IMG/VR virus record: IMGVR_UViG_3300044680_000048
Coordinates: 32,001-96,000 of that record
DNA length: 64,000 bases
Reading direction: 5' to 3' (one strand)
Source: a virus
In this document: piece after piece, positions 1 to 64,000 of the stretch
How positions within the stretch are numbered: position 1 is the first letter of the stretch
Layout: each line of letters starts with the position of its first letter
Made by a program: the position numbers and the translations under genes
The notes under the pieces: model-generated
Databases searched by the model: none
What the model saw: the letters and a program-made list of their open reading frames with translations, nothing else
Told to the model about the DNA's origin: nothing

Positions 1-44
1 CTACCTGATTGGCTACTTCAAAGGAGATTTGTGTTATTTTATTC

Positions 45-2372
45 TTAAGTCCCACTTGTTTTAGGTCCTACGTTGAGATAAGGAGTTACCCAGTTAATTT
101 CTGCATATCTTGCTACTTGAAGAGTTAATATTCCCGGAGGAGTAAAGCTCACTGTTTCTATTATTCCGGTAACAGTCACTTCATCAACAGTAGCGGAAGC
201 CAACATTCCAGGAACAGGCATTACGCCAAAGAAGACACAATTTATGGTCCCTTGGTAAGTTTTAACATATTGGGTTACATTAGAAGGTACTTGAACAGCC
301 GCTGCTCCACTTAAACCTTTACGGGTAACAGCAATATCAAAAGAGAAGTTTCCGGCAGCTACATCTGGGTTATTTGCTGGGAAGAACCTACTATCAATGG
401 TAATAATTGGGGTATACACATTTCCCCGCAAGACAGATGTAATATATGTATCAGCTAAAGGAACAGATTCCGCAAAGTTATACCAAAGTTCTGAATTAGT
501 TGTAACAATGCTGTAGTTGTAGGAGGCTAGGGAGTTAAAAGAAGCACTTCCGGCATTATTAGGATCAGTAATGAGAATTCGGGCATACACCTCATCATAA
601 TCAAATGGCAAGTCTATAACAACCGGTGGATCGGAAGTAGTTAATAATTTACTAATACTTCTGACCTGGGTTACGGGCTCAGATGAAGTTCCAGCCGATG
701 GAGCATTGCCGGAATTACCAGAATTGGAAGGATTGGTTACAAAAATGACATTAGCAAAATTTAATACAGGAGTAGGTATCGAATATACTCCTTGGTTAGG
801 ACTGAATGGGATAGGAGTCTCAACTCCACCAATTCCATATTCTAAGTCTTCTAATTCTTCCCAGAAGAGTCCATTAGCGGTAATAAGCTTGGCGGAAGGA
901 ATCGCAAAAGCCCCAATAGAATAGTTAGGAGAACAGACAGTATAATTAAGACCACCACTCCATCTAAGAACTCCCCCTACATATCCCGCAAGAGATTGAA
1001 GAGCAGAGAGTAAAGTCATTGTTGGTTGAATAGTAAACTGTTGGCTTAAAGCATTGTCAAAAGTGGTCCAAGTTAGATTAATTCCCACTCTTCGGGCTAA
1101 AGCAAGAGCTGTTTCTTTAACAGAGAAGTATCTAGAGCTGGTAAGAGGAACTACAACTTCTTTACCCGAGGTGTCTACTGCCAGAGCAGTTTGAGAATTA
1201 GCGAATAGTAGCCCGTATTGGGAAAAATTAGCATTTAATTGATTAAATAACACCGTATTATATAGTACATCAGCAATAGAGGTTCCACCATTAGCACCCC
1301 TACCTAGAATAAAGGAAAGTTGCTTATTTAGTAGAGGACTGCTTGCAAATATCCCCCTAGAAGCATAACCCTTGGCAGAATTTGAAACAATGTTCTCTGA
1401 TCCATTACCACCAGCAGTGATAATTGCGCTTAATCCAAATACACCAATAATGTCCCCATCATTACCAACAGTATTGAGGGAAGTTACACTCCAAGTTCCT
1501 CCTAAATAGTCTAAGCTTAAGGAGAAATTAAACATTTGTCCCCAATTGTTATTAGGAACATTGGAGTTAGGAATATCCACATAAACAGCAGTAGAAGGTG
1601 TTGCCGGAGGCACTCCTATAATAGTTGTTCCCCCAACAGCAACATTAGGACTAAAGGTGTTAGGCTGATAAACTCCATTGATAGTAGTTCCACTAGCAGC
1701 AGTAACACCTACAAGAGTAGCTACCTGTCCCCCAATGTCTACGGTGTATTTACCACCCTCTAATAGGGTTTGACCATAGACCTTAGTAGTGTATGCGGGA
1801 CATTCCAAGATTTGCCCTACTATCTTAACAGTACACTGCCGGTTAAGAATAGGAAGGGGCTCAATAAAAGACTCTTCTGTTCCTAGATTTTCATAGTAGG
1901 TTAATTTGATTATCTGGGAATAATAACTATTAACACCGCTGTTTTCAAAGGAGATATCAGGAGAAGCAGAAGCATAGTTTTCTACTAAGCCCAGATTCTC
2001 ATAATAAGTTTGAGAAACTGTTTGGGTGAAGAAATCCCCAAAACCCCCTACTTCCGTTGCTATTGCCGGAAGTTCGGAATAAACATCCTGAGTTCCTACA
2101 TTTTCATAATATGTCTGACTAACTGTCTGGGAGTAGTAATCATTGAGTCCGGCATTCTCTATTACTGTTCCGGTGGCTATATTCGCAAAGGTCAGAAGAT
2201 ACTGAAACCCGGTATTCTTAAAAGAAGTATGAGTGGAAGTACTTCCTTCAGCAATAAAGGATTGGTAAGCTTTGGCGGAAGACTGATAAGGAGAAGTTAG
2301 TCCAGTATGGGTTGAATTACTGTTCTCATTCTGGAAATTAACATGTACTGGATTGATGTCAAAGTGGGACAC
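45..2372 (-). CDS. distal tail / tail-fibre-like structural protein (775 aa)
   Basis: This is the last long ORF of the leftward tail operon, downstream of the tape measure. It is Ser/Thr/Gly/Asn-rich and has three YYEN-type motif copies near the N-terminus. TAA stop at 45-47. Function is inferred from position and composition only. Confidence 0.55.
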   Translation of the reverse strand: MSHFDINPVHVNFQNENSNSTHTGLTSPYQSSAKAYQSFIAEGSTSTHTSFKNTGFQYLLTFANIATGTVIENAGLNDYYSQTVSQTYYENVGTQDVYSELPAIATEVGGFGDFFTQTVSQTYYENLGLVENYASASPDISFENSGVNSYYSQIIKLTYYENLGTEESFIEPLPILNRQCTVKIVGQILECPAYTTKVYGQTLLEGGKYTVDIGGQVATLVGVTAASGTTINGVYQPNTFSPNVAVGGTTIIGVPPATPSTAVYVDIPNSNVPNNNWGQMFNFSLSLDYLGGTWSVTSLNTVGNDGDIIGVFGLSAIITAGGNGSENIVSNSAKGYASRGIFASSPLLNKQLSFILGRGANGGTSIADVLYNTVLFNQLNANFSQYGLLFANSQTALAVDTSGKEVVVPLTSSRYFSVKETALALARRVGINLTWTTFDNALSQQFTIQPTMTLLSALQSLAGYVGGVLRWSGGLNYTVCSPNYSIGAFAIPSAKLITANGLFWEELEDLEYGIGGVETPIPFSPNQGVYSIPTPVLNFANVIFVTNPSNSGNSGNAPSAGTSSEPVTQVRSISKLLTTSDPPVVIDLPFDYDEVYARILITDPNNAGSASFNSLASYNYSIVTTNSELWYNFAESVPLADTYITSVLRGNVYTPIITIDSRFFPANNPDVAAGNFSFDIAVTRKGLSGAAAVQVPSNVTQYVKTYQGTINCVFFGVMPVPGMLASATVDEVTVTGIIETVSFTPPGILTLQVARYAEINWVTPYLNVGPKTSGT
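1863..2141 (-). repeat. three copies of a ~16-aa [YF][YF][ST]Q..S.TYYEN[VL]G motif inside the 775-aa ORF
   Basis: Read in the translation: YYSQTVSQTYYENVG, FFTQTVSQTYYENLG and YYSQIIKLTYYENLG. Confidence 0.7.
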
Positions 2373-2381
2373 ATTCTAAAC

Positions 2382-3617
2382 CTATGTACTATACCGGCTG
2401 ACATCCCAGAGGGCATTAGCCCCATCTCCAACCTTCACAACTTCAATTATGTTTCTCCCGGTAGGAAGTCTATAATTGCCCGGAGATTGAAAGTATGTGT
2501 CCAAAAGCCTAACTGCTGTCCCAGAAGTGTCATCAAAGATCATCAAACGGGCTAGTTGATTTACTCCTGCTATTTGAACTGTAACAGTTCTCACAACAGT
2601 TGAACGGGGAACAACATTAAATACATAGATCCTTTCAGCAGTCTGCTGAACAGCAAAAGCTAAATTAGTTCCAGCACAGAAGCCTGTAGAAACTACTTTA
2701 TTAGTAGCATTAGTGTAGAAAGTTCCACTGGCTGTTATAGTCTGAACGGGAGAAGTAGTAAAGTCCACCTCTTGGACGGTATTATTTTCTGTTGACGTAA
2801 TATTATTCCAAGCTACTAAAGTTTCTCCACTGGCAGAAGCACAAAAGACTGCTGCGGGAGTATTAGCTGCCTGATTTATAGGCATTTGCCAGATCATAGT
2901 TCCAGTAGAGTAATCATATACCTGTTGCATATGCTCAGTCTCTACATATAAGAGATTTCCATCATAACTCATGCCAGATATGGTTATAATCGCCAAATTG
3001 GAAACACTAGTAGTATTAAGACTGGACATGCTTATAGGATACTGAACGTCTATGTGGTTTAGTATATTTCCATTGGAATCTATCTCATAAATCTTTCCAA
3101 ATCTTCCTCCAACTAGCCAACTTCCGGTTGATCTTAGGATAATACAAGCGGGAAGAAAGTTAGCACATCCTTGAATAGTAATATTAGAGACAGTTTGGGA
3201 AGAAGCAACTATCCTAGTTAATTGGTTAGACGTACCAGTAACATAAAAGGCAATTCCCGAGGCAGTATCTGCCGCAATTCTTTGATTATCAAATGACCCT
3301 AAGGTATTACCTCCAGAGACATTGGTTCTATATCCAGAAGAGTTTTCAATAAAATCTACCGTAGAAACACCCGTACTGGATATAACAGAAGAGGCGGAAT
3401 TAATTAAACAAACAGCACCTGGTGAAGATAGGCATGTAACACTAGACCCCACCTGAGCTAATGTAGTCAGAGAGTATTTCCTAAAGGTAGGTCCTGTAGA
3501 CTCTACAATATAGACCTGTCCATTAGAGGGGTCGGCAATTCCAGCTTGTAGTGTCGTAGAGGTGAGCTGTATAACTCCGGTATAAGAGATCATGCTGTAA
3601 ACTCCCGTATATCCCAC
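2382..3617 (-). CDS. tail-tip/baseplate-region protein, paralogue A (411 aa)
   Basis: It shares the GKI.EIDS.GN.L and Y.YSTGT.I motifs and a similar C-terminus with the adjacent 398-aa ORF. Composition is beta-rich. It overlaps the upstream ORF by 28 nt. Confidence 0.55.
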   Translation of the reverse strand: MGYTGVYSMISYTGVIQLTSTTLQAGIADPSNGQVYIVESTGPTFRKYSLTTLAQVGSSVTCLSSPGAVCLINSASSVISSTGVSTVDFIENSSGYRTNVSGGNTLGSFDNQRIAADTASGIAFYVTGTSNQLTRIVASSQTVSNITIQGCANFLPACIILRSTGSWLVGGRFGKIYEIDSNGNILNHIDVQYPISMSSLNTTSVSNLAIITISGMSYDGNLLYVETEHMQQVYDYSTGTMIWQMPINQAANTPAAVFCASASGETLVAWNNITSTENNTVQEVDFTTSPVQTITASGTFYTNATNKVVSTGFCAGTNLAFAVQQTAERIYVFNVVPRSTVVRTVTVQIAGVNQLARLMIFDDTSGTAVRLLDTYFQSPGNYRLPTGRNIIEVVKVGDGANALWDVSRYST

Positions 3618-4786
3618 TGTTCAGGACTTCCGGGAATAAGGGAAATCTCTATGTAATTTCTATTATCGGTACATATTAGAGGTTGGGAACCGGAAGGAAG
3701 TGTTTGGTCTACTTCTACTATAGACCTGCCTATTCCCTCATCTCTGATTCTTATTACTCTTGTGGAAACATCCGTCCCCAGTGGATTCTGAGATCTTGAG
3801 GCTTCAGAAGTTTTCTGTACGGAAGTGATATTGTAAAGACGTAACTCTACTCCAAAGGATGCACCACTGTTACCTGTTATTCCCCAAGCTCTTGAATTAA
3901 TAGGTTCAATTTGAGCCTGGATAAATGGGTTAACAGATTCATTCATTGTCGGAAGGAATATTAAATGCCCACTAGCTGCAAAACACTCTGTTAGTCCCGT
4001 AGTAGCATTTGATGGTTGTCCACCTCCATGTGAAATTAAAAATGTTCCAGAAGCTGAATCACTAAAGCAGGGAGTAGTTGGACTAGAGGAACCTCTATTT
4101 GTAGTCTGATTACGACTTATAAGAGTTCCAGTAGAATACTGATATGTATAAATGCTTCCATGACCCGTTACACAGGATAGAACATCTCCATAGTAAGTAA
4201 GTCCAGTGACTACAATAGTAGGAGCAGTTATATAAGTATCTGTAGGCAACGATATTGACTTTAGAGTATTGCCGGAAGAGTCTATTTCTACTATCTTTCC
4301 ATTATTAGTTCCCATAATAAATGTAGAGGTATCTGGCCGGAAGATTATAGAAGCAGCTTGAGCAGAAGTGATTCCTGTGGGACTTAACTGAGTAAGGGTG
4401 AAATTAGAATTAACCTTTAGGACTTTGCCATTTGTTCCTGAAGTAGCAATAGCAATCTTGTTTACAATGTCTCCGGCCATTAGTTGTCCCGCTGGATAAT
4501 TAAAGACATTTAAGTAATTAGTAGTTACATTGGTTTTCTGATTAGTAGCCACATCTACATACATAATCCCACCAGAATAATTAACTATTGCAGAAGCGGG
4601 GGCAAGAAGACATATAGCATAGGGAAGATTGGCTACAGCAAGTGTAGGATTAACCTGTTGCCCAGACCAATTATAAATCCTAAATTCATCGTTATTATTA
4701 GCAGCATAGATGTAATTAACATCTGAAAACGCACAATAAAATGTTCCCGTATTACAGTTTATATCATGGTAGAGACTAAGAGTCAT
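3590..4786 (-). CDS. tail-tip/baseplate-region protein, paralogue B (398 aa)
   Basis: Tandem paralogue of 2382-3617 (GKIVEIDSSGNTL, YQYSTGTLI). It lies in the tail operon and ends in TGA. Confidence 0.55.
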   Translation of the reverse strand: MTLSLYHDINCNTGTFYCAFSDVNYIYAANNNDEFRIYNWSGQQVNPTLAVANLPYAICLLAPASAIVNYSGGIMYVDVATNQKTNVTTNYLNVFNYPAGQLMAGDIVNKIAIATSGTNGKVLKVNSNFTLTQLSPTGITSAQAASIIFRPDTSTFIMGTNNGKIVEIDSSGNTLKSISLPTDTYITAPTIVVTGLTYYGDVLSCVTGHGSIYTYQYSTGTLISRNQTTNRGSSSPTTPCFSDSASGTFLISHGGGQPSNATTGLTECFAASGHLIFLPTMNESVNPFIQAQIEPINSRAWGITGNSGASFGVELRLYNITSVQKTSEASRSQNPLGTDVSTRVIRIRDEGIGRSIVEVDQTLPSGSQPLICTDNRNYIEISLIPGSPEQWDIREFTA

Positions 4787-4802
4787 AAAATCCTCCTAGT
4801 AC

Positions 4803-5429
4803 TTAAACCCTAATTATTGCAGTAACTTGGAGGATTGTAGTAGGACCAAGTGTTACCGGACTACCAAATACATACCTATCTAGATAATGACCAGAAGTTC
4901 CTGTATTAGTACCTGGGCAGGCTTTAGTATCATTGAGGGCAAATTCTTGGAAAGGTTGGTTAACATTTAGACTTACTGCCCCATTCCATTGAGCCATAAC
5001 TGCCCATTGGTAATAATAAGCATAAGGAGGAGAATAGGTGGAATCACTGAAAGAGCTTGCCGTAACAACCTTTGCGGAAGTTAAAGGAGAAGTTCCATCT
5101 GTATTAGTAAGAGCGGCACGGTTAGTATCAGCTATGAGTTCATACACTAACTGGGTCTGAGTATGCACTGCTGAGGTTGAAGAAGCTCCGGCAGCCATAA
5201 AAGCAATATTACCACTTCCGGCAAGAGCAAATAGGGTATTACCCATAAAGGCCCTACCAACATCTAAGATAACATTAAGGTTATCTTCAGTATCTATCTT
5301 AGGGTCATGCCAGAGTTCTGTATTTAGAACTTTCCCGTTTTCATCATAGTCAATTCTGTTATTAGGACCGGCATCATATAGACGACCATACCATTGTACT
5401 ATTTGACCATGATCTGCTTTAGTAGACAT
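4803..5429 (-). CDS. tail-associated hypothetical protein (208 aa)
   Basis: Co-oriented ORF in the tail operon with an AGGAA box upstream of the ATG. No recognisable motif. Confidence 0.5.
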   Translation of the reverse strand: MSTKADHGQIVQWYGRLYDAGPNNRIDYDENGKVLNTELWHDPKIDTEDNLNVILDVGRAFMGNTLFALAGSGNIAFMAAGASSTSAVHTQTQLVYELIADTNRAALTNTDGTSPLTSAKVVTASSFSDSTYSPPYAYYYQWAVMAQWNGAVSLNVNQPFQEFALNDTKACPGTNTGTSGHYLDRYVFGSPVTLGPTTILQVTAIIRV

Positions 5430-5460
5430 TATAATTCCTATTTAGACTAGTAGAATTCTA

Positions 5461-6330
5461 TCAAAACCGGGCTGCAACGGCAGCAGAGAAGCTCACGGCA
5501 AGGTTATAGAAGCTTGTGGCAACTCCTCCTAAAGTTCCTACGGGCATAGTGACCTGAGCCCAGAATTTCCGGGCTTGAACTTGTACTGTTTCCCCAATTG
5601 AATGGTTATAGTTTAACCCCGTAATGGTAAATGTACTTCCACTTATAGCCGTAACCTGGACATATTCAACTGTTGTACCCCCAGGATTTATTATTAAGTA
5701 GTCTCCGGGATAGAAGGTTCCATTAGTTCCAGAAGCTAGGTAAACCTGTATAGTTGTATTGAGGGCAGAAGCTGCGGCAGTTAGAGTTGTAGTAGCTGAG
5801 ATGGAATCTGTATAGATAGTAGCCCCAGTAGCTGCTAGGGTTCCTATAGAACCATCCACATTAGCACAGGCTAATTGTGTCCACATAAGCTGAGCACCAG
5901 CAGCAGATACCAGATTTTGAAAGAATATGGGGATTCCGGGAACACCTGGAGGGGGGAGATAGGCATTAACAGCTATATCCGCTCCATCATCTGCAAGATA
6001 GAAAGGAACTTGAATTGCATTAGCGTTGCCGGAAACACCTGCAACAGTAGTTTGGTCCCAAACAGGAAAGGGAAGACTGGCACTACTAGGAGCAATACCC
6101 TGTGATCCATTAGGAGGAGCACCAGTAAGTAATATTTGACTATTACTAGGAGTAACAAATCCACCCAAGGTTCTAATATAGTTTACTAAGTCAAATTGAA
6201 CTACACCCGCAAGAGTAGCTGCTGTATTATATTCTAGGGGAAATAACGTAGCTGAACCTGTACCTATAAACGTATCAGTCTCCCCGATTGGGGCAATAAA
6301 TGGAAAGCTAGGATAGAGGTTAAGAGACAT
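5461..6330 (-). CDS. tail-associated hypothetical protein (289 aa)
   Basis: Co-oriented ORF two genes downstream of the tape measure. Gly/Ala/Thr-rich. Confidence 0.5.
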   Translation of the reverse strand: MSLNLYPSFPFIAPIGETDTFIGTGSATLFPLEYNTAATLAGVVQFDLVNYIRTLGGFVTPSNSQILLTGAPPNGSQGIAPSSASLPFPVWDQTTVAGVSGNANAIQVPFYLADDGADIAVNAYLPPPGVPGIPIFFQNLVSAAGAQLMWTQLACANVDGSIGTLAATGATIYTDSISATTTLTAAASALNTTIQVYLASGTNGTFYPGDYLIINPGGTTVEYVQVTAISGSTFTITGLNYNHSIGETVQVQARKFWAQVTMPVGTLGGVATSFYNLAVSFSAAVAARF

Positions 6331-6352
6331 AGTAAGAGTTTACCTTTTCCCG

Positions 6353-6997
6353 CTAAGGAGTATCTGCCATATATGTGATACTGTCTAGGGTCATAGACCA
6401 ACTCTTGAGAATGAGGTTATTCCCGCCTCCTTGTGGAATATCATAATCTCCATCTACGACAAAATCCCTAATAAGTGCATTAGTAATAGTTCCGAAGGTA
6501 TTACTATAGAAGGTTAGTCCGGTAACATATAAATAACTAAAGGTCTCTGCCTGAAGACTAATTAATTCTTGATAAGAGACATTCCCGGTAGAGTACTTTT
6601 GATGAGCATCAAACCTGTCTAAGTTCTGTTTATGAAGATTGAAGAAATAATTAGCATTAGTGACATCCATATTAGTAGAAGTAGTTCCGGTCAAGGTATA
6701 TCTGTTAATTTGGAATTTTTTATAAATATTAGTAAGGTCACTATCATCTGGAGTTAGCGGACGGACACTTGTACTAACAGCTCCAGTAGAAGTTATCTGT
6801 GCCGGAACCCCATAGATCATCTGTACAATTACTGGAGCTGTTCCGGTATTCTCTAATGCCTTCTTGAGGGCTTCATGTTTAAACTCATTCCGTTCAAAGG
6901 TTTGGGTAATTATTTCTTCCTTTATATCATTGCAATAAAGGGTAGCGGCAGAACCGGAAAGGGTTAACATAACATAACTTTGCTCAGGCTTAATCAA
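6353..6997 (-). CDS. hypothetical protein in the distal-tail-protein position (214 aa)
   Basis: First ORF after the tape measure. The role is inferred from position alone. The track start is a TTG; an alternative ATG lies at 6970. Confidence 0.45.
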   Translation of the reverse strand: MIKPEQSYVMLTLSGSAATLYCNDIKEEIITQTFERNEFKHEALKKALENTGTAPVIVQMIYGVPAQITSTGAVSTSVRPLTPDDSDLTNIYKKFQINRYTLTGTTSTNMDVTNANYFFNLHKQNLDRFDAHQKYSTGNVSYQELISLQAETFSYLYVTGLTFYSNTFGTITNALIRDFVVDGDYDIPQGGGNNLILKSWSMTLDSITYMADTP

Positions 6998-7042
6998 AGT
7001 AAAGGAGTTCCGCCATTATTGACAATAGTTTAATTGTAGTCC

Positions 7043-10000
7043 TTAAGCAAATTGAGAGTTTAAACTAATAGATGCACCGGTTGATATGGCATCTACCAAG
7101 TCCGTCTTAGAGAGTTGGGAAAGGGTCTTAGAGTTAGTAGCAAGATCCTCCTTTACCCCTTTTATTGCTTCATCAAAGTCTTTCTTTTGTCTATCTTTAT
7201 ATTGGGAAGCTGATTCATTGGCTCTTTTTTCTCCGGTTTTATTAAATCGGTTAACAACTTTGTTGGCCTGTTTTTTTCTAGTATCCTCCGCTTCTTCTTC
7301 TGAGGGAAGACTAAAGTCAAATCCTGAATCTTTCAGTTGGTCTTTAATGTTATTAACTCCAGGATCAACTATTGTTTTTCGTAGAAATGCCTTAAGGGCA
7401 GGATTAGAATCCCCTAATTGAGAAGTGAATTCTTGAGCTTGCCGGAGAAAACTAAATTGTGCATTTAATCTCTCGGTAGGGATGTTAGCTTTCTCTCTTC
7501 GGTTCTTTTTCTGAGATATGTTAAATTCAGATTCAGTATCTGCGTCCTCTTCGGAGCCTCTAAGGTCACTATTCCTATTTAGGGCAGATTGATACTGCTT
7601 TTCAGCCCTATCTCTCTCAAACTGCTTACGAAAGGGATTTTCTAAACCATCTAAACCAGGAAGAAGCGTAGCAGCATTTAGCCTAGATTGGGCAGCATTA
7701 AGTCTATCTGAGAAATCAAACTGGTCTTCTGCGGACTCACCTTTAGCAAGACGACTTCCACCTTGGTCTATTCCAAGAACACCATTTAAAGCCTTCTGAG
7801 CTTCATTAATTTCCCTTTGACGGGTAATGTTATCAGCAATAGACTTATCTAGTGCCTCAAAGCTGTTTTTAGTAATATCTATAACCTTTACTAACCCTTG
7901 AAGTTCGCCAGGAAGCCCTTGGACACTTCCGCCAAGTTCAGAAACTCTATCGGCAGCTGTTAGAATATTTTCTTGTCTATTTAGATGTCTAAGTTCACGT
8001 TCATCCTTAAAATCTTCTTGGGCACGCCCAGTTCTCCTATAGGAAATATCAAGACTTTTGGTCTTATCATCTAGGTCAGCCATGGTATCTTTAAGCTTAG
8101 TAAACCCCTCAATTAGATTAAGGGTAGAACCATAAACATCTAGGGGAAGCTTTTCTTGGTCCCTTTTAAGTCCAGCAAGCTTAGTTTGTTCAGATCTAAG
8201 TTGAGCTTGGTCTTCTTCATTATTACCTGTTCCGTTTGCGACTCTTTTTTTAAGAAGTTCAATGTTAGCTTGAGCAGATTTAATTCCAGCAGCATCAGCG
8301 GCATTTCTTCCACTGAATGTGAAAGTATCAAATCCTTGGGCTCTAATGTTATTTCTCTTTATTTCTAGGTCAATGGACTCTCTAACTGTGCGGGTACCTT
8401 CTGCTATTATCTGTTTACGTTTAAGCTCAGATTCTGCGGAAGCATTGGAGACGGCATTATACTCTTCCGTACCCTTGGTAAGAGTCTTCAACCTTTCAGC
8501 TAAATTAGAAGAAATTTCAGTTTGGGTCTTTAGCCTAGCGTTAATGTCTTGTTGGGCAGCAGAATTCGCCTCTCTGGCTCCACCAATGGTACTCGTGTCA
8601 TAAAGCTTCTGATGTTCTGACTGTAGTGAGGTTTGTCCCTCTTCTATCAAATTGAGAAGAGGTGTTCTCTTGCTTAATTGTTGTTCTTTAGAGAGCCTAG
8701 TTAAACCTGCCAGTCCAGCAGTTGCAGCAGCTATCTGACTAAATGGGTTTTTGCCGGAACTGGCTATAGAGGTAGAATCAAATTTATCTAAATCTTCGGG
8801 CTTAAGTCCATAATCTGCTAATATGTTGTTAAATTTAGCTAGGGGGTTCAACCCTGATTGGAGTCCTGGAGATGTATTCTTGAGATTACCAACATTACCC
8901 CCCGCAGCTTTTAACTTAGCGAGTTGTGCAGCATTAGTTTGCAGCCTCCCGATCTGATTATCTTCTTCTATATCCGCATTGACTTTATCACCAATGCCAG
9001 GAAAAAATGTATTGAGGGCTACACTGTTTTGAACTCCTAGTCCTTTCAAAACGGGATTGTTGCGAATAGTTTCTGAAATTAAGTTCTGTGTATTGGTGTT
9101 ATTTTGTCCTGTTTGTTCAATTAATTTAATAACAACAACAGTAGCAGTGGAGCTAAGATTTCCTATTGCAGCCGCTAAATTTTGAAGATTTTTAGTAATA
9201 GAAGGGTTGGAAATGAACTCATTGAACGCCTTAAGTCCTGGAAGGAGTGCCTTATTTAAGGATTCCCCAGCGTCTGCCTGGGCTGTATTTAGCTGAAACT
9301 GGGCCTTATAAATCTCTGTTAGGGGCTGATTACCATCTTTAATGGCTTGGTAAAACCCCCTTAGAGGTTCAATAGCCTTTTGAATATCTTCGGGAGTCCC
9401 GAAAGATAAAGCATTTTGTAAATCAGGGGCTAAAGCTTGGATAGTGGGTCCAACAGTTGTAGAACTTAATCTCTGTCCAGAACCAATATCACGTAACTCT
9501 CGTGCTTCTTTAGCTTCACCTAAATTGAAAGGCTTTAGGACTGCGGTCAAAACCGGTAGAACGTCCTTAAGTTCACCTTCGGTTGCTTTACCTCGCCTCC
9601 CCTCTTGATACGCCTGTGTTAGAAGAAATTCTTCTTTCCCTCCAACGCCTAGAGGAGCTAGTGCAACTCTAGCCGTCTTCTGAAAACGTGTGGCTATTCT
9701 CTCCTGCTCTCCTAATTGCTCAGCAGGAGATACTGGCTTACCATCTCTAGTAATTTCAGTAGTAGCTTGGAGAAGCCCTACAGTTCCAGCTACCGATTTC
9801 TCAAAATCAAGAGCTACTTCAGAGGCAGATTTAAGAGTATCGAATAACTTCTCAAAAGCTGCTGTAGTAGCAGATACAATAGAAGTTCCAGCCAGAACAC
9901 CCGTTGCTCCACCAAGAGTAGTAGCACCTATTGCTCCACCAATGGCATTAGCAGGACCCCCTAAAAGTCCTGAAAAGAATACAGCCTGTGCTGCTTCTTT

Positions 10001-10690
10001 ATCTTGAGTTAGTCTCTTTATATCAAAAGCTTTCCGGGAAGCTTGAAGCCGGGAAGGATCTAGTCCTTGAGCTAACTCTTCTCTTAAGGGGTTAAAAGAA
10101 AAAGCATCGGCAAGCCCTAACTTTTTATTCGCCTTAGTATACTTAAGATCTTCTGCATCGTTAAGGTCTCTCAATTTCTGAGCAGCAAGTTGAGAACGTC
10201 TAGCTTGAACCGCCTGATTTTCTGAATCCTTACGGAGAGTTTTTTGGATCTCCCCTAAAGGTTGATCTGTAAGACCAGTAGTAGAAGAAAAAGATCGAAT
10301 TCTTTGTAGCTGACTAGCGGCTATTGCCCTAGCTTGTGCAATTAAATTATCACCAATAACAGTATAGGCGGTTTCTACAGCCCTATTTAACACCTGTGGT
10401 GCAGCAGCCACAGGAGCATTACCAACTATTGGAGCATTACCTCCTGCGGGAACTCCATTATTATTTACATTTATTCGTAAACCATTCTGTGCAATATTAA
10501 GAAGTTGTCTTAACTCATCTCCTACAAAATTTAATCTAACATCAATGGTAATTCCGGTTCTAGCAGCAGCTAGAAGTTCTGCCAGTTGAGCATTAGGAGC
10601 CAAATTGGCAGTAACAGTAAGCCCTCTAAGTTGATCTTGGAGATCTGAAAGGTTACTGATCCTGGCTGTTATATCTATCTCTTTAGCCAC
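7043..10690 (-). CDS. tail tape measure protein (1215 aa)
   Basis: Longest ORF of the tail operon, downstream of the G/GT chaperone pair. It is Ala/Gln/Leu/Lys/Glu-rich and coiled-coil-like throughout. It has a Gly-rich hydrophobic segment (FFSGLLGGPANAIGGAIGATTLGGATGVLAG). The GTG start overlaps the upstream TAG (TAGTG). Confidence 0.8.
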   Translation of the reverse strand: MAKEIDITARISNLSDLQDQLRGLTVTANLAPNAQLAELLAAARTGITIDVRLNFVGDELRQLLNIAQNGLRINVNNNGVPAGGNAPIVGNAPVAAAPQVLNRAVETAYTVIGDNLIAQARAIAASQLQRIRSFSSTTGLTDQPLGEIQKTLRKDSENQAVQARRSQLAAQKLRDLNDAEDLKYTKANKKLGLADAFSFNPLREELAQGLDPSRLQASRKAFDIKRLTQDKEAAQAVFFSGLLGGPANAIGGAIGATTLGGATGVLAGTSIVSATTAAFEKLFDTLKSASEVALDFEKSVAGTVGLLQATTEITRDGKPVSPAEQLGEQERIATRFQKTARVALAPLGVGGKEEFLLTQAYQEGRRGKATEGELKDVLPVLTAVLKPFNLGEAKEARELRDIGSGQRLSSTTVGPTIQALAPDLQNALSFGTPEDIQKAIEPLRGFYQAIKDGNQPLTEIYKAQFQLNTAQADAGESLNKALLPGLKAFNEFISNPSITKNLQNLAAAIGNLSSTATVVVIKLIEQTGQNNTNTQNLISETIRNNPVLKGLGVQNSVALNTFFPGIGDKVNADIEEDNQIGRLQTNAAQLAKLKAAGGNVGNLKNTSPGLQSGLNPLAKFNNILADYGLKPEDLDKFDSTSIASSGKNPFSQIAAATAGLAGLTRLSKEQQLSKRTPLLNLIEEGQTSLQSEHQKLYDTSTIGGAREANSAAQQDINARLKTQTEISSNLAERLKTLTKGTEEYNAVSNASAESELKRKQIIAEGTRTVRESIDLEIKRNNIRAQGFDTFTFSGRNAADAAGIKSAQANIELLKKRVANGTGNNEEDQAQLRSEQTKLAGLKRDQEKLPLDVYGSTLNLIEGFTKLKDTMADLDDKTKSLDISYRRTGRAQEDFKDERELRHLNRQENILTAADRVSELGGSVQGLPGELQGLVKVIDITKNSFEALDKSIADNITRQREINEAQKALNGVLGIDQGGSRLAKGESAEDQFDFSDRLNAAQSRLNAATLLPGLDGLENPFRKQFERDRAEKQYQSALNRNSDLRGSEEDADTESEFNISQKKNRREKANIPTERLNAQFSFLRQAQEFTSQLGDSNPALKAFLRKTIVDPGVNNIKDQLKDSGFDFSLPSEEEAEDTRKKQANKVVNRFNKTGEKRANESASQYKDRQKKDFDEAIKGVKEDLATNSKTLSQLSKTDLVDAISTGASISLNSQFA

Positions 10691-11136
10691 TAAATTGCTC
10701 CAAGGAAGTCATTCCAAGCATTATTCTGCCAGTCTTTAGTTGTATCCCCAGCACTTGAAGGGGTAAATCTTGCCACATCACTAATAGCAGATTTAGACCG
10801 CCGGAAATCCGTAGAGTCTAAATCTTGAGCAACTTCATCTAAAGTAGGTTTAGACTTCTGCCGGACTCCTCCAATAAAAGGATAAATAGTGGAGAAGTGG
10901 GTTACTTCTGGAAGGTATATAGAAACTTCAGCTCCATGAGAGCTGGAAGATAAACTTCGTTTAATATAATTCCGCAGTTCTTGAGTTCTTACCGGAACTT
11001 TAGACTGAAAGGCTTGGAGGGCAAGTTCTCCATACTCATTCCCTAACTCAATGGAGAGTTCAGCAAGAGTAGTAGGATTTAAATTCTTGGTTAAAGAGGA
11101 ATCAAAATTAATATTAATTTTTGCTAGGTCTGTCAT
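10690..11136 (-). CDS. virion protein between chaperone and tape measure (148 aa)
   Basis: ATG start at 11136. The KVPVRTQELRNYI segment weakly recalls HK97 gp10-type tail components (from memory, not verified). The position is unusual. Confidence 0.5.
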   Translation of the reverse strand: MTDLAKININFDSSLTKNLNPTTLAELSIELGNEYGELALQAFQSKVPVRTQELRNYIKRSLSSSSHGAEVSIYLPEVTHFSTIYPFIGGVRQKSKPTLDEVAQDLDSTDFRRSKSAISDVARFTPSSAGDTTKDWQNNAWNDFLGAI

Positions 11137-11154
11137 ACCTATATTGTATACAAA

Positions 11155-11939
11155 TTACTCTTCGCCACCAAAGGCTTGGAAGATCTTACCGGCAGCTGCA
11201 AGAACGCCATGTTCAGACCCACTTGTGGTTTCCCCTTCTTCCCCTTTGTGGGCTAAGAGGGTAATAATTTCCATTAGGCGCCAACGGGGAAAGGAATCAA
11301 AAGAGTCCCAAGTGTTGAAATAAAATCCAGCAATATTTAACTCAAGGAATAGCTTATTATCTGCATCAATTTCTGCAATAGGGACAGGAGCCTGTATTTG
11401 CTTGAGAAGTTCAGAAAATCCGCTAATAGAATCACGGACTTTTTTAAACTCTTCTTCTAAAGCTAGTTTAGACTCCTTGGAGGTAAAAAAAGTACACCCA
11501 ATTCACACTCATTATTAATGAGAAGTTTGGCTAGAGCAAGTTTAGTTTTATCCCAGACACCCGCATCAAACCCTTCTTGAGTGACCTTAGCAGCTTGTCC
11601 AAACTGGTGGCCAAGGACGGAAAGGCAATCAAAGGCTAATTTCATAACATAAGATTCATTGTCTTCCGGCAAGACTCCATCTACGGCAGCTTGTTTCTCT
11701 TCCAAGATAGGGGTTATCCTTTCTTCATATTCAGCCATAGACTCATCTTCCAACTTAATCAAACGGGAAGAATATTCTTTATCTATTTCCCGAAGAGCTT
11801 TCTTCTGTTCTTCAAGCTTAGCATCGTGCTTAACTCCAACTTCTTTAATAGCCGCCCGAAGTTCCCTAGCCTTAGCTACAGTGATCATATCTGACTTGAT
11901 AACGAGTCTTTGGGCACCTAGAACAAATTCTGTATCCAT
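11155..11939 (-). CDS. tail assembly chaperone, GT-like -1 frameshift product
   Basis: I translated the -1 frame by hand from the slippery site. It stays open for about 110 codons (TSKESKLALEEEFKKVRDS...GKIFQAFGGEE) and ends at a TAA at 11155-11157. It fills the otherwise ORF-free gap 11137-11462. Confidence 0.65.
11463..11939 (-). CDS. tail assembly chaperone, G-like short product (158 aa)
   Basis: Acidic helical ORF upstream of the tape measure. It ends seven codons after a T_TTT_TTA slippery heptamer. Confidence 0.7.
   Translation of the reverse strand: MDTEFVLGAQRLVIKSDMITVAKARELRAAIKEVGVKHDAKLEEQKKALREIDKEYSSRLIKLEDESMAEYEERITPILEEKQAAVDGVLPEDNESYVMKLAFDCLSVLGHQFGQAAKVTQEGFDAGVWDKTKLALAKLLINNECELGVLFLPPRSLN
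11484..11490 (-). promoter_or_regulatory. -1 programmed ribosomal frameshift slippery heptamer T_TTT_TTA
   Basis: The minus strand reads GTA CTT TTT TTA CCT. In the zero frame this gives X_XXY_YYZ = T_TTT_TTA. On the plus strand it is the A7 run at 11485-11491. Confidence 0.65.
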
Positions 11940-11977
11940 TTATCCATCCTTATTGGGTAATCTAGTAGGTAGTTTAA

Positions 11978-12511
11978 CTAAAACGGACTAATGCCGGTTT
12001 GATTCATTAGAGTTATCAATGCTGAGTTAGCTTCTTTATGGAAGAGTTGGATAGTAGCGTCCCGCTGGTTCCAGAAAAAGTTTAGGGGAATATCTGTTTG
12101 TACTTTTTTACTTCTAACAATTTGCCAATTTACAATAACTTCACATTGGGGAATGAAAATACTGCTTCCGGAAGTATTAACTCCATCCCATAACAAGAGG
12201 GAATATTGTTGCCCAGAAGGAGGAGAATCTTGTGCTGCCGTAACCCAGTTAGACATTGCCAGGCAAATTGCCTGCGGATCATCGCTAATAAAGGTAAGGG
12301 AAACCTTGATTCCGGGAAGACCTTCTTGTACTGTTCCATTAACACAAGCTTTCCACCCAGACTTAGGAAGGTTATATCCTACCGTATAATTTCCCGTCCC
12401 AATAATATTCACTTGAGTTAGGGGAACTCCGGAAGCTCCATATTGACCCACATACATTGAAGTAAAGGGACCGAAAACAAATTTAAATACTGCCAAGAAA
12501 AAAATCCCCAC
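11978..12511 (-). CDS. tail structural protein, possible tube-type (177 aa)
   Basis: It lies between the 307-aa ORF and the chaperone gene. GTG start at 12511, with an alternative ATG at 12457. The role is inferred from position only. Confidence 0.5.
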   Translation of the reverse strand: MGIFFLAVFKFVFGPFTSMYVGQYGASGVPLTQVNIIGTGNYTVGYNLPKSGWKACVNGTVQEGLPGIKVSLTFISDDPQAICLAMSNWVTAAQDSPPSGQQYSLLLWDGVNTSGSSIFIPQCEVIVNWQIVRSKKVQTDIPLNFFWNQRDATIQLFHKEANSALITLMNQTGISPF

Positions 12512-12525
12512 TTATTACAGTAGGG

Positions 12526-12534
12526 ATTCTAACT
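12526..12534 (-). promoter_or_regulatory. AGTTAGAAT promoter-like box
   Basis: The minus strand reads AAAGTTAGAATCCC, 15 nt upstream of the GTG at 12511. It belongs to the same family as the boxes at 13607, 16651, 31395 and 48509. Confidence 0.4.
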
Positions 12535-12554
12535 TTTAGATTTTACTTAATTAG

Positions 12555-13478
12555 TTACTTTCTGCTGTAAGTGAATACAGTAGCTGAGTTATTAAACAAG
12601 TAATCTGATGGAACAGTGACAAAATGGTAGGGAGTAGGAGTTTGAGCTTTCTTGCTCCAGGCTTGTGTAATACTATCCAAATTCTTAAGGAAAAGGGAAG
12701 TAAACAGAACTTGTTCACTAACACCCGTCGCGGGGTCCGGAGGAGGAGTTACGATAAAGGGTCTGTTACCTTGGACAACAATTTGAGCAGTATTGGCCGC
12801 CAAATCCGCCTGTTGATAGACATGGCCATTTGCTGTAACTTGTGTATAGTCTCCGAAAGAGGCTCTACAGAAAGTCAAAACATCATTTGCCAGAACTTGA
12901 TACTGAACTTCAGCACTTCTACTAGAAATAGCATCAAAGTCAGCAGCATTGTTAGGACTGAATGTTACCTTGCCGGAAGGGTTAAATATGACATTAACCG
13001 TTTCCGTTGTAGGAGACTGTGTAACAAATTGGAAACCTTGCGGGTTTCTATCACCTAATTCTGGGTAAGAAGAGTTGGAACTAGAAGCTTGGAGGGTAGC
13101 AATTGGAATTTGAGTATATTGGGCCATTGGTTTAGCCTTAACTGTTACTACCATATCATTAATGGCATCTACAGCTACACACTCAGCTAGTTGGAATCCA
13201 CCTGAATTGGTCTTCAACCAAACACAGACAAAGGCCGCATTAGAAAAATTACTTGGCCAAGAGGCGTTAGATAAGTAAACATTTATAACGTTCTGTGAGC
13301 CAGTCAGAACGATGTTTCCGCTGGGACTAGTAGATACAGTGCTTGAATAACCATCAGTTGTAGTATCTTGTCCCGTGAGGGTTACTGCAACTTGGTAAGT
13401 ATCCGTCCGTAAAAGAGGAGCCCTAAAACTATTATAGAAAATGTTATCAGCTACGTAGCCACTGGCAACAAATGCCAT
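12555..13478 (-). CDS. major tail protein candidate (307 aa)
   Basis: It sits two genes upstream of the chaperone pair and is preceded by a 143-bp intergenic region with a promoter-like box. No sequence motif was recognised. Confidence 0.5.
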   Translation of the reverse strand: MAFVASGYVADNIFYNSFRAPLLRTDTYQVAVTLTGQDTTTDGYSSTVSTSPSGNIVLTGSQNVINVYLSNASWPSNFSNAAFVCVWLKTNSGGFQLAECVAVDAINDMVVTVKAKPMAQYTQIPIATLQASSSNSSYPELGDRNPQGFQFVTQSPTTETVNVIFNPSGKVTFSPNNAADFDAISSRSAEVQYQVLANDVLTFCRASFGDYTQVTANGHVYQQADLAANTAQIVVQGNRPFIVTPPPDPATGVSEQVLFTSLFLKNLDSITQAWSKKAQTPTPYHFVTVPSDYLFNNSATVFTYSRK

Positions 13479-13606
13479 TCCTTCTAAAGAGGGTATTGCT
13501 GATTGATTAGGTACACCAATTGCAACTCCGGCTGGACCTGCGCGAAAGGAAATTACTGAAATGGCCCTATACCCCGTATACGAGAAAGATTTGTTTTACA
13601 AATAGA

Positions 13607-13615
13607 ATTGTAACT
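13607..13615 (-). promoter_or_regulatory. AGTTACAAT promoter-like box
   Basis: The minus strand reads GTAGTTACAATTC in the intergenic region upstream of the 307-aa ORF. The 12-mer TAGTTACAATTC is identical to the one at 31393-31404. Confidence 0.4.
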
Positions 13616-13621
13616 ACAGGT

Positions 13622-14233
13622 TTAATATTTGAGTCTCTTTACTACTAATCTCTGGTAGAAGCAGTAAAAACGAACATAAAATTCTTTAGAGTCTTTCCCG
13701 ACAAGTCCATCCCAGTATGCTTTTACGTCTGATTGTGGATCTATAGTGAGGTCTGTAACAGGGATTTCCGGAATCCCGTTAACATTAGTTCCCCAGTTAT
13801 AGTCTATTAAGGATCTTATTCTTAGTTCCGCCAAGGCACATCTATCAGCATCAGCTTGAGAGACAGTTCCCCCAATCTTTAAGTAGATGAAGACTTCCGC
13901 AAACTCTGCTCCAGTAGCATTACTCTTAGGTCCTATATCTACAGGAGAGTCACATTGGTCCATTATTCTATTAGTTTGGACATCTATAGTCCTGCTTCCC
14001 GATTGACCAACTCCAAAGGAATCAGTTACCATTCCCGCCCATTGAGTATTTGTATAGCCGGAAGAGGGAGTTCCGGAAAGCCATATATCCTTTATACAGG
14101 TATAGAGATATGTAGGAACAGCTGAAGCAGCATTAAACTGTAGAGGATAAGCAGCTACATAACTAGAAGCGAAAAGTGTAGTAACGTCATTCCGCAAGAC
14201 ATCAGCAAGGCATTTACCTATTCCGGTAGACAT
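13622..14233 (-). CDS. head-tail joining region hypothetical protein (203 aa)
   Basis: Co-oriented ORF that abuts the upstream ORF with a 1-nt overlap. Confidence 0.5.
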   Translation of the reverse strand: MSTGIGKCLADVLRNDVTTLFASSYVAAYPLQFNAASAVPTYLYTCIKDIWLSGTPSSGYTNTQWAGMVTDSFGVGQSGSRTIDVQTNRIMDQCDSPVDIGPKSNATGAEFAEVFIYLKIGGTVSQADADRCALAELRIRSLIDYNWGTNVNGIPEIPVTDLTIDPQSDVKAYWDGLVGKDSKEFYVRFYCFYQRLVVKRLKY

Positions 14234-14853
14234 TATGTTCTATCCGCCTGTTCTAGGTTGAGGATACAAATATTATCCTTATAATCTACTAGGGTAATTT
14301 GCCATACATCATTGGACCCAACTCCAGGAGTTTGGTCTATTAATTTCATCCCTTCAACTATTCCGGCACGTTTATAAATTACTGCTCTTTTAGTAGGAGT
14401 ATTGAGGGAAGTAGTTTGAGCAGGAAAAGTATCCCTTCCGGCAATGAGATTAATGGAATACTCAAATAGGACATTAGAGTATATAGTATTCTGTCCATCA
14501 GTAATACTTCCGGTTTTAGTAGTCTTAAATCCTAGAAATTGATGCATTTCTGGGACTTGTAGCATGGTCATTACCGGAAAGTCATTAGTGGTGGTTTCTT
14601 GGATTATATAACCAGGAGAGAGGGAAGTTCTATCCCCACAGACTATGAATAACTCCATATCTCTATACTTATCTTGGGCAAATTTATCATTACAAGCTTC
14701 TACATGAAGCTTTCTTCCCGTCAAGTAGGGTTGAGGAGTTCCGTCCACCCTAGTGTATATGGGGGAAGAGATATTCCAATAGTAATCCCCGCCTGCCAAT
14801 TTGGCAGTCATTATCTTATAGGTATACTCTATTCGGCTTAGGCGGTTAGACAT
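14233..14853 (-). CDS. head-tail joining region hypothetical protein (206 aa)
   Basis: Co-oriented, tightly packed ORF in the tail operon. Confidence 0.5.
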   Translation of the reverse strand: MSNRLSRIEYTYKIMTAKLAGGDYYWNISSPIYTRVDGTPQPYLTGRKLHVEACNDKFAQDKYRDMELFIVCGDRTSLSPGYIIQETTTNDFPVMTMLQVPEMHQFLGFKTTKTGSITDGQNTIYSNVLFEYSINLIAGRDTFPAQTTSLNTPTKRAVIYKRAGIVEGMKLIDQTPGVGSNDVWQITLVDYKDNICILNLEQADRT

Positions 14854-14854
14854 A

Positions 14855-15862
14855 TTAGTTCAAAATAACGTATTCGGACAATTCCCCTCTAATCTGGTCA
14901 ATCAGGGGAGTATCCTTAAATGTAACTTTCCAAGAGCCATCTTGGAGGGAAGATATTCCGGCATTGTTCTCTAAGATTGCTGACATTAATCTGTAGAGAG
15001 CAGCCTGAACTGTTACTGGGATTTTATAGTTTCCGCCAACATAAGAAATCTTAATTTCATTACCAAAGCTAGAGGGCTCATACGAGTAATAAGCATTCTG
15101 GGAAGGTATGTATTGTAATTCTCCGGTTCTTCTAATATAGTTCCACATAACACTGGCGGAACCCCCTAAGAAAATACCAAAGAGGGAAAAGGTATAAGGG
15201 CGTTTAGCCCATACTCCATCAAACCAGAGGCCGGGAATAGATTCCCTAAGGAAGAATGACCGCTGCCAATAGCCCGCCTCTTCATGGACCCTACATGTCA
15301 TTACTATGCGGTTATTGAGCATTGATATAAGTCTTGAGGAAGCAATTTCAATCAAACTTATAATCTGAGTATTAGTTAGAGGGGTACCATTAACATCAGT
15401 TAAGACTAATCCATTAATAGGACCTTCATTTTGGGCTTCCGCTAACGTACATAAAAGAGGAGTTTCGGAAATCTTATAAAGGATTCCGGTTGAATCATTA
15501 ATGAGGGAAATCTCATAGTCACATTCACTAAAGAAGGTGAGGACATTCTCTGAGATGTTTACTCTCCAGAGGGCTAAACCCAACTGAGAGCTGAAGACGG
15601 GGAATCCATTAGGATCAATTGTACTGTTGCTAGTAAATTGCGGTTGCCCCGTAAATAAAAATCCATACTGCTGTAACTGTATAGTCAGCTGGGTTTGAGC
15701 GGCAAAAGCCACAGCGTTTTCGTTCATAGAAGTCACAATTCCAGTTACAGGTAAATTAAATAGAACTTGATTAAACGCAGCATCAATACTTTGAAATTGG
15801 ATTGAAAAACCACCAGAAGAGGCCGCACTTTGACAAATGCTAAGTGAAATTAATCTTTCCAA
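14855..15862 (-). CDS. first gene of the tail operon, hypothetical structural protein (335 aa)
   Basis: TTG start with an in-frame TAG just upstream. A palindromic AGTATACT -10-like box lies at 15885-15892. Confidence 0.5.
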   Translation of the reverse strand: MERLISLSICQSAASSGGFSIQFQSIDAAFNQVLFNLPVTGIVTSMNENAVAFAAQTQLTIQLQQYGFLFTGQPQFTSNSTIDPNGFPVFSSQLGLALWRVNISENVLTFFSECDYEISLINDSTGILYKISETPLLCTLAEAQNEGPINGLVLTDVNGTPLTNTQIISLIEIASSRLISMLNNRIVMTCRVHEEAGYWQRSFFLRESIPGLWFDGVWAKRPYTFSLFGIFLGGSASVMWNYIRRTGELQYIPSQNAYYSYEPSSFGNEIKISYVGGNYKIPVTVQAALYRLMSAILENNAGISSLQDGSWKVTFKDTPLIDQIRGELSEYVILN

Positions 15863-16104
15863 CCTTGGTTTTCCTAAACATTGTAGTATACTATTGATTG
15901 TAGTCTAACAGGAGCTTAACAGAGATTGGTACAAGAAAGAGAAAATTTAATAGGAGTATGCTAAAACTGGTTCTTATACTGCCTCCTTAGAAGACGTTAA
16001 GAAACATATTCAAAAGCATGGTGGGAAAGTAGAAATTTACTGCTAATGGGTAGTACTCTTCCCATTAAGCCCCGTTTTAAGAGTTAATGGGTACACATTA
16101 ACAG

Positions 16105-16126
16105 AAAAACCTCCCTCAGGGGAGGC
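16105..16126 (-). terminator. intrinsic terminator on the minus strand
   Basis: The minus strand reads CCTCCC-CTGA-GGGAGG followed by TTTTT. No annotated minus-strand gene lies upstream of it. Confidence 0.5.
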
Positions 16127-16643
16127 TACTACTAATGTTATTTTAGTATCTGCGGCAGTCTTACGACTACCCACCACCAACTTTCGTCGATGGGGCCTAA
16201 GAGCAAGTCTTAGGGTGGATTTCCTTCTACGTTATTCCGGCTAGTTACTTAAAACTCTCCATCGGTATACCCCAAGGGACCAAGAATAACGGCTTATGAA
16301 GGAAGTTAAATGAAGAAGGGGTTCGAACCTTTAGTTTCCCTTAAAGAAACTCCTTAATCATTTAATTACTCTTCCGGCAAGATTTTACTTGCATCTTCCT
16401 CTGTACAATCGAGGGCTTTAATTAAGCGACGGAAGTTAGATTGTCTTCCACGGTGGTCACGATCATTACCTACCCTGAAGACTTTGTAGGTTATCAACCT
16501 ACAACTTAAAGTTGATTTCCGAAATAAGAACGTCATATCAACTTAATAGCTAGATATTTTAGTACTACTATTTAGCTATCTTGGGGGGAAGAAGTACGCA
16601 GAATTCTGTTCCCTCTTCCTTGTATATTTATTTTACCATACCT

Positions 16644-16659
16644 TTCCGGAAGTTACAAT
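16644..16659 (+). promoter_or_regulatory. TTCCGGAAGTTACAAT promoter-like box
   Basis: It lies 32 nt upstream of the ATG at 16691. It is nearly identical to TTCCGGAAGTTAGAAT at 48502-48517. Confidence 0.45.
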
Positions 16660-16690
16660 CTCAAAAGTGTTAAATTTTTAGGAGAAGAAG

Positions 16691-17071
16691 ATGAAACGAC
16701 CGGAAGGTTACTTTGGAAAACTACTAACAGTAGATTTTCTAGGTATAAGATCTGAACTCCTAGTAGATAAAGAGTTAATGGCTGAGGTTTCCCGTCAAGT
16801 TATTAGTCTTGCGGCAATGACCATAATACAAGGTCCAGACATTTTCTATTATGAGCACCCAACAGACCCATTAGAGAGTGGACTTACCGGATGTACTATC
16901 CTCTCAGAAAGTCACTTCACATTTCACTCGTTCCAGAGAAGCGGGTTCCTAACCCTAGATCTGTATAGCTGTTCAGATTTTATTCCGGAAACAATTATAA
17001 GTTACCTAAAGGGTGTATTTAACCCAACTTCAATGGAAACTAATGTTCACCTTAGAGGGAAGGGATACTAG
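16691..17071 (+). CDS. speD: S-adenosylmethionine decarboxylase proenzyme, small pyruvoyl class (126 aa)
   Basis: The LSESHFTFHSF segment matches the ESH self-cleavage site. The downstream LDLYSC segment and the ~125-aa size fit bacterial class 1b AdoMetDC. A GGAG box precedes the ATG. Its TAG shares a CTAG with the convergent gene. Confidence 0.65.
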   Translation: MKRPEGYFGKLLTVDFLGIRSELLVDKELMAEVSRQVISLAAMTIIQGPDIFYYEHPTDPLESGLTGCTILSESHFTFHSFQRSGFLTLDLYSCSDFIPETIISYLKGVFNPTSMETNVHLRGKGY

Positions 17072-17493
17072 GGTTTAATAACTCCTGCTTCTAGTTCGTC
17101 TCTTGTATATTCTATTTGTTCATCAATAAGTCCTGGGTCATAATAAGGTTCCGGAAAGTTAATTAATTTAACTGTTTGAGAATATGTATTGTAGATGCCT
17201 ACAGCTATTCCCGTAGGAATATGTAGAGTACCACCAGTAGCTAAAACGTACTCTTTGGGTCCTGGTATACCTGGTTTGAAGAGAGTTACCTTTGCTGTTC
17301 CTTCTACACAGACATAATTAGAAGCTCTAATCTTATGTAGGTGAAACCCCTTGAAACAGTAGGGCTTAACGGTAGTCAAATAGGCTACTGTATGCTCCCC
17401 GTCTTTCTTTAATTCCATTAACTCACCATTAGTGAGATAGCCGGAAGAGTAGGTAATAACCTGCTTAGCCCAGCCAAGTTTTCCAAATTCCAT
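17068..17493 (-). CDS. cupin-fold sugar-nucleotide epimerase/isomerase-like protein (141 aa)
   Basis: It has the size and a FKGFHLHK...VEGTAKV...IPTGIAVG pattern typical of RmlC or FdtA/QdtA-type cupins. This is a motif-level call only. Confidence 0.4.
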   Translation of the reverse strand: MEFGKLGWAKQVITYSSGYLTNGELMELKKDGEHTVAYLTTVKPYCFKGFHLHKIRASNYVCVEGTAKVTLFKPGIPGPKEYVLATGGTLHIPTGIAVGIYNTYSQTVKLINFPEPYYDPGLIDEQIEYTRDELEAGVIKP

Positions 17494-17495
17494 AA

Positions 17496-17762
17496 TTATC
17501 TAACCTCTTGAAGCATACGTGCTAGACGGGGATGGCAATAATAACCTTCCTTTTCTAGTAAAACTTTAACAGCAAGAAGGGCGTCATGTCCATTCATTAG
17601 ACGCTTATACTTCTCTAAAGGCATATATCTTACTTTACCCTTAATCTTGCCGGAAGTATTTCTTTTCTTGCTATTAAAGTTATTCCGGCACCTAATAGTG
17701 CAGTAGATATGAGCCGGATGTTTCATCTCAAACTGCCTTCCGCAATTGTCACAGATATCCAT
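17496..17762 (-). CDS. zinc-ribbon protein (88 aa)
   Basis: It has CDNC...CTIRC cysteine pairs and is basic. Confidence 0.5.
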   Translation of the reverse strand: MDICDNCGRQFEMKHPAHIYCTIRCRNNFNSKKRNTSGKIKGKVRYMPLEKYKRLMNGHDALLAVKVLLEKEGYYCHPRLARMLQEVR

Positions 17763-17774
17763 GAAAAATTCCTC

Positions 17775-18077
17775 CTAATTGTTACCTAACTTTTTTAACT
17801 TGAAGAACTTTATAATCCGTTTAAGTGTTTTTGGTATATCATAACCTTCGGTTATATCTTCCATATATGAAACAGTCTCTCTATAACCTATATGTAAGTC
17901 TATGTAAGCCTCATTATCAATTAAAGATATATCTGCCCGAAGGTTCTTCCGGACCCAGGAGAAATAAATACAGTTACTATCTACTATCTTAAAATAGTCC
18001 TTATTTAATTTGGGTTCCATTGACTCTAGCCAAACTTCTAGAGCCTTGGATCGATTTTCACATAAATTGGTTCTCAT
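17775..18077 (-). CDS. hypothetical protein (100 aa)
   Basis: Co-oriented ORF. Its ATG overlaps the stop of the small upstream ORF (ATGA). Confidence 0.5.
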   Translation of the reverse strand: MRTNLCENRSKALEVWLESMEPKLNKDYFKIVDSNCIYFSWVRKNLRADISLIDNEAYIDLHIGYRETVSYMEDITEGYDIPKTLKRIIKFFKLKKLGNN

Positions 18078-18193
18078 ACATTTAATACCATGCTTAGTTC
18101 AAGAAGAAGAAGTCCACGTTCTAGGGGGTCTTTCTCTTCCAGAAACCTTTTAAGAATTTGAGAAGCTAACCTCACCACATCACCGCTTTCCAT
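18074..18193 (-). CDS. small hypothetical protein (39 aa, below the track cutoff)
   Basis: Hand translation gives MESGDVVRLASQILKRFLEEKDPLERGLLLLELSMVLNV. An AGGAG box lies 8 nt upstream. An ATGA overlap couples it to the next gene. Confidence 0.4.
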   Translation of the reverse strand: MESGDVVRLASQILKRFLEEKDPLERGLLLLELSMVLNV

Positions 18194-18256
18194 AGATGAA
18201 CTCCTGTTGGTTTACAGAAATCAATATACAACAACCGGAATCTATTGTCAATACAG

Positions 18257-18280
18257 AAAAACCTCCCATTTCTGGTAGGT
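18257..18280 (-). terminator. imperfect intrinsic terminator on the minus strand
   Basis: A hairpin ACCTACC-AGAAAT-GGGAGGT with one mismatch is followed by TTTTT, just downstream of ORF 18316-18834. Confidence 0.35.
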
Positions 18281-18315
18281 CTTTAAGTTCATAATCGAGA
18301 CAGTAATATTTTAAC

Positions 18316-18834
18316 TTACTTGACTTTTGGTTCTTTGACAGAAGTGTTAAGTTTTTCTTCCTTTTTCAAATCAAGAGCAGTCTTACGGGTCTTAAGCTTA
18401 GCTTTTTCGGTCAATTCGACTTCCATCTCTTTGAGGATATCTCTTGGGGAAGTTTTATCCAACATAGAGGTATAGAGATTCATATACTTCTGATTCTTAA
18501 CTGAAATGGGGTCTGAATTGAAGACACCGGAACGGTAATGGCAAGAACGCATTACTCTCTTGGCAAACTCCTTATCATTAGTATCAATAATCCCGTCTTC
18601 ACTTTCCGCTACCCAAGAAGCCACAAGATGCTCTTCTGTATGAAGATGTTCTGGAATGATAGGTTGGCCGGTAGCCGTAGCCCCTAGCTTATTCTTCTTA
18701 CTAAGGATTTCTTGATATTCTTCACAGAGAGTGGGATCAAAGAATTGAGCTTCTCCGGAAATCTGCCCATCAAGGTCAATTTTTGCGCCGTCTTTAGCCG
18801 GTCTAACAGCTAGTCGATAAAATGAAAGCTTCAT
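18316..18834 (-). CDS. hypothetical protein (172 aa)
   Basis: Long ORF with a Lys/Glu-rich C-terminus. No motif recognised. Confidence 0.55.
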   Translation of the reverse strand: MKLSFYRLAVRPAKDGAKIDLDGQISGEAQFFDPTLCEEYQEILSKKNKLGATATGQPIIPEHLHTEEHLVASWVAESEDGIIDTNDKEFAKRVMRSCHYRSGVFNSDPISVKNQKYMNLYTSMLDKTSPRDILKEMEVELTEKAKLKTRKTALDLKKEEKLNTSVKEPKVK

Positions 18835-18858
18835 TTAATATTCAAATTCCTATATAGG

Positions 18859-18867
18859 TGGTATACT
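18859..18867 (+). promoter_or_regulatory. extended -10 promoter TGGTATACT
   Basis: A TGn-TATACT box lies 33 nt upstream of the ATG at 18900, at a divergent junction. Confidence 0.45.
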
Positions 18868-18899
18868 ATGTATGTTAGAAGCTAGTGGGTCAATAAGAA

Positions 18900-19220
18900 A
18901 TGGATGATAAATTTAAGCTTAAAAGAACTGGAACACCCTTATCCGAAATTTGGAGCATTTACTCTGGACCCACAGGTAGAAGCGACTACCTATTAAAAGA
19001 ATTAGAGGGTTTAGGATTTGATTCTGTGGAGAGGCTTTATAGTAGTATTATAGGGTCTCCCGAAGCTTTTCAAGTGTTTTTTAAAGTTCATGGGGAAAAC
19101 CTAAGTACCCTTATAGGGATACTTGAAGCGTATCTTCCCGTTTCTTTTATTAAAGAGGTTAAGGAGTATATAGCTCCTGAATATGGTATGGGTCTAGTCT
19201 TGCCGGAAGACTTTGGATAG
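18900..19220 (+). CDS. hypothetical protein (106 aa)
   Basis: First ORF of a rightward block of small genes. Confidence 0.5.
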   Translation: MDDKFKLKRTGTPLSEIWSIYSGPTGRSDYLLKELEGLGFDSVERLYSSIIGSPEAFQVFFKVHGENLSTLIGILEAYLPVSFIKEVKEYIAPEYGMGLVLPEDFG

Positions 19221-19555
19221 TGGGACAGCGGGGAGAATATGAAGACCTTATGGGAAAGACTTTTACTGATCTATATGTAGAGGGTCCGGCAGACTCTAGA
19301 TGGGAATCCGGAAAGGTTAAATACTACTGGACAGTAAGATGTTCCTGTGGTACTATTTTTGAGGCTAGGGGGTCAGCACTTAAGCACGGTTCCCCCCAAT
19401 CTTGTTTTCCCTGTGGAAGAAAGAGAGCCGGAAGAACTAATCACATCAGAAAATCTAAAATTATGCAGTGTATTAGAGAAACTGTTAAGGACATGTATGA
19501 TGCTGGAGTTATGTCAGAAGAAGAATTTACAAACTTTAAGGATATATTTGTATGA
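19220..19555 (+). CDS. zinc-ribbon protein (111 aa)
   Basis: It has CSC...CFPC cysteine pairs. The track start is a GTG; an alternative ATG lies at 19250. Confidence 0.5.
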   Translation: MGQRGEYEDLMGKTFTDLYVEGPADSRWESGKVKYYWTVRCSCGTIFEARGSALKHGSPQSCFPCGRKRAGRTNHIRKSKIMQCIRETVKDMYDAGVMSEEEFTNFKDIFV

Positions 19556-19767
19556 AGATTGAAAGATACGAGAACTATTATGGAGAGCAAGAGCTAACTT
19601 TCTGGTTTGGTAATAATTATTTCATGTTTGACTCCAAGGGTAACTTTGAATTCTTAGCTGCAGGTTATGGTAGTGGTTATGAAGTTGTTCCAGATATAAC
19701 TAAACGGGACACACTTAGCAAAGAAGAACGGGAAATCCTTATTAAATTCCTTCAGGAGATTGAATGA
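19552..19767 (+). CDS. hypothetical protein (71 aa)
   Basis: It overlaps both neighbouring genes by 4 nt, as expected for a translationally coupled operon. Confidence 0.5.
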   Translation: MKIERYENYYGEQELTFWFGNNYFMFDSKGNFEFLAAGYGSGYEVVPDITKRDTLSKEEREILIKFLQEIE

Positions 19768-20246
19768 AAGGACAGAAGCAAGTATTCTCTAGTACATATC
19801 AAAATTGGGAGACTCCTAAACCTTTATTTAATAGGTTACATGAAAGATTTAATTTTACTATAGATCTTGCCGCAAGCCCTGATAACCATCTATTACCTAG
19901 ATTCTATACAGAAGAAGATAATTCCCTAATTCAATCTTGGGTAGATGAACGGGGGTTCACTAACCCTCCTTATAATATAGCTCCAGAATTCATTGAAAAG
20001 TCCTATATGGAAGTAGCTTATGGGTGTATGGAGTTGAATCTTTTATTGGTTCCGGCAAGAACTAGTAACAAAGAGTGGGAAGAATTTGTATTCCCTCATG
20101 CGGAGGAGTTGATTTTTATCAATGGACGTGTTAAGTTTGGTAATAGTCCAACCGGTGCTCCTTTTCCTTCTGTTTGTATACTCTTCCGGGAAGACAATTG
20201 CGGGAAAGGTCCTAAAGTCAGTTGGATATCAGTAAGAGGTGAATAA
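19764..20246 (+). CDS. DNA N6-adenine methyltransferase, phage Dam family (160 aa)
   Basis: It has WETPKPLF, FTIDLAA and the catalytic NPPY motif (FTNPPYN), in the order typical of the small phage Dam family. Confidence 0.7.
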   Translation: MKGQKQVFSSTYQNWETPKPLFNRLHERFNFTIDLAASPDNHLLPRFYTEEDNSLIQSWVDERGFTNPPYNIAPEFIEKSYMEVAYGCMELNLLLVPARTSNKEWEEFVFPHAEELIFINGRVKFGNSPTGAPFPSVCILFREDNCGKGPKVSWISVRGE

Positions 20247-20317
20247 TGGGGATAGATAGAAGCGCGGCAGTCTGTTTTGGGGCAAAGATTCCCTATAAAC
20301 TTATGCAGGAAAGTTAG

Positions 20318-20578
20318 ATGAAACGGGAAGATTTTAAAATTGGAGAACAGTTTTATACAGGTTCCGGAAGATGGATATGTACAGATAAAGGTACTAAGAA
20401 TATACTAGCAATAAAGACGGAAGACCATTCCGGCAAGGCTCTTTTAAGTAATCAAGACTGGGAATGGATTAAGGGGAAACATGAAGACATGCTTCATGTT
20501 TCAATCTTCCATATTAATGATTGGGATGGATGTTCCTTAAAGAATGATTGGGCTAATAGAGTAAGGCGGGAAAGATGA
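20318..20578 (+). CDS. hypothetical protein (86 aa)
   Basis: Last ORF of the rightward block, followed by a terminator. Confidence 0.5.
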   Translation: MKREDFKIGEQFYTGSGRWICTDKGTKNILAIKTEDHSGKALLSNQDWEWIKGKHEDMLHVSIFHINDWDGCSLKNDWANRVRRER

Positions 20579-20702
20579 TTGAAATTAAAATTCCTTTTTG
20601 ATATAGGGCAAGATGTCTACCCTATTAGATTATTTGATTACGAAATCATAACCTGCCCCAATTAAACATGATGAGAGTCCTAAAAGAGAAATAACCTAAA
20701 GG

Positions 20703-20728
20703 AAAGCCTCCCAATTGGGAGGCTTTTT
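20703..20728. terminator. bidirectional intrinsic terminator
   Basis: AAAGCCTCCC-AATT-GGGAGGCTTTTT lies between the convergent 86-aa ORF and the capsid gene. T-rich tracts follow on both strands. Confidence 0.65.
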
Positions 20729-20760
20729 ATTGGTCTTATTTGGTAACTAACAGAACACGC

Positions 20761-21954
20761 CTAAGAATGCCCTGTGAGCAAACAGCGGCTCTGAGCAAGG
20801 GGGTCACATAACGATATTAAATCGAACAGAACACTCAAGTGATAGAGGTTAGTTACTGGCCTTTCCACTAAAAAACTTCCAGGCTTGCCTTGCATATGGA
20901 ACTTAGCCAGTTGAGGAAGCGAAGCACGGAAGAACATAGTAGTTCCGGTAGGCATCTGCATATCTCTGATGAAGGGGATAGCAAGTCCGTTATTGTCTTC
21001 GTAGATCATTTGGATATCGCCAGGCTCAAGTCCTAGTCCGGCAAGTCTCTTTACGAGTACTTCGTCATAGCCCATTTTTGCCAGCGGCTCATTGCCGGGG
21101 TAGCGGTTGATCATCAAGTTACGGATAACAGGGATCTGGGTGTTATTGGTTAAAGCAACAACATCATTTAGAGCGTCAAAACCGAAGAAGGCAGCTAACT
21201 GTGTGATAGCTTGAGCAATCAAAGCATCAGTGAGGTTTCCCCCGCCTACTGCAATTGGTCCTACGGTTGATCTCGTTACCATACCACCAAGAGATGGGAT
21301 ATTAGGGAGAGCTTCATCGGTATTTTCCAGAGCACTCAAGAGCAGAGGGTTCATGGTCCGTTCCATACGGATCATTGCTTTCTGGATTTGTGCTTGGAGT
21401 TCATTCCGGCGGTAAGGTGATTGAGCAGCAAGTTCTTCCGCCATAAAAGAAACGTTAATCTGTTGACCGATAGCCATCAGGGTATTAGTTCTTTCCGACA
21501 AGACTGACTGTTGAACTGCTGGGAGATTACCTTCTACGTTGAAAGCTGACAATTGGTCATTACCAATGGTTTCTTCCGGAATCCGGATCTGATAATCAGT
21601 TGCCGGGAAAGAAGGTTTCTTTTTCAGGATGTTAAGGAATTTGGCTTCCGTATTAACAATCTGAGCAATATAAGGATAGAGACTTACGATTCTTACTGGA
21701 CCAAGGTCTACTCCGGTAACGTCTTTATTAACTACCATAGTAGAGAATGCGTCCGAGGAGTCGGTATTCATTCTTACCGGCATATTCTTTAGAAGACGGC
21801 TAACCTTTTCACGGGTTTGGCTATCTTTGCACTCTTGGTACAAGATAACATCGATAGGTTGCGGATCAGCTTTCTGAATCGGAACCAGAGCTTGGTTCCC
21901 CGCACTCTTGTTTTGAAGATTAGATACCAGATCTTCTGCGCCAAATTGAGACAT
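20761..21954 (-). CDS. major capsid protein candidate (397 aa)
   Basis: It lies immediately downstream of the protease/scaffold gene. A GGAG box lies 7 nt upstream of the ATG, and a strong terminator follows. The size is typical. No fold-level evidence is available from the sequence alone. Confidence 0.55.
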   Translation of the reverse strand: MSQFGAEDLVSNLQNKSAGNQALVPIQKADPQPIDVILYQECKDSQTREKVSRLLKNMPVRMNTDSSDAFSTMVVNKDVTGVDLGPVRIVSLYPYIAQIVNTEAKFLNILKKKPSFPATDYQIRIPEETIGNDQLSAFNVEGNLPAVQQSVLSERTNTLMAIGQQINVSFMAEELAAQSPYRRNELQAQIQKAMIRMERTMNPLLLSALENTDEALPNIPSLGGMVTRSTVGPIAVGGGNLTDALIAQAITQLAAFFGFDALNDVVALTNNTQIPVIRNLMINRYPGNEPLAKMGYDEVLVKRLAGLGLEPGDIQMIYEDNNGLAIPFIRDMQMPTGTTMFFRASLPQLAKFHMQGKPGSFLVERPVTNLYHLSVLFDLISLCDPLAQSRCLLTGHS

Positions 21955-21964
21955 TAATAACTCC

Positions 21965-24139
21965 TTACTGTTGGGCCCAATTGGCCATGATGAAACTGTC
22001 TAGTGTGTTTGCCGGTTGAGTAGCTTTATTTACTTCAACAGCTTTGTTCTGGATCTCAAGAACTTTTTCTACAAGTTCTTCCGCACTGGTGGAAGCAGCG
22101 GCTTCTACAGCCTTACTAATTGATTCGACCATTTTGGCAAGCTCCCCAATCAGTTTTGATTGATCAGCCTGGATTGATTTCTGTGCTTCTACAGCAGCGA
22201 CAAGCTTGTTGACTTTTTCAACAGCTTCCTTGTTAGAAGCAACAAGAGACTTTATTGTTAGGTTGGTTTCCGGAGAGAGTGAAGCTTCTACAGATTTACC
22301 AAGCTTTACGGAAGTCGGATCTTTATCTTCCGATTTTCCTAGTTTGACGGAAGTAGGGTCACTATCTTCGTTAGTAATTTTCTTAGTGTCGTTATCACCG
22401 TCGCGGTCTTCACCGCCAACACCCTCATCACCATCAGGTTCTTTGTGGGCCTTAACACACTCATCATCTTCTTCAGACTTCATGCACTCATCTTCTTCAG
22501 CAGAAGCTTTAGTGGAAACATCTTCGTACTTAGAAGGATCAGCATCACCGGAACCCGGATTTAGCTTAACCGCATCTTTTTCTTCTTTTGCCACTGATTT
22601 ACTATCCTGTATAGTGTTAACGTTAATTATTGTAGCGGAGGATTTATTTTGTGTTAAATTATCTCTCAAAGAAGAGGCATGAACATTTAGAAGTGTCCCA
22701 AAAGCCTCATAAGAATTAACTGCCCCTTCTGGCAATTCCATATTATGTGTCCAGATGGTAGGGCGTTCAGCAGATTTAGCAGCTTCAAGACGATGATGAC
22801 CATCAATCATATAGATATCTCCATTGCGGGAGATAGTCATTCCACCATCAAAATTTCCTTCTTTAACAAATTGTGCAACTTTTTCTGCGTCTACGGCAGA
22901 CTGAGTTGGTTTAACTTGTTCCGGACGAACCTGAACAAGGGGAAGACCCTTATATAATCCTGGATTACTAATCAATGCCTTAACAACAGAAAACTCAAAT
23001 TCACTTTTAAGAAAGTCTGGATACAGGGTTTTATTGATGGATTCTGTTAAAGATTTCTGTTCAGGAGGTCCGGAAGAATCTATTTCTCTTTTCCAAGCAG
23101 CCTTAATCTTAGATTTTATATGAGAAAGTTCTTCAGAGGAGTACTCTGAAGAATTCCTTTCTTGATGAATGTAATTCCAAGCTGCTCTGATGTGCTCTTC
23201 TGTATCTATAGGATAACGAGGTTTTTTATCTTCCTGGTAACCAGGATCTGCGTATTCTACATCCCCATAAGGTTTTTTCGCTTTCATCATTGCTGCTTCA
23301 GGAGCATTATCACACTCATGAGCATTATCTTCCGGTTCATCTCTATAGGCTTCTGGATCAGTAACTCCACCACCATTAGGGGGAGAAATAGTAGCTTTAT
23401 CCTCAAGGGCTTTTTGTTGAAGAGATTTGATTGCGGTTTTCATTCGAGCGGGAACATTTACAACCGATCTTTCTAGGTAGCGGGCAACTTTATTAATAGT
23501 TACTGAAACAGGTTTGCCGGATTCATCCACCTGTCCCGGTTCATGTGGGCAGGCATAAGAATAAATAGACATGTTACAGGAACTACAAACTTTATGGTTG
23601 GGGTCTACTAAAATACCTACAGAAATAGAACGAACAGTACCGTTTTTTATTCCTTTTATAAGAGGAGCATGGTAATCCTCAAGAGGAATGCCCCATGTTT
23701 CTCTAGGACCTTCTTTAGTCATCCTAGAAGAAAGGCAGATACCTAATGGAGGGAGATTATTAAGATTATGTGAATGATCCATGAGGACGGGAGTAGCTGG
23801 TCCACCGTCTACTATGTCCTGTTCAGCATCTTTGGAGAACTTATCTCCTTGTACATCAACCTCATTTCCAAGGCCTAGAACGTTAATATTACGTAAAACC
23901 ATCCACTGGTGGGCTTCTTGGGGCACAACAGAAAATTCATTAATGAGTTTCATTTCTTCCATAGAAGGAGATAAACTTTGATTCTCCTCTACCATTGTCT
24001 TAGCAGCTTTAAGAGTTCCGGTACTTCCCATACTCTTATACATAACTAAGCCGGTCTCTTCTTCAGGTTCCGGCAAAGACTTCTTGATAGAAACTGCTCT
24101 TACTTCTTCCGGAAGGACTTTTTTAAATTCTTCTACCAC
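21965..24139 (-). CDS. prohead protease - ParB/Srx-like domain - scaffold fusion protein (724 aa)
   Basis: The N-terminal part has HK97-type prohead protease-like segments (PVLMDHSHNLNNLPPLG, SISVGIL). A YADPGY...YPIDTEEHIRAAWNYI motif follows. The ParB N-terminal-type motif is VKPTQSAVD...MIDGHHRLEAA, with DGHHR at 22790-22804. An acidic tract and an Ala/Glu/Lys coiled-coil C-terminus complete it. GTG start. Confidence 0.6.
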   Translation of the reverse strand: MVEEFKKVLPEEVRAVSIKKSLPEPEEETGLVMYKSMGSTGTLKAAKTMVEENQSLSPSMEEMKLINEFSVVPQEAHQWMVLRNINVLGLGNEVDVQGDKFSKDAEQDIVDGGPATPVLMDHSHNLNNLPPLGICLSSRMTKEGPRETWGIPLEDYHAPLIKGIKNGTVRSISVGILVDPNHKVCSSCNMSIYSYACPHEPGQVDESGKPVSVTINKVARYLERSVVNVPARMKTAIKSLQQKALEDKATISPPNGGGVTDPEAYRDEPEDNAHECDNAPEAAMMKAKKPYGDVEYADPGYQEDKKPRYPIDTEEHIRAAWNYIHQERNSSEYSSEELSHIKSKIKAAWKREIDSSGPPEQKSLTESINKTLYPDFLKSEFEFSVVKALISNPGLYKGLPLVQVRPEQVKPTQSAVDAEKVAQFVKEGNFDGGMTISRNGDIYMIDGHHRLEAAKSAERPTIWTHNMELPEGAVNSYEAFGTLLNVHASSLRDNLTQNKSSATIINVNTIQDSKSVAKEEKDAVKLNPGSGDADPSKYEDVSTKASAEEDECMKSEEDDECVKAHKEPDGDEGVGGEDRDGDNDTKKITNEDSDPTSVKLGKSEDKDPTSVKLGKSVEASLSPETNLTIKSLVASNKEAVEKVNKLVAAVEAQKSIQADQSKLIGELAKMVESISKAVEAAASTSAEELVEKVLEIQNKAVEVNKATQPANTLDSFIMANWAQQ
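22289..22360 (-). repeat. tandem duplication DPTSVKLGKSEDK / DPTSVKLGKSVE inside the scaffold region
   Basis: Read in the translation at aa 594-617. The underlying unit is an imperfect 39-nt DNA repeat. Confidence 0.7.
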
Positions 24140-24188
24140 TAAATTTGCCTATTATAAAGATAACAGTCTAAATTTTAGCTGTTACTTC

Positions 24189-24197
24189 TGGTATAAT
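24189..24197 (+). promoter_or_regulatory. extended -10 promoter TGGTATAAT for the tRNA
   Basis: The box ends 6 nt before the first tRNA nucleotide. Confidence 0.5.
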
Positions 24198-24203
24198 AAA
24201 ATT

Positions 24204-24282
24204 AGTAGGGTAGGGGAGTCTGGTCGTCCCCGCAAGGCTCATAACCTTGAGATCGTGAGTTCAAATCTCACCCTTGCAACCA
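24204..24282 (+). tRNA. tRNA with CAU anticodon (Met, or Ile2 if lysidine-modified), CCA encoded
   Basis: I folded the cloverleaf by hand. The D stem is GGGG/CCCC with a GG-containing loop. The anticodon arm is CAAGG-CTCATAA-CCTTG. The variable loop is AGATC. The T arm is GTGAG-TTCAAAT-CTCAC. The acceptor stem AGTAGGG/CCTTGCA has an A1-A72 mismatch and two G-U pairs, followed by ACCA. Confidence 0.75.
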
Positions 24283-24284
24283 AT

Positions 24285-24608
24285 TTAGATAAAAGAACTA
24301 TCATGCCTATCTATTAGGGACATAATTTCTTCTTGGGTGGCATCTGGATGATGGGGGATAGAGGTTTCCCGTCTCCATACTTCCGGATGATTAGGGTCAA
24401 TGGGATTAACTCCATTCCCATAAACCACTATTACATGATTATCTAGGTTAGGGTGTTTACTAACACTCATTATTTGGGCTTTCTTTTGCCCTCTATATTG
24501 AGGAGTAGAAGTTCTTTCTATGACTCTTGTGGCAATCAAATCTATATCATCATCGGTTAATTCATACCGGAAGAGATTCCATAACCACTCTTTCACTTTT
24601 TTAAACAT
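24285..24608 (-). CDS. hypothetical protein (107 aa)
   Basis: Co-oriented ORF in the head operon. It ends 3 nt from the tRNA 3' end on the opposite strand. Confidence 0.5.
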   Translation of the reverse strand: MFKKVKEWLWNLFRYELTDDDIDLIATRVIERTSTPQYRGQKKAQIMSVSKHPNLDNHVIVVYGNGVNPIDPNHPEVWRRETSIPHHPDATQEEIMSLIDRHDSSFI

Positions 24609-24610
24609 AT

Positions 24611-25033
24611 TTAGAGGGCATCTCCCAATAAGGTTACTGTTGATGCCGTAGTAGCATCAGCACTTCTAAGAGTAACCTTGATCCACCCACCTGTCTGAGC
24701 TAGGTTAACATTGAAGACAGTATTAACTGTTTGAGGACTTCCATCATTAGCTACTATAGGATTAAGGACAACAGTTTGTCCAACACTGTCATAGGCAGGA
24801 GTTATGGGATTCCCGCCATTAACATAAAATCCAGGTTGTCCATTAGGGACCGCCGGTCCAAAACCATTAGTAACATTACAGGTAAAACCCGTAATAGAAG
24901 AAGTGGAAGCAAAGGTTATAGAAGTTTCTACCTGAAGTTCATTGAAGACAGTGGCATCTATTTCTATAATAAGAGTTCCGGAAGCAGCTACTGAATAGGT
25001 TCCATAATTCGTGTAATTAGAATGCGAAGCCAT
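24611..25033 (-). CDS. small Gly/Ser/Thr/Val-rich virion-type protein, family member 1 (140 aa)
   Basis: It has almost no charged residues and carries an AASGT motif near the N-terminus. It resembles ORFs 30840-31244 and 33022-33519. Confidence 0.5.
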   Translation of the reverse strand: MASHSNYTNYGTYSVAASGTLIIEIDATVFNELQVETSITFASTSSITGFTCNVTNGFGPAVPNGQPGFYVNGGNPITPAYDSVGQTVVLNPIVANDGSPQTVNTVFNVNLAQTGGWIKVTLRSADATTASTVTLLGDAL

Positions 25034-25179
25034 TAATAACTCCCTACATAGAAGGCAGTTGTTTGGGAACCAAAGCCTAAACTATACCTTTCTCCGGAAA
25101 CATCCATATTTCCCGCTCCGTCATCTACCCATTGAACAGTTTGACTATCAGAAGAACCACCGGAAAGAAATACCAACAT
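25033..25179 (-). CDS. small hypothetical protein (48 aa, below the track cutoff)
   Basis: Hand translation gives MLVFLSGGSSDSQTVQWVDDGAGNMDVSGERYSLGFGSQTTAFYVGSY. A GAGG box lies upstream, and a TAATG overlap joins it to the next gene. Confidence 0.3.
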   Translation of the reverse strand: MLVFLSGGSSDSQTVQWVDDGAGNMDVSGERYSLGFGSQTTAFYVGSY

Positions 25180-25221
25180 ATTAAACCTCAAATCTTAAAC
25201 TATGTAGAATTTTAGCTTTAG

Positions 25222-26061
25222 CTAAAAGCTGCCCCTTAAGGTTTCATAGGCTAACTCATATCCATGGTTTATTAGGGACTTCCGGTCCTTCTTATAGTTA
25301 AAGTCTATTAAATTACGCTGAATATTACTCTCTGCCTTTACTACTATAACTTTAACCTCTCTAAACCGAGAGTTGGTAGATACTATGGAGTTGATTGTCT
25401 CAACAAATTTAAGTTCTTTCGATATGGAGATATAAGACGGTAATGATAAACCAGCCTGCATTACATCTAAAATACTGTTTATCTTGTAACAAGTCTCCGG
25501 CACTTGAGGTTGAAACAAGACAACAACATCGGCGCCCATTTCTACTGCCTGAGAAACCGAGAAGTTATTACTTAGCCCACCATCTAGGTATTGTTGACCA
25601 TTAAGAGAAACAGGCTCAAATAAAACTGGAGGTGAAGCAGATGCTCGTAAGAACGCCGGCAAGTCTTCTCCTAACTCATGAACGTCTTTAGTAACACCGC
25701 TCCAATCTGTAAAATTAGTAACGTTAATTAAGAATTTCTTAGGGTTTCCGGCAACTTTACCATTATCTATATATTTCTTTAATGTTCTTTCCAGAGGAGA
25801 AGAGTCGTATAAACAGAACTTACCGGAAAGAAAGTTACCAAATGGGTTTAAACTATAAACATCCGGATTCTTAATATTCATCCACAGATCTAGCATTTCA
25901 TCTATTCTATTTTGATGAAGAAAAAGACCATTCAGGCTACCAACGGAAGTTCCATGAAGAACGTCATAAGTAAGTCCTAATTCATGCCAAGCTTTAATCA
26001 TCCCGGCTTGTAGGATGCCCATTGAACCGCCGCCGGAAAGACATAGGTGGATATTAGACAT
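25222..26061 (-). CDS. patatin-like phospholipase (279 aa)
   Basis: It has the oxyanion-hole motif SGGGSMG, the GxSxG nucleophile GTSVGS and the catalytic Asp motif YLDGGLSNN. The Ser-Asp dyad is therefore intact. Confidence 0.8.
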   Translation of the reverse strand: MSNIHLCLSGGGSMGILQAGMIKAWHELGLTYDVLHGTSVGSLNGLFLHQNRIDEMLDLWMNIKNPDVYSLNPFGNFLSGKFCLYDSSPLERTLKKYIDNGKVAGNPKKFLINVTNFTDWSGVTKDVHELGEDLPAFLRASASPPVLFEPVSLNGQQYLDGGLSNNFSVSQAVEMGADVVVLFQPQVPETCYKINSILDVMQAGLSLPSYISISKELKFVETINSIVSTNSRFREVKVIVVKAESNIQRNLIDFNYKKDRKSLINHGYELAYETLRGSF

Positions 26062-26494
26062 TGATTAGAGGAATGTTGTATTGCACAGCAAGTGATTCCG
26101 CCATGGTTATTACTGTAGGAGTCAACCAAGTGGGATTGGTTGCTTTTAGCCCCGTCCAATACTGAGAAATTGCTAGTGGATAGGTCGTAATAAATTTGTC
26201 TACTAGCGGGAAGGCTTGAGAGAGATTTATAGCGGCTTCGGTTAGTCCTTGAGCCAGCAATCCCTGAAATAAAGATCCCTGGAACATGTCGGGATTTGGG
26301 ACGGCGACGTTAGTCGGAATGTAGATCAGCACTCCATTCACGATTTTGTAATTCGTGATATTCTGGTCGCCGTTATACGACATGAACGGCGCCCAAGTGT
26401 CTTCCGCTGATGGCGTATCAACACCAGGCACGATGGTTGCTTGGTTGTTTGTGCCGGTGCAATTTGTTTGTCCGGCGAATTGAATTACGTTCAT
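26054..26494 (-). CDS. hypothetical protein in the tail-fibre-chaperone position (146 aa)
   Basis: It lies immediately downstream of the fibre gene and belongs to the same GC-rich island as the fibre C-terminal domain. Confidence 0.5.
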   Translation of the reverse strand: MNVIQFAGQTNCTGTNNQATIVPGVDTPSAEDTWAPFMSYNGDQNITNYKIVNGVLIYIPTNVAVPNPDMFQGSLFQGLLAQGLTEAAINLSQAFPLVDKFITTYPLAISQYWTGLKATNPTWLTPTVITMAESLAVQYNIPLINV

Positions 26495-27304
26495 TATTTA
26501 CTCCGCATCCATAAAGACTGACTTTGTAGCTATGTTGACAGCCGTTGTGCTTAGTGTGGTGATCGTCTCGACATTGCACGCAACACCTGATATCGGGACA
26601 TCTGTCGTTGTAGACGCAGCTAGTACTGACGCACCGCCGTTAGTACTGATGTAGAAACTTACTGTGCCAGGTATAGAGCAATCAACCGCCATTGTGTATA
26701 CGGTGTTGTAATTTATTGGGACCGTCGTAGTGATCACGTTTTGCGCTGAGCCTGTGCCAGTTACACAACGCCAGTACTGAGTAGCATCTACTGCGGGCGA
26801 GTAGCGAAATGCGGCCACGCTAACTGCGGTCCCAGGTGTATTCGTTCCTGTGCAATATGCAGCACCACCGCCTAGCATCCCCACCCAGATCCGGCAATTC
26901 TGAATGTCTGTAGAACTTGATCCGGTCCTAATAGTCGCTATATATCTCGGTCCTGGGTACGTATTATTGAATACTCCCCAGTTTGCATTTGCTTGCGAAG
27001 AGCTACCGGCGTAGGTGCCCGAGGTAGTTGAAGTAGCAAAGTTGACTGCGAAATCTAATCCAGCAGTACCCCACAGCGTCGTAGCAGTGCCCGAATTTGT
27101 GGGACTAACTGTGTTCAAACCTCCCGAAAAATATACAGAAGTCGTTGCGACTGCTGGATAACTATAGGTTCCCCATCGCCGCGGACGAGCGCAGGTGATT
27201 GACGGGAACATATAACTATTAACCCACGCACCCGTCCCAGATCCAGTATTTTGAATTGTCTGCCCGATGTTGCCACCGGATGGTAAGCCGCCTCCACCTC
27301 CACC
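26090..27304. other. GC-rich compositional island (fibre C-terminal domain plus downstream ORF)
   Basis: Sampled 60-nt lines here are 48-57% G+C, against 35-40% in the flanks. The CCGG sites here are never in TTCCGG or CCGGAA context. The right edge coincides with a Gly6 linker at 27287-27304. Confidence 0.6.
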
Positions 27305-30300
27305 AGAGGCTGTAGAGGCAATAGTTATTGTGCTATTAGTAGAATTAAGAGTTAATGTAGTATTGGACCCGGCAACTAATGCATTAGTTAAAGCTGAGTA
27401 TATATCAGTAGCTACAGGTGCTCTAAAAGTAGGCTTGTTTGCAGCTCCTGTTGTAGGTCCAAATAACCCTGTTCCTGAAGCTTGATTAATTAGAGAAAGT
27501 TGAAGAGTTCCGTTAGCTGTAAGAGGAGAATTTGTTGCTGGAGAGGTAAAAATTACATTATCTGTAGTTAATCCAACAGAGGTTAAAGCCCCAGAAGCAT
27601 AATTACTTAAGGTTATAGAATTAGCCGCATTACTAACTGTAATTCCTACACCAGTTATATTAGCCGGACTATAAGATCCTCCAGAAGTAGATCCTATAGG
27701 TATTTGACCATCTGTAGGGACAGTAGAAACTCCAGTTCCACCTGAGTAGACACTGGCTATCTGAGGCTTGATAGTTCTCCAACCACTAATTCCATCACTT
27801 ATAACGCCCATGACTTGGAATTTCAGCATGGTTTTGGATGTAGAACCGCCATCAAAGGTATCGGTTCCATTAGTAGTTACAGTACAAGCATTAGTCCCAG
27901 TAACAGTATTATTATTAAAATAAAATACTTCTGCTACAACACTTGAAGCAGCCGGGAGAATCAAGGTTACAGGAGCAGTTGAGGCATCCATATTCTGGTA
28001 GCCCGGAGAAGTATTGGTTAAAGTTGCACTAACTGTAGCTGAAGCGAATCCTTGGAATAAATTAACATAAGCCGGGAGTCCATTAACTACTCCTATTGCT
28101 TGAGAAGTTAAACCAACTCCTAAAGCAGACTCTACATTGGCATTTGTGAAGTAAGGAATATCTCCCATAGTTCCTACTGCCGAAAGATTAATCTGTGGAG
28201 TTGAAGTTGAATTGGTTACATTAACTGCAATTGAAGGAATAGAACTACTGGCAGATACAGAACTTACTGTGCCGGAACCTCCTCCTGAAGCAGTAGAGGC
28301 AATAGTAATAACACTTCCATTATTAGTTAGAGTAATATTATTTCCGGCAGCTAGGGCTCCAGTAAGATCACTACCCGTAAGGTTCCTAAATGTAGGAGCT
28401 GCATTACCACCACTTGCTGGACCGGCAAAGATAAGTCCTGAGGCTTGATTTACAAAAGTTCCTGTTAAAGTTCCAGAATTTATAACAGGAGAGCCTGAAA
28501 CAGTAAATATGGTATTAGGGAGACTTAATGCTACAGAGGTAACTGTCCCATTGGTATTTGAGCTTCCGGCATTAGAAATAATGTTTAAAGTATTTCCATT
28601 GTTTGTTAATGAAAGGTTACTTCCACTAACTGTAATTGCATTAGTTAGGTCACTTCCTACTATATTGCGATAAATTGGAGAATTTGGACTTCCAGAAGCT
28701 GGACCACTTAAGAAAGTACCAGAGGCTGCACTTGATAGATTAAAACTTAAAGTTGGCGTAGTATTTGAAGTGCTAACTGATGTTGTAAAAATTGGATTGG
28801 CAGTGCCCGCTGAAAAAGAAGTTACTGTCCCACTAGTATTAGAAGAACCAGCAGCGCTGATAATAACATTAGAACCATTGTTATTGACTGTAACATTAGT
28901 TCCGGCTTGAATAATTGATCCTAAATCATATCCAACTAAATTCCTGTAAGAAGGACTTCCCACAGCCCCACTTGCAGGTCCAGATAAAATTTGACCAGAA
29001 GCTGTATTGGATAGACTAAAACTTAAAACTGGAGTAGTAGTTGAATTAGCAACTGAAGTTGTGAACACGGGATTAGCCGAACCAGCCGAAAAGTTTGTAA
29101 CGGTTCCTGAACTAGAGCCACTTCCAGCTACTGCTGAAATAGTTAGAACTCCTCCACTATTATTAAAGTTTATATTAGCCCCAGCAGCAAGACTTCCAAT
29201 TAAATCATTACTATTTAATGTCCTATAAGTAGGAGCAGTAGAACTACCTGAAGTTGGACCAGCTAAAAAGGTTGCCGAAGCTGCATTGGAAATAGTATAA
29301 GAAATGGAAGGTGCAGTAGTAGGGTTAGAAACCGCACTTGTAAATATAGGAGCTAGGTTTCCAGAAGAGACAGAAGTGACTGAACCATTCCCGCTCGATG
29401 TTGAAGATATTATTATATTTCCATCGGAATTTCCAATGTTTATATTACTTCCAGCAGTTAAGCTATTAGGAACCCAACCTGTGGCAGATCCTATTAACAG
29501 TTGTCCAGGACTATTACCTTGAGGAAGATCTGTTAAGACCATTGCTCGAAAATTAGGAGTTCCAGAAGTGGAACTTGGTGAAGCAAATATCTGTCCAGAA
29601 GATTGTGAAGATAAGGTGTGAGAAATTACGGGAGTAGTAGTAGGGTTAGTTGTACTAGAAGTAAACAGTCCGGTAAGTCCTGAGTCACTTACGGAAGTTA
29701 CTGAACCTGAAGCATTATTAGTAGCAGTAATTGTTATCTGAGAACCATTATTGCTTAAACTGATCCCAGAACCATTATTGAAGTTTCCGAAAATATCATT
29801 ACTGATAATTCCCCGATAACTTGGGGCTCCAGCAGTGCCAGAAGCAGGTCCGGCAAGAAATTGTCCTGAGGCTTGATTTGTTAGAGAAAAAGTAGTACTA
29901 GGTGTTGTAGTTGAAGTAGCTGTGGTGGAAGTAAAGATAGGAGAAAGGTTGCCAACAGCGACACTTGTTACTGACCCACTAGCTAAACCAGTTGCGGAAA
30001 TAGTTCCACCAGAAGATATGTTTATATTACTTCCAGCAGTTAAAGTAGGAACTACATCAGAAGCTGTTAATGGTCTAAATCCAGGAGTGGCATTTCCACC
30101 AGAGATTGGTCCAGCATACACCTGCCCTGAAGCTTGACTAGTAACAGTAAAGGTTAAATTAGGTGTGCTGGTGGGTGTAGCTACGGATGTAGTAAAAAGC
30201 CCACCAGCATTTCCAGAAGTGAAACTACTTACTGTTCCACTACCACCAGAAGAGGCAATGACTAGGCTACTTCCCACTAAGGTTAGAGTAATATTTGAAC

Positions 30301-30838
30301 CCGCAGAGAGGGCAGAAATTAAATCTGAACCAACATGTAATCTATAGTATGGAGTTGCCGCAGACCCTGTTACAGGTCCTGCTAAAAACTGACCAGAAGG
30401 AGCAGAAGATAAGAGAAAACTTAATGCTGGTGTGGAAGTGGGATTGGAAACTGAAGTGGTGAATATAGGATTTGCTATTCCAGCCGAAAAGTTTGTTACT
30501 GTTCCTAATCCAGCTCCAGAAGACCCAATAGTTAATGTATTGGTCCCAGCAGTTAGAGAGATTCCGGCACCTGCTACTAACTTGAAAGAATTAGGAAGGT
30601 TGGACGTTTCATTAGCTTGAGTTACATAGGTGCCGGAAGGATAACCTCCACCAGCAGCCGAGACTGTTAAATTTCCACCTGAGAAGGTTAACGTGATATT
30701 ACTTCCGGCAGCAATAACACTTGCTCCGGTAAGAGTAGAGTTAGAAGAAGTTAATAGATAAGGAGCATTCGTAGGCGCTCCACCAGAGCTTCCTCCGGTA
30801 GATGAACTAAAGAATATTGGGGGAAAGAAAAACTTCAC
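26498..30838 (-). CDS. giant repeat-containing fibre protein (1446 aa)
   Basis: It has about ten repeats of 85-100 aa, an internal non-repeat domain, a Gly6 linker and a 262-aa C-terminal domain. It has almost no charged residues. Confidence 0.7.
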   Translation of the reverse strand: MKFFFPPIFFSSSTGGSSGGAPTNAPYLLTSSNSTLTGASVIAAGSNITLTFSGGNLTVSAAGGGYPSGTYVTQANETSNLPNSFKLVAGAGISLTAGTNTLTIGSSGAGLGTVTNFSAGIANPIFTTSVSNPTSTPALSFLLSSAPSGQFLAGPVTGSAATPYYRLHVGSDLISALSAGSNITLTLVGSSLVIASSGGSGTVSSFTSGNAGGLFTTSVATPTSTPNLTFTVTSQASGQVYAGPISGGNATPGFRPLTASDVVPTLTAGSNINISSGGTISATGLASGSVTSVAVGNLSPIFTSTTATSTTTPSTTFSLTNQASGQFLAGPASGTAGAPSYRGIISNDIFGNFNNGSGISLSNNGSQITITATNNASGSVTSVSDSGLTGLFTSSTTNPTTTPVISHTLSSQSSGQIFASPSSTSGTPNFRAMVLTDLPQGNSPGQLLIGSATGWVPNSLTAGSNINIGNSDGNIIISSTSSGNGSVTSVSSGNLAPIFTSAVSNPTTAPSISYTISNAASATFLAGPTSGSSTAPTYRTLNSNDLIGSLAAGANINFNNSGGVLTISAVAGSGSSSGTVTNFSAGSANPVFTTSVANSTTTPVLSFSLSNTASGQILSGPASGAVGSPSYRNLVGYDLGSIIQAGTNVTVNNNGSNVIISAAGSSNTSGTVTSFSAGTANPIFTTSVSTSNTTPTLSFNLSSAASGTFLSGPASGSPNSPIYRNIVGSDLTNAITVSGSNLSLTNNGNTLNIISNAGSSNTNGTVTSVALSLPNTIFTVSGSPVINSGTLTGTFVNQASGLIFAGPASGGNAAPTFRNLTGSDLTGALAAGNNITLTNNGSVITIASTASGGGSGTVSSVSASSSIPSIAVNVTNSTSTPQINLSAVGTMGDIPYFTNANVESALGVGLTSQAIGVVNGLPAYVNLFQGFASATVSATLTNTSPGYQNMDASTAPVTLILPAASSVVAEVFYFNNNTVTGTNACTVTTNGTDTFDGGSTSKTMLKFQVMGVISDGISGWRTIKPQIASVYSGGTGVSTVPTDGQIPIGSTSGGSYSPANITGVGITVSNAANSITLSNYASGALTSVGLTTDNVIFTSPATNSPLTANGTLQLSLINQASGTGLFGPTTGAANKPTFRAPVATDIYSALTNALVAGSNTTLTLNSTNSTITIASTASGGGGGGLPSGGNIGQTIQNTGSGTGAWVNSYMFPSITCARPRRWGTYSYPAVATTSVYFSGGLNTVSPTNSGTATTLWGTAGLDFAVNFATSTTSGTYAGSSSQANANWGVFNNTYPGPRYIATIRTGSSSTDIQNCRIWVGMLGGGAAYCTGTNTPGTAVSVAAFRYSPAVDATQYWRCVTGTGSAQNVITTTVPINYNTVYTMAVDCSIPGTVSFYISTNGGASVLAASTTTDVPISGVACNVETITTLSTTAVNIATKSVFMDAE
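27305..30505 (-). repeat. ~270-300-bp coding repeats of the fibre (about 10 units, interrupted around aa 860-1040)
   Basis: The repeat unit reads G[ST]VT[SN][VF]S.G...P[IV]FT[ST]SV.N.T.TP.LSF.LS..ASGQ.LAGPASG....P.YR.L...DL. The similar antisense shadow ORFs at 27267, 28212, 29007, 29304, 29922, 30165 and 30432 reflect this periodicity. Confidence 0.75.
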
Positions 30839-30839
30839 C

Positions 30840-31244
30840 TTACGGAATATCTCCTACTACTTTTATTGTGGCAGGGTTTGCCGGATCAGGATTAGAAATT
30901 ACAAATCTTACCCACCTAGGAACCATGTAACAAAGTACTTCAATAAAGTCTGTATTGGTTAAACTAGAGCCGGAAGAAAGTTGATAAGTAGTTGCGCCTG
31001 TCTCATATATAGGTACGTTACTTCCTCCTATTACTATAGGAAGGGTTCCATTAGCGGTTGGGTCACTATTGCCGCAACCTGCATAACAATTTACTACCAG
31101 ACCAGAAGCCAGAAGAGAGGCATAGGTAGCACTTACGCCAATTGTTACTGGACTATTTTGGAAATTAAAAGTGTCTACATCGAAAGTATAACTGCCGCTA
31201 GCTGCGAGAGTTGAAACAGGAACAATTATCTGAAAATTGGACAT
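30840..31244 (-). CDS. small Gly/Ser/Thr/Val-rich virion-type protein, family member 2 (134 aa)
   Basis: It has AASGSYTFDVDT near the N-terminus and ends in IKVVGDIP, compared with TLLGDAL in member 1. It lies immediately upstream of the fibre gene. Confidence 0.5.
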   Translation of the reverse strand: MSNFQIIVPVSTLAASGSYTFDVDTFNFQNSPVTIGVSATYASLLASGLVVNCYAGCGNSDPTANGTLPIVIGGSNVPIYETGATTYQLSSGSSLTNTDFIEVLCYMVPRWVRFVISNPDPANPATIKVVGDIP

Positions 31245-31370
31245 TTATTGTCCCTTTTTCTTCTTTTTTTTCTTTTCCGATTTAGGTTTATCAAGCCCTT
31301 TAGCAAGGAAAATCAGTTCCGTAGATTCTGACTTCTGCACTTCAGCAACTTTTTTATCAGTATTAATCAT
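31245..31370 (-). CDS. small Lys-tailed hypothetical protein (41 aa, below the track cutoff)
   Basis: Hand translation gives MINTDKKVAEVQKSESTELIFLAKGLDKPKSEKKKKKKKGQ. An AAGGA box lies upstream, and the stop abuts the next ATG. Confidence 0.3.
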   Translation of the reverse strand: MINTDKKVAEVQKSESTELIFLAKGLDKPKSEKKKKKKKGQ

Positions 31371-31394
31371 TATATATCCTTAAGAGACACCTGA

Positions 31395-31403
31395 ATTGTA
31401 ACT
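31395..31403 (-). promoter_or_regulatory. AGTTACAAT promoter-like box
   Basis: The minus strand reads ATATCTAGTTACAATTC, overlapping the portal stop and 25 nt upstream of the ATG at 31370. Confidence 0.4.
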
Positions 31404-32916
31404 AGATATCTTGGTATGGAAGAGTATCAATTACAGCTTCTTCCCCTACTGGTAGTTTCATAGGAGTTGCCGGAGGTACTACTTCAGAAGCAACTGAGAT
31501 ATTGGGAAGAACCCTTAGAGGTTTCTTACCAGCAGTTCCACCTAGAGGAGGAAGTTTAGCTATTTCAGTTCTGGCTTCATCAACAGACATAAATCCATCC
31601 AATTTACCAATATCAACTAAGGACTTAGCCATATTCATAGTAAAGGAATTGAATCTATCCCTTGCCCGAATCTGTACGTCTTTTATTCCGGCTCTGGGAA
31701 GGATTTCAGAATTAATGAAATTATCAACTATCTTAACTACTTGATAGATAGCTTTATCAAAGATATCAGCAGCTTCATCAGCAAGAGAAGCAGCATGGTA
31801 TTGCTGATTAGCATTAGTAATAATTCCTAAACGTTCATGGGGGACACCCATTACATGAGCAACCTGTTTAGCAGCTTTATCAGAAGTTTTGTGGAAGGCT
31901 CCATCTAAGTCAGCCAGATTATTCATCTGTTTAATATCACGGGCACCCGTAAGGACTACAGTATCAAATCCGGCTCTGGCTCCAGAATGGTTTGCCCGAA
32001 GTTCATTTTCCATTTGACGGGCAAGAGCCATACTATTAGCCCCGGGAATTCCCGTAGTAGACTTATTATTATCCATAAGGATAGCCATGCCAATAAGACC
32101 GCCTTTCTGGAAGACCATATTGTTATACATAGAAGCCTGAAGATCTGCTTCTAAATCAGTCAAGAGAGTAGCCAATGGGGCATTTCCTAAATCATAATGT
32201 CTCATTGACCGGCGGTAGACACAATGCTTAAGTTGGTCCACTTCAAATATATAAGCTACAAATCCCACATAATAAATCCATTGGACAACTCTTTGTCCAT
32301 CAGGACTAAATCTTGGTTCAAGGTATTGCGGAAGAAGGATTTTAAGATCCTTAAGTCCACCCAACATATTATTTCTGGGCCAAACCCAAAAGTTACCATA
32401 AATCTTAAGGTGATCTACAAGCTCTAGACGGAGTTCATCTATCCGGAATTCCTTACAAACTCTCTTAGCTTTCTCAAAATTCTTCTCATTACCTACTAAG
32501 TAGTAACCATCAGAAGCAATTTCCCTAGAGAACTCTTCCCGGCAACACCATACAGCCCAATGGTTCTCAGCCAAGAAGGCGAAAATCCCAAAAGGGTTAG
32601 GGAATAACTGCCAGAAATTAGATCCTTGTGCCCGGAATCCATATAAATCTCCAAGCCCAAACATCCCAAAATACTTATTCTGTTGCTGTAACCCCTTACT
32701 CTCTACATAAGTCTTAGTAAAAGAAGCAGCTTCACTCTTAAATTGATTAATTAATTTAAAGGCAGTTTGTGGATCTTTATAAGTAGAGAGGGAAGAAAGT
32801 TGAGTAACTAATCCATTAATTCTACCAATAGCCGCTTTCTCTACTGGATCTGAAATTACAAGAGCTTCGGCAGCCTTCTTTAGGGCTTTCTCTTTCTTCT
32901 TTTTCTTCTTACTCAA
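31402..32916 (-). CDS. portal protein candidate (504 aa)
   Basis: The size and its position one gene downstream of the large terminase support the call. TTG start gives a poly-Lys N-terminus (MSKKKKKKEK). No motif-level confirmation is possible here. Confidence 0.5.
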   Translation of the reverse strand: MSKKKKKKEKALKKAAEALVISDPVEKAAIGRINGLVTQLSSLSTYKDPQTAFKLINQFKSEAASFTKTYVESKGLQQQNKYFGMFGLGDLYGFRAQGSNFWQLFPNPFGIFAFLAENHWAVWCCREEFSREIASDGYYLVGNEKNFEKAKRVCKEFRIDELRLELVDHLKIYGNFWVWPRNNMLGGLKDLKILLPQYLEPRFSPDGQRVVQWIYYVGFVAYIFEVDQLKHCVYRRSMRHYDLGNAPLATLLTDLEADLQASMYNNMVFQKGGLIGMAILMDNNKSTTGIPGANSMALARQMENELRANHSGARAGFDTVVLTGARDIKQMNNLADLDGAFHKTSDKAAKQVAHVMGVPHERLGIITNANQQYHAASLADEAADIFDKAIYQVVKIVDNFINSEILPRAGIKDVQIRARDRFNSFTMNMAKSLVDIGKLDGFMSVDEARTEIAKLPPLGGTAGKKPLRVLPNISVASEVVPPATPMKLPVGEEAVIDTLPYQDI

Positions 32917-32972
32917 GGCTATCCCAAATTTTAGAAACTATTTATGAGTTTAGCTTTAGGTGGCTCAATAAG

Positions 32973-32997
32973 AAAAAGCCTCCAGAAATGGAGGCTT
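32973..32997 (-). terminator. intrinsic terminator on the minus strand
   Basis: The minus strand reads AGCCTCC-ATTTCT-GGAGGCT followed by TTTTT, downstream of ORF 33022-33519. Confidence 0.55.
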
Positions 32998-33021
32998 AGT
33001 TCTTGAGATGTTCGGACTAAA

Positions 33022-33519
33022 CTACTGAACTACAAACTGAGAGGTACTGGTGTAACCTTGTCCATCACCCCGGAGTTTACTAGCCGTAGCTAAATAACCC
33101 GCACTAACAGTGTGCCAGTTCTCACCTGCCGTACAGACGTACAGGCAAAGGACAGTGAATACACCTTGAGTGCTTGTGAAGGTTGAACCTGTTCCTGAAT
33201 CTTGCATCAAGACGCCTACCCAAGAGGCAGCAGAAGTTGTATAGAAGATTAGGTCTTGGATCGTGGTCGTATTGAAGGTTGCACTAGCAGCTCCAGCATA
33301 GGTGATAGCACCTGAAGAAGCAGCAGCAGCTACTTTAACAACATTGGACCCAGAGGCGGTTTGTCCAATTACCATTACTACACCAGGAACACCCATATGG
33401 AAAGTTCCGGAAGCACTGGAGTTAGACGGATAGATTGAGGGGAGTCCCAGATCAGCTACTGGGAGAACTTGGGAACCAGCGAGTTTAAATGCTTGTCCAC
33501 CAGCTTCAGGTAATGCCAT
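33022..33519 (-). CDS. small Gly/Ala/Ser/Thr-rich virion-type protein, family member 3 (165 aa)
   Basis: It carries a SASGTFHM motif and has a composition similar to members 1 and 2. It lies between the terminase and portal genes. Confidence 0.5.
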   Translation of the reverse strand: MALPEAGGQAFKLAGSQVLPVADLGLPSIYPSNSSASGTFHMGVPGVVMVIGQTASGSNVVKVAAAASSGAITYAGAASATFNTTTIQDLIFYTTSAASWVGVLMQDSGTGSTFTSTQGVFTVLCLYVCTAGENWHTVSAGYLATASKLRGDGQGYTSTSQFVVQ

Positions 33520-33648
33520 TTATTTAAATGTCCTTTTTTATAGAGGGGTAAAAATCATCCCGTTCCCATTTAAGGTATCAAAGATAACATTAATTATTTT
33601 AGCTGGTAAACCTAAAGTTTAGGTTTATGTTTACAAGGATCGGCCAAA

Positions 33649-36573
33649 TTACCAGAGACGGAAGCCCAGTCCACCTAAGAACTCCTTAAAGGATTGATTT
33701 TCCTTTCGGTCTATCTCATCTTGGATTTGTTGTTGAGCGGATCTTTGATGGCGGGAAGATTCTGTTTCATGTCCTTCATTAGTTCCCATTTGAGGAGTTT
33801 TATCTTTTCTTTCCGGCACATCCTTATATATAGTTTCTATTTCACCAGAAGGTTTTTGTTCAACTGAAACTTTATCTACAATAACAAGACCGGCGGAATC
33901 CTTCATATCCTTCAATATATTATATTGATGGTAGATGACATAGGAGAGAGCATCAGTAGGGTGAGTCATACAGTAAATTCTGTCTCTGCGGGTAGCCCGC
34001 TTAGCATTAGCATCCCCATTAGGGTCCAGTTGATCCCTGAGGGATTTATCCTTCCACTTAAGTTCTTCCAGAGATTTAATAGTATTTTCACAATTGGGGG
34101 AGATTAGAAGAAATCCATCCTCACATGCGTGGTTCATGGTATCCGTTCTTTCTTTAATGGGCATAGTATTGGTATCTGTGACCATTTCACAGAAGAAACC
34201 ATTACCTTCAAGGATTCTAATAATCTGTGCCGGACGAGTAAGTTCACGGGAAGTCTGTCCTCCCCATCCATGAGGATCACAGAAGATGAAAACTGTCTGA
34301 CCTAAATAGTCTGGCTTATATCTCCGGACAAATTCATTAGCTACGTCTACAACATTAGCTCCCCCATATGGATTATCCATAGTAGGACCAAACATTACTA
34401 TTTCATCTTTAACGGTAAATTTTCCATCTTCATATTGTCCAATGATAGAGCATTGAGGTTTAAGGTTAAAATCTAAAGCCCAGAAGTAATCCTTGGTGGG
34501 ATCAATATCCGATTTTTCTTCTAAAACATTACCTAGAAGGGTGAATTTATTGTATACATAATCGTCCCGGATATCCATGTTGGTCTTACCCTGAACATAG
34601 ATTTTAAACATAGTCTCATCATAGGTATCTAACATTCCCTGAAAGTAGTCTGCGGGAAGATGTTTATTATGCATTGACTCGGATTTGATTACCCGAGTAT
34701 ATTGTTGATCTCCGGGACAGAAGAATCTTTCTCCTTTCCACGTCCAATAGTCCTTAGAAGACTTACAGCTGGGACACTTGTAATCTAATCCATCCTTTTC
34801 CCAAGTAACCCTTTTCTGATAGGAAAGAAGACATTTAATACAAATCTGACATTGACAAGGTTTTCCTACTGATATTTCTACGGGGTGTTCAGAAGTGTCA
34901 ACTCCATCGAAGCGTTTAAATTCAAACTCTTGATTCATCCAACCGTCACGGGTTTTTTCTGGATTTGTACAAAGAATAATCTGCCTAACTTCTGGAATAT
35001 TTAAACGCAGACGGGAAAGCAAAGTATAATAAGAGTCCGCATTAGGTAGAAGGTGAGGTTCTTCTACTCCAATGATTCCTGCGTTAGCTCCAACTATTTT
35101 AATGAAATTAGTTAAATTGACTAAAGTTAAATCCGAACCATTTGCAAATCTTAAATTATTCTGTTGATCCGAGAGTCTATTAAGGATTGCCGGATGATCC
35201 CATTCCTCATCAATAGTGAACATTGTCTTAAGGGTGGGTATCAGGTTTCTTTTCAATAGAGGAGCATCCATCCCGCCAATGATAGATTTACATCCAGGAT
35301 TGCTACAAAGTGCATCGACGATGCAAGCGTCCATTCCAAAACTGTTATGAACAACAGTGAAGTCATCTAGAAGAAAAAGAGAATCTCCATCAACAGTAAA
35401 TCCATAATAGTTACCCACGCCTAGTTTTTTAATAGTAACCCCAGTAACTAAAGGATCTTTCTTTAATGGGGAAAACCTAATCTTTTTTCTTTCAATTTTC
35501 GTAGGTATTCTATAAACATCTCCATAAATACAAACTTCATAACAAGTATGTACTGCTCCAGTAGAGATATTACCAGAAGCCCTTTTTTCTACTCTGTCTC
35601 TTTTACGAAAGGTAACTCCCAGTCCTAAACTTTTTGCAAGAAACTCAATTTGTTTGGCAATTAATTCATTTTTTTGAGTTATTGTAAAAGAAGCTTTACC
35701 ACCTTTATCATTTTTAGAGACTGTTCCATCACTATCTATTAAGCCAGCCAAAAACTGTAATCTATCACTTTCGGAACTTGTTAGGTAATCATGAGGTATG
35801 TGTTTATTATTTAAAACATTAAGTTCTCTTAAGTTATTTAAAAAAGTATTACACCCTTTGGACCTTGAATTAATAGAAGTGGTTGAATAATGTAAATTGT
35901 CGCCATGATCTGTTAGTTTTAATCCTAATTTTAAGGCATACTCTTCAAAATAATTAACTACCTCAAAATCTGGACTGGTTATTCTAGTATTATTAGAATT
36001 TCCATTTCCAACCCAATAGGATAATATATAAGGATCTATTAATAATTCTTTAGTGTTAGGGAAATTAATTAGGCTACTTCGATAAATCCTATGTCTTTTT
36101 TGGTCATGTTTAGATAAGGATAAATATTCCTTTACTGATAAATTTTTTATAGTTCCATTAGGTACCTTATAAAGGTCAGTAGTTTTCAAAGAAAGAATAT
36201 GGGATTCATTACAAATAAAAGATGAACCCTTATTGGGAATTACCTTGTATAACATATCCTCTCCTTTAGCTAAAGAAAGGACATTTCTAGGCTTAGAGTC
36301 AGGTCCCATTACCTGATCTCCCTCTACCACATCTTGAACCATTTTAATGGTCCCATCATACATTAATATGGGGGTATCAATCCCAAAACACTTACCTGAA
36401 CTTTTTTAGCCGAAGCCACCCACAGAAATTAATGCATCACTGGTATGCCAGTGAGGGCGTTTATTTGGCGGCATCTTCGAAATAAAGTAGCGCTTTTGTA
36501 ATTCATTAGGACCAGGTTCAGCAGATTTAGAACCGGTAGTCCAGAGATTCACAGGTGGAATAGGCTTCGACAT
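33649..36573 (-). CDS. terL: terminase large subunit, interrupted by a P-loop intein and carrying an in-frame TAA at 36406-36408
   Basis: An AGGAGG box lies 8 nt upstream of the ATG at 36573. The N-extein MSKPIPPVNLW...ALISVGGFG-stop-KSSGK is in frame with the 904-aa track ORF. Splicing gives G-x-K-S-S-G-K-S, which matches Walker A GxxxxGK[ST]. Walker B is GIIGVEE, and LCTNP is the coupling motif. Confidence 0.75.
35344..36390 (-). mobile_element. intein with LAGLIDADG homing endonuclease (349 aa) inserted in the terL P-loop
   Basis: It starts at Cys (CFGIDTPILMYDGT). Block B is CNESHILSL. The LAGLIDADG motifs are YWVGNGNS and LAGLIDSDGTV. The C-terminal splice junction is FTVVHN followed by Ser. 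Confidence 0.85.
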
Positions 36574-36587
36574 ATATCACCTCCTAA

Positions 36588-37157
36588 TTATTCATCGTCA
36601 TCATCAAAATACTGATGATTATCAGTAGTAATCCTCTTAGGATCTACAACTTCTGTCACTTCTAAATGATTTCCAGAACCTGCTAGGTCTGTATTACCAG
36701 AAGTCATCTGAACTTGTTTAAGTCTTTCCGATTGAACTACTATCTGTAATAGACGGAGTTCATTCTGGATGACCATATTGGTTTCTTCCCGCGCTTGTTT
36801 ATTTGCATCAATAGCCGCTTTAAGGTCAACCTTATATATAGGATTACCTAAGGCATCTGCTCCACTAGGAACTCCTTCTTCCGCCATCTTAGCTATTCGT
36901 TTATAATTATCTAACCGGACTCTAGGGGAAGACATTTCATGAGATTCTAAATCCTCTCGGGCAAACTTCCTTAAAATATTTATATCAGATTTGTATTGAC
37001 GGGAGATTTGCCCTATAATAGACTCAATAGATTCTTCGGAAGAAGTTTCCCGGAAGACTCTTCGATATTTGTCCTTAACTGCATAAATATTGTCAGTTCT
37101 GGCCATTTCAGTAATGAGCCAAACTTTCTTATAAAAGGGGAACTCTTCATCTATCAT
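36588..37157 (-). CDS. putative terminase small subunit (189 aa)
   Basis: The call rests on position only: it lies immediately upstream of terL and is the first gene of the leftward operon. It is helical with an acidic C-terminus. Confidence 0.35.
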   Translation of the reverse strand: MIDEEFPFYKKVWLITEMARTDNIYAVKDKYRRVFRETSSEESIESIIGQISRQYKSDINILRKFAREDLESHEMSSPRVRLDNYKRIAKMAEEGVPSGADALGNPIYKVDLKAAIDANKQAREETNMVIQNELRLLQIVVQSERLKQVQMTSGNTDLAGSGNHLEVTEVVDPKRITTDNHQYFDDDDE

Positions 37158-37165
37158 GCTTAGGA

Positions 37166-37633
37166 GTGTATAAAATAGTGGGTCAAGAAGAAAAAAGAAT
37201 TACGGAAACCCTATTAAAGACGGCTAAACCCCTAAGATTGAAAGAGGAGATTAAGCTTCGTCCCGCCTTCGTAGATGAATATCTAGAAGCAGATAAGAAT
37301 GAAAAAATCTGGAAGAAGAAGAAAGATGAGATAAAAATTGAACTTCTTCCTTTCTTGCGGGAAAACCCTCTTCTAGAAGATATTTATATAGCTAGACCCA
37401 AGGGAAAGCCTAAGTATGATCCAGATAAGTTATATGAATGGGTGGTTTCCCAAAACCTTCCGCCGGAAGTCCTTGAGGAAATTACTATAAAGACCATTGA
37501 CACAGATAAGCTCTCTGAGATATACAAGAGGAATCTGATAGGTCTTCCCCCAGAAGATTGTTATGAAGTTAAAGAAGATTCAGAACGGTTAGAGATCCCA
37601 GCTAATAGGCGTAGGAAGAAAGATGAAAGTTAG
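37166..37633 (+). CDS. hypothetical protein (155 aa)
   Basis: First rightward ORF after the divergence point. GTG start. Lys/Glu-rich. Confidence 0.45.
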   Translation: MYKIVGQEEKRITETLLKTAKPLRLKEEIKLRPAFVDEYLEADKNEKIWKKKKDEIKIELLPFLRENPLLEDIYIARPKGKPKYDPDKLYEWVVSQNLPPEVLEEITIKTIDTDKLSEIYKRNLIGLPPEDCYEVKEDSERLEIPANRRRKKDES

Positions 37634-37805
37634 AACTGTGGCCTATTTACATGGTGATAAATATTCTATGAGAGATTTAGGAAGTGAGCTGGGTTTAACA
37701 GAAGATGCTATAGATCGTTTTAGGTATGCACTTTATGAGGTAGAGATAACTCTAGAAGTAGATACTGAAACTGGGGAATACACTATTATTTCCGTAAAAG
37801 AATAA
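37623..37805 (+). CDS. hypothetical protein (60 aa)
   Basis: Tightly packed co-oriented ORF. Confidence 0.45.
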   Translation: MKVRTVAYLHGDKYSMRDLGSELGLTEDAIDRFRYALYEVEITLEVDTETGEYTIISVKE

Positions 37806-37806
37806 A

Positions 37807-40647
37807 TTGTCCAACCTTTCCACTATCCTTAAATACCTTCCGGCTTTTAAGAAGAAATTTATACTTTCTTCTACAACTAAGTACGGTCAACAGTGGTTGG
37901 CTGTAGATAAACACAAAGATCCTCTTCCTAACTGGAAGGCTCAGTATGATGACCAAAGAAGAAAAGGAATTCCGATAACTAAGGAAGTCCTGATTAACCA
38001 TTTCAATGCTCAACCTAAGTACTCTAAGAAGATCCTTTCCCAAAAGATGGGAGGTGGAGTAGTTGATGCTGTATGGGGAATGTGGGGTGTCTGTCTTAAT
38101 TTCGATGGTTTTGTCAGTCCTATTATTATAGATGCTGATAGTGATGAACTTATTGACCTCTTTGAGGAGAAACTTCGCCCTCAACTAATAAAGCATGACA
38201 TTGAGTATATTGAAGAATACAGAGGTGTAGATAATGAAAGACGCCATTATATTCTCTTTGCCGATGACCTTGAAACTAAGTGGACTAATGCCCTTTTAAA
38301 TCAATTCCGGTTAGATGCTGGAGTAGATAAAAAAGAATGGTTTCCAGAAATCTACCCTTATCTAGATAGAGATCAGGCTCTATGTAGTATGCCTTTCGGT
38401 CTCTATCTAAAGACTATGAGTGTTAAATGGGGGAGATTTGGTAAGAGTGAAATTACCAATCTAGAAGAAGGAATGCAGTCTGTAATTGATTGTAAGCCTA
38501 TTACTCTAGATAAGCTTCAATCTCTTCTAAAAGCAACTCCTAAAGAAGAGAAGAAGATCTATAAGATTCCAGAAAAGGTTATTATAAAACCTACTTCTGA
38601 CCTTCCCGTTCCCTTAGATGTTCCGGAATACATTGCTGAAGTAGGAAAACGCTGTCAGGCTATTAATAGACTCCTCCACAATATCCAAGATCCTAATGCA
38701 GTAGAAGACCATGAAGTTGGATTAGGTCTTGCCGCAATGGCTACTCTCAATGACAATATCCACAAGGACCAAGAGGGAAAAGATTGGATGGGAACTCTCC
38801 CTCTGGGAGTAAACTCACCGGAACAAAATCTCCTTTACTATTACCCCAAACGGGGAGGAACTCCTACTTGTGCTACTTGGGAAAGATTATTAGATGCTTG
38901 TGAAGGTTGTCCCTTTAAAGGGCACATTACGACTCCTAAGCAGCTTTATAAAGCAGAAACTATTGAACGGGAAAAAATAGGAGAAATCCGTATTGCCTCT
39001 AAAGAAGAGATTAGAGCAGAAGTCTTCCCGCAAGTAGATAAATTAATCGATAATGCTCTAGATAGTAATCAGAGAGTAGATATCCTACTAGAGTCAGTCC
39101 AGGATTCCGGGAAGTCTTATTACGTAGATCAGCTTGCAGTTCGGCTTTCAAGAGAAGGAAAAAAGGTCTGTATCTCTTGTAACAGTACTGATGTGGCTTT
39201 AGAGCATAAGAGCAGAATAGAATTCAGCCAAGACGGAAGTCCTACTGGAGCCAAGGCTTTCATTATGGCTTCCTACAATGCTATCTTTGAGAAATTCTCT
39301 AACGGAATTACTTGTCCCAAGTCTGAAGAAATCCAAGACCTAATTAGCTTGGGGGTAGATTCCTCCTACTTCAAAGAACGGTACTGTAAGAAGTGTCCAT
39401 ACTATGACACTTGTAATTACCCGAAACAGTATTCTCAGGTTCAAGAAGAGAAATATGATATTGTAATTATCCAACATGCCCATATGGCATGTACTGAGGT
39501 TATCCGGCAACTCTTTGCTAAAGAATTTGATATCTTAATTATTGATGAGACTTTTATAGACCAGATTACCACTCAACTAAAACCTACTGAAGCTGAGTTG
39601 GAACTATTTGAAGATATTCCGGAACCCCCTAATTGGATTAAACACCTTCGGAAGTGGCTTAAGGGTGGAAACTATCCAGGACCTAAATTAAAACCTTCCA
39701 GAGACGATTTAAAACCTCTCCTAGCTCTTCATAAGGATAAAGGTATTCCCTATAGAGTAGATCAGTTTATCCGCCTCTATAACGATGATGAGTGGCTAGA
39801 TGAAGCAGTAGGAGTAATGAAGTTTGTTCCTTTGCCGGAACCTACTGTAAGACTCCTTACAGATGCTACTCCTTCAATAGAAGAACTTCGAATAGTTCTA
39901 GATAATCCAGATATTATTAGAGTGGGAGGAGGGATAGTTATTGATCCCTCTTGCTATCATGAGAGAAGTAAGAATTATCAGATTCTAGATTCTAAAGCTT
40001 CTAAACAGCAGATGCTTAAAAATGAGAAACTCTATGAGTATCTAGAGTGGGTTGGGGATCTTATGCGGGGTAAGTATAAAGATCTTACTGCCTTAATTAC
40101 TGTACATATGGAAGCAGAACAAGATGCCTGGGATTGGTTAATCCGGAATTATCCGGAAACTATTTCCCGAATACAAATTAATCACATGAGTGTAGGAAGT
40201 AATGAATGGGCTAAGTTCAATGTCCAATTTATTCTTGCTTCCCCCTACATTGACTATAAAACAGTGCGGGAACAAGTTTATAAGTTGAAGTTCATTAAGA
40301 ACTACTTCTTGAGAATGAAGGAGCTTCCCTCTGAACCTAATAGGTATCCAGGATTCCTTACTAGTAATTCAAAGCCAGAAAAGCCTTTATGGAAACCGGT
40401 TAGACGGAACCATAGAGACGGGATATACAATTATCCCCAGTTCGTCTATGCAGTCCCTTGTGATAAAGATGAACAACTAGTTTCCCGAAGACTTATCGGG
40501 AAGACTCAACAAGCGGGAAGAATTAGACATAGTGCCGGAAAAGTCAATATTATTTACTTTCTTGACAGTAGCCCTATGGACGGAATGTTAATAGATGAAG
40601 TCTTTACAGAAGCAGAAATCCTGAACCCTATAAGAATTCAGGAATAA
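37807..40647 (+). CDS. replication protein, primase-polymerase / helicase-like (946 aa)
   Basis: The N-terminal part has an acidic IIIDADSDE segment. A Cys cluster (CATWERLLDACEGCPF) follows. The P-loop-like motif is QDSGKSY, and the Walker B-like motif is ILIIDETF. The domain call is tentative. Confidence 0.45.
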   Translation: MSNLSTILKYLPAFKKKFILSSTTKYGQQWLAVDKHKDPLPNWKAQYDDQRRKGIPITKEVLINHFNAQPKYSKKILSQKMGGGVVDAVWGMWGVCLNFDGFVSPIIIDADSDELIDLFEEKLRPQLIKHDIEYIEEYRGVDNERRHYILFADDLETKWTNALLNQFRLDAGVDKKEWFPEIYPYLDRDQALCSMPFGLYLKTMSVKWGRFGKSEITNLEEGMQSVIDCKPITLDKLQSLLKATPKEEKKIYKIPEKVIIKPTSDLPVPLDVPEYIAEVGKRCQAINRLLHNIQDPNAVEDHEVGLGLAAMATLNDNIHKDQEGKDWMGTLPLGVNSPEQNLLYYYPKRGGTPTCATWERLLDACEGCPFKGHITTPKQLYKAETIEREKIGEIRIASKEEIRAEVFPQVDKLIDNALDSNQRVDILLESVQDSGKSYYVDQLAVRLSREGKKVCISCNSTDVALEHKSRIEFSQDGSPTGAKAFIMASYNAIFEKFSNGITCPKSEEIQDLISLGVDSSYFKERYCKKCPYYDTCNYPKQYSQVQEEKYDIVIIQHAHMACTEVIRQLFAKEFDILIIDETFIDQITTQLKPTEAELELFEDIPEPPNWIKHLRKWLKGGNYPGPKLKPSRDDLKPLLALHKDKGIPYRVDQFIRLYNDDEWLDEAVGVMKFVPLPEPTVRLLTDATPSIEELRIVLDNPDIIRVGGGIVIDPSCYHERSKNYQILDSKASKQQMLKNEKLYEYLEWVGDLMRGKYKDLTALITVHMEAEQDAWDWLIRNYPETISRIQINHMSVGSNEWAKFNVQFILASPYIDYKTVREQVYKLKFIKNYFLRMKELPSEPNRYPGFLTSNSKPEKPLWKPVRRNHRDGIYNYPQFVYAVPCDKDEQLVSRRLIGKTQQAGRIRHSAGKVNIIYFLDSSPMDGMLIDEVFTEAEILNPIRIQE

Positions 40648-40651
40648 CTGA

Positions 40652-40837
40652 TTACGCATCTTGCGTTACGCTTAAAACGTAATTACATTTCTCACACTGA
40701 CAAGTTCTCGTACCCTTCAATAATTTTATATTGACACAGCAGGAAGAACACAGTTGACAATCTACTGCTTTAGTTCCACCACAGCACTTGTTGCCGGAAT
40801 CTTCTTCATGACACTCATGACACCACCATTCAGTCAT
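40652..40837 (-). CDS. cysteine-rich small protein (61 aa, 13 Cys)
   Basis: MTEWWCHECHEEDSGNKCCGGTKAVDCQLCSSCCVNIKLLKGTRTCQCEKCNY. It overlaps the upstream gene by 4 nt. Confidence 0.45.
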   Translation of the reverse strand: MTEWWCHECHEEDSGNKCCGGTKAVDCQLCSSCCVNIKLLKGTRTCQCEKCNYVLSVTQDA

Positions 40838-41192
40838 AGAAGTTTTAAATCTCCAGTAAAAGGGGCTAAGACAGAAGAGTAATCAGGACCTAGCGCAGCG
40901 CATGTAAAAGTAGGAACTCCATGAAACTCCATAGCTCCATTATCAACTATTCGGGAAACTCTTATTCCGGCTTCTTCTGCTAAATCACAAAGGCTAGAAA
41001 GTTTCTCCTCTGAGAGACAGTAGGGGAAAAACCACAACAGTCTGGATTTCCACACCCAGAATAGTTCATTACAGGCTTAAGAGAATCTGTGAGAAACTTC
41101 ATAGAAGCGTGAGAAACTTGAGACGAAGTTTTTCCTATAGACATTTTAAGGTCTTTTCTGACAACTATGACTTGTTTAATTTTGTCTTCCAT
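40834..41192 (-). pseudogene. PTH2-type peptidyl-tRNA hydrolase-like gene, split by frameshift(s)
   Basis: The N-terminal ORF reads KQVIVVRKDLKMSIGKTSSQVSHAS. The C-terminal ORF, in another frame, reads SEEKLSSLCDLAEEAGI...DNGAMEF...AALGP...FTGDLKLL. Together they cover the PTH2 consensus as I recall it. The frames change near the G4A5 run at 41023-41031. Confidence 0.55.
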
Positions 41193-41534
41193 TTATCCTC
41201 CTATAGAATCTGGAACATCATCTAGATTCAAACCTTTCAGTTCTTCTATGTCAGTAGAAGGAGGAGAACCCCCAATGGTTACTACGGCAGTAAGTTCCTT
41301 ACCTATCTTTCCGGAATGGTTTGGTAGGAACTCTAAGGTAAACTTATTACCACCTTCCCATTTAATAATCCCCCCGGCACGGCTAATAACCTTCAGGAGG
41401 GTAAGACTCTCATAATCCTTAACTAACTTATTAGTAACATTAATGAAAGTACTTAGTAGAAGCTCATCTGGATTACTCCCTTTATTGTACTGCTCTATAT
41501 AGGCCTTAAGCAAATCAAATTCTTCTTTATTCAT
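41193..41534 (-). CDS. hypothetical protein (113 aa)
   Basis: Co-oriented ORF. Its stop abuts the next ATG. Confidence 0.5.
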   Translation of the reverse strand: MNKEEFDLLKAYIEQYNKGSNPDELLLSTFINVTNKLVKDYESLTLLKVISRAGGIIKWEGGNKFTLEFLPNHSGKIGKELTAVVTIGGSPPSTDIEELKGLNLDDVPDSIGG

Positions 41535-41761
41535 TTTCCGTCCACCGAGTATTCATTTTCATCTAAGCTTGACTCTTCCAATAAGGTATTAAATCCATTA
41601 ATTGACATACCAACAACTTCTTCAAAAGATAGTCTTTCCCAATCCTTTATTAACTTTTCACTAATTTCAACAAGAAGAGAAATATCTTCTGTCTCTAAAA
41701 CAAACTCACTTTTAAGAAGATTTAATAGACTTCTTAATTTAAATATCTCTAACTGAGTCAT
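41531..41761 (-). CDS. hypothetical protein (76 aa)
   Basis: I prefer the ATG at 41761, which has an AAGGAG box 8 nt upstream, over the GTG at 41770 used by the track. Confidence 0.5.
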   Translation of the reverse strand: MTQLEIFKLRSLLNLLKSEFVLETEDISLLVEISEKLIKDWERLSFEEVVGMSINGFNTLLEESSLDENEYSVDGK

Positions 41762-41829
41762 TACCGGCACTCCTTACATCCACAAGTTTTCAGTCCAATC
41801 TTTAAGTTTTTTGTAATCTTTCGGTTCCA

Positions 41830-42042
41830 TTAGAATTCCACTTCTCCAAATACTGATTCTAGAAATTCATGAATATCTGCTGACCAATCTACACACTCAT
41901 AAGAGTAGTAGGAATACATGAATTCAATAAATTTGTCTACTTGTTCTCCGGTTAGATTCATTATATTTTCCTTAAACCCTACGCTAGCTGTATACGTTCT
42001 CTCATCTTTCTTTATTTTCCCTCTTAAAAAAGAAGTCCACAC
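41830..42042 (-). CDS. hypothetical protein (70 aa)
   Basis: First ORF of the leftward block at a divergent junction. Confidence 0.45.
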   Translation of the reverse strand: MWTSFLRGKIKKDERTYTASVGFKENIMNLTGEQVDKFIEFMYSYYSYECVDWSADIHEFLESVFGEVEF

Positions 42043-42276
42043 TGCTTACTATCTAGTTACATGTTATCTAAGATAACTACTGTCATATAGTTATATAGGT
42101 AATTACTATAAAGTAGTAACATACTTAAAACAGTATTCACGCTCCCTTCGGTCGCTGAGTCATGATAGCATAGATTTGGGCGTTTACAACATTAAGTTTT
42201 TTTCTTTTTGGGAATATCTTCGAACAATTACGAAAAGCTAAAATTAAAGATGACAACCGTTTCCACCGGAAACATC

Positions 42277-42285
42277 TGTTATACT
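42277..42285 (+). promoter_or_regulatory. extended -10 promoter TGTTATACT
   Basis: It lies 29 nt upstream of the ATG at 42314, in a 271-bp divergent intergenic region that also holds the palindromes GTTATC-TAA-GATAAC and TTACTA-TAAAG-TAGTAA. Confidence 0.45.
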
Positions 42286-42313
42286 AAATTCAATACTAAT
42301 AAAGGAGTACCTT

Positions 42314-43219
42314 ATGGTACAAAACGCAGTCAACAGTTTCTTAGAAACAAGTGAGAAAGTAGAAGTAGTTAAGAATACCCGAAGCGGTGGCTTCGACTAT
42401 GATCTATATTATCCGAAACTTATCCTTCAAGAAGATACACCCTCTCATATCTCTTTTTTAACAGATTTTATTAGAGGGGTCAAGTTTAAGGTACATTGGA
42501 ATGATGAGAAGCGAGGCTTCGATCTATGTAATGATCATTACAAATTACCATGTAAATCATGTGAGGAGTCTAAAAAGGCTCAATCTAAAGCAGATAAAGC
42601 TGCCGGAAAGAAAAGAAGTTACCCTTCTGAAATGAGACTAATGTTCACCTACTGTTATGATAAAGTAGGTGTTACTAAAGAGTCTACTAGTGGAGTAGAG
42701 TATCAGGAAGAACCTGTCTGCATAGCAGAAATCCGTAAAGGGGAAGGTGGAGTTAACTTCAAGACTCTTCAAGAAGCTAATGGAGAACATCCAGACTTCA
42801 TGGACCTTTATGATTTCTACGAGATTGTAGAAGAAAATGGAGTAGAAGTCTATAGACTTAAAAAAGAATCTCTCAAGAATAACTATCTTATGTATGAAGA
42901 CAATGGCGAAGCCAAAATTTGGCAACTCCGAAAAACTAAATCAGGAGAAGGTAAGAACGCTAAAACCACTTACAATGAACCTAAGTACATCACACATAAT
43001 AAGGCTAGACAAAACTTTGGTAAGGACACTAAGTTTACTGTTCCTAAAGAAGTTAGAGAGTACTTTGATAATAAGTCCGCAGCAGAGCTGCTTCCATTCT
43101 TCTTAGTCAATTTCTCTAATGTCCAGTGGGATCTACTGGGTATGGAACCTCCTAAAGAAGGGGATAAGCTAGTTCTAAGTGGAGCTACTAAAAAGGTGGA
43201 TGCCTCTAAAGAACTCTAA
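42314..43219 (+). CDS. ssDNA-binding protein, T4 gp32-like (301 aa)
   Basis: The zinc motif H-x10-C-x7-C-x2-C (VHWNDEKRGFDLCNDHYKLPCKSC) sits at the same relative position as the T4 gp32 motif H-x12-C-x9-C-x2-C. The protein is the same length as gp32 and lies immediately upstream of the DNA polymerase. An AAGGAG box precedes the ATG. Confidence 0.5.
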   Translation: MVQNAVNSFLETSEKVEVVKNTRSGGFDYDLYYPKLILQEDTPSHISFLTDFIRGVKFKVHWNDEKRGFDLCNDHYKLPCKSCEESKKAQSKADKAAGKKRSYPSEMRLMFTYCYDKVGVTKESTSGVEYQEEPVCIAEIRKGEGGVNFKTLQEANGEHPDFMDLYDFYEIVEENGVEVYRLKKESLKNNYLMYEDNGEAKIWQLRKTKSGEGKNAKTTYNEPKYITHNKARQNFGKDTKFTVPKEVREYFDNKSAAELLPFFLVNFSNVQWDLLGMEPPKEGDKLVLSGATKKVDASKEL

Positions 43220-43234
43220 ATTGATAGTAAAGGT

Positions 43235-43254
43235 GGGAGGGCAATTGCCCTCCC
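43235..43254 (+). terminator. GC-rich hairpin (weak terminator or attenuator)
   Basis: GGGAGGGC-AATT-GCCCTCCC is followed by TTCTGC, so only a short T tract follows. Confidence 0.4.
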
Positions 43255-43272
43255 TTCTGCTATAGTAAGTAA

Positions 43273-45840
43273 ATGAATAATACACTAGAAAAGACTTATA
43301 CTGTTATTGAAACTATAGAAGCCCTTGAAGTTGCTCTTCAGGAGCTTCATAAATATCTAGATAAAACTGAAGAAAACGGACAAAAACCCCGTCTAGCCTT
43401 AGATACAGAAACTTATACCTGTAAGGAGTCTAGGGATAGATATGACTTAGAATACTCCCTTACCCGGCTCAGAAGAGGAGATAAGGTTTGGGCTAAGCAA
43501 ATTCAGGGTCTTCTAGACAGTTGCATGAGTATGAATGAAATTAAGGCTTCTGATATTTGGCAGGAGATGCCGGAAGCTTTTGAATTAAGGCAAAACCCTG
43601 ATCCGGAAGAAAGATACCCAATTCCTGAACCCATTCTTAATAAATGGGGATTCCATGATGCTAGAGTACGTTTAATTCAGATTGGAATAAATCCTGCCCA
43701 CATTAATCTTCAATATATATTTGACTTAGATAAGATTAGACTAGATAACTGCTATGGTTCTGAGAAAAATTATAATCAAGATCATGTTTTTCCTTTTTAT
43801 GCAGAAATAGGGAGGATGTTTAAACCCCTTCTAGACCGAGTTACTATTGTTGGACAGAACCTTAAGTACGAATATAAATTCTTCTGGGCTTACTTCAAGA
43901 TAAGACTTAAGTTGATGAGGGATACATACCTTATCAATCAGGTTATCTATACCGGAGATAAGATTAGCCACTCTTTGGGAAACCTTTACCGGCAACATAT
44001 TCCTAAAGCTAAGTTCAGTGCCCTTATAGGTTATGTTCCAGAGATAGTAGAAGATGAAGAAGGGAACCAAACTGAAATAGATGATCCCTCTGGTTGGTAT
44101 GACAAGTTCAAGAAGGAAGAACAATTATCTCCTTGGTATGCTGAAAACCTTTCTCCTAAACAGTATGTATATGGATCTCATGACGTATTCCTAATCTGGC
44201 CAGTATTTGAAAGACAGTTAGAAATAGCTTCTGATTGGGCTAATAAGCATGATACAGGAGTTCCGGGAACCGGAATCCTTGAGATTATAAAGTTAGAATG
44301 TGAGCTTATTAAGGCAATCTCTAAAGCAGAGGTTGTAGGCTTCCCTCTTGACTTAGATTATTACGAGAATGAATTACGCCCCGCTTTAGAAAAAGAGATT
44401 CAGGAAGCTCAGGAAGAGGCGGATAAGCTCTTTAAGAAGACAGTTACTAGAGAGAAGAAAGTTACTACTGTAAAAGGGAAAAAAGATAAGAAGATTGAAT
44501 TTGTTACTGAGGTAACGGAAGAATCCTATAATTTAAATTCTCCAGACCAAATCAGAGTAATTCTGGGACCAGAACTTTGTGCTCTACTTCCTAAAACAGA
44601 TAAGGGAAAACCTTCTACAGCCGCTGATGAACTGTTTATCATTCAAGATAAGCATCCTATCATCCCTCTTGCTTTAAGAGTCAAGAGAGCCCTTAAAACC
44701 ATCTCCTCCTTTGAGGGAGAGCGGGGCTATAAGAATAATATGGACAGTAATGGAGTAATACACCATACAATTCATCAATTAGGTAGAGAAGAAAGTGGAA
44801 TCAGCACAGGACGTATGGCTGGAGCCAAACCTAATCTGATGCAGGTAGACAATGATCCTAAAGTTCGTAGAGCTTTTGTTCCGGAAAGTAAAGAAGATAA
44901 ACGAGAAGGGAAGAAAAAGAAGATTATTATTTGGGACTACTCCCAAATTGAACCAAGACTTCAGGGAGAAGATGCCTTAGATGATTTCCTAATTGGTTGT
45001 TTTAGAGACGGAAGAGATCTCCATGCTGAAACTGCTAAGAATATCTTCCATCTAGACTTCTTGCCGGATAAACATAAACCGGAAGATAAACCTTGGAGAG
45101 ATAGAGGTAAAGAAATTAGACTTGCCCGAACATACCTTATGGGTATTGATAAAGGTATTAAGAAAGTCTATGTAGAGTCCAAGGGAAAACTTGACTATAT
45201 CCTTAGAGGAGATGAGGGAAGACAGGCTTTTATTGAGGATTTAAATACCTTCGATAACCTTACTCCACAACTCAAAGAACTAAAAGAGAATATGGAGAAT
45301 GAGGTTAAAGCCTTAGCAATACAGAAGAAAGGATTAGCCTTTGCTGCTGATGGTAGACCTTTCTATGTAGCTAAGAGTATGATGGGGAGAACTAGAAGAT
45401 TCTGCCTCTCTCCGGAAGACCGTAGGGATGCTATGAAGAATCCGGAAGATTGGGATTTCCATAAGAAGGTTTACTATACCAGGACCGGAAATACTAGTAG
45501 TTGGTCTAATAAGTGTAACTCTGAATTAAGAGATGCGGCAAGAGAAGCCGGAAATAATAGATTCCAAATGTCTGCTGCGGATATCTTCAAGTCTGCAATT
45601 GTTAAAGCAAACTTAAAACTTGAGGAATTTGAAGAAGAGTGGGCAAATATGGGATATACTGCTTATATGGTAAATTTCGTACACGATGAAATTATTGCCA
45701 TTGCTAGTGAAGAAGTTGCGGAAATAGTAAGCAAGATAATCCATGATAGTATGGTAGAGGCCGCTAAACCTTTCTTCAAAGTAGTACCTGTTTTAGTAGA
45801 AGGTGGAATTGCTCCTAATGATAGCTGGGCAGATAAATAA
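43273..45840 (+). CDS. family A DNA polymerase with 3'-5' exonuclease domain (855 aa)
   Basis: Exo I is LALDTETY. Motif A is WDYSQIEPRL. Motif B is RDRGKEIRLARTYLMG. Motif C is VNFVHDEII. Confidence 0.85.
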   Translation: MNNTLEKTYTVIETIEALEVALQELHKYLDKTEENGQKPRLALDTETYTCKESRDRYDLEYSLTRLRRGDKVWAKQIQGLLDSCMSMNEIKASDIWQEMPEAFELRQNPDPEERYPIPEPILNKWGFHDARVRLIQIGINPAHINLQYIFDLDKIRLDNCYGSEKNYNQDHVFPFYAEIGRMFKPLLDRVTIVGQNLKYEYKFFWAYFKIRLKLMRDTYLINQVIYTGDKISHSLGNLYRQHIPKAKFSALIGYVPEIVEDEEGNQTEIDDPSGWYDKFKKEEQLSPWYAENLSPKQYVYGSHDVFLIWPVFERQLEIASDWANKHDTGVPGTGILEIIKLECELIKAISKAEVVGFPLDLDYYENELRPALEKEIQEAQEEADKLFKKTVTREKKVTTVKGKKDKKIEFVTEVTEESYNLNSPDQIRVILGPELCALLPKTDKGKPSTAADELFIIQDKHPIIPLALRVKRALKTISSFEGERGYKNNMDSNGVIHHTIHQLGREESGISTGRMAGAKPNLMQVDNDPKVRRAFVPESKEDKREGKKKKIIIWDYSQIEPRLQGEDALDDFLIGCFRDGRDLHAETAKNIFHLDFLPDKHKPEDKPWRDRGKEIRLARTYLMGIDKGIKKVYVESKGKLDYILRGDEGRQAFIEDLNTFDNLTPQLKELKENMENEVKALAIQKKGLAFAADGRPFYVAKSMMGRTRRFCLSPEDRRDAMKNPEDWDFHKKVYYTRTGNTSSWSNKCNSELRDAAREAGNNRFQMSAADIFKSAIVKANLKLEEFEEEWANMGYTAYMVNFVHDEIIAIASEEVAEIVSKIIHDSMVEAAKPFFKVVPVLVEGGIAPNDSWADK

Positions 45841-45848
45841 AGGATAAT

Positions 45849-46622
45849 ATGGAAGAACTAAACTTACTGATAATTCCCGATCCACATACTAGAAAAGGGG
45901 AAGATAATATTTCCCGTTTTACTGCACTTGGGCGGAAGGTTGTTTCAGAACAACCAGATGTAATTATCAATATGGGAGACCATTTCGATTTTCCCTCTTT
46001 ATCTGCTTGGGATGAAGGAACGGAAGCAATGTGGGGACAGTTCTTAGATGAGGACATCGCTGCAGGACATGAAGCTCTAGATGCCTTCCATGCTGAAATA
46101 GATGCCTATAATAAGGGAAGACGGAATAAGTATACCCCTAGACTTGAATTCCTTGAAGGGAACCATGAATGGAGAATGGAGAGATTCCTAATTAAAAATC
46201 CAAAATTTAGAGGAACCTTCGGTTTTGAAAAGTTAGGGCTAGAAGAAAGAGGCTGGAATACTACCAGATATAAGAAGAGATTAGTTATTCAAGATATTGT
46301 ATTTATGCATCATTTTGAAAACAAAATGGGTAAACCACTGGCCAGTCTTCATCTGGGATACAACATTATCCGGAACCACAAAGTAAGCGGAATTATGGGA
46401 CATAACCACGGTTATAACCTCTACAAAGAAGGAGGAGCAGATGGTAGGAAATACTTAGCGGGCACGGTTGGGTGGTATGGAAGTTCCTCTCAGATAGAAG
46501 CCTATGCTGAATCCACTATGTATAACTGGTTCAATGGTATAACCGAAATCAAAAATGCCAAAGAGGGCTTTGGGGATGACTCTTTTACTAGTCAAGAAAC
46601 TTTACTAAAGGAATATCTATGA
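45849..46622 (+). CDS. calcineurin-like metallophosphoesterase (257 aa)
   Basis: The motifs appear in canonical order: IPDPH, GDHFD, GNHE and GHNH. Confidence 0.7.
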   Translation: MEELNLLIIPDPHTRKGEDNISRFTALGRKVVSEQPDVIINMGDHFDFPSLSAWDEGTEAMWGQFLDEDIAAGHEALDAFHAEIDAYNKGRRNKYTPRLEFLEGNHEWRMERFLIKNPKFRGTFGFEKLGLEERGWNTTRYKKRLVIQDIVFMHHFENKMGKPLASLHLGYNIIRNHKVSGIMGHNHGYNLYKEGGADGRKYLAGTVGWYGSSSQIEAYAESTMYNWFNGITEIKNAKEGFGDDSFTSQETLLKEYL

Positions 46623-46945
46623 TAACAAGAGCTGCTGTACTCAAAACACTTAAAGATAAAGAAAAAAAGAAGAAAGAACTGTCTTCTAAACAATTTGAAG
46701 GGGCTTTGGCTAGGATTGAGTCTGGGGTTAATGACGGAAAACTTATTTTTATGAATATAGGAAATGACCCTAAACTTCATGAATTTATTACTAAAACTTT
46801 AAAGAAGGAGGGACTCAAAGCAGAATTTACTATTGTTGAAACTCCCGTAGCTCCTTTTATCTCAAAGAGTAAAAATGGAAAGCCAACTAAAACAAGGGCA
46901 TATTTAAACAAAACTACTATTTTGAGGATTAGTATAGATGAGTAA
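46619..46945 (+). CDS. hypothetical protein (108 aa)
   Basis: 4-nt overlap with the upstream gene. Lys-rich. Confidence 0.5.
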   Translation: MITRAAVLKTLKDKEKKKKELSSKQFEGALARIESGVNDGKLIFMNIGNDPKLHEFITKTLKKEGLKAEFTIVETPVAPFISKSKNGKPTKTRAYLNKTTILRISIDE

Positions 46946-47402
46946 TCCTAAACATAACCCATATAGTTGGGGAACTGGATATAAACCTTACTACCCTACT
47001 CATAATGGAGTAGTAGGAAATAGGGTTCCGGAAAGAGAGATTGATCTTAAGAAGATTGCCGGACTTCCTCTTGGAGCTACTGAGTTCCTAATGGAACTAG
47101 GGGATGAGGGAATACAGTATTCTGCTCTTGGATCTATTGTTGCCGGAACTCTTACTAAGGAAGAAGAAGTAACAAATTTAAAGTTTGATATGAAAGGTAA
47201 TCATATTACTCATGATTTCCGCTATGGAAGACAAGGTAAGGATATAGAGATTTGTAGACTTGTCCGGAAAGACAAAGACGGAAATCATAAAGAAGCCCAA
47301 AAGGGCTTGCTAAAACTCCTCATCTCTGATAAGCTTATAAAGCTGCGGGAAGAAGATTATGACCTAGCAGAAGAGATGGAAATTGTAGAGGATAATATCT
47401 AA
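46938..47402 (+). CDS. hypothetical protein (154 aa)
   Basis: Co-oriented, overlapping ORF. Confidence 0.5.
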   Translation: MSNPKHNPYSWGTGYKPYYPTHNGVVGNRVPEREIDLKKIAGLPLGATEFLMELGDEGIQYSALGSIVAGTLTKEEEVTNLKFDMKGNHITHDFRYGRQGKDIEICRLVRKDKDGNHKEAQKGLLKLLISDKLIKLREEDYDLAEEMEIVEDNI

Positions 47403-47809
47403 TGAAATTTGACATGAAAAAGTTTTTGAGTTCACCCTTAAATGATGGTTCAACTTATTGGAACTATGATGATGGATGTGGGTGTGTTAAGTCCGTGTTT
47501 AATGAGTCATTGGAGGAGCCCCTAGTATATAGAAGTAAACTCTCGCTAACAGAGACTGCTGACCCTGGACCTTTTATGGCAGTTTATGGCTCTCCAACTT
47601 GTTATGTAGGCCAACCTATTGGTGGAGAGGTTATAAAAAATATAAATAAAAAACTTAAAGAAGTATTGGATGTAGGAGAGCACATCCTTATAAAAGGATA
47701 CCCCCAAAAGGCAAAACTCTATGTAGCTCACATGCTTGAGAAGTTCAATCTGGTTGAGCTTATTAACACAGAAGTAGAGGTTAAGGAATGCCAGACCAGT
47801 CAGATCTAG
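47402..47809 (+). CDS. hypothetical protein (135 aa)
   Basis: Co-oriented ORF with a 1-nt overlap on the upstream stop. Confidence 0.5.
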   Translation: MKFDMKKFLSSPLNDGSTYWNYDDGCGCVKSVFNESLEEPLVYRSKLSLTETADPGPFMAVYGSPTCYVGQPIGGEVIKNINKKLKEVLDVGEHILIKGYPQKAKLYVAHMLEKFNLVELINTEVEVKECQTSQI

Positions 47810-48084
47810 ATAAGTTCATTAAACAAGCCCAAATAGATTCTCAGATGTTAGTGAGGGCGGAACTTCTCCGCCCTCTATTTCCTGGAGCTACTGATGAGCA
47901 GTTAGCAGATGAAGTGCTTTCAACACTATGGTGGACAAAGAGCCGGAAGAAAGTTAGCCGGAAATACATAGGTTCTTTAGTAAAAGAATACCAACAGAGA
48001 CTCAATGAGGCAAATCTTGAAAGTTCTGAAACTCAAACAGATACAGGAAGCTTGCCCCTCGAAGTGGATAGCCTACCTGGATAA
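47788..48084 (+). CDS. hypothetical protein (98 aa)
   Basis: Co-oriented ORF. It contains two CGG-AA Arg contexts (SRKKVSRK). Confidence 0.45.
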   Translation: MPDQSDLDKFIKQAQIDSQMLVRAELLRPLFPGATDEQLADEVLSTLWWTKSRKKVSRKYIGSLVKEYQQRLNEANLESSETQTDTGSLPLEVDSLPG

Positions 48085-48334
48085 TGGGGAAGAGAAACTA
48101 ATCTATCATAGACTTAGTTACCCATTTAATGAAGATAGTAAATGGTACTTAAGGATCTATCGAGAATACCCAGAAATAGAAATAGAATTTGAAGATGTAG
48201 CCCCAGATGACTTGACGGCAATATTTGAAACATTTACCCTTTTAGGGTACAGTCTAGAGGAAACGGAAATAGACCCAATACTTTATGAGCTACTAGAAGA
48301 TTTTTACAACGGGGACTTCTTTTATGAATCTTAA
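48005..48334 (+). CDS. hypothetical protein (109 aa)
   Basis: It overlaps the previous ORF by 80 nt, so the start is uncertain. Confidence 0.4.
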   Translation: MRQILKVLKLKQIQEACPSKWIAYLDNGEEKLIYHRLSYPFNEDSKWYLRIYREYPEIEIEFEDVAPDDLTAIFETFTLLGYSLEETEIDPILYELLEDFYNGDFFYES

Positions 48335-48488
48335 TGAACAGAAAGCTTACTATGAATGGTTGAAGATGAGACTTTGGAAGGCAGTCTTTGCTGGAAAAGA
48401 TAATAAAAAGACTTGGAAGGATCTAGACTACTGTACGGAAGCCTTAGAAAAAATTAGACAATCTTCTAATCCAAGACGCCCAAAGTAG
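48324..48488 (+). CDS. small hypothetical protein (54 aa, below the track cutoff)
   Basis: Hand translation gives MNLNEQKAYYEWLKMRLWKAVFAGKDNKKTWKDLDYCTEALEKIRQSSNPRRPK. Confidence 0.35.
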   Translation: MNLNEQKAYYEWLKMRLWKAVFAGKDNKKTWKDLDYCTEALEKIRQSSNPRRPK

Positions 48489-48501
48489 GTTAAAAAAGAA
48501 C

Positions 48502-48517
48502 TTCCGGAAGTTAGAAT
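48502..48517 (+). promoter_or_regulatory. TTCCGGAAGTTAGAAT promoter-like box
   Basis: It lies upstream of nrdA and matches the box at 16644-16659 at 15 of 16 positions. A second AGTTAGACAAT lies at 48528-48538. Confidence 0.45.
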
Positions 48518-48594
48518 AAGATTACAAAGTTAGACAATTTATTTGCTTTTGAGCCAAGACTGCATTGGCTCTTAGCTTTTCATGGGGTATTTTA

Positions 48595-50331
48595 ATGGTA
48601 CAGATAGACTATTCTAGGGATTCTTTATTGACCCGGTTTGCACTAGAGACTCTAAAGGATAGGTATCTATTACCAGGAGAAACACCTCAAGATGGGTTTG
48701 CTAGAGCAGCTTCAGCATATGCTGATGATGAAGACCACGCTCAGAGACTTTATGATTACGCTTCTAATTTGTGGTTTATGTTCTCTACGCCTATTTTGTC
48801 TAATGGTGGAACAGAAAGGGGATTAGGGATATCTTGTTATTTAAACCACATAGATGATTCCCGCAATGGAATAATTGAACATTGGAAGGAAAATACCTTT
48901 TTAGCCTCATTAGGTGGAGGTGTTGGAGCCTGTTGGGGGGATATAAGGTCTGATGGAACCGGAACAAGTAGTGGATCAGTTTCTACAGGTAGTATCCCCT
49001 TCCTCAAGACTGTAGATTCTCAATTCTTGGCAGTAGCACAGGGTAAGACCCGTAGAGGTTCCTACGCTGCTTACCAAAATATTGACCACCCAGAGATAGA
49101 AGAATTCATTACTATTAGAAAGACTACCGGTGGGGACTCTAATAGAAAGTGCCCTAATATCCATAATGCTGTAAATATCACAGATGAATTCATGGAATCA
49201 GTCATTGCGGGAAGAGATTGGAATTTAATTGATCCACATTCTAAGAAAGTAACTAAGACCTTAAAAGCCCGAGACTTATTCCGTCTTATCCTAGAAACTA
49301 GGATCTCTAAAGGGGAACCTTACATACACTTTATAGATACGGCTAATAAACACTTACCAGAGTCCCTTAAAGTATTAGGATTGAGGATAAATACTAGCAA
49401 CTTATGTCAAGAAGTTGAGCTTCCTACAAGTAAGGATCGTACAGCTGTATGTTGCCTCTCTTCTGTAAATCTAGAGAAGTATGATGAGTGGAAGGACCAT
49501 CTAACCTTTATTTCTGACTTGATAAAGATGCTGGATAATGTTATTGAAAATTTTATTCAAACTGCTCCACCAGAACTGTGGAGGGCAGTAGCCTCAGCCA
49601 AAGGAGAAAGGTCTTTAGGATTAGGAGCTATGGGGTTTCACTCTTATCTTCAGAAGTTAAATATTCCATTTGAGGGACCCCTGGCTTCGGGGATAAATAG
49701 AAAGATCTTTTCCCAATTGAAAGCCCAAGCAACAGAAGCTTCTAAAGAGTTGTATAATAAAAAAGGTCCGGCTGGTGATCTAAGAAATGAGAGAAATGCA
49801 CACCTTATGGCAATAGCCCCTAATGCTTCCAGCTCTATTATCTGTGGAGAAGCTAGCCCTTCTATTGAACCTTTCCGGGCTAATGCCTATACCCATAAGA
49901 CTCTTAGTGGTAGCTTCTACATTAAGAATAAGTATCTTCAACAAAGATTAGAAGAATTGGGGAAGAACACAGATGAGACTTGGACTTCAATTATAGGTAA
50001 TGGCGGAAGTGTCACCCATTTAGAGTTTTTATCTGATTGGGATAAAGAAGTATTTAAGACAGCTATTGAGATAGACCAGCATTGGATAATTCAACATGCT
50101 GCTGATAGGCAGGAGTATATATGTCAAGGCCAGTCTATTAATCTCTTTTTCTTAGCAAACACTAATGTTCAATATTTATATGATGTTCATATTGCAGCGT
50201 ATAAAAAGGGCATTAAGGGATTATACTACTTGAAGAGTGAGTCAATACAAAGACCAGACTTAATTTCTCAGCAGATTGAAAGGATTACTAGGAAAGAGAC
50301 GGAAGAAGATTGTTTTAGTTGCCAGGGGTAA
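48595..50331 (+). CDS. nrdA: ribonucleotide reductase class I alpha subunit, no ATP cone (578 aa from the ATG)
   Basis: The active-site motif is NTSNLCQEVELP. The Tyr pair is GLYYLKS. The C-terminal redox pair is CFSC. I prefer the ATG at 48595 over the TTG at 48565 used by the track. Confidence 0.85.
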   Translation: MVQIDYSRDSLLTRFALETLKDRYLLPGETPQDGFARAASAYADDEDHAQRLYDYASNLWFMFSTPILSNGGTERGLGISCYLNHIDDSRNGIIEHWKENTFLASLGGGVGACWGDIRSDGTGTSSGSVSTGSIPFLKTVDSQFLAVAQGKTRRGSYAAYQNIDHPEIEEFITIRKTTGGDSNRKCPNIHNAVNITDEFMESVIAGRDWNLIDPHSKKVTKTLKARDLFRLILETRISKGEPYIHFIDTANKHLPESLKVLGLRINTSNLCQEVELPTSKDRTAVCCLSSVNLEKYDEWKDHLTFISDLIKMLDNVIENFIQTAPPELWRAVASAKGERSLGLGAMGFHSYLQKLNIPFEGPLASGINRKIFSQLKAQATEASKELYNKKGPAGDLRNERNAHLMAIAPNASSSIICGEASPSIEPFRANAYTHKTLSGSFYIKNKYLQQRLEELGKNTDETWTSIIGNGGSVTHLEFLSDWDKEVFKTAIEIDQHWIIQHAADRQEYICQGQSINLFFLANTNVQYLYDVHIAAYKKGIKGLYYLKSESIQRPDLISQQIERITRKETEEDCFSCQG

Positions 50332-50334
50332 TAG

Positions 50335-51297
50335 ATGTCCTTATTAGAAACCCGTTCATATTTTAAACCATTCCAATATAATTGGGCTTTTGAAGCCTAC
50401 AATAAACAACAACAGATACATTGGCTGCCGGATGAAGTCCCTCTGGGTTCTGATATTTCAGATTGGAATACCGGAAAGTTGAGTAACTCAGAAAAAAACT
50501 TATTAACGCAACTATTTAGATTCTTTACCCAAGCTGATGTTAGTATTGCTGAAGGGTATATAGATAAATATTTACCAATATTTAGACCTCCAGAAGTTCG
50601 TATGATGCTTACTGCCTTTGCTAATATGGAATCCATACATATGCACGCCTACAGTAGACTTTTAGATTCCGTAGGAATGCCGGAAGTTGAGTATAGTAAG
50701 TTCCAAGAATATGAGGATATGAAGGCCAAACATGACTACTTGGATACCATTAAACCTTCTTCTTTAGAAGAGATAGCTGAGACCCTGGCTATTTATTCTG
50801 CTTTTGGGGAAGGGCTTCAATTATTCTCTTCTTTTGCCATTCTTTTAAACTTTTCTAGATTTAACAAAATGAAGGGAATGTCCCAGATAGTAACATATTC
50901 TGTACGTGATGAGACACTACATGTGGACTCTATGATTAAACTTTTCCACATCTTCTTAGATGAAAATCCTAAAATTTGGAAAAGTAATTTAAAGAAAAAG
51001 ATATATTTGGCCTGTCAGGATATGGTATTATTAGAGGATAAGTTTATTGATCTTGCTTTTGAACAAGGAGGAATTGAAGGCTTAGATAAGGAAGGCGTTA
51101 AAACGTACATTAGGTTTATTGCCGATAGGCGGTGTTTACAATTGGGACTTAAACCTGTGTATAAACAAAAGAAAAACCCGCTAGGTTGGCTGGACAATAT
51201 ACTAAATGCAGTAGAGTTAGCTAATTTCTTTGAAACAACATCATCGGAATACTCATCTGGAGCCTTAACAGGTTCATGGGAAGAACTTAAATGGTAA
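50335..51297 (+). CDS. nrdB: ribonucleotide reductase class I beta subunit (320 aa)
   Basis: The ferritin-like diiron ligand motifs MESIHMHAYS and RDETLHV are present. It lies directly after nrdA. Confidence 0.85.
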   Translation: MSLLETRSYFKPFQYNWAFEAYNKQQQIHWLPDEVPLGSDISDWNTGKLSNSEKNLLTQLFRFFTQADVSIAEGYIDKYLPIFRPPEVRMMLTAFANMESIHMHAYSRLLDSVGMPEVEYSKFQEYEDMKAKHDYLDTIKPSSLEEIAETLAIYSAFGEGLQLFSSFAILLNFSRFNKMKGMSQIVTYSVRDETLHVDSMIKLFHIFLDENPKIWKSNLKKKIYLACQDMVLLEDKFIDLAFEQGGIEGLDKEGVKTYIRFIADRRCLQLGLKPVYKQKKNPLGWLDNILNAVELANFFETTSSEYSSGALTGSWEELKW

Positions 51298-51833
51298 ATT
51301 TTTATAGTGAAATGAAAGAGTTGTATCCAGAACTCTATCAGAATGTCTATTGTGGATTCTCTTGCCCCAAAGGGTGGGAGAGTCTTATTAGAGACCTTTC
51401 CGCTAAGATTGCTTCACTTAATGCAGTTAGAGTGGCTCAAGTAAAAGAGAAATTTGGCTTCCTCCGGTACTACTTTGATCCATTAAGTGATGCCGGAATC
51501 CCCTTAGACAAGAGAACAACTTTATGGAAGAACTATAATAAAGCCAAAGAGTTAATTAAGGAAGCCGAGGAGGCTTCCCAAACTACGTGTCAAGAATGTG
51601 GAGAATATGGGGAACCTAGAAAGAGTTCTTGGGTATCAACTCTCTGTAATGACCACGCTAATGGTATGCCTAGTCATTGGGGACCAAGAGCTAAATGTAA
51701 ACTTTGTCAAACCGTAATCCAGAGTAAGTTTCAACATGACTTTAAGTACTGTGAATGCGGAGCCATTTTTGTAGATGGTGGAGGATCTTATACCAGATAT
51801 GGAGGGGAAATGGTGAATATAGAATGGCTTTAG
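51291..51833 (+). CDS. zinc-ribbon-containing hypothetical protein (180 aa)
   Basis: It has a KEKFGFLRYY segment, then CQECG...CNDH and CKLC...CECG cysteine pairs. Confidence 0.5.
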   Translation: MVNFYSEMKELYPELYQNVYCGFSCPKGWESLIRDLSAKIASLNAVRVAQVKEKFGFLRYYFDPLSDAGIPLDKRTTLWKNYNKAKELIKEAEEASQTTCQECGEYGEPRKSSWVSTLCNDHANGMPSHWGPRAKCKLCQTVIQSKFQHDFKYCECGAIFVDGGGSYTRYGGEMVNIEWL

Positions 51834-52321
51834 ATTTCCAAGCAGTGAGGTATAACACTGATCTAGTAAATACCTTCAACAAGGCGGCCTGTGAAATTGA
51901 CTCACTAGGAGCGTTAGCTTCCCTTTGCAATGATTATGATTTTGTAGAAGAAATGATGGATCAGGCAAAGAGTATATTAATGGGTGTGATGGAATCAACG
52001 ATTATTACTGATCCTGAAGAGAATGAGGGAGAAGAACAACAAATAGCTCCTGATGAGATAGTAGAAAAATCTCCAATTAGTATACTACCCACCCAGATAG
52101 AAGTTGATGGAGAAGATAATCAACTTCGGGCCATCATGTATAATGATGGAGTTCCTTGGGCTTTAACGGAATGGGTTCCCTTTGAGCCTAATATAGATGT
52201 TACTTATTCTATTTCCTCTGCTCTTAGACTAATGGCGGAAGTCCTAGAAAGAAAATACGACCTTTCTCAATTACCAAAGGCAGAAGATAATGCTCAAGAC
52301 CCTGATCCGAATTGTAATTAA
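51824..52321 (+). CDS. acidic hypothetical protein (165 aa from the ATG at 51824)
   Basis: I chose the internal ATG because it minimises overlap with the upstream gene. Confidence 0.45.
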   Translation: MALDFQAVRYNTDLVNTFNKAACEIDSLGALASLCNDYDFVEEMMDQAKSILMGVMESTIITDPEENEGEEQQIAPDEIVEKSPISILPTQIEVDGEDNQLRAIMYNDGVPWALTEWVPFEPNIDVTYSISSALRLMAEVLERKYDLSQLPKAEDNAQDPDPNCN

Positions 52322-52379
52322 GATATTTGTTCAAGTAGTAGCTAATATTATAGTAGGCCTAAGTTTAGAAATGATATAA

Positions 52380-52655
52380 GTGGGAAAGCCTAAGAAGAAA
52401 CCACCTCCAACTAAAGATCAGAAGAGGATAGACTTCTCTCAAACTTGGACTGAGTACAAGATTAAAGGCCAGTATTTTGAAAGAATCCCTGTAGGAGAGG
52501 AAACATTTAATATAGAAATAGAAGACAATAGATGTTTTCTATGTTATGCTGAGGTAACGATGCTCCACCAACTTGGTTGTGAGGCAGAGTGCTCAGCATT
52601 TTCTGGAAGAAGTGTTTGGCTAGATGAAGAAGAAGCTTATGAGGATGATGAATGA
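52380..52655 (+). CDS. hypothetical protein (91 aa)
   Basis: GTG start, a basic N-terminus and an acidic C-terminus. Confidence 0.4.
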   Translation: MGKPKKKPPPTKDQKRIDFSQTWTEYKIKGQYFERIPVGEETFNIEIEDNRCFLCYAEVTMLHQLGCEAECSAFSGRSVWLDEEEAYEDDE

Positions 52656-52867
52656 ATTTTTACCAGACAAAGTTACCGGCAGATCCCTCTGTCACTTTAT
52701 ATATTAGACAGGGCCCGAAGACTAACAGTAGATATGCTCTTGCGGCACATACTAATACACCTATTAAGGGTAAAGAGGATTCCCTCAAGCCTTGTCAAGC
52801 TTCCCTATATCTAGGATATTATGAGACCTTTGCGGAAGCCTTAGTGGAATTACGAAAATTACTGTAA
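52652..52867 (+). CDS. hypothetical protein (71 aa)
   Basis: 4-nt overlap with the upstream gene. Confidence 0.45.
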   Translation: MNFYQTKLPADPSVTLYIRQGPKTNSRYALAAHTNTPIKGKEDSLKPCQASLYLGYYETFAEALVELRKLL

Positions 52868-52882
52868 ATTGGAGATGATGAA

Positions 52883-53131
52883 ATGGGAAATAAAGGCACA
52901 GCTGATATTGGAATCAAGGGTAAGATAGAAGCAATATTCTTTAATCTATTCCCGAAAGGTAAAGTAATGAATAAGGAAGAGATTAATAAACTCGTAAACA
53001 CTAAGATTAAGGCTACTCCCAAGACTGTTAATGGAGTACTGGTTGACCTTATACAAGAGGGAAAACTCAAAGTAGCTCAACATGAATCTGGAAGAAGATT
53101 ATTTGAAGTTCTTGCCGGAGATAAGAAATGA
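52883..53131 (+). CDS. small possible winged-helix DNA-binding protein (82 aa)
   Basis: The KTVNGVLVDLIQEGKL segment resembles a recognition helix plus wing. The start may instead be the internal MNKEE. This call is weak. Confidence 0.35.
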   Translation: MGNKGTADIGIKGKIEAIFFNLFPKGKVMNKEEINKLVNTKIKATPKTVNGVLVDLIQEGKLKVAQHESGRRLFEVLAGDKK

Positions 53132-53730
53132 TAACTATCTTAGGAGCTGGGGGCTTTGCTAAAGAAGTTCTAGCTCTTCTAAAGTTCAACAACTCCTCCA
53201 TTTTTGAATACAGGATGGTAGTAGAACCTTTTGGTAATTATATGACCGATAGGTTTTATTATATGGGAGTAGGAGATCCCTACTTAAGGTACAAGTTTTA
53301 TAATCACTTTAGGGCTAAACATAGCAATTTTAACCCCTTAATCTCTAATGATTTAATCTGTGATGACGAGACAGTAAGCTTTGGGGAAGGAACTATAGTC
53401 TGCCAAAACTGTGTAATAACCACAGATGTTCAGGTAGGAAAGTTTTCTATCATCAATATTTCTAGTACTGTAGGGCATGATGCTAGGATAGGAGACTTTG
53501 TAACTATAGCTCCAGCTTGTAATATTCTTGGTTTTGCAGAAGTAGGGGACTTTACTGAACTAGGGGCTAACGTAACAGTTCTTCCTAAAGTCAGGATTGG
53601 AAAGCACTGTATGATAGGTGCTGGAACACTAGTTACAAAAGATGTTCCGGACTATTCTCTTGTATATGGAGTTCCGGGAAAAGTTATTAAAGAATATAGA
53701 AAGGATAAGAGATATGAGTCAACAAACTAA
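53128..53730 (+). CDS. hexapeptide-repeat sugar N/O-acetyltransferase, NeuD/PglD-like (200 aa)
   Basis: It has an N-terminal ILGAGGFAKEV Rossmann-like start and a C-terminal left-handed beta-helix repeat pattern (IGDFVTIAPACNILG, VGDFTELGANVTV, IGKHCMIGAGTLV). Confidence 0.7.
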   Translation: MITILGAGGFAKEVLALLKFNNSSIFEYRMVVEPFGNYMTDRFYYMGVGDPYLRYKFYNHFRAKHSNFNPLISNDLICDDETVSFGEGTIVCQNCVITTDVQVGKFSIINISSTVGHDARIGDFVTIAPACNILGFAEVGDFTELGANVTVLPKVRIGKHCMIGAGTLVTKDVPDYSLVYGVPGKVIKEYRKDKRYESTN

Positions 53731-54013
53731 TAACAATAGGGAGTTTAGAGATTTTTGTAATTTCTGGCAAAAGTATGATATTTACGCTAGAGATAAGTTG
53801 GATGCTCTATTGACTCTAGCTTTAAAGGCTGAGCAGGAAGAAGAAAAACAACTAATAGACCAATACGAGGATTATCTAGAGACTCTTTGTCCTGAAGATA
53901 AGGAACTTGCTATTTCTATAACAGAGTATAAGAACCAAGAATTTGAAATGTGTTTCAGCAATCAACAGATGGAAAATGCTTATGGGTTTCTGAGGCTTAT
54001 CCGGAATGCCTAA
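53714..54013 (+). CDS. hypothetical protein (99 aa from the ATG at 53714)
   Basis: I prefer the internal ATG. The protein is helical and acidic. Confidence 0.45.
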   Translation: MSQQTNNNREFRDFCNFWQKYDIYARDKLDALLTLALKAEQEEEKQLIDQYEDYLETLCPEDKELAISITEYKNQEFEMCFSNQQMENAYGFLRLIRNA

Positions 54014-54737
54014 ATCCATATCTGTCTGTGCCTGGACATATAATCAAGAAAACTTTGTGAAACCTATGATGGAAAGTGTACTCCATCAGAAGAGTTCAAA
54101 TTTTCATTTAATCATAGCTGATGATTGCAGTACAGATGGAACGCCTGTTCATATAGAAAATTATTCTCACATTTATAAGGGGTTATTGACTTTAGTTCAG
54201 CCCGAAAAGAATATAGGAGCAGCTTCCGATTTCTGTATCTCTAAAGCTCCTAAGGTTGATTACATAGCCTTTATGGATGGGGATGATCAATGGCTTCCGG
54301 AAAAGCTAGAAAAGTCTATTGCTTTCCTAGAAGAAAACAACTATGATATGGTATGTACTGATGTAATGAGTATTAATCCTGCCGGAGAACATTTGGGAAG
54401 AGCACTAGACTGGATGAATCTTCCCCAAACTCTTACTATAAAAGAGCTTTCAGTGGATAACAGAATCTATACCTCTACAGTAGTAGCCAAGATGGGCATT
54501 ATTCTAAAGTCTCCTGGCTTTCTTGGGTTTGGGTATAAGGTTCTCTTAGACTATCCGTTATTTCTATGGCTTGCGGCAAGATATAAAATTGGATACCTCA
54601 ATGAAGCCCTTACCTATAAGATGCAGAATACCAATTCTGTCCTTCATCATTCTAATACCAAAGATATAGGAATTTGGGAGTATGGACACCAGAAGATGAA
54701 CATGGCTCAAATAATAAGTACAACGGGAAGAAAATGA
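54006..54737 (+). CDS. family 2 glycosyltransferase (243 aa)
   Basis: ISVCAWTYNQENFV...LIIADDCSTDGT and the DxD-type FMDGDDQW are canonical GT-A/GT2 signatures. Confidence 0.75.
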   Translation: MPKSISVCAWTYNQENFVKPMMESVLHQKSSNFHLIIADDCSTDGTPVHIENYSHIYKGLLTLVQPEKNIGAASDFCISKAPKVDYIAFMDGDDQWLPEKLEKSIAFLEENNYDMVCTDVMSINPAGEHLGRALDWMNLPQTLTIKELSVDNRIYTSTVVAKMGIILKSPGFLGFGYKVLLDYPLFLWLAARYKIGYLNEALTYKMQNTNSVLHHSNTKDIGIWEYGHQKMNMAQIISTTGRK

Positions 54738-55405
54738 TCCAAATCTATGGACTAGCCTACAGAAGACCGGATTATCTTGAGAAGTGTATTGAAAGTCTTT
54801 TTATAAATAGGTCTGAGCCAGTTGAGATAAATGTAGCTGAAAGTAAAAGTCCTGTTTCCCTCAGACCTCTATTAGAAGGTTATGTTAAAGGGGGACAAAT
54901 TAAACGGGCTTGTATCTTTGAAGAGAATGTAGCTTCTTGGGGCTTACAGAAGATGATTGAGGATTTCCCTCCTCAAGATAAGTTTTTTATAATGACGGAT
55001 TTAGACCTTATTGTTCCCACAGGATGTGATTATCTTGGTATAATAAGGGAGGCTCAAGAACGAAATGTCTTAACCGGATGCACTCTTAGTCTGGAAAACT
55101 ATGTTCCGCCCAATTGGGGCTATGGGGGAGATGCTGATGGTTTTGGTGGGTGGTTGATGAGTCTCCGGACAGATATTTGGAAACAATATCCTGCTGGATG
55201 TCCTATTGCGGATGCTTGGATTATAGAGTTCTTCAAACACTTTGGACTGGTAGAGAAACTTTTAGATATCAGACTTTACCATTTAGCTTGGGATTTATGG
55301 AAGGACGATCCGGAATACCTCGAACACAAAATTCAGAACCATGCAGCAATCTTTAATAATGGAAACCGTCCAGTTAATTTAAACTATGAGTTGATAGAAA
55401 GATGA
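54734..55405 (+). CDS. GT-A-like glycosyltransferase candidate (223 aa)
   Basis: The YGLAYRRPDYLEKCIESL start and the IMTDLDLIV segment (DxD-like) support the call. ATGA overlap with the upstream gene. Confidence 0.4.
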   Translation: MIQIYGLAYRRPDYLEKCIESLFINRSEPVEINVAESKSPVSLRPLLEGYVKGGQIKRACIFEENVASWGLQKMIEDFPPQDKFFIMTDLDLIVPTGCDYLGIIREAQERNVLTGCTLSLENYVPPNWGYGGDADGFGGWLMSLRTDIWKQYPAGCPIADAWIIEFFKHFGLVEKLLDIRLYHLAWDLWKDDPEYLEHKIQNHAAIFNNGNRPVNLNYELIER

Positions 55406-56427
55406 CCTACTATGTCGGAAAACCTAATGTCTGTAATCCGGAAGGGATGATAGAGTACGTTTATAAAGTACTCCGTTCCGGAAAACTTACTAATAACGGG
55501 GAACAAGTAGAAGCTTTTGAATACGAATTTGCTAATAAGCATAAGTTTAAATATGCAGTAGCGGTATCCAATGCTACAGTAGGATTACAATTATGCCTTT
55601 CCGGATACCCTAATGGAAGAATAGGACTTCCAGCATTTAGCTTTATAGCCACATTAAATGCAGTTAAGAATAGCAAACTTCTGCCAGACTTCTATGATGT
55701 AGATGAGAACATGGCTATTAACAATTCTGAATCTAGATTGACTTTGCCAGTAAACCTATTCGGGTCCTGTGTTCCCGAAAAGTTTAACGGGAAGAATGTA
55801 GCTGTATATGATTCAGCCCATTGTACTGGAATGGATGTAACTCACCTTAAGGGTGCTCCTCATGTATTCTCCCTTCATGCAACTAAATTAGTAAATAGTT
55901 GTGAGGGAGGGATGATCTGTACTGATAATAAATTCTTAGCTGATTATTTAAAGGCTGCTAGAAACTTCGGATTTGACCCCAATTCTGAAGCTCCGGAAGG
56001 GGAAATTCTGGATATAGATGGCGGAACTAATGCCAAAATGAGTGAAGTTCATGCGGCAATAGGAAGATTTAATCTTGCCTCAGTAGGGGAAATCATTGAA
56101 TATAATAAGCAAATCTTCAAATGGTATGAAGAATTCTTACCGGAAGTTAATTTATTCATCCCACCGGAAAGTTCAAATTTTAGCTACATAGTAATGAATT
56201 TTCAGCCAGAGGTGCGGGAAAGACTTTACACCTCTCTAAGAGTAATGGGAGTAATGGTTCGTAAATACTTCGCCTACACACTTCCAAAAGTAGCTAAGAT
56301 TAAGGGGGATTTCCCCATGGCGGAAAGATTCTCCCAAACTAATCTAGCTTTTCCTACGGGAATGGAACTAAAACGGGAAGACATAGAACACATATGTAAA
56401 CTTACTAGAGGATTTATAAATGATTAA
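55402..56427 (+). CDS. DegT/DnrJ/EryC1-type PLP-dependent sugar aminotransferase (341 aa)
   Basis: FSLHATKLVNSCEGGMI contains the PLP-binding lysine in its typical context. The AVSNATVGL segment is also present. Confidence 0.7.
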   Translation: MTYYVGKPNVCNPEGMIEYVYKVLRSGKLTNNGEQVEAFEYEFANKHKFKYAVAVSNATVGLQLCLSGYPNGRIGLPAFSFIATLNAVKNSKLLPDFYDVDENMAINNSESRLTLPVNLFGSCVPEKFNGKNVAVYDSAHCTGMDVTHLKGAPHVFSLHATKLVNSCEGGMICTDNKFLADYLKAARNFGFDPNSEAPEGEILDIDGGTNAKMSEVHAAIGRFNLASVGEIIEYNKQIFKWYEEFLPEVNLFIPPESSNFSYIVMNFQPEVRERLYTSLRVMGVMVRKYFAYTLPKVAKIKGDFPMAERFSQTNLAFPTGMELKREDIEHICKLTRGFIND

Positions 56428-56980
56428 GATTAACTTGGGATGTGGACCAGATGTTAGACCGGGCTGGATTAGTGTGGATTTTCCACCAACACATGCGGGA
56501 CAAGTTCATCCAGATGTAGTACAATGGGACCTCTCTAAAGGAGTTCCAGATTCAATTGAACCAGAATCTGTAGACTTAGCTATGTCTAGTCATTTTTTAG
56601 AACATTTGGATGACAAAGACGGAAGAATATTTCTTATTAGTGTTTTGAATTCTTTAAAGAAAGGTGGAAAACTTCGTCTATGTTTGCCGGATGCCTTCAG
56701 AACCTGTAAGAATTACGTAGAGGGGAATTGGGATTTCTTCAATCCAGTCAGTGGATTTATAGGAGATCATTATCCAGAAACCAGAACTCTAATTGATTAT
56801 CTGACTCTCTGCGTTTATCAGGCAGGTGAACACAAGTCAGTCTGGGACGCCAAAAAGGCTATTAGAGTATTAGAAAATCTAGGATTTTCTAATGTTTATG
56901 AGTCACAATTTGACCCAACTATAGACTTGAATGAGCCTATCCGGATCATGTATAGTATATATGTAGAGGCTGTTAAATGA
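56420..56980 (+). CDS. class I SAM-dependent methyltransferase (186 aa)
   Basis: INLGCGPDVRPGWISVD is motif I. The protein is too small and lacks the motifs expected of a DNA C5-methyltransferase. Confidence 0.55.
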   Translation: MIKINLGCGPDVRPGWISVDFPPTHAGQVHPDVVQWDLSKGVPDSIEPESVDLAMSSHFLEHLDDKDGRIFLISVLNSLKKGGKLRLCLPDAFRTCKNYVEGNWDFFNPVSGFIGDHYPETRTLIDYLTLCVYQAGEHKSVWDAKKAIRVLENLGFSNVYESQFDPTIDLNEPIRIMYSIYVEAVK

Positions 56981-57183
56981 ACTTTGAGATCACTGAAGAA
57001 CAATTAGAGAAGCTCAGACCTTGGCTGGAAGAACAAGATGAACTTTGTAAACACCAAACCCATGGAGCTGTTGGCGGAGGTACTACTTTTGAATTTACTC
57101 CTACTAGCTTAGGGGTAATAGTAAAGGTTTTTAGTGGCTGTTCCGGAAATGTATTAGATATTACTGATTACGAAAACTGGTAG
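56977..57183 (+). CDS. hypothetical protein (68 aa)
   Basis: 4-nt overlap with the upstream gene. Confidence 0.45.
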   Translation: MNFEITEEQLEKLRPWLEEQDELCKHQTHGAVGGGTTFEFTPTSLGVIVKVFSGCSGNVLDITDYENW

Positions 57184-57187
57184 TCAA

Positions 57188-57853
57188 ATGTTATATAACA
57201 CTACTTGGAAATTTACTAAGGTTATAGACCCTCCTACACAAGAGGAGATTTATAACTGCCCTCATTACTTTGGGATGAGTTATGAACAAGTAAGAGATTC
57301 CGGTCCTCCTGAATTCCTTATGAAATTGTTAGACCAGTTCCCGTTTGATGGAAGAAAGACTATACTACAGATACGTCCTCAAGACTTCCGGAATGGTCCT
57401 ATTGGTATAGATGGTATAGAGTGGCATTCAGATTACAATGTAAGACTACTTGACGGGAAGCATTATGCTAAAGATCATGATGAATTCCACCTTATGGTTA
57501 TATCTTGGGGGTATGGACCCAAGACTGAATTTCTAACTACTCCCATGCATCTACCTAACAATTTAGTTGATTATGATAAGTGGAAATCAGAATTTGAACT
57601 TAGATGTAGATTTTCTACTCTAAATGTAGTTCAAGCTCCTAAAAACCAGATGGTGGAGTATAAGTCTTCTGATTTACATAAAGCCGGGAGCTGGAAACAT
57701 GGAGACGGTCCAGGCTTTAGATTGATGGTCGTAGGGTTTGATACCTCCTACATTGATGGAAACATTAGAATACTTCCTTCTATAAGGGAAAATGACAGAG
57801 AAGATGGAATTCCTCTTTGGAAAGAAACTGAAGAACGTAAGCCAAGCCTATAA
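57188..57853 (+). CDS. hypothetical protein with HxD...H pattern, possible Fe(II)/2OG dioxygenase (221 aa)
   Basis: EWHSD is followed about 80 aa later by DLHKAG and FRLMVV, which is compatible with a facial-triad cupin. This is a motif-spacing argument only. Confidence 0.3.
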   Translation: MLYNTTWKFTKVIDPPTQEEIYNCPHYFGMSYEQVRDSGPPEFLMKLLDQFPFDGRKTILQIRPQDFRNGPIGIDGIEWHSDYNVRLLDGKHYAKDHDEFHLMVISWGYGPKTEFLTTPMHLPNNLVDYDKWKSEFELRCRFSTLNVVQAPKNQMVEYKSSDLHKAGSWKHGDGPGFRLMVVGFDTSYIDGNIRILPSIRENDREDGIPLWKETEERKPSL

Positions 57854-57968
57854 TGCCCTAAGGAAACTCTTGCGGGAAATAGAATTAACAACCTCTTGTC
57901 CGAAGACCAAGAAAGTAATTGAAGAATACTTTAAACCTAATAGTATGAGAAAATATGATAATGAATAA
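57792..57968 (+). CDS. small hypothetical protein (58 aa, below the track cutoff)
   Basis: Hand translation gives MTEKMEFLFGKKLKNVSQAYNALRKLLREIELTTSCPKTKKVIEEYFKPNSMRKYDNE. It overlaps the upstream gene's 3' end by 62 nt. Confidence 0.25.
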   Translation: MTEKMEFLFGKKLKNVSQAYNALRKLLREIELTTSCPKTKKVIEEYFKPNSMRKYDNE

Positions 57969-57985
57969 AGGAGGGATGTTACAAA

Positions 57986-58100
57986 ATGAATATATTCTTC
58001 ACTAGTGACACACACTTTTCATCATTATAACTCTATTGAATATTGTAATCGCCCATATTCTTATGAAGAAGTGGAGGAGTTAATTAGACAAAATGTTTGA
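57986..58100 (+). pseudogene. remnant of a metallophosphoesterase gene (N-terminal ~38 codons, frameshifted and truncated)
   Basis: An AAGGAGGG box precedes the start. MNIFFTSDTHF runs into a stop after a T4 run. Shifting by +1 gives HHYNSIEYCNRPYSYEEVEELIRQNV, the typical start of DxH-type phosphoesterases. The frame then ends inside the RNA ligase start. Confidence 0.55.
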
Positions 58101-59316
58101 AATGACTTTAGACGAAATATTAAATACTACTCCAGCCTTAGCTCAAGTAGTAGAAATTAAAGACGCAATTAAAACACCAGGTTCGGATAGGTTAACCTCA
58201 TATTCTCTCAAAGGAATGGGTTGGACAGTAATATCTTCTAATATCAACCAGACAGAAGAAAATTTTGGGGAACCAAGGTATAAACCGAGCGATAAAGTTA
58301 TCTATATTGCCATTGACAGTATTCTTCCGGAAAAGCTTGAAAGGTTACTCTTCCCTGAAGGTAGTAAGATTACTCTCAGTGGAGGAAGAATTAAGACTCT
58401 CAAACTTAGAGGGGCTTACTCTCAAGGAATGTTGATAAACCTGTCTGATTTCTCTAAGGTAGTAACCGATGGAGATTATGATCTAAAGCCAGGTAGGGAT
58501 GTGACTAAGGCTTTGGGAATAACTAAATTTGAACCTCCGGTATCCTCTATTCCTAAACATATGCGTGGTCAACAGAGTAAGAAAAATCCTTTATTTAAAG
58601 AGTATACAGATGTCAGACACCTTAAATACTATACAGAATCCAATATATTTGAGTTTGGAGAGTTAGTCTATGTGACAGCTAAACTTCATGGGACTTCAGC
58701 TAGATATGCATTATTACCTACTTATTGTCCAAATCTTCCCAGACTATGTTTTGGAAATTTGAAGGAGTATGGAAGCTTAATCATAAAACATGTTAAGAAA
58801 TTCTTTGGTTTCTTACCAGAATATGAATATTGTTTTGGCTCCCGCCGTTGTCAATTACAAGATAAACCGAAAGACCATAAAACCTTTTATGAGGATAATG
58901 TCTATAGGACTGTAGGAGAAGCTTATGGATTTAAGAAAATTCTCCAACCGGGAGAAGAACTCTTTGGGGAAATAGCAGGACCTGGAATCCAGAAAGGTTA
59001 TGATTACAACTTCAAAGAACATAAATTCTTCGCTTATGATGTCATGATCAATGGTCAATTCTTAGATTCTGAGAACTTTAAGAACTGGTGTGATGCTAGA
59101 GAAGTACCAAGGGTGTCGGAACTAGGAGTAATTCCTTATGATTTAGATGAGTTGACCAAACTAGCTTCTGCTAAAACATGCCTCAACGGGCAAAAGACAA
59201 GAGAAGGAGTTGTAGTTAAAAAGGTTGTGGAACAGAATCATCCAAGTTGTGGAAGAGTTTGCTTCAAACTTATAAATCCAGAATACTTACTTAAAGACCA
59301 GTCTGATTTCCACTAA
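58093..59316 (+). CDS. ATP-dependent RNA ligase, nucleotidyltransferase superfamily with an N-terminal OB-like domain (407 aa)
   Basis: Motif I is VTAKLHGTS (KxHG). Motif III is ELFGEIAGPGIQ. Motif IV is FFAYDV. Motif V is REGVVVKK. The pattern fits DraRnl/NgrRnl-type ligases as I recall them. Confidence 0.55.
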   Translation: MFEMTLDEILNTTPALAQVVEIKDAIKTPGSDRLTSYSLKGMGWTVISSNINQTEENFGEPRYKPSDKVIYIAIDSILPEKLERLLFPEGSKITLSGGRIKTLKLRGAYSQGMLINLSDFSKVVTDGDYDLKPGRDVTKALGITKFEPPVSSIPKHMRGQQSKKNPLFKEYTDVRHLKYYTESNIFEFGELVYVTAKLHGTSARYALLPTYCPNLPRLCFGNLKEYGSLIIKHVKKFFGFLPEYEYCFGSRRCQLQDKPKDHKTFYEDNVYRTVGEAYGFKKILQPGEELFGEIAGPGIQKGYDYNFKEHKFFAYDVMINGQFLDSENFKNWCDAREVPRVSELGVIPYDLDELTKLASAKTCLNGQKTREGVVVKKVVEQNHPSCGRVCFKLINPEYLLKDQSDFH

Positions 59317-59329
59317 AAGAGAAATAATA

Positions 59330-59581
59330 ATGAATGAAGAACAAAGAGCTGGAGCTTTTGACCGTTACGGGAAACTAAGAAATTGGACCTATCGCCGTGA
59401 AGACGGTATGTTAATAGATCTCTGTTCAGCGTTACGAGAAGCTTTAGAAAAGAACCCTAGTTTGAGATTAGGGCAATTCTTAGTCAACCTCTTCCCAGAT
59501 TATGAGGGAGAAGACTTCTCTAATAGGCTTTTTAATGTTTTTGATGAAGAGTTTCTACAAAGAATCACAGAGAAATCATGA
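59330..59581 (+). CDS. hypothetical protein (83 aa)
   Basis: Co-oriented ORF after the ligase. Confidence 0.5.
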   Translation: MNEEQRAGAFDRYGKLRNWTYRREDGMLIDLCSALREALEKNPSLRLGQFLVNLFPDYEGEDFSNRLFNVFDEEFLQRITEKS

Positions 59582-59882
59582 AATATAAATTATTCTTGGC
59601 ATAGGTCACACCTTGAATTAATATGGGGTGTTTTTGCTCAAAAGTTCTTGAGTCAACTAGGTTCTTGATTTTGTAGTTCTTGTCTATCTTTTCCCCATCA
59701 GAGGTTAGATAAGTATAGATGGTTATCTTATTGACTTGTTCTTTAACATAGCCGGAACGAGTTCTAATCATATTCTTTTCTTCTATAATATGACTATCGG
59801 CAAGAGTAGTAATAACAGTTCCGGCAAAGGCCGGAGAAACCATCAAGAAAGTAGCTAGTATTGCCGGAAGAATCTTATACAT
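59565..59882 (-). CDS. secreted or membrane-anchored protein (105 aa)
   Basis: The N-terminal signal-like segment is MYKILPAILATFLMVSPAFAG. The gene has opposite orientation inside a rightward block. Confidence 0.5.
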   Translation of the reverse strand: MYKILPAILATFLMVSPAFAGTVITTLADSHIIEEKNMIRTRSGYVKEQVNKITIYTYLTSDGEKIDKNYKIKNLVDSRTFEQKHPILIQGVTYAKNNLYFMISL

Positions 59883-59937
59883 ACCAAAAAGTCTAGCAAT
59901 TACTTACTAGACTTAGAAGGCGGAGGGAGGAAAAGGA

Positions 59938-60147
59938 CTATTGGGTGAGAGTATTAATCTTACCGGTGGCATTATACGTATTTGTTACGGTTGTTTGATC
60001 ATTTTGTAAGGCTGTAATAAGATTGGAATATTGTGAATTTAGGTCAGTGTAGTTGTTGTTGAGCAAGTCACCCTTCATAACTGTCAAGATTTGCTCTACT
60101 TGAAGTTGGAGATTAGCCAAAATATTTGTTCCAGTTCCGCCTGCCAT
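59938..60147 (-). CDS. hypothetical protein (69 aa from the internal ATG)
   Basis: I truncated the track ORF to MAGGTGTNILANLQ... so that it does not overlap the rightward promoter and gene. Confidence 0.35.
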   Translation of the reverse strand: MAGGTGTNILANLQLQVEQILTVMKGDLLNNNYTDLNSQYSNLITALQNDQTTVTNTYNATGKINTLTQ

Positions 60148-60148
60148 G

Positions 60149-60157
60149 TGGTATAAT
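60149..60157 (+). promoter_or_regulatory. extended -10 promoter TGGTATAAT
   Basis: The box is identical to the one upstream of the tRNA. It lies 34 nt upstream of the ATG at 60191. Confidence 0.45.
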
Positions 60158-60190
60158 ATCCTTAGAAGTTTTACAGTAGAGATTTTAGCA

Positions 60191-60403
60191 ATGAAAGTTA
60201 TCTTTGAAAATAGTATGAAAAACCCCTTCCAGTTCAAATATCCCCTAGTAAAGGTAGTCCGGAGAGACAGTGAAGACGGAGGATTTACAGAATCCTTCTT
60301 AGTCAATCCGGAAACAGCAGATACAAGAGTTAATCACGGAACTCTTCTACATAGTAATATACTAGAATTTGCCCTATTAGAACTAACCAAAGGGAAAGAA
60401 TAA
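60191..60403 (+). CDS. hypothetical protein (70 aa from the ATG at 60191)
   Basis: I prefer the internal ATG. The stop overlaps the dcd start. Confidence 0.45.
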   Translation: MKVIFENSMKNPFQFKYPLVKVVRRDSEDGGFTESFLVNPETADTRVNHGTLLHSNILEFALLELTKGKE

Positions 60404-60954
60404 TGATCTTAACTGATTGGGAGATTAGAAAAGCCATAGAAGATGGAGATATAGGAGTTGACCCTTTTGATGAGTCCTTAATTAATCCGGCAAGCCTTGA
60501 TATAAGGCTTGGAGATATGTTTTCATTAACGGAAGCCCAGAAAACTCAAGGAAAACGTAGAGAACCCTATGTAGACCCTATGGATAAAGAGAGTTTTAAT
60601 ACCCTTACATTCAAGGTCACAAAAGATTATTACCTTCCTCCAAGACGGGCAGTTTTAGCCTCAATGATGGAGAAAACTGTCCTTTCAGATAATATTTCTG
60701 TAAAGCTTTTCGGAAAGAGTTCTCTGGCTCGTTTGGGACTGATGAATTCCCCAGACGCTTGTTGGGTAGATTGTGGCTGGGTGGGCCAACTTACCATGGA
60801 GCTGTTCAACAGTTCAGACTTTGCCATAAGACTTGTTCCGGGAATGAAAATAGGACAGCTGGTCTTTTTTAAACATAAGAGGGCAAGTAAGCCCTACAAC
60901 TTAACGGGAAGATATTCAAACCAAGTACCCGGAATGGGCTCTCTTGGAATATAA
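60403..60954 (+). CDS. dcd: dCTP deaminase (183 aa)
   Basis: MILTDWEIRKAIEDGDIGVDPFDESLINPASLDIRLG is the canonical Dcd/dUTPase-superfamily N-terminus. The size is typical. Confidence 0.8.
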   Translation: MILTDWEIRKAIEDGDIGVDPFDESLINPASLDIRLGDMFSLTEAQKTQGKRREPYVDPMDKESFNTLTFKVTKDYYLPPRRAVLASMMEKTVLSDNISVKLFGKSSLARLGLMNSPDACWVDCGWVGQLTMELFNSSDFAIRLVPGMKIGQLVFFKHKRASKPYNLTGRYSNQVPGMGSLGI

Positions 60955-60966
60955 GGAGTAAAGTAG

Positions 60967-61242
60967 ATGGAACCAAGAAATGTACCAGTTTTTCTATTTG
61001 GAGCACCTCAAATAAACCCAGAGACAGTTACTAAGATCTCAGATAATATATTCTTAGTTCCTCCGGACGGTATTGTATTTGCCTGTTTACGGGAACCCTC
61101 TGAAGAAGATATGGTAACTATCAAGAAAACAGTAGAGGGAATGATGGAAGCCCAATTCCAAACCTTAGATTCACCGGAAAAGTACATGACCCTTGATGAA
61201 GTTAAGGAGATGTTAGACCAGGAGAAGGAAAGTGGAGTTTAG
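60967..61242 (+). CDS. hypothetical protein (91 aa)
   Basis: An AAGGAG box lies upstream. Co-oriented with its neighbours. Confidence 0.5.
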   Translation: MEPRNVPVFLFGAPQINPETVTKISDNIFLVPPDGIVFACLREPSEEDMVTIKKTVEGMMEAQFQTLDSPEKYMTLDEVKEMLDQEKESGV

Positions 61243-61723
61243 ACAATCTCCTAATTACACTAAGGGAAGAGGGGGAAAGAAGCCCTCCATGATAGTAATT
61301 CATGCGATTGCCGGAAGTGCTACTTCTGCCGAAAATTGGTTCATGAATACACATGCTAAGGTCTCTGCCCACTACATTATTGACCAGACCGGAAAAATAG
61401 TTCAAATGGTTAAGGATGAGGACACAGCTTGGCATTGTTATGGCTTTAATCAAACAAGTATTGGTCTGGAACATGAAGATTTCGGAAAGTGTCTTAAAGA
61501 CCCTAATTGGGCCTCTGAGACTCTACTAGAGGCTTCCGCTAAACTTGTAGCCTCTCTTATGAAGAAGTGGAATATCCCTTTAGAGAAAGTTAAAGGACAT
61601 AATGATCCAGAAATTGTGGGGTATGCCAAGAGGCTGAAACCAGGTATGGCGCACGCTGACCCTGGACTTTTCCCTTGGGATCTCTACCGGAAACTGATTA
61701 CTAAACACTTAGGAGATAAATAA
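61232..61723 (+). CDS. N-acetylmuramoyl-L-alanine amidase (PGRP/T7-lysozyme type) endolysin (163 aa)
   Basis: The Amidase_2 pattern IVIHAIAGS...SAHYIIDQTGKIVQMV...DTAWH...NQTSIGLEHE is present. Confidence 0.8.
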   Translation: MEFRQSPNYTKGRGGKKPSMIVIHAIAGSATSAENWFMNTHAKVSAHYIIDQTGKIVQMVKDEDTAWHCYGFNQTSIGLEHEDFGKCLKDPNWASETLLEASAKLVASLMKKWNIPLEKVKGHNDPEIVGYAKRLKPGMAHADPGLFPWDLYRKLITKHLGDK

Positions 61724-62289
61724 TGAAGAACTATTTTACTGTGTATCATCAATACTTACCACAAAGTAGGAATGATTTTATAAAAGTTTCCGCAAACCGT
61801 ATAGTTGAGTATATAGAAAAGGAATGTTTGCCCTTTCGTAATGGTCCAATAGTAATATCTATTGAATCGGGCTATATACGTGCAGGAGGAAGACATTTTG
61901 GAGCCTTTAATGTTAAGGATTGCTTTGATCAGCTTGTGGAAATTTACACAACAGATAAACGGGAAGGAGTTAATGTCACTTTTGATGGAACAACCCTTAC
62001 CATATCCCTAGAAGAATCAGTAAAGTCCCCTTCAGAAAGATGGGATGTAGTTGCTAATTTTGGCTTTAAACCGGATGCAGCCAGAGTCATGGATTTACCC
62101 CAGGATACTGTTGATGTCAGTTTAATAACAACATATACTTCTTCGGGGTCCCTCAGGATGAATGGCTCTGGTGAGGTGTTTACTAAAGAAGATGGGAGCA
62201 AATTCACGATAGTAAATCTTAAAGATTTTCCTCAAGAGCCCTTTGGTACTTGGATTTTAACTGTTTCAGCAAAAAGGAAAGGATTATGA
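61723..62289 (+). CDS. hypothetical protein (188 aa)
   Basis: 1-nt overlap with the amidase stop. Confidence 0.5.
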   Translation: MKNYFTVYHQYLPQSRNDFIKVSANRIVEYIEKECLPFRNGPIVISIESGYIRAGGRHFGAFNVKDCFDQLVEIYTTDKREGVNVTFDGTTLTISLEESVKSPSERWDVVANFGFKPDAARVMDLPQDTVDVSLITTYTSSGSLRMNGSGEVFTKEDGSKFTIVNLKDFPQEPFGTWILTVSAKRKGL

Positions 62290-62567
62290 TATTTAAAGCA
62301 CTTATACCAACATTAGCATTACTGTTTTCCGCAAACTCTACTCCCGCAGTAGTAATGGATCAAGAGACAGATAACGAAAACATCCAAGAAGTTAACCTGG
62401 CTACTGCTTATAGCAGTAAGACTAAAGAGGAATTAGGGACTATCACGGTCACTAAAGGAGGATTGCGAGTAAAGATTTTGGATGCAGAGATGACCCTCTC
62501 CAGAGATGACCTCCAACAAGTTATCAGTGTTTCCCGCATGATAGAGGATCAAGATGTCTCTCACTAA
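62286..62567 (+). CDS. secreted or membrane-anchored small protein (93 aa from the ATG at 62286)
   Basis: MIFKALIPTLALLFSANSTPAVV is a signal or anchor segment. ATGA overlap with the upstream gene. Confidence 0.5.
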   Translation: MIFKALIPTLALLFSANSTPAVVMDQETDNENIQEVNLATAYSSKTKEELGTITVTKGGLRVKILDAEMTLSRDDLQQVISVSRMIEDQDVSH

Positions 62568-62925
62568 TACATTTTCAGAATTGGCAAGACTTCTTAAGAA
62601 AGTAGAAGATTTAGGAGTTGAAGTAGATTTTACTCTGGAATCTTGGGGAATCTTTATTGAATGTGGGAAAAATGGTCCGGAAATCAGGTATCAACCCAAG
62701 GATCAAAGCATTTGCTTCTTTGATTCATGTTTCCATGACAGGGAATGGACAGAAGACCAGTTCTTTGAGGCTTTGGAGGGAAACCAATCTACAAAAGTAA
62801 TTAAGGACTTACGGAAAGAGATAGAAGACCTAAAGACCAAACTCCTAATTGCTGAAATGCCGAAGATAGGTATACCATATTACCCTCCATACTACTCTGG
62901 TATTATTTTGACTACAACCCCATGA
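62554..62925 (+). CDS. hypothetical protein (123 aa)
   Basis: Co-oriented, overlapping ORF. Confidence 0.5.
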   Translation: MSLTNTFSELARLLKKVEDLGVEVDFTLESWGIFIECGKNGPEIRYQPKDQSICFFDSCFHDREWTEDQFFEALEGNQSTKVIKDLRKEIEDLKTKLLIAEMPKIGIPYYPPYYSGIILTTTP

Positions 62926-63116
62926 TTAACCTCCAAGTTTCTTTTCATTTAAAAAAAGATGGTAGACTTACCTATATGGTAGATACAGTAAGTGATGAGA
63001 TTATGAATTCTTGCCAGTCACTACTCACCCTTAAGTCTTTCTACTGTACTGAAAAGGGATATCGAAATAAGGATATAGAGAATTTCCAGATACTGGAGCC
63101 TGAAGAAGATGAGTGA
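62922..63116 (+). CDS. hypothetical protein (64 aa)
   Basis: 4-nt overlap with the upstream gene. Confidence 0.45.
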   Translation: MINLQVSFHLKKDGRLTYMVDTVSDEIMNSCQSLLTLKSFYCTEKGYRNKDIENFQILEPEEDE

Positions 63117-63282
63117 AGTTCTTGTCTTAAGGACAATATATATGGATAGGTCTAAAGATGAAATATTGAGGGAAATAGCCTATCATTATAAGATTAGTAA
63201 GGGAACATTAATTCGAATATTAGTTAACTATGGGATAGAAAATATAAAAGAAGCCTTGCCGGATGAAGAACAAGAGGATTAG
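63109..63282 (+). CDS. small ribbon-helix-helix-like protein (57 aa, below the track cutoff)
   Basis: Hand translation gives MSEVLVLRTIYMDRSKDEILREIAYHYKISKGTLIRILVNYGIENIKEALPDEEQED, which has a strand-helix-helix pattern. Confidence 0.35.
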   Translation: MSEVLVLRTIYMDRSKDEILREIAYHYKISKGTLIRILVNYGIENIKEALPDEEQED

Positions 63283-63517
63283 AGGAGAACACGCCCATCT
63301 AAATGTTTCCTTTATAGCCGAATTATTTGGAATAAGTGTAAGTAGAACCCGCCGGTATCTAAAGAAGCATAAAGTTAATACAATAGAGGACCTTGGGGAA
63401 TTAGTATGGGAGATACGGACAATTGAAAAAATCAAATTTACTGGTAGGACTTTTCACTATCTTGGCACTGACTGGATGCGATCAGAACCAGTTAAACCTA
63501 AAAGTAGAGAAGTTTGA
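63263..63517 (+). CDS. helix-turn-helix protein (84 aa)
   Basis: VSFIAELFGISVSRTRRYLKKH is HTH-like. The 3' end overlaps the lipoprotein gene by 95 nt, so its extent is uncertain. Confidence 0.4.
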   Translation: MKNKRIRGEHAHLNVSFIAELFGISVSRTRRYLKKHKVNTIEDLGELVWEIRTIEKIKFTGRTFHYLGTDWMRSEPVKPKSREV

Positions 63518-63746
63518 CGATACTATAACAAGCCACACTTACACCAAACACTATGGCACCTGCCAAGGATGGAAAGCTATCTATTGTGTTTACGGGAAGA
63601 CCCCTTCCGGAATCCCTGCTGGAGTAGCAGTAACTTTTGACCATAAGTTTTTCTTTAGTATTAAGGAATTAACAGATAAGAATCCGGAACTTCTTACCCA
63701 AGCAGTAAGTAAGGCGGAAGAAGTTCAAGAGAAGTTAGTGAGATGA
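63423..63746 (+). CDS. lipoprotein (107 aa)
   Basis: The signal peptide carries a lipobox: MKKSNLLVGLFTILALTGC. Confidence 0.6.
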   Translation: MKKSNLLVGLFTILALTGCDQNQLNLKVEKFDDTITSHTYTKHYGTCQGWKAIYCVYGKTPSGIPAGVAVTFDHKFFFSIKELTDKNPELLTQAVSKAEEVQEKLVR

Positions 63747-63916
63747 GAAGATATTGTGGGCTTTACCGGAACCCTTGGGCTAAATTTAAAGCCTATTTCC
63801 ACCAATATTTAACTTGCAAAATACTAGGATGCCATGTAAAGTTTAATAATGGGGACCCTTTTTGCCTAAAGTGTCTAATCCATACCATACAACCGAGGAG
63901 AAGTAATGGATCTTAA
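63743..63916 (+). CDS. small Cys-rich protein (57 aa, below the track cutoff)
   Basis: Hand translation gives MRRYCGLYRNPWAKFKAYFHQYLTCKILGCHVKFNNGDPFCLKCLIHTIQPRRSNGS. ATGA overlap with the upstream gene. Confidence 0.35.
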   Translation: MRRYCGLYRNPWAKFKAYFHQYLTCKILGCHVKFNNGDPFCLKCLIHTIQPRRSNGS

Positions 63917-64000
63917 AGATAAAGTATTTGATATTTGGTTTAGAGATTGGATCTACTACATAGTAGGAAATTCCCGCAAAAATGATGATAATTCAGAAAC
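63906..64000 (+). CDS. partial ORF running off the window (MDLKDKVFDIWFRDWIYYIVGN...)
   Basis: A GAGGAG box lies 6 nt upstream of the ATG. The frame is open to the window end. Confidence 0.4.
   Translation, partial: MDLKDKVFDIWFRDWIYYIVGNSRKNDDNSE

Follow-up and report, generated by a model that had tools for sequence, protein, structure and literature searches.

A strand-symmetric CCGGAA/TTCCGG signature across 64 kb of an uncultured phage genome

The hexamer CCGGAA and its complement TTCCGG are in large excess in a 64,000-nucleotide stretch (the window) of the ~110-kb genome of an uncultured phage, and this excess is a real genome signature at the DNA level. The bias is strand-symmetric, uniform and lineage-specific, and the same words occur in unrelated replicons. 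It most likely stems from the surroundings that the bacterial host provides, through methylation, repair or defence, and does not represent a set of promoters, binding or other functional sites.

Size and structure of the excess

In the window, whose G+C content is 39.2% (37% by eye in the preliminary description), CCGG occurs 278 times (4.34 per kb), 2.9 times the 95 occurrences (1.48 per kb) expected from base composition. The reported CCGG excess is real, at these figures in place of the earlier ~5.5 against ~1.2 per kb. Exact counting gave 103 CCGGAA and 80 TTCCGG, together 183 (2.9 per kb) compared with 16.0±4.4 in dinucleotide-preserving shuffles (largest value 32), and these are the two most over-represented hexamers (11-fold and 9.8-fold). 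As had been stated, most CCGG sites lie in one of the two contexts (160 of 278, 58%). Four earlier hand counts proved exact (15 CCGG with 6 in the motif, 7 with 7, 10 with 8 and 13 with 11). The density of ~4 copies per kb drawn from them is right for the sampled stretches (~3.9), which are richer than the window as a whole, where 2.5 CCGG cores with the motif or 2.9 copies of the hexamers were counted per kb. The density of the word is the same in 12.5 kb of this phage beyond the window.

1 to 64000, no strand: genome-wide strand-symmetric compositional bias (counts, shuffles and Markov comparison)
12166 to 63612, no strand: 23 full palindromes TTCCGGAA (exact match), no commoner than independent half-sites, starting at 12166, 13766, 14071, 16644, 16983, 17149, 20362, 21574, 24107, 24976, 33405, 38621, 39617, 41309, 44879, 47026, 48502, 54295, 55476, 57141, 57386, 58325 and 63605

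The excess stands out from a CpG-poor background (rho = 0.50), in which depletion is two-fold everywhere except in CCG/CGG contexts and CCGG holds 23% of the remaining CpG. The enriched unit was found to be the half-site K-CCGG-A-A, with the relatives TTCCGGCAA and CGGGAA; CCGGCA/TGCCGG, GCCGGA/TCCGGC and CGGGAA/TTCCCG are also enriched. The word family is degenerate (CCGGAA 3.2-fold, CCGGCA 3.6-fold, CGGGAA 2.9-fold, GCGGAA 1.9-fold). In the Markov comparison proposed earlier, a maximal-order model already accounts for CCGG (278 against 260 expected) and CCGGAA (103 against 100), and the information therefore resides in contexts of at most 5 nt and not in a long site. All six previously quoted palindrome coordinates are right and 17 further copies were found, yet the unit under selection is not this 8-bp word: pentamer frequencies (order-4 Markov) predict 58 copies on both strands, where 46 are present, and two independent half-sites predict ~30 on one strand, where 23 are present.

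The proposal that the pressure acts on DNA rather than on protein was confirmed by synonymous-codon shuffles, which leave all proteins, and with them all dipeptides, unchanged and preserve codon usage gene by gene. Coding DNA contains 267 CCGG against 158±10 in these shuffles, 103 CCGGAA against 31, 71 TTCCGG against 22 and 21 TTCCGGAA against 4.7 (z = 8 to 14), with a total of 1155 CpG against 1571. All three frames are occupied, as noted before (91/129/47). The share of CCG among Pro codons rises from 5% when the next base is A or T to 29% when it is G and 49% when GAA follows, compared with only 14% overall, and the arginine codon CGG makes up 27% after a C-ending codon, 21% after G and 5–9% after A or T; the example given for the latter, at 47941–47963, indeed reads AGCCGGAAG...AGCCGGAAA. 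In intergenic DNA, 11 CCGG against 4.2 and 8 CCGGAA/TTCCGG against 0.87 were counted, the same fold excess as elsewhere. Both words are equally enriched on the sense strand (3.2–3.3-fold), also within each transcription arm (2.96/3.01 and 3.55/3.68), and no orientation bias was found by arm or relative to transcription. DNA-level pressure is upheld because the excess survives protein- and codon-preserving shuffles, is symmetric and extends to non-coding DNA. An artefact of frequent Pro-Glu or x-Gly-x peptides or of preferred codons has a practically negligible probability: amino-acid order makes a small contribution (19 CCGGAA in whole-codon shuffles against 31 in synonymous ones), but the synonymous shuffles, the equal enrichment of TTCCGG, the intergenic excess and the low overall use of CCG refute it.

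Distribution along the genome

Distances from one site to the next follow an exponential distribution (KS p = 0.86 for cores with the motif and 0.16 for all CCGG), which corresponds to Poisson spacing, and CCGG counts per 1-kb bin have a mean of 4.3 and a variance of 3.8. Neither clustering nor periodic spacing was seen in the available part of the genome. The word is sparse in three places:

7442 to 8754, minus strand: CCGG-free stretch within the 1215-aa ORF 7043–10690 (site map)
26090 to 27304, minus strand: G+C-rich island without the signature (49% G+C), with 78 CpG and 6 CCGG, 0 of them in CCGGAA/TTCCGG
33817 to 37049, minus strand: longest CCGGAA/TTCCGG-free stretch, covering a large-terminase ORF with a LAGLIDADG intein and two small ORFs

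The reported absence of the motif from the island is thus correct. The island codes for the Gly/Ser/Thr-rich C-terminal domain of a 1446-aa ORF and for ORF 26054–26494; Logan contigs of the same phage end at ~26.44 kb. In the terminase region, positions 35190–36533 are free of CCGG. The 1215-aa ORF has no family match, and the bin 8001–10000 holds 2 CCGG out of 39 CpG. These segments were probably acquired recently, and the signature behaves in them like one undergoing amelioration.

Two promoter-like boxes of the form CCGGAAGTTA[C/G]AAT contain the motif, at 16646 and 48504, as had been described, and a DNA methyltransferase gene lies between them:

16646 to 16659, plus strand: intergenic promoter-like box CCGGAAGTTACAAT, a perfect match to CCGGAAGTTASAAT, upstream of a speD-like gene (16691–17071)
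19764 to 20246, plus strand: predicted Dam-family N6-adenine DNA methyltransferase (PF05869, E 1e-23)
48499 to 48517, plus strand: intergenic 14-bp perfect palindrome AACTTCCGGAAGTT overlapping the box CCGGAAGTTAGAAT (sequence match)

The last of these lies within a sigma-70-like match (TTAAAA, 16 nt, TAGAAT) upstream of a ribonucleotide reductase gene. Although these two boxes contain the motif, a role as promoter upstream element cannot account for the genome-wide signal, because only 11 of the 278 CCGG are intergenic. CCGGAA may be a target of DNA modification, but the Dam-like N6-adenine enzyme was the sole DNA methyltransferase to emerge from the window and from ~77 kb of this phage.

Related phages, cellular DNA and the origin of the signature

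Portal and PolA relatives are CpG-poor too (rho 0.31–0.69), but do not have CCGGAA as a word. In most related phages a different CpG word dominates, at 1–3 per kb, namely AGCCGC (L002, L213 and L215), GGCGGA (L003 and L214, though these are just ~40% identical) or TGCCGA (L004). A dominant word is absent from the closest relative, in which only 2 of 38 aligned positions carry CCGGAA, and none of 68 ribonucleotide-reductase-related viral contigs had a CCGGAA observed/expected ratio above 2.9. Since distant relatives share a word and close ones do not, the words do not follow phage phylogeny.

The same method recovered the cyanobacterial highly iterated palindrome HIP1 (GCGATCGC) from a Nostoc plasmid and gave AGCCGC, GCCGCC and AGCGGC as top words of a Gloeothece/Cyanothece PCC 7822 plasmid, which are the GCsGC alternate HIP of Elhai (PMC4390886). 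CCGGAA itself is enriched in the B. thetaiotaomicron plasmid p5482 (75 against 28±5) and in Bacteroides phage B40-8 (1.8-fold over shuffles), and is lacking in a plasmid of Butyrivibrio, a guessed host type. The cellular DNAs examined are all far richer in CpG than the phage. Most cyanobacteria contain HIP1 in hyper-abundance, whereas Anabaena phage A-4L has 0 HIP1, 0 GATC and 0 GGCC; phages are thus not always mirrors of host words.

Among the meanings suggested in the preliminary description, a host-driven signature fits best, because the word ignores phage phylogeny, is sparse in probably recently acquired segments and has the same or analogous counterparts in cellular DNA. The excess is probably a passive signature whose source lies outside the phage lineage; that its cause is specifically methylation-linked repair is rather doubtful, and the explanation as a whole is offered tentatively, at somewhat under even chances. 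A strand-symmetric pressure on double-stranded DNA would strip CpG from almost every context, while CpG would be tolerated or created when flanked as C_G, above all in K-CCGG-A-A. Coding and non-coding DNA would be affected uniformly, and segments probably acquired recently would not yet have been reshaped. The source would be the environment of a Shine-Dalgarno-using, peptidoglycan-bearing bacterial host, which would carry the same word. The likeliest mechanism there would be the one proposed for HIP1 and "alternate HIPs", in which mismatch repair is biased and linked to DNA methylation at specific sequences; it would add to a general tendency to avoid CpG and short palindromes. Several observations count against this explanation. 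Neither a cytosine methyltransferase nor Vsr turned up in ~77 kb of this phage and roughly 180 kb of relatives' loci. The TpG and CpA neighbours of the word are not depleted (CTGGAA 0.97, CCAGAA 1.38), and a simple very-short-patch repair signature is therefore absent. Phage A-4L lacks HIP1 and the Butyrivibrio plasmid lacks the word; furthermore, unlike HIP1, CCGGAA is fully explained by pentamer frequencies and shows no periodicity.

The signature could also be a by-product of restriction or defence avoidance, in which the phage shuns targets of host nucleases that contain CpG or are palindromic, CCGG-type contexts are the one class left unattacked, and the demand for G+C or CpG codons is channelled into these contexts without a positive drive. 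Short palindromes are indeed depleted at the Markov level (GGCC 0.36, CGCG 0.35, GCGC 0.60, TGCA 0.61, GTAC 0.64, CTAG 0.76, GATC 0.76), in contrast to CCGG (1.07); GCCGGC (0.29) and CCCGGG (0.21) are avoided, and relatives have avoidance profiles of their own (GGCC 0.03 in L004). However, no other CCNNAA-type neighbour is as common as CCGGAA (168 against 83 for CCAGAA), which remains ~5-fold over expectation with CpG depletion cancelled, and GGCGGA in L214 is 6.3-fold over shuffles. Escape from avoidance cannot by itself raise a word beyond what neutrality predicts. This account is considered unlikely. It is quite improbable that CCGGAA is a functional word of the phage's own enzyme or DNA-binding protein, selected at 2–3 sites per kb, be it for a Dam-like methyltransferase, a primase, a condensing or packaging factor or a phage-versus-host DNA mark. 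Different words at similar densities across relatives (1.1–2.9 per kb), an adenine in each dominant word of the clade, PF05869 adenine methyltransferases in both the window and L213, and the two intergenic boxes are consistent with it. Yet the words disregard phylogeny, the PF05869 enzymes are small and accompany different words in the window and L213, and CCGGAA is enriched in Bacteroides DNA unrelated to the phage. In addition, random spacing, unconserved positions and the lack of preference for the palindrome speak against the suggested DNA-binding or packaging target.

A further reading is a polar signal, Chi-like or of another kind, that serves recombination or protects against exonucleases and helps the phage to survive host RecBCD/AddAB. 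Chi sequences, which phages can accumulate, are short, rich in G+C and specific to a species, and a RecA-like protein and a PD-(D/E)XK nuclease are encoded just right of the window. This reading is very improbable and already disfavoured: polarity is nil, the word family is degenerate, and the cores of two words in the clade, CCGG and GCSGC, are palindromes.

Comparison with known systems

Karlin-type di- and tetranucleotide genome signatures are the basis of alignment-free host prediction. The present signature resembles them in being uniform, strand-symmetric, coding-independent, missing from probably recently acquired DNA and common to unrelated replicons of one host, as with CCGGAA in the Bacteroides plasmid and phage B40-8. 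It differs in its unusually large amplitude (top hexamer 10-fold, one tetramer with 23% of CpG), in its concentration in a single word family and in the phage being far more CpG-poor. In E. coli, oligonucleotide biases were reportedly attributed to very-short-patch repair beside Dcm sites (by Bhagwat and McClelland and by Merkl et al., both in 1992). There, a repair bias tied to a sequence-specific cytosine methyltransferase likewise raises the methylated word genome-wide on both strands, but the predicted depletion of T neighbours is not seen here, and neither Vsr nor a C5 methyltransferase was found in ~77 kb of the phage. Restriction-site avoidance in phages (Rusinov et al., 2018, PMC6286503) also concerns short, mostly palindromic words at the DNA level, in the window GGCC, TGCA, GTAC, CTAG, GATC, CGCG, GCCGGC and CCCGGG, whereas the enrichment of CCGGAA has the opposite sign.

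Among the words described for cyanobacteria are HIP1, with an over-representation of 15- to 300-fold (Xu et al., 2018, PMC5861425), and the "alternate HIPs" rCCGGy, GCsGC and GGCGCC (Elhai, 2015, PMC4390886; Xu et al., 2018). Unlike these, the present word is carried by a phage with a CpG-depleted background, its unit is the asymmetric half-site K-CCGG-AA with rCCGGy not enriched (GCCGGC 0.29), no cognate methyltransferase was found in the ~77 kb, and, in contrast to HIP1, the excess vanishes against a pentamer-based expectation and spacing is random. The likeness nevertheless extends to the word itself, which is short, rich in G+C and has a C that can be methylated at its centre. It also includes lineage specificity, occurrence in every frame and outside coding sequence, a density of ~0.5–2.5 or more per kb (1–3 per kb here) and variation between related genomes. 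One alternate HIP, rCCGGy, has the CCGG core, and the words of the relatives L002, L213 and L215 are exactly those of GCsGC with A..T flanks.

Size and anatomy of the CCGGAA excess

No hexamer of the window is more over-represented than CCGGAA and TTCCGG, and exact counts and shuffles agree that the excess noted in the preliminary description is real. At a G+C content of 39.2% over the whole window, composition predicts 95 copies of CCGG; there are 278 (4.34 per kb), and 58% of these tetramers fall within CCGGAA (103 copies) or TTCCGG (80 copies); the full palindrome TTCCGGAA is present 23 times. The 183 hexamer matches compare with 16.0±4.4 in dinucleotide-preserving shuffles of the window and amount to 2.9 per kb, across coding DNA in all frames and non-coding DNA. 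The earlier hand counts of CCGG sites were all exact, and the density of about 4 per kb drawn from them is correct for the sampled stretches; these exceed the average of the window by a factor of about 1.4–1.6, and the figure is therefore too high for the whole window, where 2.5–2.9 per kb was found.

The level at which the excess arises was examined in 84 called ORFs (92% of the window, consistent with gene calls on Logan contigs) by permuting synonymous codons within each gene, which preserves proteins, dipeptides and per-gene codon usage. The counts lay far above the shuffled values for CCGG (267 vs. 158±10), CCGGAA (103 vs. 31), TTCCGG (71 vs. 22) and TTCCGGAA (21 vs. 4.7), and total CpG lay below them (1155 vs. 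1571). Since the excess persists in protein- and codon-preserving shuffles, as the preliminary description had anticipated, a cause in protein sequence or codon usage was rejected. All three frames are used (91/129/47), again as first described, and the suspected context-dependent codon choice was borne out: the share of CCG among proline codons is 5% before A or T and climbs to 29% if G follows and to 49% if GAA follows, NCC codons of the TCN, ACN and GCN families reach 34% before glycine GGN, and 71% of arginines following a C-ending codon use CGN. Intergenic DNA showed a fold excess like that of genes (CCGG 11 vs. 4.2; hexamers 8 vs. 0.87; CpG 68 vs. 133).

The word stands on a CpG-poor background. 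CpG is two-fold depleted in the window (rho 0.50), TpG and CpA are not over-represented, and the depletion of CpG is strongly context-dependent, with observed/expected ratios of 0.26 for TCG, 0.36 for ACG, 0.40 for GCG and 1.17 for CCG; consequently, 23% of all window CpG lies inside CCGG. The Markov comparison proposed in the preliminary description gave a divided outcome: for both strands together, the 183 copies of CCGGAA compare with 17.5, 16, 78, 97 and 180 expected at orders 0 to 4, so that the excess stands at the lower orders but disappears at maximal order, which accounts for both CCGG (278 vs. 260) and CCGGAA (103 vs. 100). As lower orders fail and order 4 suffices, the information extends over about 5 nt. 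No preference is seen for the full palindrome (TTCCGGAA on both strands, 46 vs. 58 expected from pentamers). Among NCCGGN words, GCCGGA/TCCGGC is the most enriched (3.4x), TCCGGA stands at 2.4x, and GCCGGC (0.29) and CCCGGG (0.21) are avoided; kin words in excess include CCGGCA (3.6x, as TTCCGGCAA), CGGGAA (2.9x), CCGCAA (2.0x) and GCGGAA (1.9x). Given these related words and the unfavored palindrome, the enriched unit is a degenerate half-site, K-CCGG-(C)-AA, equal in both orientations.

Phages are known for avoiding short words. At the Markov level, short palindromes avoided over the whole window are GGCC (0.36), CGCG (0.35), GCGC (0.60), TGCA (0.61), GTAC (0.64), CTAG (0.76) and GATC (0.76). 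This is the usual picture of restriction avoidance, and it stands side by side with the CCGG excess. A quarter of the scarce CpG in one tetramer is unusual for a phage, and so are the relatives with other words described below.

The phage, its genes and the distribution of the word

The window belongs to a tailed phage that has not been cultured. It encodes virion and packaging proteins (portal, intein-bearing large terminase, SU10-type capsid protein), enzymes of DNA metabolism (family-A DNA polymerase, class I ribonucleotide reductase, RNA ligase, dCTP deaminase) and, in addition, an Amidase_2 lysin, a Dam-like N6-adenine methyltransferase, a speD-like AdoMet decarboxylase, a sugar-nucleotide cluster and one tRNA-Met.

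Features of the window (coordinates, strand where assigned, description)
7.4-8.8 kb: word-poor stretch inside a 1215-aa ORF (7043-10690) without family match
16646-16659: intergenic box CCGGAAGTTA[C/G]AAT upstream of a rightward gene
16691-17071 (+): speD-like AdoMet decarboxylase; best phage matches are cyanophages, ~30% identity
19764-20246: Dam-like N6-adenine methyltransferase (PF05869)
22293-22369: 39-bp tandem repeat, two copies, 78% match, inside a 724-aa DUF6582/ParB-like ORF
24204-24282 (+): tRNA-Met
25222-26061 (-): patatin-like phospholipase
26090-27304 (-): word-poor G+C-rich island; 78 CpG, 6 CCGG, 0 in hexamer context
33649-36363 (-): large-terminase ORF with LAGLIDADG intein; Hint domain from residue 1, N-extein not evident
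33817-37049: word-poor stretch, intein-bearing terminase region, no hexamer
48504-48517: intergenic box CCGGAAGTTA[C/G]AAT upstream of a rightward gene
53128-56980: sugar-nucleotide cluster (hexapeptide transferase, two GT2, DegT aminotransferase, SAM methyltransferase; NAD-dependent epimerase nearby)
60403-60954 (+): dCTP deaminase

The same phage is present on two Logan contigs (SRR35360315), and an identical dCTP deaminase was found on the JGI contig P0035 (111,990 bp), which is probably a near-complete genome of the phage. P0001 represents a strain that is 98% identical. Among 50,697 phage records, cultured phages gave no DNA, portal or capsid match; distant protein matches reached 25–28% identity for PolA and 25–33% for PolA and the speD-like protein overall. 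A viral-contig scan with the portal and a metagenome scan for the remainder of the genome returned no match. Within the ~77 kb of phage covered (~35 kb of the genome lying outside), the Dam-like PF05869 N6A enzyme was the only DNA methyltransferase found, with no C5 or N4 methyltransferase; neither a cytosine methyltransferase (no PF00145 match) nor Vsr was detected there or in ~180 kb of the relatives' loci. The sugar-nucleotide cluster, parts of which recur in the clade (L211, 18383-19354; L212, L213 and L214), could act on the virion, the host surface or DNA. The terminase intein is present in the relatives L003, L215 and L216 and absent from L001 and L004.

Sites are scattered at random along the window, with a mean of 4.34 and a variance of 3.79 CCGG per 1-kb bin and exponential gaps (KS p = 0.86 for motif-bearing cores); no periodic or clustered spacing was found, and the word is equally dense in a further 12.5 kb of this phage beyond the window. 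Three stretches are poor in the word: the G+C-rich island, whose lack of the motif had been correctly noted (6 CCGG, none in CCGGAA or TTCCGG), the intein/terminase region and the 7.4-8.8 kb stretch. These are taken to be recently acquired DNA lacking the signature. Such segments are of the kinds that phages exchange, and sparseness in them is expected if the signature accumulates slowly in resident DNA. The wider island (26054-27400, -) has 49% G+C and no CpG depletion, and corresponds to the Gly/Ser/Thr-rich C-terminal domain of a 1446-aa ORF. Both Logan contigs stop at ~26.44 kb, which indicates an assembly break at the island; it may be a strain-variable receptor-binding module.

The two promoter-like boxes containing the motif that were reported earlier were located at 16646-16659 and 48504-48517. 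The latter overlaps the perfect 14-bp palindrome AACTTCCGGAAGTT (48499-48512), inside a sigma-70-like match. AAGTTA[C/G]AAT is a candidate phage promoter consensus, two copies of which are preceded by CCGG, and weaker copies lie at 13607-13620, 12526-12539 and 31325-31338, all on the minus strand. Only 11 of the 278 CCGG sites are intergenic, two of them forming CCGGAAGTTA[C/G]AAT boxes. A genome-wide promoter element was therefore rejected, as the word is not concentrated in intergenic DNA and two boxes leave 181 hexamer matches unexplained; the boxes may be real promoters or operators that contain the word by chance. Motif finders will flag CCGGAA as a "site" in this genome, and the evidence speaks for composition, not regulation.

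Dominant words in relatives and in unrelated DNA

The contigs that carry portal and PolA homologues are 40–128 kb long and were drawn from one JGI metagenome and from Logan assemblies covering several runs. All of these relatives are CpG-poor (rho 0.31–0.69), and none shows an excess of CCGG (o/e 0.2–1.2) or CCGGAA (o/e 0–1.6). Most carry a dominant CpG-containing hexamer of their own, strand-symmetric, in several frames and at 1–3 copies per kb, which exceeds synonymous shuffles 4–6x and base composition 7.5–17x on a CpG-depleted background.

Dominant words of the portal/PolA relatives
AGCCGC/GCGGCT (core GCSGC): L002, L213, L215
GGCGGA/TCCGCC: L003, L214
TGCCGA/TCGGCA: L004
No dominant word: L001/L212, L216

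L003 and L214 have a common word despite ~40% protein identity, as do L215 and L002 at 51% portal identity, and the closest relative of the window phage (68% portal identity) has no dominant word; the dominant word is thus independent of phage phylogeny. In that closest relative, only 2 of 38 window sites read CCGGAA at the aligned position, so that single sites are not conserved at the divergence covered. For the 68 viral contigs (6 kb or longer) that encode the closest ribonucleotide reductases, CCGGAA o/e never exceeded 2.9 and the share of CpG in CCGG never exceeded 9%. What seems to be undescribed is the change of word from phage to phage within the clade, against a background poor in CpG: among the papers that a search on HIP1, the highly iterated palindrome (HIP) of cyanobacteria, and cyanophage returned, none deals with HIP-like words of phages, and searches on the motif itself yielded nothing relevant.

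Comparable words occur in cellular DNA. In PCC 7822, GCsGC has been described as an "alternate HIP"; the corresponding words are rCCGGy for Oscillatoria PCC 10802 and GGCGCC for Calothrix PCC 7103. Every one of them is accompanied by a methyltransferase that fits it, and a ratchet of methyl-directed mismatch repair has been proposed to account for them (Elhai, PMC4390886). When the same synonymous-shuffle method was run on a 50-kb section of a plasmid of Gloeothece (Cyanothece) PCC 7822 (L217; NC_014533, 100000-149999), the top hexamers were AGCCGC/GCGGCT, GCCGCC and AGCGGC with A..T flanks; L002, L213 and L215 have the same list of words. This match in sequence hints that these three phages may infect GCsGC-rich cyanobacteria. 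As controls, a Nostoc plasmid yielded HIP1 and three unrelated cellular loci yielded nothing.

CCGGAA itself is in excess in the B. thetaiotaomicron plasmid p5482 (L222; 75 vs. 28±5), where it exceeds synonymous shuffles 2.0x, in B40-8, a phage of Bacteroides (1.8x), and in unrelated viral contigs such as L090 (IMG/VR 3300021387_001762; 98 vs. 41 in synonymous shuffles), and CCGG is 2.8x over shuffles in the Methanosarcina spherical virus MetSV (L221; 50 vs. 17.6). The L090 phage has genes with Shine-Dalgarno boxes and zero GATC or GGCC. The recurrence of CCGGAA and AGCCGC in unrelated DNA indicates that such words characterize host-plus-replicon systems, CCGGAA being a recurrent one. Anabaena phage A-4L, with zero copies of HIP1, GATC and GGCC, counts against a universal rule.

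Host, origin of the word and relation to known systems

Genome collections were scanned with the portal and with the DegT protein; neither scan returned a usable relative or a host. Shine-Dalgarno-like boxes (45% of genes vs. 12% background), together with the murein amidase and -10-like boxes, point to a bacterium outside the Bacteroidota; Bacteroides DNA has no such boxes, which led to the rejection of a Bacteroidota host. The Butyrivibrio plasmid pCY360, examined as a representative of the Lachnospiraceae on a guess at the host, lacks the word (12 vs. 11). An archaeal host was considered in view of the sole named cellular homologue of the dCTP deaminase, which is from Methanoplanus (41% identity), and of the CCGG-rich Methanosarcina virus, but was rejected because the phage has an Amidase_2 endolysin and -10-like boxes and its relatives carry genes for peptide deformylase and an RF-1 domain. 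For a cyanobacterial host there are only hints, namely the speD-like gene and, among the relatives, the match to GCsGC. Thermophily as the cause of CpG loss was discarded, the IVYWREL fraction (0.366) being typical of a mesophile.

Altogether, the window phage and its relatives speak for a strong process, specific for sequence, to which phage DNA is subject; it may be repair linked to methylation, as has been proposed for HIPs. The word is probably a passive signature, imposed on the phage lineage from without. By itself, escape from restriction avoidance cannot raise a word above neutral expectation; CCGGAA is more frequent than every non-CpG neighbor word of its own. Fixed binding sites are unlikely, given the random spacing, the unconserved positions and the degenerate word family. 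A polar, Chi-like signal was rejected because the word shows no polarity in either transcription arm, the sense-strand ratios of the two orientations being equal (2.96 and 3.01 leftward; 3.55 and 3.68 rightward). A simple signature of very-short-patch (VSP) repair would deplete neighboring words, and CTGGAA (0.97) and CCAGAA (1.38) are not depleted; TCGGAA stands at 0.81, but TCG is depleted everywhere in the window. Of the causes of a signature imposed from outside, the most plausible would be sequence-specific methylation with biased repair, which could create the word in the manner of the HIP model; as the specific cause it is put forward tentatively and with some doubt.

A broader reading, which we regard as rather unlikely, is that a clade of ~110–130 kb phages has a counterpart of HIP, in which most genomes carry one CpG-centered 6-mer that switches independently of phylogeny and reports a sequence-specific process, such as methyl-directed repair or self-marking, to which phage DNA is subjected in the host or which it exploits there. 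In extended form the clade's words are CCGGAA in the window and AGCSGCT, TGGCGGA or TGCCGR in others. If that reading were true, the word would be a direct handle on host range. More generally, a word copied from the host could serve as a host-range marker for uncultured phages, and would assign the AGCCGC phages to GCsGC-rich cyanobacteria.

Compared with known systems, the window word differs from Chi in having no orientation bias, and from VSP-type repair bias in that TpG/CpA neighbors are not depleted and Vsr and a C5 methyltransferase were not found in the sequence covered. Like HIPs, it is frame-independent and dense (2.9 per kb, against a HIP density criterion of ~0.5–2.5 per kb), and its CCGG core is palindromic; unlike them, its enriched unit is the half-site CCGGAA and not a palindrome, and it has no large excess over a high-order Markov model (183 vs. 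180, order 4). Quasi-periodic spacing or positional conservation is a further HIP criterion (Xu et al., 2018, PMC5861425), whereas the spacing of the window word is not periodic and its positions are not conserved (2/38). With a host-mirrored genome signature, the word agrees in every feature testable, being uniform, lacking from the segments taken to be recent acquisitions, strand-symmetric and coding-independent.

Follow-up and report, generated by a model that had tools for sequence, protein, structure and literature searches.

The longest gap without an open reading frame (ORF) in the 111,990-bp complete genome of an uncultured phage lies at positions 15863-16690 of the 64,000-nucleotide stretch of viral DNA analysed here (the window); the runner-up is 457 bp. 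This region is non-coding, and its predicted folding is exceptional and strand-biased. Our tentative reading, with a probability of about 0.4, is that it may hold an orphan leftward non-coding RNA unit, carried with speD as accessory cargo, and then a tail-operon promoter region, unstructured and 240 bp long. The features, in window coordinates, are:

15863-16043, minus strand: tail-operon upstream region, unstructured and A+T-rich (folding z-scores; G+C 0.34)
16044-16102, no strand assigned: cluster of TAATGGG / CCCATTA half-sites (inverted repeats I13 and I14 and the 8-bp hairpin 16061-16091)
16098-16127, minus strand: intrinsic terminator, AGCCUCCC-CUGA-GGGAGGUU then UUUUUCUGUU
16130-16214, minus strand: four short predicted hairpins, 16214-16196, 16193-16174, 16171-16154 and 16148-16130 (fold helix list)
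16221-16304, minus strand: domain C, a long branched hairpin (predicted fold)
16306-16365, minus strand: domain B, Y-shaped and tRNA-like (predicted fold and sub-threshold tRNA scores)
16371-16435, minus strand: domain A, a three-way junction (predicted fold)
16443-16619, minus strand: five consecutive predicted hairpins, 16482-16443, 16504-16484 (perfect 9 bp), 16544-16509, 16580-16545 and 16619-16587
16630-16664, no strand assigned: overlapping back-to-back promoter-like sites (consensus matches only)
16691-17071, plus strand: speD, S-adenosylmethionine decarboxylase (Pfam AdoMet_dc 1.3e-18, PHROG 3125)

The initial annotation described a region free of ORFs of at least 60 aa in a genome whose coding density elsewhere exceeds 90%. 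No such ORF occurs in 15863-16690, and a crude gene call gives a density of 0.90. Each of the six frames contains 14-25 stops of mixed types, which excludes a recoded gene. A missed protein gene was likewise ruled out: stops of all three types are present, no Shine-Dalgarno-led small ORF was found in 15863-16690, and the 56-aa ORF previously named as the best candidate (16366-16536, minus strand) lacks a Shine-Dalgarno site, as claimed, and had no match but itself in a set of 1.84 billion representative proteins. Scans of the region with Pfam and PHROGs in six frames gave nothing below E = 0.3. The genes that precede the tail gene in four relatives supplied 15 proteins as tblastn queries, and their sole match was the cupin gene itself. 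With both types of search empty for the region, decayed cargo or a pseudogene (the RNA ligase or small genes found at this place in the relatives) was rejected. The G+C content is 0.40-0.43 vs a genome mean of 0.39. A similarity search of the region against the rest of the genome was empty, which rules out a DGR template or internal repeat. The word CCGGAA is as dense inside the region as in the remaining genome, so this is not a fresh foreign insert.

To the right, speD has a Shine-Dalgarno sequence, AGGAG, at 16680-16684. The gene points away from the RNA region and towards the cupin gene, which it overlaps tail to tail with no terminator in between; a search with the SpeD protein returned only itself. 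The cupin gene (stop 17068) belongs to a three-gene leftward operon together with a 100 aa gene and an 88 aa HNH-like gene. To the left, the start of the 335-aa tail gene at 15862 is backed by relatives, whose alignments begin at residue 1-2. The four relatives, L001-L004, share the order 172aa-88aa-cupin-slot-tail335-p206, with tail protein identities of 41-62%. Their slot contains an RNA ligase plus an 83-aa gene (L001), three small genes (L002) or nothing (L003, L004), and transcription of their tail gene is continuous with that of the cupin gene before it. Judged by gene order, the putative RNA unit is an insertion relative to kin, in a variable slot. In three other samples the region recurs with 0-1 differences, a persistence that counts in favour of the RNA reading. 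Comparison of these copies is uninformative on variation; the sole variant, at 16259, falls in a predicted unpaired junction of domain C. No tyrosine integrase was found in the genome, and the phage is probably virulent.

Folding provides the main real signal of the region, and the earlier description of it as highly structured is borne out by the z-scores. A 546-nt minus-strand segment has a predicted free energy of -175 kcal/mol (z = -7.22), vs z = -4.87 for the plus strand. Over ~16100-16620 the minus-strand values range from -7.2 to -7.3 and those of the plus strand are weaker (-3.2 to -4.9). Two 400-nt segments of the region gave z = -7.3 and -7.2; the genome null (n = 124) has a mean of -0.55, sd 1.4 and minimum -5.2. 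Thus the computed minus-strand fold beats its shuffles and every other sampled genome segment. In a ranking regressed on G+C, segments of the region came 4th and 6th of 2232. The strand difference in z is -4.1, outside the null range (null sd 1.25), and in the 3' 213 nt the minus strand forms 7 G-U pairs vs 1 for the plus strand. With DNA folding parameters both strands fold about equally and the strand bias is gone. At 16450-16600 the plus strand folds slightly better, so that part is less securely assigned to a leftward RNA. In 15863-16043, 150-nt segments gave z of +0.4 to +2.3 on both strands. High predicted stability alone is no proof of function.

The overall predicted fold consists mostly of serial local hairpins and not of a compact architecture. 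Three perfect hairpins noted earlier (16061-16091, 16196-16214 and 16484-16504) can be read directly in the sequence, and the latter two also occur in the minimum-free-energy fold. Two of the four hairpins in 16130-16214 contain G-U pairs, and the strand asymmetry peaks there. Domain B is predicted to be closed by a long helix and to contain two hairpins, one anticodon-arm-like (GUUUC-UUUAAGG-GAAAC) and one T-loop-like with GGUUCGAACC. In domain A the genome-wide word TTGCCGGAA occurs once (16380-16372, minus strand), and the second GGAAGTTA box, at 16431, lies on the opposite strand.

A minus-strand terminator with no gene feeding it had been reported at 16105-16126. The terminator is present: an independent scan places its stem at 16127-16108 on the minus strand (8 pairs, 5 of them G-C), followed by TTTTTCTGTT, and ranks it first in window positions 1-20000. 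It has the makeup of a Rho-independent terminator, with an 8-bp stem, a 4-nt loop and, on the minus strand, UUUUUCUGUU after the hairpin; a T tract is missing from the plus strand. Two other strong terminators of this phage have the same GCCTCC..GGAGGC stem type, one at 20701-20728, just downstream of the MCP gene, the other at 32997-32976. Strictly speaking, the terminator at 16127-16108 is not an orphan. Because the terminator scan found no other minus-strand terminator from the cupin stop to 16127, it may also end an operon driven from a strong promoter-like site at 18251.

One or more structured non-coding RNAs had been among the explanations first offered, and the region belongs to no known RNA family. 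With cmscan and Rfam 15, a search that took in riboswitches, ribozymes, introns, GOLLD, ROOL, HEARO, pRNA and T-box, the sole match in the window at gathering thresholds was tRNA-Met at 24204-24279. At E <= 10 over 15700-16900 there were three chance-level matches only. The tRNA model (RF00005) scored 15.4 bits (E = 6.4) at 16311-16375 on the minus strand vs a 29-bit gathering score, and ARAGORN reported nothing there at default or -ps and called a tRNA only at -ps80, beside obvious false positives. A tRNA was rejected on the sub-gathering cmscan score and the empty ARAGORN default run. A tmRNA, standard or permuted, was also rejected: ARAGORN found none at default, no Rfam tmRNA-clan model matched at E <= 10, and a sub-threshold plus-strand call appeared at -ps80 only. 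An attP site or host tRNA fragment was ruled out as well. The single 20-nt exact match in 596 Gb of genomes (~1 expected by chance) lies in a high-G+C coding region without a tRNA, and the genome gave no tyrosine integrase.

Conservation in related phages was not found. Homologues of the region were sought by blastn against 50,697 phage records, by sensitive blastn and nhmmer against the four relatives, with a custom covariance model (R1) run on the relatives and on the entire genome, in scans of IMG/VR that had the tail protein, SpeD or a tail-protein alignment as query, and by exact and degenerate pattern scans of viral and metagenome contigs; none of these returned one.

All of the short words listed earlier are present: GGAAGTTA at 16301, 16431 and 16648, TACTACTA at 16127 and 16563, ATTTTAGTA at 16140 and 16556, and AGTATACT at 15885. 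By our estimate the two-copy words and the AGTATACT palindrome are near chance. AGTATACT occurs 6 times in the genome and GGAAGTTA 14 times. The CCGGAA word family is seen 310 times genome-wide vs 30 expected, and the GGAAGTTA copy at 16648 is part of TTCCGGAAGT, a member of this family; the GGAAGTTA boxes thus belong partly to a genome-wide CCGGAA(G) excess. As a region-specific iteron GGAAGTTA is weakened, its 14 copies having no wider common context and overlapping the CCGGAA(G) family. A GTAGGTTGA..AACCTAC hairpin shared by 16502 and -13001, in a structured stretch of the early region, was put down to chance, since a shared 9-mer is expected between two 800-nt regions.

Promoter-like matches number 4 in the region vs 3.2 expected in shuffles. 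On the leftward strand, TTGTAA-17-TAAAAT with a TG extension (16658-16630) agrees with the consensus at 9/12 positions, and TTGAGA-18-TATGGT also occurs. On the rightward strand, TTTACC-16-TACAAT (16632-16659) lies inside TTCCGGAAGTTACAAT, 32 nt ahead of the speD start codon. A similar sequence, CCGGAAGTTAGAAT, at 48506 is 59 nt upstream of another plus-strand gene. Boxes of the GGAAGTTAnAAT type, at 16648 and 48506, are possible promoters, although three intergenic instances are a small basis for judging this. At 16577-16569 (minus strand), AGCTAAATA looks like a candidate late-promoter word. Within the first 20 kb, the closest match to a promoter is sigma-70-like (11/12) and lies at 18251-18223 on the minus strand. 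Between the terminator and the tail gene is a promoter-like TAGACT-16-TACAAT (15907-15880, minus strand). Here two tandem ACTACAAT boxes, covered by direct repeat D11, contain the -10-like TACAAT at 15885-15880 and 15902-15897, and the AGTATACT palindrome (15885-15892) overlaps one of them. Just past the terminator, the TAATGGG / CCCATTA half-sites form overlapping palindromes or mutually exclusive hairpins, and are candidate operator-like sites or alternative RNA pairings.

Under our preferred reading, which keeps the structured RNA and the unannotated leftward transcript of the initial annotation, a stand-alone RNA gene of 0.46-0.52 kb (~16100-16620) would be transcribed leftward, from the extended -10 promoter-like site at 16658-16630 or from near 16577, and the RNA would be released at the strong intrinsic terminator (16127-16098). 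Its fold would string together about a dozen hairpins and three branched domains, of which one bears a loose resemblance to a tRNA. The segment 15863-16100 would be an ordinary unstructured promoter/operator region of the tail operon, and the RNA unit and the divergent speD would together make up 'moron'-type cargo in the slot that separates the cupin gene from the first gene of the tail module. We infer that the RNA exists, that it starts at one of these sites and that it works as RNA.

The same terminator could instead belong to a leader or attenuator of the tail operon. Transcription would start at ~16620 or upstream and usually stop at 16127, yielding a short by-product RNA, and would enter the tail genes only when RNA polymerase is made resistant to termination by a phage factor or by the folded leader itself. 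The terminator has the orientation of the tail operon and lies 245 nt upstream of it, a placement with which the regulatory switch between modules proposed in the initial annotation may also agree. In addition, the relatives' tail gene is transcriptionally continuous with the cupin gene, the TAATGGG/CCCATTA repeats that follow the terminator can pair in alternative ways, and premature termination in 5'UTRs yielding non-coding RNAs has been documented in virulent phages (PMC10914365). We nevertheless consider a leader unlikely. The Q-family antiterminators PF06530 and PF03589 had no match in the complete genome, although both were detected in control genomes; an unrelated antiterminator may still be encoded. 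The TACAAT boxes between the terminator and the tail gene mean that the operon need not rely on read-through, 500 nt far exceeds known examples, and the relatives do without such a leader. An improbable variant on the upstream side is a long structured 3'UTR, in which the terminator would end the leftward operon of the 100 aa, 88 aa HNH-like and cupin genes, transcribed from 18251-18223 and running antisense through speD. Such a 3'UTR could stabilise the 3' end or give rise to a 3'UTR-derived RNA, and the antisense overlap could lower speD. The 11/12 promoter match, the stretch free of minus-strand terminators between the cupin stop and 16127, and the tail-to-tail overlap of speD and cupin genes all fit, and phage 3'UTR-derived non-coding RNAs are known. 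Yet ~960 nt would be needed whereas most phage 3'UTRs are <100 nt (PMC10914365 for both points), head-on transcription across speD would be required, and the promoter-like site at 16658-16630 offers an independent start.

Readings with no RNA at all were also weighed. The region might be leftover DNA of cargo turnover in a recombination hot spot, still carrying a terminator and promoters, and its hairpins might be due to chance or be palindromes that bind proteins at the DNA level. The sequence is an orphan, conserved in no relative found, the slot is clearly variable, an HNH-like gene is nearby, and DNA parameters remove the strand difference. We judge this improbable too, at the same level as the 3'UTR, since no coding remnant is recognisable in any frame and both the z-score, the most extreme in the genome, and the G-U strand bias are unexpected of decaying DNA. 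A replication origin, packaging site or genome end draws on the largest non-coding stretch of the genome, three GGAAGTTA boxes and many hairpins; but the terminase genes are far away, the boxes are partly explained by the CCGGAA(G) word, and the early region has a non-coding stretch, at ~-13600 to -12700 (window coordinates), that is rich in hairpins and looks more like an origin. The origin proposed in the initial annotation fared poorly: the region has no tandem repeats or iterons (two-copy short repeats only), a G+C above the genome mean and a flat cumulative GC skew. A DNA-level element is the most improbable of these.

Several known systems resemble the proposed leftward RNA in part. Lambda has a late leader, pR'-6S RNA-tR', that acts with Q antitermination, and HK022 has the put RNA. 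The present arrangement is like these leader models in the order of a promoter-like site, a predicted structured transcript and an intrinsic terminator, upstream of and co-oriented with a late operon. It differs in lacking a Q-family gene, in a leader 2.5 times longer, in promoter-like boxes before the operon and in having no put-like homology detected. GOLLD and ROOL are large phage-associated structured RNAs, both with Rfam families and often found near tRNA genes. The predicted RNA shares with them a highly structured, non-coding length of several hundred nt, with a tRNA-like element here inside the RNA itself; in contrast to them, it has no Rfam match even at E <= 10, consists mostly of serial hairpins and has no homologue family. 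The T4 tRNA cluster encodes stable RNAs, species 1 and 2 (rnaC/rnaD). Like these and phage tRNAs, domain B has a T-loop-like GGUUCGAACC and a 5-bp/7-nt anticodon-arm-like hairpin (U33, purine 37), in an accessory location of a large phage. Unlike them it fails tRNA models, has no D arm and a short or mismatched T stem, and is embedded in a longer RNA. In Pseudomonas phages, ONT-cappable-seq identified non-coding RNA candidates with a promoter and/or premature terminator near structural genes. Those are also terminator-bounded and intergenic, just upstream of a morphogenesis operon, but they are ~90-210 nt, experimentally detected and genus-conserved (PMC10914365), whereas the RNA here is ~0.5 kb, predicted, and absent from the relatives found. 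Morons are independent promoter-gene-terminator cargo units in phage late regions (PMC3594210). The unit described here is similarly inserted between genes that are neighbours in the relatives. It has a terminator of its own and consensus-level promoter-like sites, and it lies beside an auxiliary metabolic gene. It departs from morons in that its minus-strand cargo is non-coding and the phage, with no tyrosine integrase found, is probably virulent.

A leftward non-coding RNA thus has the folding, the strand bias and a terminator of the phage's own type in its favour, and neither a homologue nor covariation; it stands as an orphan prediction that changes no open question. As a guess, the RNA would be trans-acting or a decoy, serving infection or counter-defence. 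A bolder version, which we regard as very unlikely, would see in it a large, multi-domain phage RNA of a new class, with the tRNA-shaped domain serving as a decoy or substrate mimic, possibly for a host tRNA-targeting defence nuclease. If true, RNA counter-defence cargo would be exchangeable with protein RNA-repair cargo, since the same accessory slot holds an RNA ligase in the closest relative. If the RNA is real, it would be an unusually long, stably folded addition to the still small list of phage non-coding RNAs, and would mean that accessory slots of phage genomes can hold RNA as well as protein cargo.

The 828-bp stretch at 15863-16690, between the leftward tail operon and speD, contains zero ORFs of at least 60 aa, as the initial annotation had stated, and is the longest ORF-free gap in the genome (runner-up, 457 bp). 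All six frames contain 14-25 stops of mixed types, so recoding of stop codons cannot rescue a gene and a recoded gene was ruled out. No ORF of at least 15 aa has a credible Shine-Dalgarno site, which agrees with the lack of one described for the best candidate, a 56-aa ORF whose sole match among 1.84 billion representative proteins is itself. Six-frame translations gave zero matches in Pfam and PHROGs. The region is dissimilar to the rest of the genome, which ruled out an internal duplicate or the template of a diversity-generating retroelement (DGR).

Genes referred to in the text
14855-15862, minus strand: tail335, 335 aa, opens the leftward tail module
16691-17071, plus strand: speD (AdoMet_dc match, 1.3e-18)
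24204-24279, plus strand: tRNA-Met, the only tRNA of the phage, inside a leftward module

The genome is a single 111,990-bp contig (the window is its bases 32001-96000) with a G+C content of 0.39. Its 49-bp terminal overlap indicates that it is circularly closed and complete; IMG/VR classes it under direct terminal repeats, and CheckV completeness is 100%. Clear promoters (TTGACA-N17-TATAAT) and ribosome sites of the GGAG type precede the plus-strand early genes, pointing to an ordinary sigma-70 bacterium as host. A search of the genome for a tyrosine integrase found none. The 3' ends of speD and the cupin gene overlap (17068-17071), with no terminator nearby on either strand, so their transcripts should run antisense through each other (16691-18251) in an excludon-like layout.

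tail335 has no match in Pfam or PHROG, and among 5.8 billion proteins its homologues are only 41-62% identical, with a conserved N-terminus. Four long Logan contigs with tail335 homologues (L001-L004) were used for comparison. Their shared gene order is 172 aa, 88-aa Zn-ribbon/HNH-like, cupin, a slot, tail335 and p206.

Content of the slot between the cupin gene and tail335
L001, the closest relative, 6954-7586: RNA ligase (PF09414) and an 83-aa gene
L002: three small genes
L003 and L004: empty, a gap of 40-60 nt
Present phage: speD on the opposite strand and the 828-bp region

These differences identify speD and the 828 bp as accessory cargo in a variable slot, and the RNA ligase and 83-aa gene of L001 mark the cupin-tail junction as an accessory-gene hot spot. 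No traces of the relatives' cargo were detected in the 828 bp. The alignment with related phages proposed initially found no counterpart in L001-L004, whether with blastn, with nhmmer or with a covariance model built on 16221-16365. The model identified no similar element elsewhere in the genome, and nothing similar to the region was found in 50,697 phage records or in a pattern scan of IMG/VR and JGI contigs. The relatives' intergenic gaps are mostly unstructured, and the only large "gap" of L002 contains small zinc-ribbon ORFs. The identical region occurs in three further samples (Logan SRR35360315, JGI 3300017948, ENA ERZ27249988), which shows that the phage is real and recurrent; with one substitution in 959 bp (at 16259, a predicted unpaired junction), the copies are too alike to inform on covariation.

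The main signal of the region is the strong structure claimed for it initially. The minus-strand RNA of 16095-16640 folds at -175 kcal/mol (z = -7.22, 100 dinucleotide shuffles), compared with z = -4.87 for the plus strand. Against an empirical null of 124 genome-wide windows of 400 nt (mean z -0.55, sd 1.4, minimum -5.2), the minus-strand values of -7.3 and -7.2 were the most extreme, and the region ranked 4 and 6 among 2232 windows in a G+C-regressed ranking. The minus z less the plus z was -4.1, beyond the null range (-2.8 to +3.6, sd 1.25). A 150-nt sliding scan limited the structure to about 16000-16600 and the strand bias to 16050-16300, with 15863-16000 less structured than shuffles. 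The 3' part of the fold has 7 G-U pairs on the minus strand but a single one on the plus strand. The strands were equivalent when DNA energy parameters were used (-4.75 and -4.12), which argues for an RNA-level, minus-strand feature over DNA hairpins. A DNA-level element is the least probable explanation that we considered. The predicted fold is a hairpin chain with three branched domains, then four short hairpins and the terminator.

Predicted domains
16435-16371, minus strand: domain A, three-way junction
16365-16306, minus strand: domain B, Y-shaped, one hairpin T-loop-like (GGUUCGAACC) and another resembling an anticodon arm (5-bp/7-nt)
16304-16221, minus strand: domain C, long branched hairpin

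The Infernal scan suggested initially, run with Rfam 15, had no match that reached a gathering threshold and, when relaxed to E <= 10, returned only three chance-level matches, including a tRNA match over domain B (15.4 bits; gathering score 29). ARAGORN reported nothing until the 80% threshold, where false positives appeared on both strands. These results ruled out a known RNA family. The segment from the T-loop to the 3' end has one 20-nt match in 596 Gb of prokaryotic genomes, about the chance number, in coding DNA of high G+C in a Limisphaerales MAG from a bog, with no tRNA there, which ruled out an attP site. The stretch around tRNA-Met (24101-24600, plus) is also strongly structured (z = -4.5), and this predicted structure may extend past the tRNA itself.

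A replication origin, another initial proposal, was not borne out: the region has no tandem repeats or iterons, its G+C is above average, and the cumulative GC skew passes through it without an inflection. Second in structure across the genome is a plus-strand stretch at -13700 to -12700 (genome about 18300-19300; z = -5.2 over 400 nt), which lies in the early region, has few ORFs and is packed with perfect hairpins; the CCGG word is the basis of several of them (e.g. TATTGCCGGAAGGCAATA and ATGCCGGAAAGACATTCCGGCAT). As a candidate origin or early ncRNA it outranks 15863-16690.

The minus-strand terminator was recovered as the top-ranked match in the first 20 kb. Its stem, GCCTCC...GGAGGC, is the same as in the terminators at 20701-20728, directly downstream of the major capsid gene, and 32997-32976; by the phage's own standards it is real.

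Promoter-like sites, overlapping back to back
within 16630-16664, leftward: TTGTAA-17-TAAAAT with a TG extension
within 16630-16664, rightward, for speD: TTTACC-16-TACAAT

If leftward transcription began near 16623 and ended near 16100, the RNA would be ~520 nt long; an alternative start at the AGCTAAATA word (16577) would yield ~460 nt. The related word AGCTAAAAT has 5 genome copies, of which 4 are intergenic (24180, 25217 and 33604, minus; 42236, plus). Each of the 4 points at a structural or late gene 41-184 nt downstream, and those at 24180 and 33604 share TGTTATCTTT 9-10 nt downstream; AGCTAAAAT is a candidate late-promoter motif. On the 3' side of the terminator lie TAATGGG/CCCATTA palindromes, then an A+T-rich stretch that lacks structure and contains two ACTACAAT boxes in tandem, and then the tail gene.

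Every motif listed in the initial annotation was located at its stated position, while the words present twice and the palindrome AGTATACT occur at roughly chance level. The excess of three GGAAGTTA boxes is borderline; 14 copies occur genome-wide with no common wider context, and that at 16648 is within TTCCGGAAGTTA, part of a genome-wide over-representation of CCGGAA(G) (CCGGAA, 310 observed, 30 expected). The 9-mer TTGCCGGAA has 46 copies (28 plus, 18 minus; ~0.5 expected), for example at 16372-16380 (minus, the sole copy in the region), 17647, 19200, 20050 and 20428. Copies fall both inside and outside coding sequence, on either strand, with unconserved flanks; this is a DNA-level word. 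CCGGAA has the same density in the region (4 per 828 bp) as in the genome, so the region is not a fresh foreign insert. CCGGAAGTTACAAT at 16648 (plus) is 43 nt upstream of the speD start and CCGGAAGTTAGAAT at 48506 is 59 nt upstream of the plus-strand gene at 48565; they may represent a second promoter class. A sigma-like gene (genome 108242-108415) has a weak, below-cut-off Sigma70_r2 match (15.4 bits). Two plus-strand early genes (-20700 and -18530; genome about 11300 and 13470) share a near-identical ~60-nt leader, cataaaatagtta[ct]catttgacct..cttaa....ctgata..ctagtaatgt, apparently a repeated early regulatory cassette.

Taken together, the promoter-like sites, terminator, palindromes and unstructured boxed stretch suggest that the 828 bp combine an independent structured-RNA unit with the tail operon's own promoter region (probability about 0.4). 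The ncRNA proposed initially is tentatively favoured. A doubtful rival is a leader or attenuator of the tail operon. It would be built like lambda pR'-6S-tR' and like the RNAs from premature termination that have been reported ahead of structural genes in Pseudomonas phages (PMC10914365), but the genome lacks a Q-family gene and the promoter-like boxes come after the terminator. A long 3'UTR of the cupin operon is improbable. In this reading the 11/12 match to a promoter at 18251 would drive the operon, with no terminator on the minus strand between it and that of the region; such a transcript would also be an antisense RNA over speD. We consider functionless leftover DNA improbable as well.

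The structured-RNA unit is a plausible prediction. The region would be of a kind already known, a phage terminator-bounded non-coding RNA or moron-type cargo. Its length and predicted stability, both unusual, and its belonging to no family set it apart. In the boldest reading, a long shot, the region would encode a large decoy RNA that has a tRNA-shaped domain and is interchangeable with the RNA ligase carried by the closest relative.

Follow-up and report, generated by a model that had tools for sequence, protein, structure and literature searches.

Fusions of a prohead protease with a scaffold are known from several phages (P2 gpO, lambda C/Nu3, Mu gpI/Z and the HK97 gp4 tail), in which an HK97-type Ser/His protease at the N-terminus is followed by a helical C-terminus, and the gene lies directly upstream of the capsid gene. 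To our knowledge, none of P2 gpO, lambda C/Nu3, Mu gpI/Z and HK97 gp4 has an enzyme module between the protease and the scaffold. The internal proteins of phage T4 and its Alt protein enter the prohead via the scaffolding core, are released or trimmed by the gp21 protease, stay with the DNA and are injected. Encapsulins offer a conceptual parallel, being HK97-fold shells which are filled with enzymes via a C-terminal targeting segment. The loading of T4 internal proteins and Alt is also cited in work on polyvalent proteins (Iyer et al. 2017, PMC5512222), which carry 2-15 effector domains per polypeptide, often together with LPD domains, and are delivered with the DNA. Head-packaged ParB/Srx domains have been described as well, with predicted roles as NTP-coupled DNases or in NTP sensing (Iyer et al. 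2017, PMC5512222).

The window analysed here, a stretch of 64,000 nucleotides of viral DNA (IMGVR_UViG_3300044680_000048:32001-96000), is a tailed-phage head module in which portal, terminase, tail or fibre genes are present. Between the portal gene and an SU10-like major capsid gene lies a gene for a polyprotein of 79 kDa (pI 5.0, net charge about -35), which shares with the protease-scaffold fusions its N-terminal protease, its helical C-terminus and its position, and differs from them in having DUF6582, long acidic linkers and, within the protease, an inserted Cys/His element. The gene is best explained as a combined head-maturation protease and scaffold, with a small accessory enzyme module inserted in its flexible middle. 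The features of the locus are as follows.

31402..32916 (-): portal protein, start of the head-gene block (Pfam Phage_portal, E=2.6e-17; PHROG 12)
21965..24139 (-): whole gene, a 724-aa polyprotein made up of protease, DUF6582, ParB/Srx module, acidic linker and helical C-terminus; the fused architecture is also found in relatives
23909..24139 (-): N-terminal leader, aa 1-77, poorly predicted, with K20, L22, G30 and P58 invariant
23420..23908 (-): HK97-type (S78-like) prohead serine protease, aa 78-240 (Foldseek against BFVD, hhalign against HK97 gp4, motifs)
23543..23587 (-): invariant Cys/His insertion in the protease domain, CxxC...CxH (C185, C188, C197, H199), from the invariant columns in alignment A4
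23087..23287 (-): DUF6582, aa 285-351 (PYGDVEYADPGY...RYPIDTEEHIRAAW), Pfam PF20223
22649..23035 (-): ParB/Srx-superfamily module, aa 369-497 (AF2, Foldseek against PDB and BFVD, PDB profile matches, family alignment)
22790..22804 (-): DGHHR motif, aa 446-450, at the position of ParB box II GERR and sulfiredoxin GCHR
22280..22648 (-): acidic linker of low complexity, aa 498-620 (net charge -15), in which the motifs EDDEC(M/V)K and GG.D.DGD.DT are conserved
22293..22369 (-): 39-bp tandem duplication in two copies (TRF), encoding D(S/K)DPTSVKLGKS(E/V)
21968..22279 (-): C-terminal region, aa 621-724, Pro/Gly-poor, amphipathic and helical, presumably the part that acts as scaffold or targets the capsid
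20761..21954 (-): major capsid protein, SU10_MCP-like (Pfam PF17236, E=1.2e-7; conserved synteny)

The initial annotation had described one 724-aa ORF that combined a prohead-protease-like N-terminus, a conserved YADPGY...YPIDTEEHIRAAW motif, a ParB domain, an acidic tract with a tandem DPTSVKLGKS duplication and a coiled-coil scaffold-like C-terminus, and had allowed for two genes joined, e.g., by a sequencing frameshift. Positions 21965..24139 (-) form a single unbroken ORF of 724 aa with a GTG start codon, in which the listed domains could all be located. The gene is single, and independent contigs have the same one-ORF fusion, in which the protease and the ParB module are followed by the helical C-terminus; it is found in five proteins from different samples (including P0002, P0003, P0005 and P0121). 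As for the individual elements, Foldseek and hhalign support the protease-like N-terminus, with Pfam S78 below threshold; the conserved motif is Pfam DUF6582 (aa 285-351); residue composition and TRF bear out the acidic tract and its 39-bp x2 duplication; and the C-terminus is compatible, by its few Pro/Gly residues and its periodicity, with an amphipathic helix or coiled coil, a scaffold role being presumed.

The annotated GTG start is supported by K20, L22 and G30, because these residues are invariant in homologues that start at the same point. A gap of 10 nt separates the polyprotein gene from the capsid gene downstream, whose start has a strong Shine-Dalgarno sequence, and the gene order portal...lipase...polyprotein-capsid is kept in two related contigs. 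When the whole polyprotein and the capsid protein were searched by tblastn against 50,697 phage records no match was returned, and no cultured relative is available. A nested scaffold gene, similar to lambda Nu3, was considered and rejected, because a strong Shine-Dalgarno sequence precedes none of the in-frame internal start codons.

We assign the N-terminal domain to the HK97-type Ser/His prohead proteases because of the fold search, the alignment of HK97 motifs and the position of the gene, given that the domain had no sequence match in the PDB, that Pfam S78 (PF04586) remained sub-threshold (12.5 bits where 21 are required, E=0.16) and that hhalign against the S78 domains of DUF6582 proteins gave a weak match (E=0.035). 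With a domain model of mean pLDDT 56 (core about 70-84), Foldseek against BFVD returned prohead serine proteases as top matches (E=6.5e-7), and the named entries among its 48 matches at E<=1e-3 were almost all prohead or head-maturation proteases. Alignment A4, compared with HK97 gp4 by hhalign (P=0.0036), pairs H124 with H65 and S173 with S114; both residues are invariant in 6 relatives. The motifs DVQGD (95-99), DHSH (His124), SVG (Ser173) and ERSVVNVPA (Glu223) parallel those of S78 proteins, the last of them resembling HK97 EISVCTFPA and the S78 motif EISLVDRPA. The Cys/His insertion is zinc ribbon-like, and weak Zn_ribbon_11 hints were seen in 3 of the 6 members. Downstream of the protease, DUF6582 scored above the PF20223 gathering threshold (E=3.8e-17, 62.8 bits against a cut-off of 27.3). 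In the best 120 of 470 matches, DUF6582 is mostly fused to prohead proteases or to Mu-like protease/scaffold, capsid or portal domains, and enzymes carried by other DUF6582 head proteins include 2H/Acb1-like phosphoesterases (P0015, P0024, P0088, P0105). We found no mention of DUF6582 in the literature.

The ParB/Srx module (129 aa, 14.3 kDa, pI 5.8) is the sole copy within the window. Its top match by phmmer against the PDB was H. pylori ParB/Spo0J (4umk, E=0.005, aa 398-466), and PHROG 1033, labelled 'ParB-like partition protein', matched at E=1e-4. An AF2 model of the module, built from only 4 sequences, reached a pLDDT of 91.3, and all of the top 50 PDB entries returned for it by Foldseek were ParB, Noc, KorB, PadC, Srx, Atu1540, 1VK1, SerK or SbnI (E down to 8.7e-5, probability 1.00), with TM-scores, normalised to the target, of up to 0.69 (sulfiredoxin). 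ParB-CDP and ParB-CTPgammaS N-domain dimers were among the best structural matches, and the BFVD matches were annotated as ParB/Sulfiredoxin. Profile and fold searches thus both support the ParB/Srx fold, an alpha/beta fold whose small mixed sheet packs against helices, that the initial annotation had placed at 22742-22948 (aa 398-466), with the correction that the folded module is larger, extending from aa 369 to 497. The description of the domain as ParB N-terminal-type holds for the fold, the nearest curated families being ParBc_2 and the SerK/DUF1015 group, but not for the strict CTPase type, with DGHHR replacing GERR. The gathering threshold of Pfam ParBc_2 (PF08857; 23.6 bits) was missed both by the whole protein (17.3 bits) and by the isolated module (22.3 bits); 18 of 20 family members matched ParBc_2 at E<0.1, only 1 of the 20 touched PF02195 (ParB_N), and the NCBIfam models gave no match to the module of the window. 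Because the Pfam cut-off was missed and no NCBIfam model matched, an activity cannot be transferred to the module from a characterised family.

Across 20 fused and solo members of the module family, E382, Q413 (in PTQ), D446, G447, H449 and R450 are invariant, and H448 is nearly so. In alignments, DGHHR is matched by GERR in 4umk, GCHR in Srx and DGHHR in SerK, giving the Gly-x-x-Arg pocket motif, and the PTQ Gln is paired with that of ParB box I. The residues common to fused and solo homologues are the pocket motifs of the ParB/Srx superfamily (PTQ, DGHHR and R438), and we regard PTQ and DGHHR as putative nucleotide-pocket motifs. The canonical ParB box II, GERRxRA, is absent; the module has DGHHRLEAA, with His in place of the ParB catalytic Glu. 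It has no HTH and no C-terminal dimerisation domain, ending in two short helices (aa 477-496) that lead into the acidic linker. Without GERR, HTH and dimerisation domain, the module is not a canonical ParB clamp, and ParA had no match among those ORFs scanned in the window, which covers 64 kb of a contig of about 112 kb. There is also a likeness to SerK, SbnI and 1VK1 (DUF1015): the DGHHR motif is identical, the module has a profile match to SerK 5x0j (E=0.005), two family members match NCBIfam SerK (best E=1.5e-6) and 11 of the 20 match DUF1015, and Foldseek aligned 5x0b, 5x0k, 5uje and 1vk1 with an rmsd of 2.3-2.5 A over about 75-80 residues. The differences from SerK lie in the catalytic base Glu30 (KPHE motif; mutated in 5x0j, E30Q), which in the module is Gln413 (KPTQ), and in the second, C-terminal domain, which the module lacks (129 aa versus about 240 aa for SerK). 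Electrostatic binding of DNA by the module was rejected on account of its mildly acidic character (pI 5.8).

In the acidic linker, Asp and Glu make up 35-40% of aa 521-580. The repeated DPTSVKLGKS lies at aa 594 and aa 607, and the K-S dipeptide in each copy is a candidate protease site. Such dipeptides are enriched in the polyprotein (14 observed versus 6.1 expected, p=0.0016), with significant enrichment in only 4 of 7 relatives, and they are found at module borders; in 4 of 5 relatives one directly follows the ParB module. In HK97 gp5 the known K103/S104 site reads NK-SLG, and the capsid N-termini here have a conserved K-S-(A/G). The C-terminal region (aa 621-724) contains only 3 Pro/Gly residues and has a hydrophobic periodicity of 3.5-3.6 residues, a sequence compatible with an amphipathic helix or coiled coil; it is kept throughout the relatives, even where the ParB module is missing.

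The ParB module is optional among close relatives, yet in those that have it, it is conserved to the same degree as the protease. It is absent from P0004 and P0006, in which the same protease and C-terminus are retained, and across the five ParB-bearing relatives the module has a mean identity of 0.45, compared with 0.52 in the protease and 0.38 in the C-terminus. The same comparison shows gaps or divergence over most of linker 1 and of the segment before ParB, and an intermediate value (0.32) for linker 2. DUF6582 is absent from P0003, P0005 and P0121, and in P0002 it has moved to the N-terminus. An exhaustive HMMER search recovered only 96 proteins at E<=1e-3, namely the members of the fused clade, some 20 solo proteins and a set of large multidomain proteins, while a word-indexed homologue search found none with the isolated ParB region and only 4 proteins with the family profile. 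The solo proteins are of the order of 150 aa long (roughly 110-290 aa), and two of them (L004 and L005) have no recognisable neighbour genes. A weak match (E=0.01) to gp176 of Acidovorax phage ACP17, which adjoins NAD-salvage genes, is suggestive and too weak to use.

The partner domains in the larger family proteins are conflict effectors, i.e. Zeta toxin, NUDIX, ART-PolyVal, 2H phosphoesterase, topoisomerase IB and PI3K-like kinase. P0166, a MuF-anchored protein of 4638 aa, holds several ParB-like copies together with GNAT domains, and the 'DarB-like' protein of Ralstonia phage Claudette (3164 aa) has SLT, LPD3 and LPD38 domains and aligns with the module at aa 1118-1185 (hhalign probability 96.5%, E=7e-10). 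This homology to virion-packaged polyvalent proteins is distant and covers about 70 residues only. JC1 gp69, which bears the same DarB-like annotation, has been found in purified virions by mass spectrometry (PMC9144972). Compared with polyvalent and MuF-anchored head effectors, including the 'DarB-like' proteins of Bcep22-like and Gervaisevirus phages, the polyprotein likewise has a ParB/Srx-fold domain on a head-associated carrier encoded among late/virion genes. It differs from them in that the carrier is a prohead protease-scaffold and not MuF, a portal or a giant multi-effector protein, in that it has a single recognisable effector-type domain and no LPD domain was found in it, and in its expected copy number, which would be that of the scaffold (tens to hundreds) and not a few per virion. 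The label 'DdrB-like ParB' was rejected, as hhalign of family profile A3 against the P1 DdrB prototype detected no similarity (7 columns, probability 0.2%, in a comparison, of limited sensitivity, between a single sequence and a profile). In its context the gene does resemble DdrB-like ones, lying among late/virion genes and having relatives in MuF- and SLT/LPD-containing virion proteins.

Capsid-delivered polyvalent proteins contain members of the same ParB-like family, and this gives indirect support to the idea that the module is packaged or ejected and acts on DNA or nucleotides. The initial annotation had regarded a ParB/Srx module brought into the procapsid by the scaffold as foreign to standard assembly schemes; the packaging of such domains in heads is already an established theme (PMC5512222), and only the vehicle, a protease-scaffold, is unusual. 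Our literature search for ParB combined with a prohead protease or scaffold returned nothing relevant.

We propose that the module is a scaffold-loaded, protease-released, NTP-using effector that is ejected with the DNA, a reading for which we judge the chances to be evenly balanced, and for which we infer packaging, persistence in the virion and activity. The helical C-terminus would bind the inner surface of the capsid protein (cf. P2 gpO, lambda C/Nu3 and the C-terminal tail of HK97 gp4), and as a result of this binding all polyprotein copies would be enclosed in the procapsid together with their ParB modules. The protease would then cut the linkers, where candidate K-S(L/A/V) sites at 238, 362, 499, 602, 615 and 630 echo FNK-SLG of HK97 gp5 and LQNK-SAG of the phage's own capsid protein. 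As a folded 14-kDa unit, the module would probably be too big for the capsid pores, stay with the DNA like the internal proteins of T4, and be ejected into the host. There it may act early by binding or hydrolysing NTPs, as a phosphotransferase, NTPase or nicking nuclease, most likely in counter-defence or host takeover. The proposed logic of loading, release and injection is the same as for T4 internal proteins and Alt, but the T4 cargoes have genes of their own, bear a short targeting peptide and are not ParB/Srx proteins, whereas the cargo here is covalently part of the polyprotein. HK97-type proteases usually digest themselves and the scaffold to small peptides that leave the capsid, which counts against persistence of the module. 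Also counting against an effector are the mildly acidic character of the module, the changes from SerK Glu to Gln and from ParB Glu to His, and the uninformative neighbourhoods of the solo proteins.

The module could instead work within the procapsid or capsid and not be injected, either as a nucleotide-gated, self-dimerising control on scaffold oligomerisation or release, or as an internal protein that organises incoming DNA. As it is built into the scaffold protein, its copy number would equal that of the scaffold, and both the nucleotide-bound ParB N-domain dimers among its best structural matches and the shared box I Gln are in keeping with such a role. We nevertheless consider it unlikely: P0004 and P0006 assemble heads without the module and, because they keep the protease and the C-terminus, the module is not needed for scaffolding; moreover, other members of the family are solo proteins or parts of polyvalent effectors, neither of which serve as scaffolds, and the module is acidic and without HTH. 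The self-dimerising variant is modelled on the CTP-induced engagement of N-domains in ParB.

Rather less probable is that the module is an inert passenger or spacer, i.e. a domain captured by recombination in a tolerant linker, digested and expelled with the scaffold and without enzymatic function. The inter-domain region evidently tolerates insertions, deletions and shuffling, the module falls under the thresholds of curated families, and in the established course of HK97 maturation scaffold and protease fragments normally exit the capsid. Conservation equal to that of the protease across relatives of about 45% identity argues against a passenger, as do the superfamily pocket motifs (PTQ, DGHHR, R438) held in common with solo homologues and the very confident AF2 model obtained from so few sequences. 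That a genuine ParB partition or CTP-clamp domain, serving plasmid-like maintenance of the phage or parS binding, was fused to a head gene by chance is highly improbable; the top PDB match and the PHROG 1033 label point to it, and against it stand the replacement of GERRxRA by DGHHRLEAA, the missing HTH and C-terminal dimerisation domain, the position of the gene within a late head operon, and the nearest Pfam families, which are ParBc_2 and DUF1015 and not ParB_N. An artefact, in which two genes were joined by a sequencing frameshift or chimeric assembly, is scarcely credible. The only oddity is a GTG start without an obvious Shine-Dalgarno sequence; against an artefact stand the recurrence of the one-ORF fusion in five proteins that come from different samples, the lack of any internal start with a strong Shine-Dalgarno sequence, and the N-terminal conservation that backs the annotated start.

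If the module is indeed an effector that is loaded and injected with the DNA, this would be a third route of capsid loading, distinct from T4-style targeting peptides and from MuF/portal fusions; it could deliver tens to hundreds of enzyme copies per virion and would tie scaffold and maturation biology to the phage-host arms race. More tentatively, and with some doubt on our part, the protease-scaffold polyprotein may be a general, encapsulin-like modular cargo chassis in tailed phages, whose inserts would be enclosed at scaffold stoichiometry, cut at K-S-type sites, retained and injected. The cargo here would then be a previously undescribed DGHHR subfamily of ParB/Srx, serving early counter-defence on nucleotides or DNA, and elsewhere the DUF6582-marked chassis would carry 2H/Acb1-like phosphoesterases or ferritin-like proteins. 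New anti-defence enzymes could be sought among the inserts of protease-scaffold or DUF6582 proteins, and the layout of the polyprotein suggests a natural design for putting foreign proteins into phage heads. No curated model covers the DGHHR subfamily in either its solo or its fused form, and because it recurs in proteins delivered by the capsid it is well suited to biochemical study. In contrast to encapsulins, the window holds a bona fide tailed-phage head module; the parallel extends to related DUF6582 head proteins which carry rubrerythrin/ferritin, a typical type of encapsulin cargo, as in P0065, where it is joined to a Mu-like protease.

Within its head gene block the window carries a single polyprotein gene, in which a ParB/Srx module that is optional among close relatives, yet conserved, is combined with a protease, a DUF6582 domain, an acidic linker and a helical C-terminus, and this module is kin to domains of capsid-delivered proteins. 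The gene (21965..24139, minus strand) is one unbroken open reading frame of 724 aa with a GTG start, in keeping with the initial annotation, which had placed four elements in one ORF. No obvious Shine-Dalgarno sequence was seen upstream of the GTG; the annotated start is credible, since homologues beginning MVENFKSF or MVQQNPSF align with the N-terminus right from the start, and K20, L22 and G30 are invariant among the homologues. The capsid gene starts 10 nt past the polyprotein stop codon, with a strong AAGGAG ahead of it, and the order portal, giant fibre-like protein, lipase, small ORFs, polyprotein and capsid is common to two related contigs (L001 and L002).

Structural and packaging genes of the window
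20761..21954, minus strand, capsid gene (Pfam SU10_MCP match)
31402..32916, minus strand, portal
33649..36363, minus strand, large terminase containing an intein (Hint and LAGLIDADG homing endonuclease domains, aa 1-280)

The window is part of a contig of ~112 kb from a lineage without cultured relatives; neither the polyprotein nor the capsid protein had a tblastn match in 50,697 phage records, and PHROG and Pfam matches are missing for most neighboring proteins. A tRNA-Met gene (CAT anticodon, 79 nt; 24204-24282, plus strand) lies in the 145-nt gap directly upstream of the polyprotein gene; every flanking structural gene is on the other strand.

The proposed prohead-protease-like N-terminus (aa 78-240) was borne out by structure, alignment and gene position, with a Pfam S78 score below threshold (12.5 bits vs 21); a PDB profile search with this domain found nothing. 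Its AF2 model (six relatives) is modest (mean pLDDT 56; core 70-84) and gave 48 BFVD matches at E<=1e-3 (best E=6.5e-7), of which those with names are almost all prohead or head-maturation proteases. One BFVD prohead-protease match is annotated Dps. Alignment with HK97 gp4 (hhalign, P=0.0036) sets H124 and S173, both invariant in the polyprotein clade, opposite the catalytic H65 and S114, respectively, and the polyprotein ERSVVNVPA runs parallel to HK97 EISVCTFPA and the S78 motif EISLVDRPA. On the combination of fold, motifs and gene position, we accept the domain as an HK97-type prohead protease. Unlike HK97 gp4 and the S78 domains compared, it contains an invariant, zinc ribbon-like CxxC...CxH insertion (aa 185-199; 23543-23587, minus strand) between the Ser and E-x-S-x-V-x-x-P-A motifs.

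DUF6582 follows at aa 285-351 (Pfam, E=3.8e-17). Among the best 120 of 470 homologues, it is mostly fused to head-gene domains, namely prohead proteases (PF04586/PF14550), the Mu-like protease/scaffold PF10123, DUF2213 and capsid or portal domains; a literature search found no mention of DUF6582. Four other DUF6582 head proteins (P0015, P0024, P0088 and P0105) carry 2H phosphoesterases, P0015 with a weak match to the anti-CBASS protein Acb1, and a fifth DUF6582 protein, P0065, carries a rubrerythrin/ferritin together with a Mu-like protease. Beyond the ParB/Srx module, residues 498-620 form the acidic linker (net charge -15, Asp plus Glu up to 40%), in which a 39-bp x2 duplication encodes the tandem DPTSVKLGKS, as had been described. 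The C-terminal ~100 residues hold only three Pro or Gly, have a hydrophobic periodicity of 3.5-3.6 residues and are kept in every relative. A nested scaffold protein was rejected, as no internal start was found that would yield one.

The module at aa 369-497, the only copy within the window, gave weak but consistent single-sequence matches (ParB 4umk, E=0.005 across aa 398-466; PHROG 1033, E=1e-4; Pfam ParBc_2, 22.3 bits for the isolated module, below the cut-off of 23.6). Just four sequences gave an AF2 model of very high confidence (pLDDT 91.3), and all 50 of the top 50 Foldseek matches in the PDB belong to the ParB/Srx superfamily, including ParB-CDP (6sdk), sulfiredoxins (6ky4, 1yzs, 3hy2), Noc, Atu1540, 1VK1, SerK, SbnI, KorB and PadC; BFVD returned phage 'ParB/Sulfiredoxin' proteins and polyvalent proteins. 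A profile of 20 family members, fused and solo, matched ParB 4umk (E=0.004), SerK 5x0j (0.005) and a plant sulfiredoxin (0.026). E382, Q413 (in PTQ), D446, G447, H449 and R450 are invariant in the family, and H448, R438 and G432 nearly so; the resulting DGHHR, which is also the motif of SerK, stands where ParB has GERR and Srx has GCHR. By these matches, the modeled structure and the conserved motifs, fold and pocket are those of ParB/Srx. SerK identity was rejected, with the catalytic Glu replaced by Gln and the second domain absent. The DGHHR subfamily has no curated model. A recent Pfam model, PF23719 'Antitoxin VapB-like', is matched by 8 of the 20 family members (best E=7e-6), more strongly in the homologues P0141 and P0166 and also in P0204.

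Sequence comparison within the close polyprotein clade points to shuffling of modules.

Module content of the window polyprotein (P0001) and its close relatives
P0001, ParB module present, DUF6582 present (central)
P0002, ParB module present, DUF6582 present (extreme N-terminus)
P0003, ParB module present, DUF6582 absent
P0005, ParB module present, DUF6582 absent
P0121, ParB module present, DUF6582 absent
P0004, ParB module absent, DUF6582 present
P0006, ParB module absent, DUF6582 absent

In P0002 (L001 10001-12190) DUF6582 precedes the protease leader instead of separating protease from ParB module: it has been shuffled inside one orthologous gene. The protease and helical C-terminus are kept in all seven proteins and the ParB module in five, which makes the module dispensable for head assembly. 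Among the five bearers the ParB module has a mean identity of 0.45, the protease 0.52 and the C-terminus 0.38, with an intermediate value (0.32) for linker 2 and mostly gaps or divergence in linker 1 and the pre-ParB segment, a profile suggesting that the module is selected for a function of its own.

When 1.84 billion representatives were searched exhaustively with HMMER, just 96 proteins of the ParB-like family were recovered at E<=1e-3. They comprise the fused clade, a group of ~20 solo proteins (110-290 aa) with the same motifs, and a group of large multidomain proteins. Partner domains in the last group (Zeta toxin, NUDIX, ART-PolyVal, 2H phosphoesterase, topoisomerase IB, PI3K-like kinase) are classic conflict effectors, and one member, P0166 (4638 aa), has an N-terminal MuF head domain, several ParB-like copies and GNAT domains. 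The best cultured-phage matches are to a 3164-aa 'DarB-like antirestriction' protein of Ralstonia Gervaiseviruses; that of Claudette aligns with the family profile at aa 1118-1185 (hhalign, probability 96.5%, E=7e-10) and is a bona fide polyvalent protein, given its SLT, LPD3 and LPD38 domains. Mass spectrometry of purified virions detected a protein of the same DarB-like annotation, gp69 of the Bcep22-like phage JC1 (PMC9144972). ParB/Srx domains have been described as hubs of phage polyvalent proteins, solo or fused and typically encoded beside virion genes, with P1 DdrB incorporated into the head, and NTP-coupled DNase or NTP-sensing roles were favored for them (Iyer et al. 2017, PMC5512222). 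Since no similarity between the module family and P1 DdrB itself was detected, we do not assign the module to the DdrB-like family of that study. In Acidovorax phage ACP17, gp176 (5884-6471), noted as 'DarB-like antirestriction protein', is a weak solo ParB/Srx match, with a single hypothetical ORF between it and the NAD-salvage genes just upstream, which code for an NMN adenylyltransferase/NUDIX protein and a nicotinamide phosphoribosyltransferase.

A role of the module within assembly, by NTP-gated scaffold dimerization or DNA engagement, is plausible in view of its position in the polyprotein and its structural matches to ParB dimers, but the module is dispensable, and its family also occurs solo and in polyvalent proteins. 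Conservation of the motifs argues against an inert passenger. The earlier reading of a ParB N-terminal-type domain holds for the fold but not for a canonical ParB clamp, as GERR, HTH and dimerization domain are all lacking, and a partition ParB is effectively excluded. So is an assembly artefact joining two genes through a frameshift, the fused form, although rare, having been found in five proteins in the databases searched.

We consider a module delivered by the head, for which all functional steps are inferred. The helical C-terminus would direct the polyprotein into the procapsid interior, as is established for P2 gpO, lambda C/Nu3 and the HK97 gp4 C-terminal tail. The protease would then cleave the linkers, with K-S dipeptides as hypothetical sites. 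These number 14 in the polyprotein vs 6.1 expected (p=0.0016), an enrichment that is not significant in three of seven relatives; they occur at module borders (K238, K362, K499, K602, K615, K630) and directly after the ParB module in four of five relatives, and the tandem duplication would double one candidate site. The capsid proteins of the window and its relatives have a conserved K-S-(A/G) near residue 16, and the window sequence LQNK-SAG resembles FNK-SLGSDA of HK97 gp5 (L008), the sequence at its known K103/S104 maturation site. Four K-S dipeptides are also present in the HK97 gp4 C-terminal tail. The folded 14-kDa module would stay in the head, be ejected, and act early as an NTP-using enzyme. 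It has DGHHR in common with kinases and Gln with ParB CTPases but misses the catalytic acid of both; NTPase activity, phosphotransfer and nicking are all candidate chemistries. ParB/Srx domains packaged in heads, and effectors fused to head proteins, are already known, so the arrangement is not categorically new; the protease-scaffold polyprotein itself as carrier appears to be undescribed, and implies scaffold-level copy numbers.

Elsewhere in the window, the plus-strand half (37807-64000) holds the first four genes listed below, and a methyltransferase gene lies on the same strand outside this range.

Further genes of the window
43273-45840, plus strand, family A DNA polymerase
48565-51297, plus strand, class I ribonucleotide reductase
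55402-56427, plus strand, DegT-type aminotransferase
58093-59316, plus strand, RNA ligase
19764-20246, plus strand, DNA methyltransferase

Large ORFs, among them 37807-40647 (946 aa) and 7043-10690 (1215 aa), had no family match. The terminase ORF opens directly with the Hint domain, which may mean that the N-extein (ATPase part) is separately encoded, possibly by 36588-37157, or that the terminase gene is interrupted. Between portal and head genes, a highly repetitive, Ser/Thr/Gly/Ala-rich protein of 1446 aa (26498-30838, minus strand), with no Pfam match, resembles a fibre or decoration protein; its counterparts in relatives vary in size (1632 aa; 1027+714 aa). A patatin-like phospholipase (E=8.5e-30; 25222-26061, minus strand) lies between this fibre-like gene and the head genes, within the structural block, and its slot is filled in L001 by a GDSL lipase (7981-9201); it may be a swappable virion-associated lipolytic enzyme.
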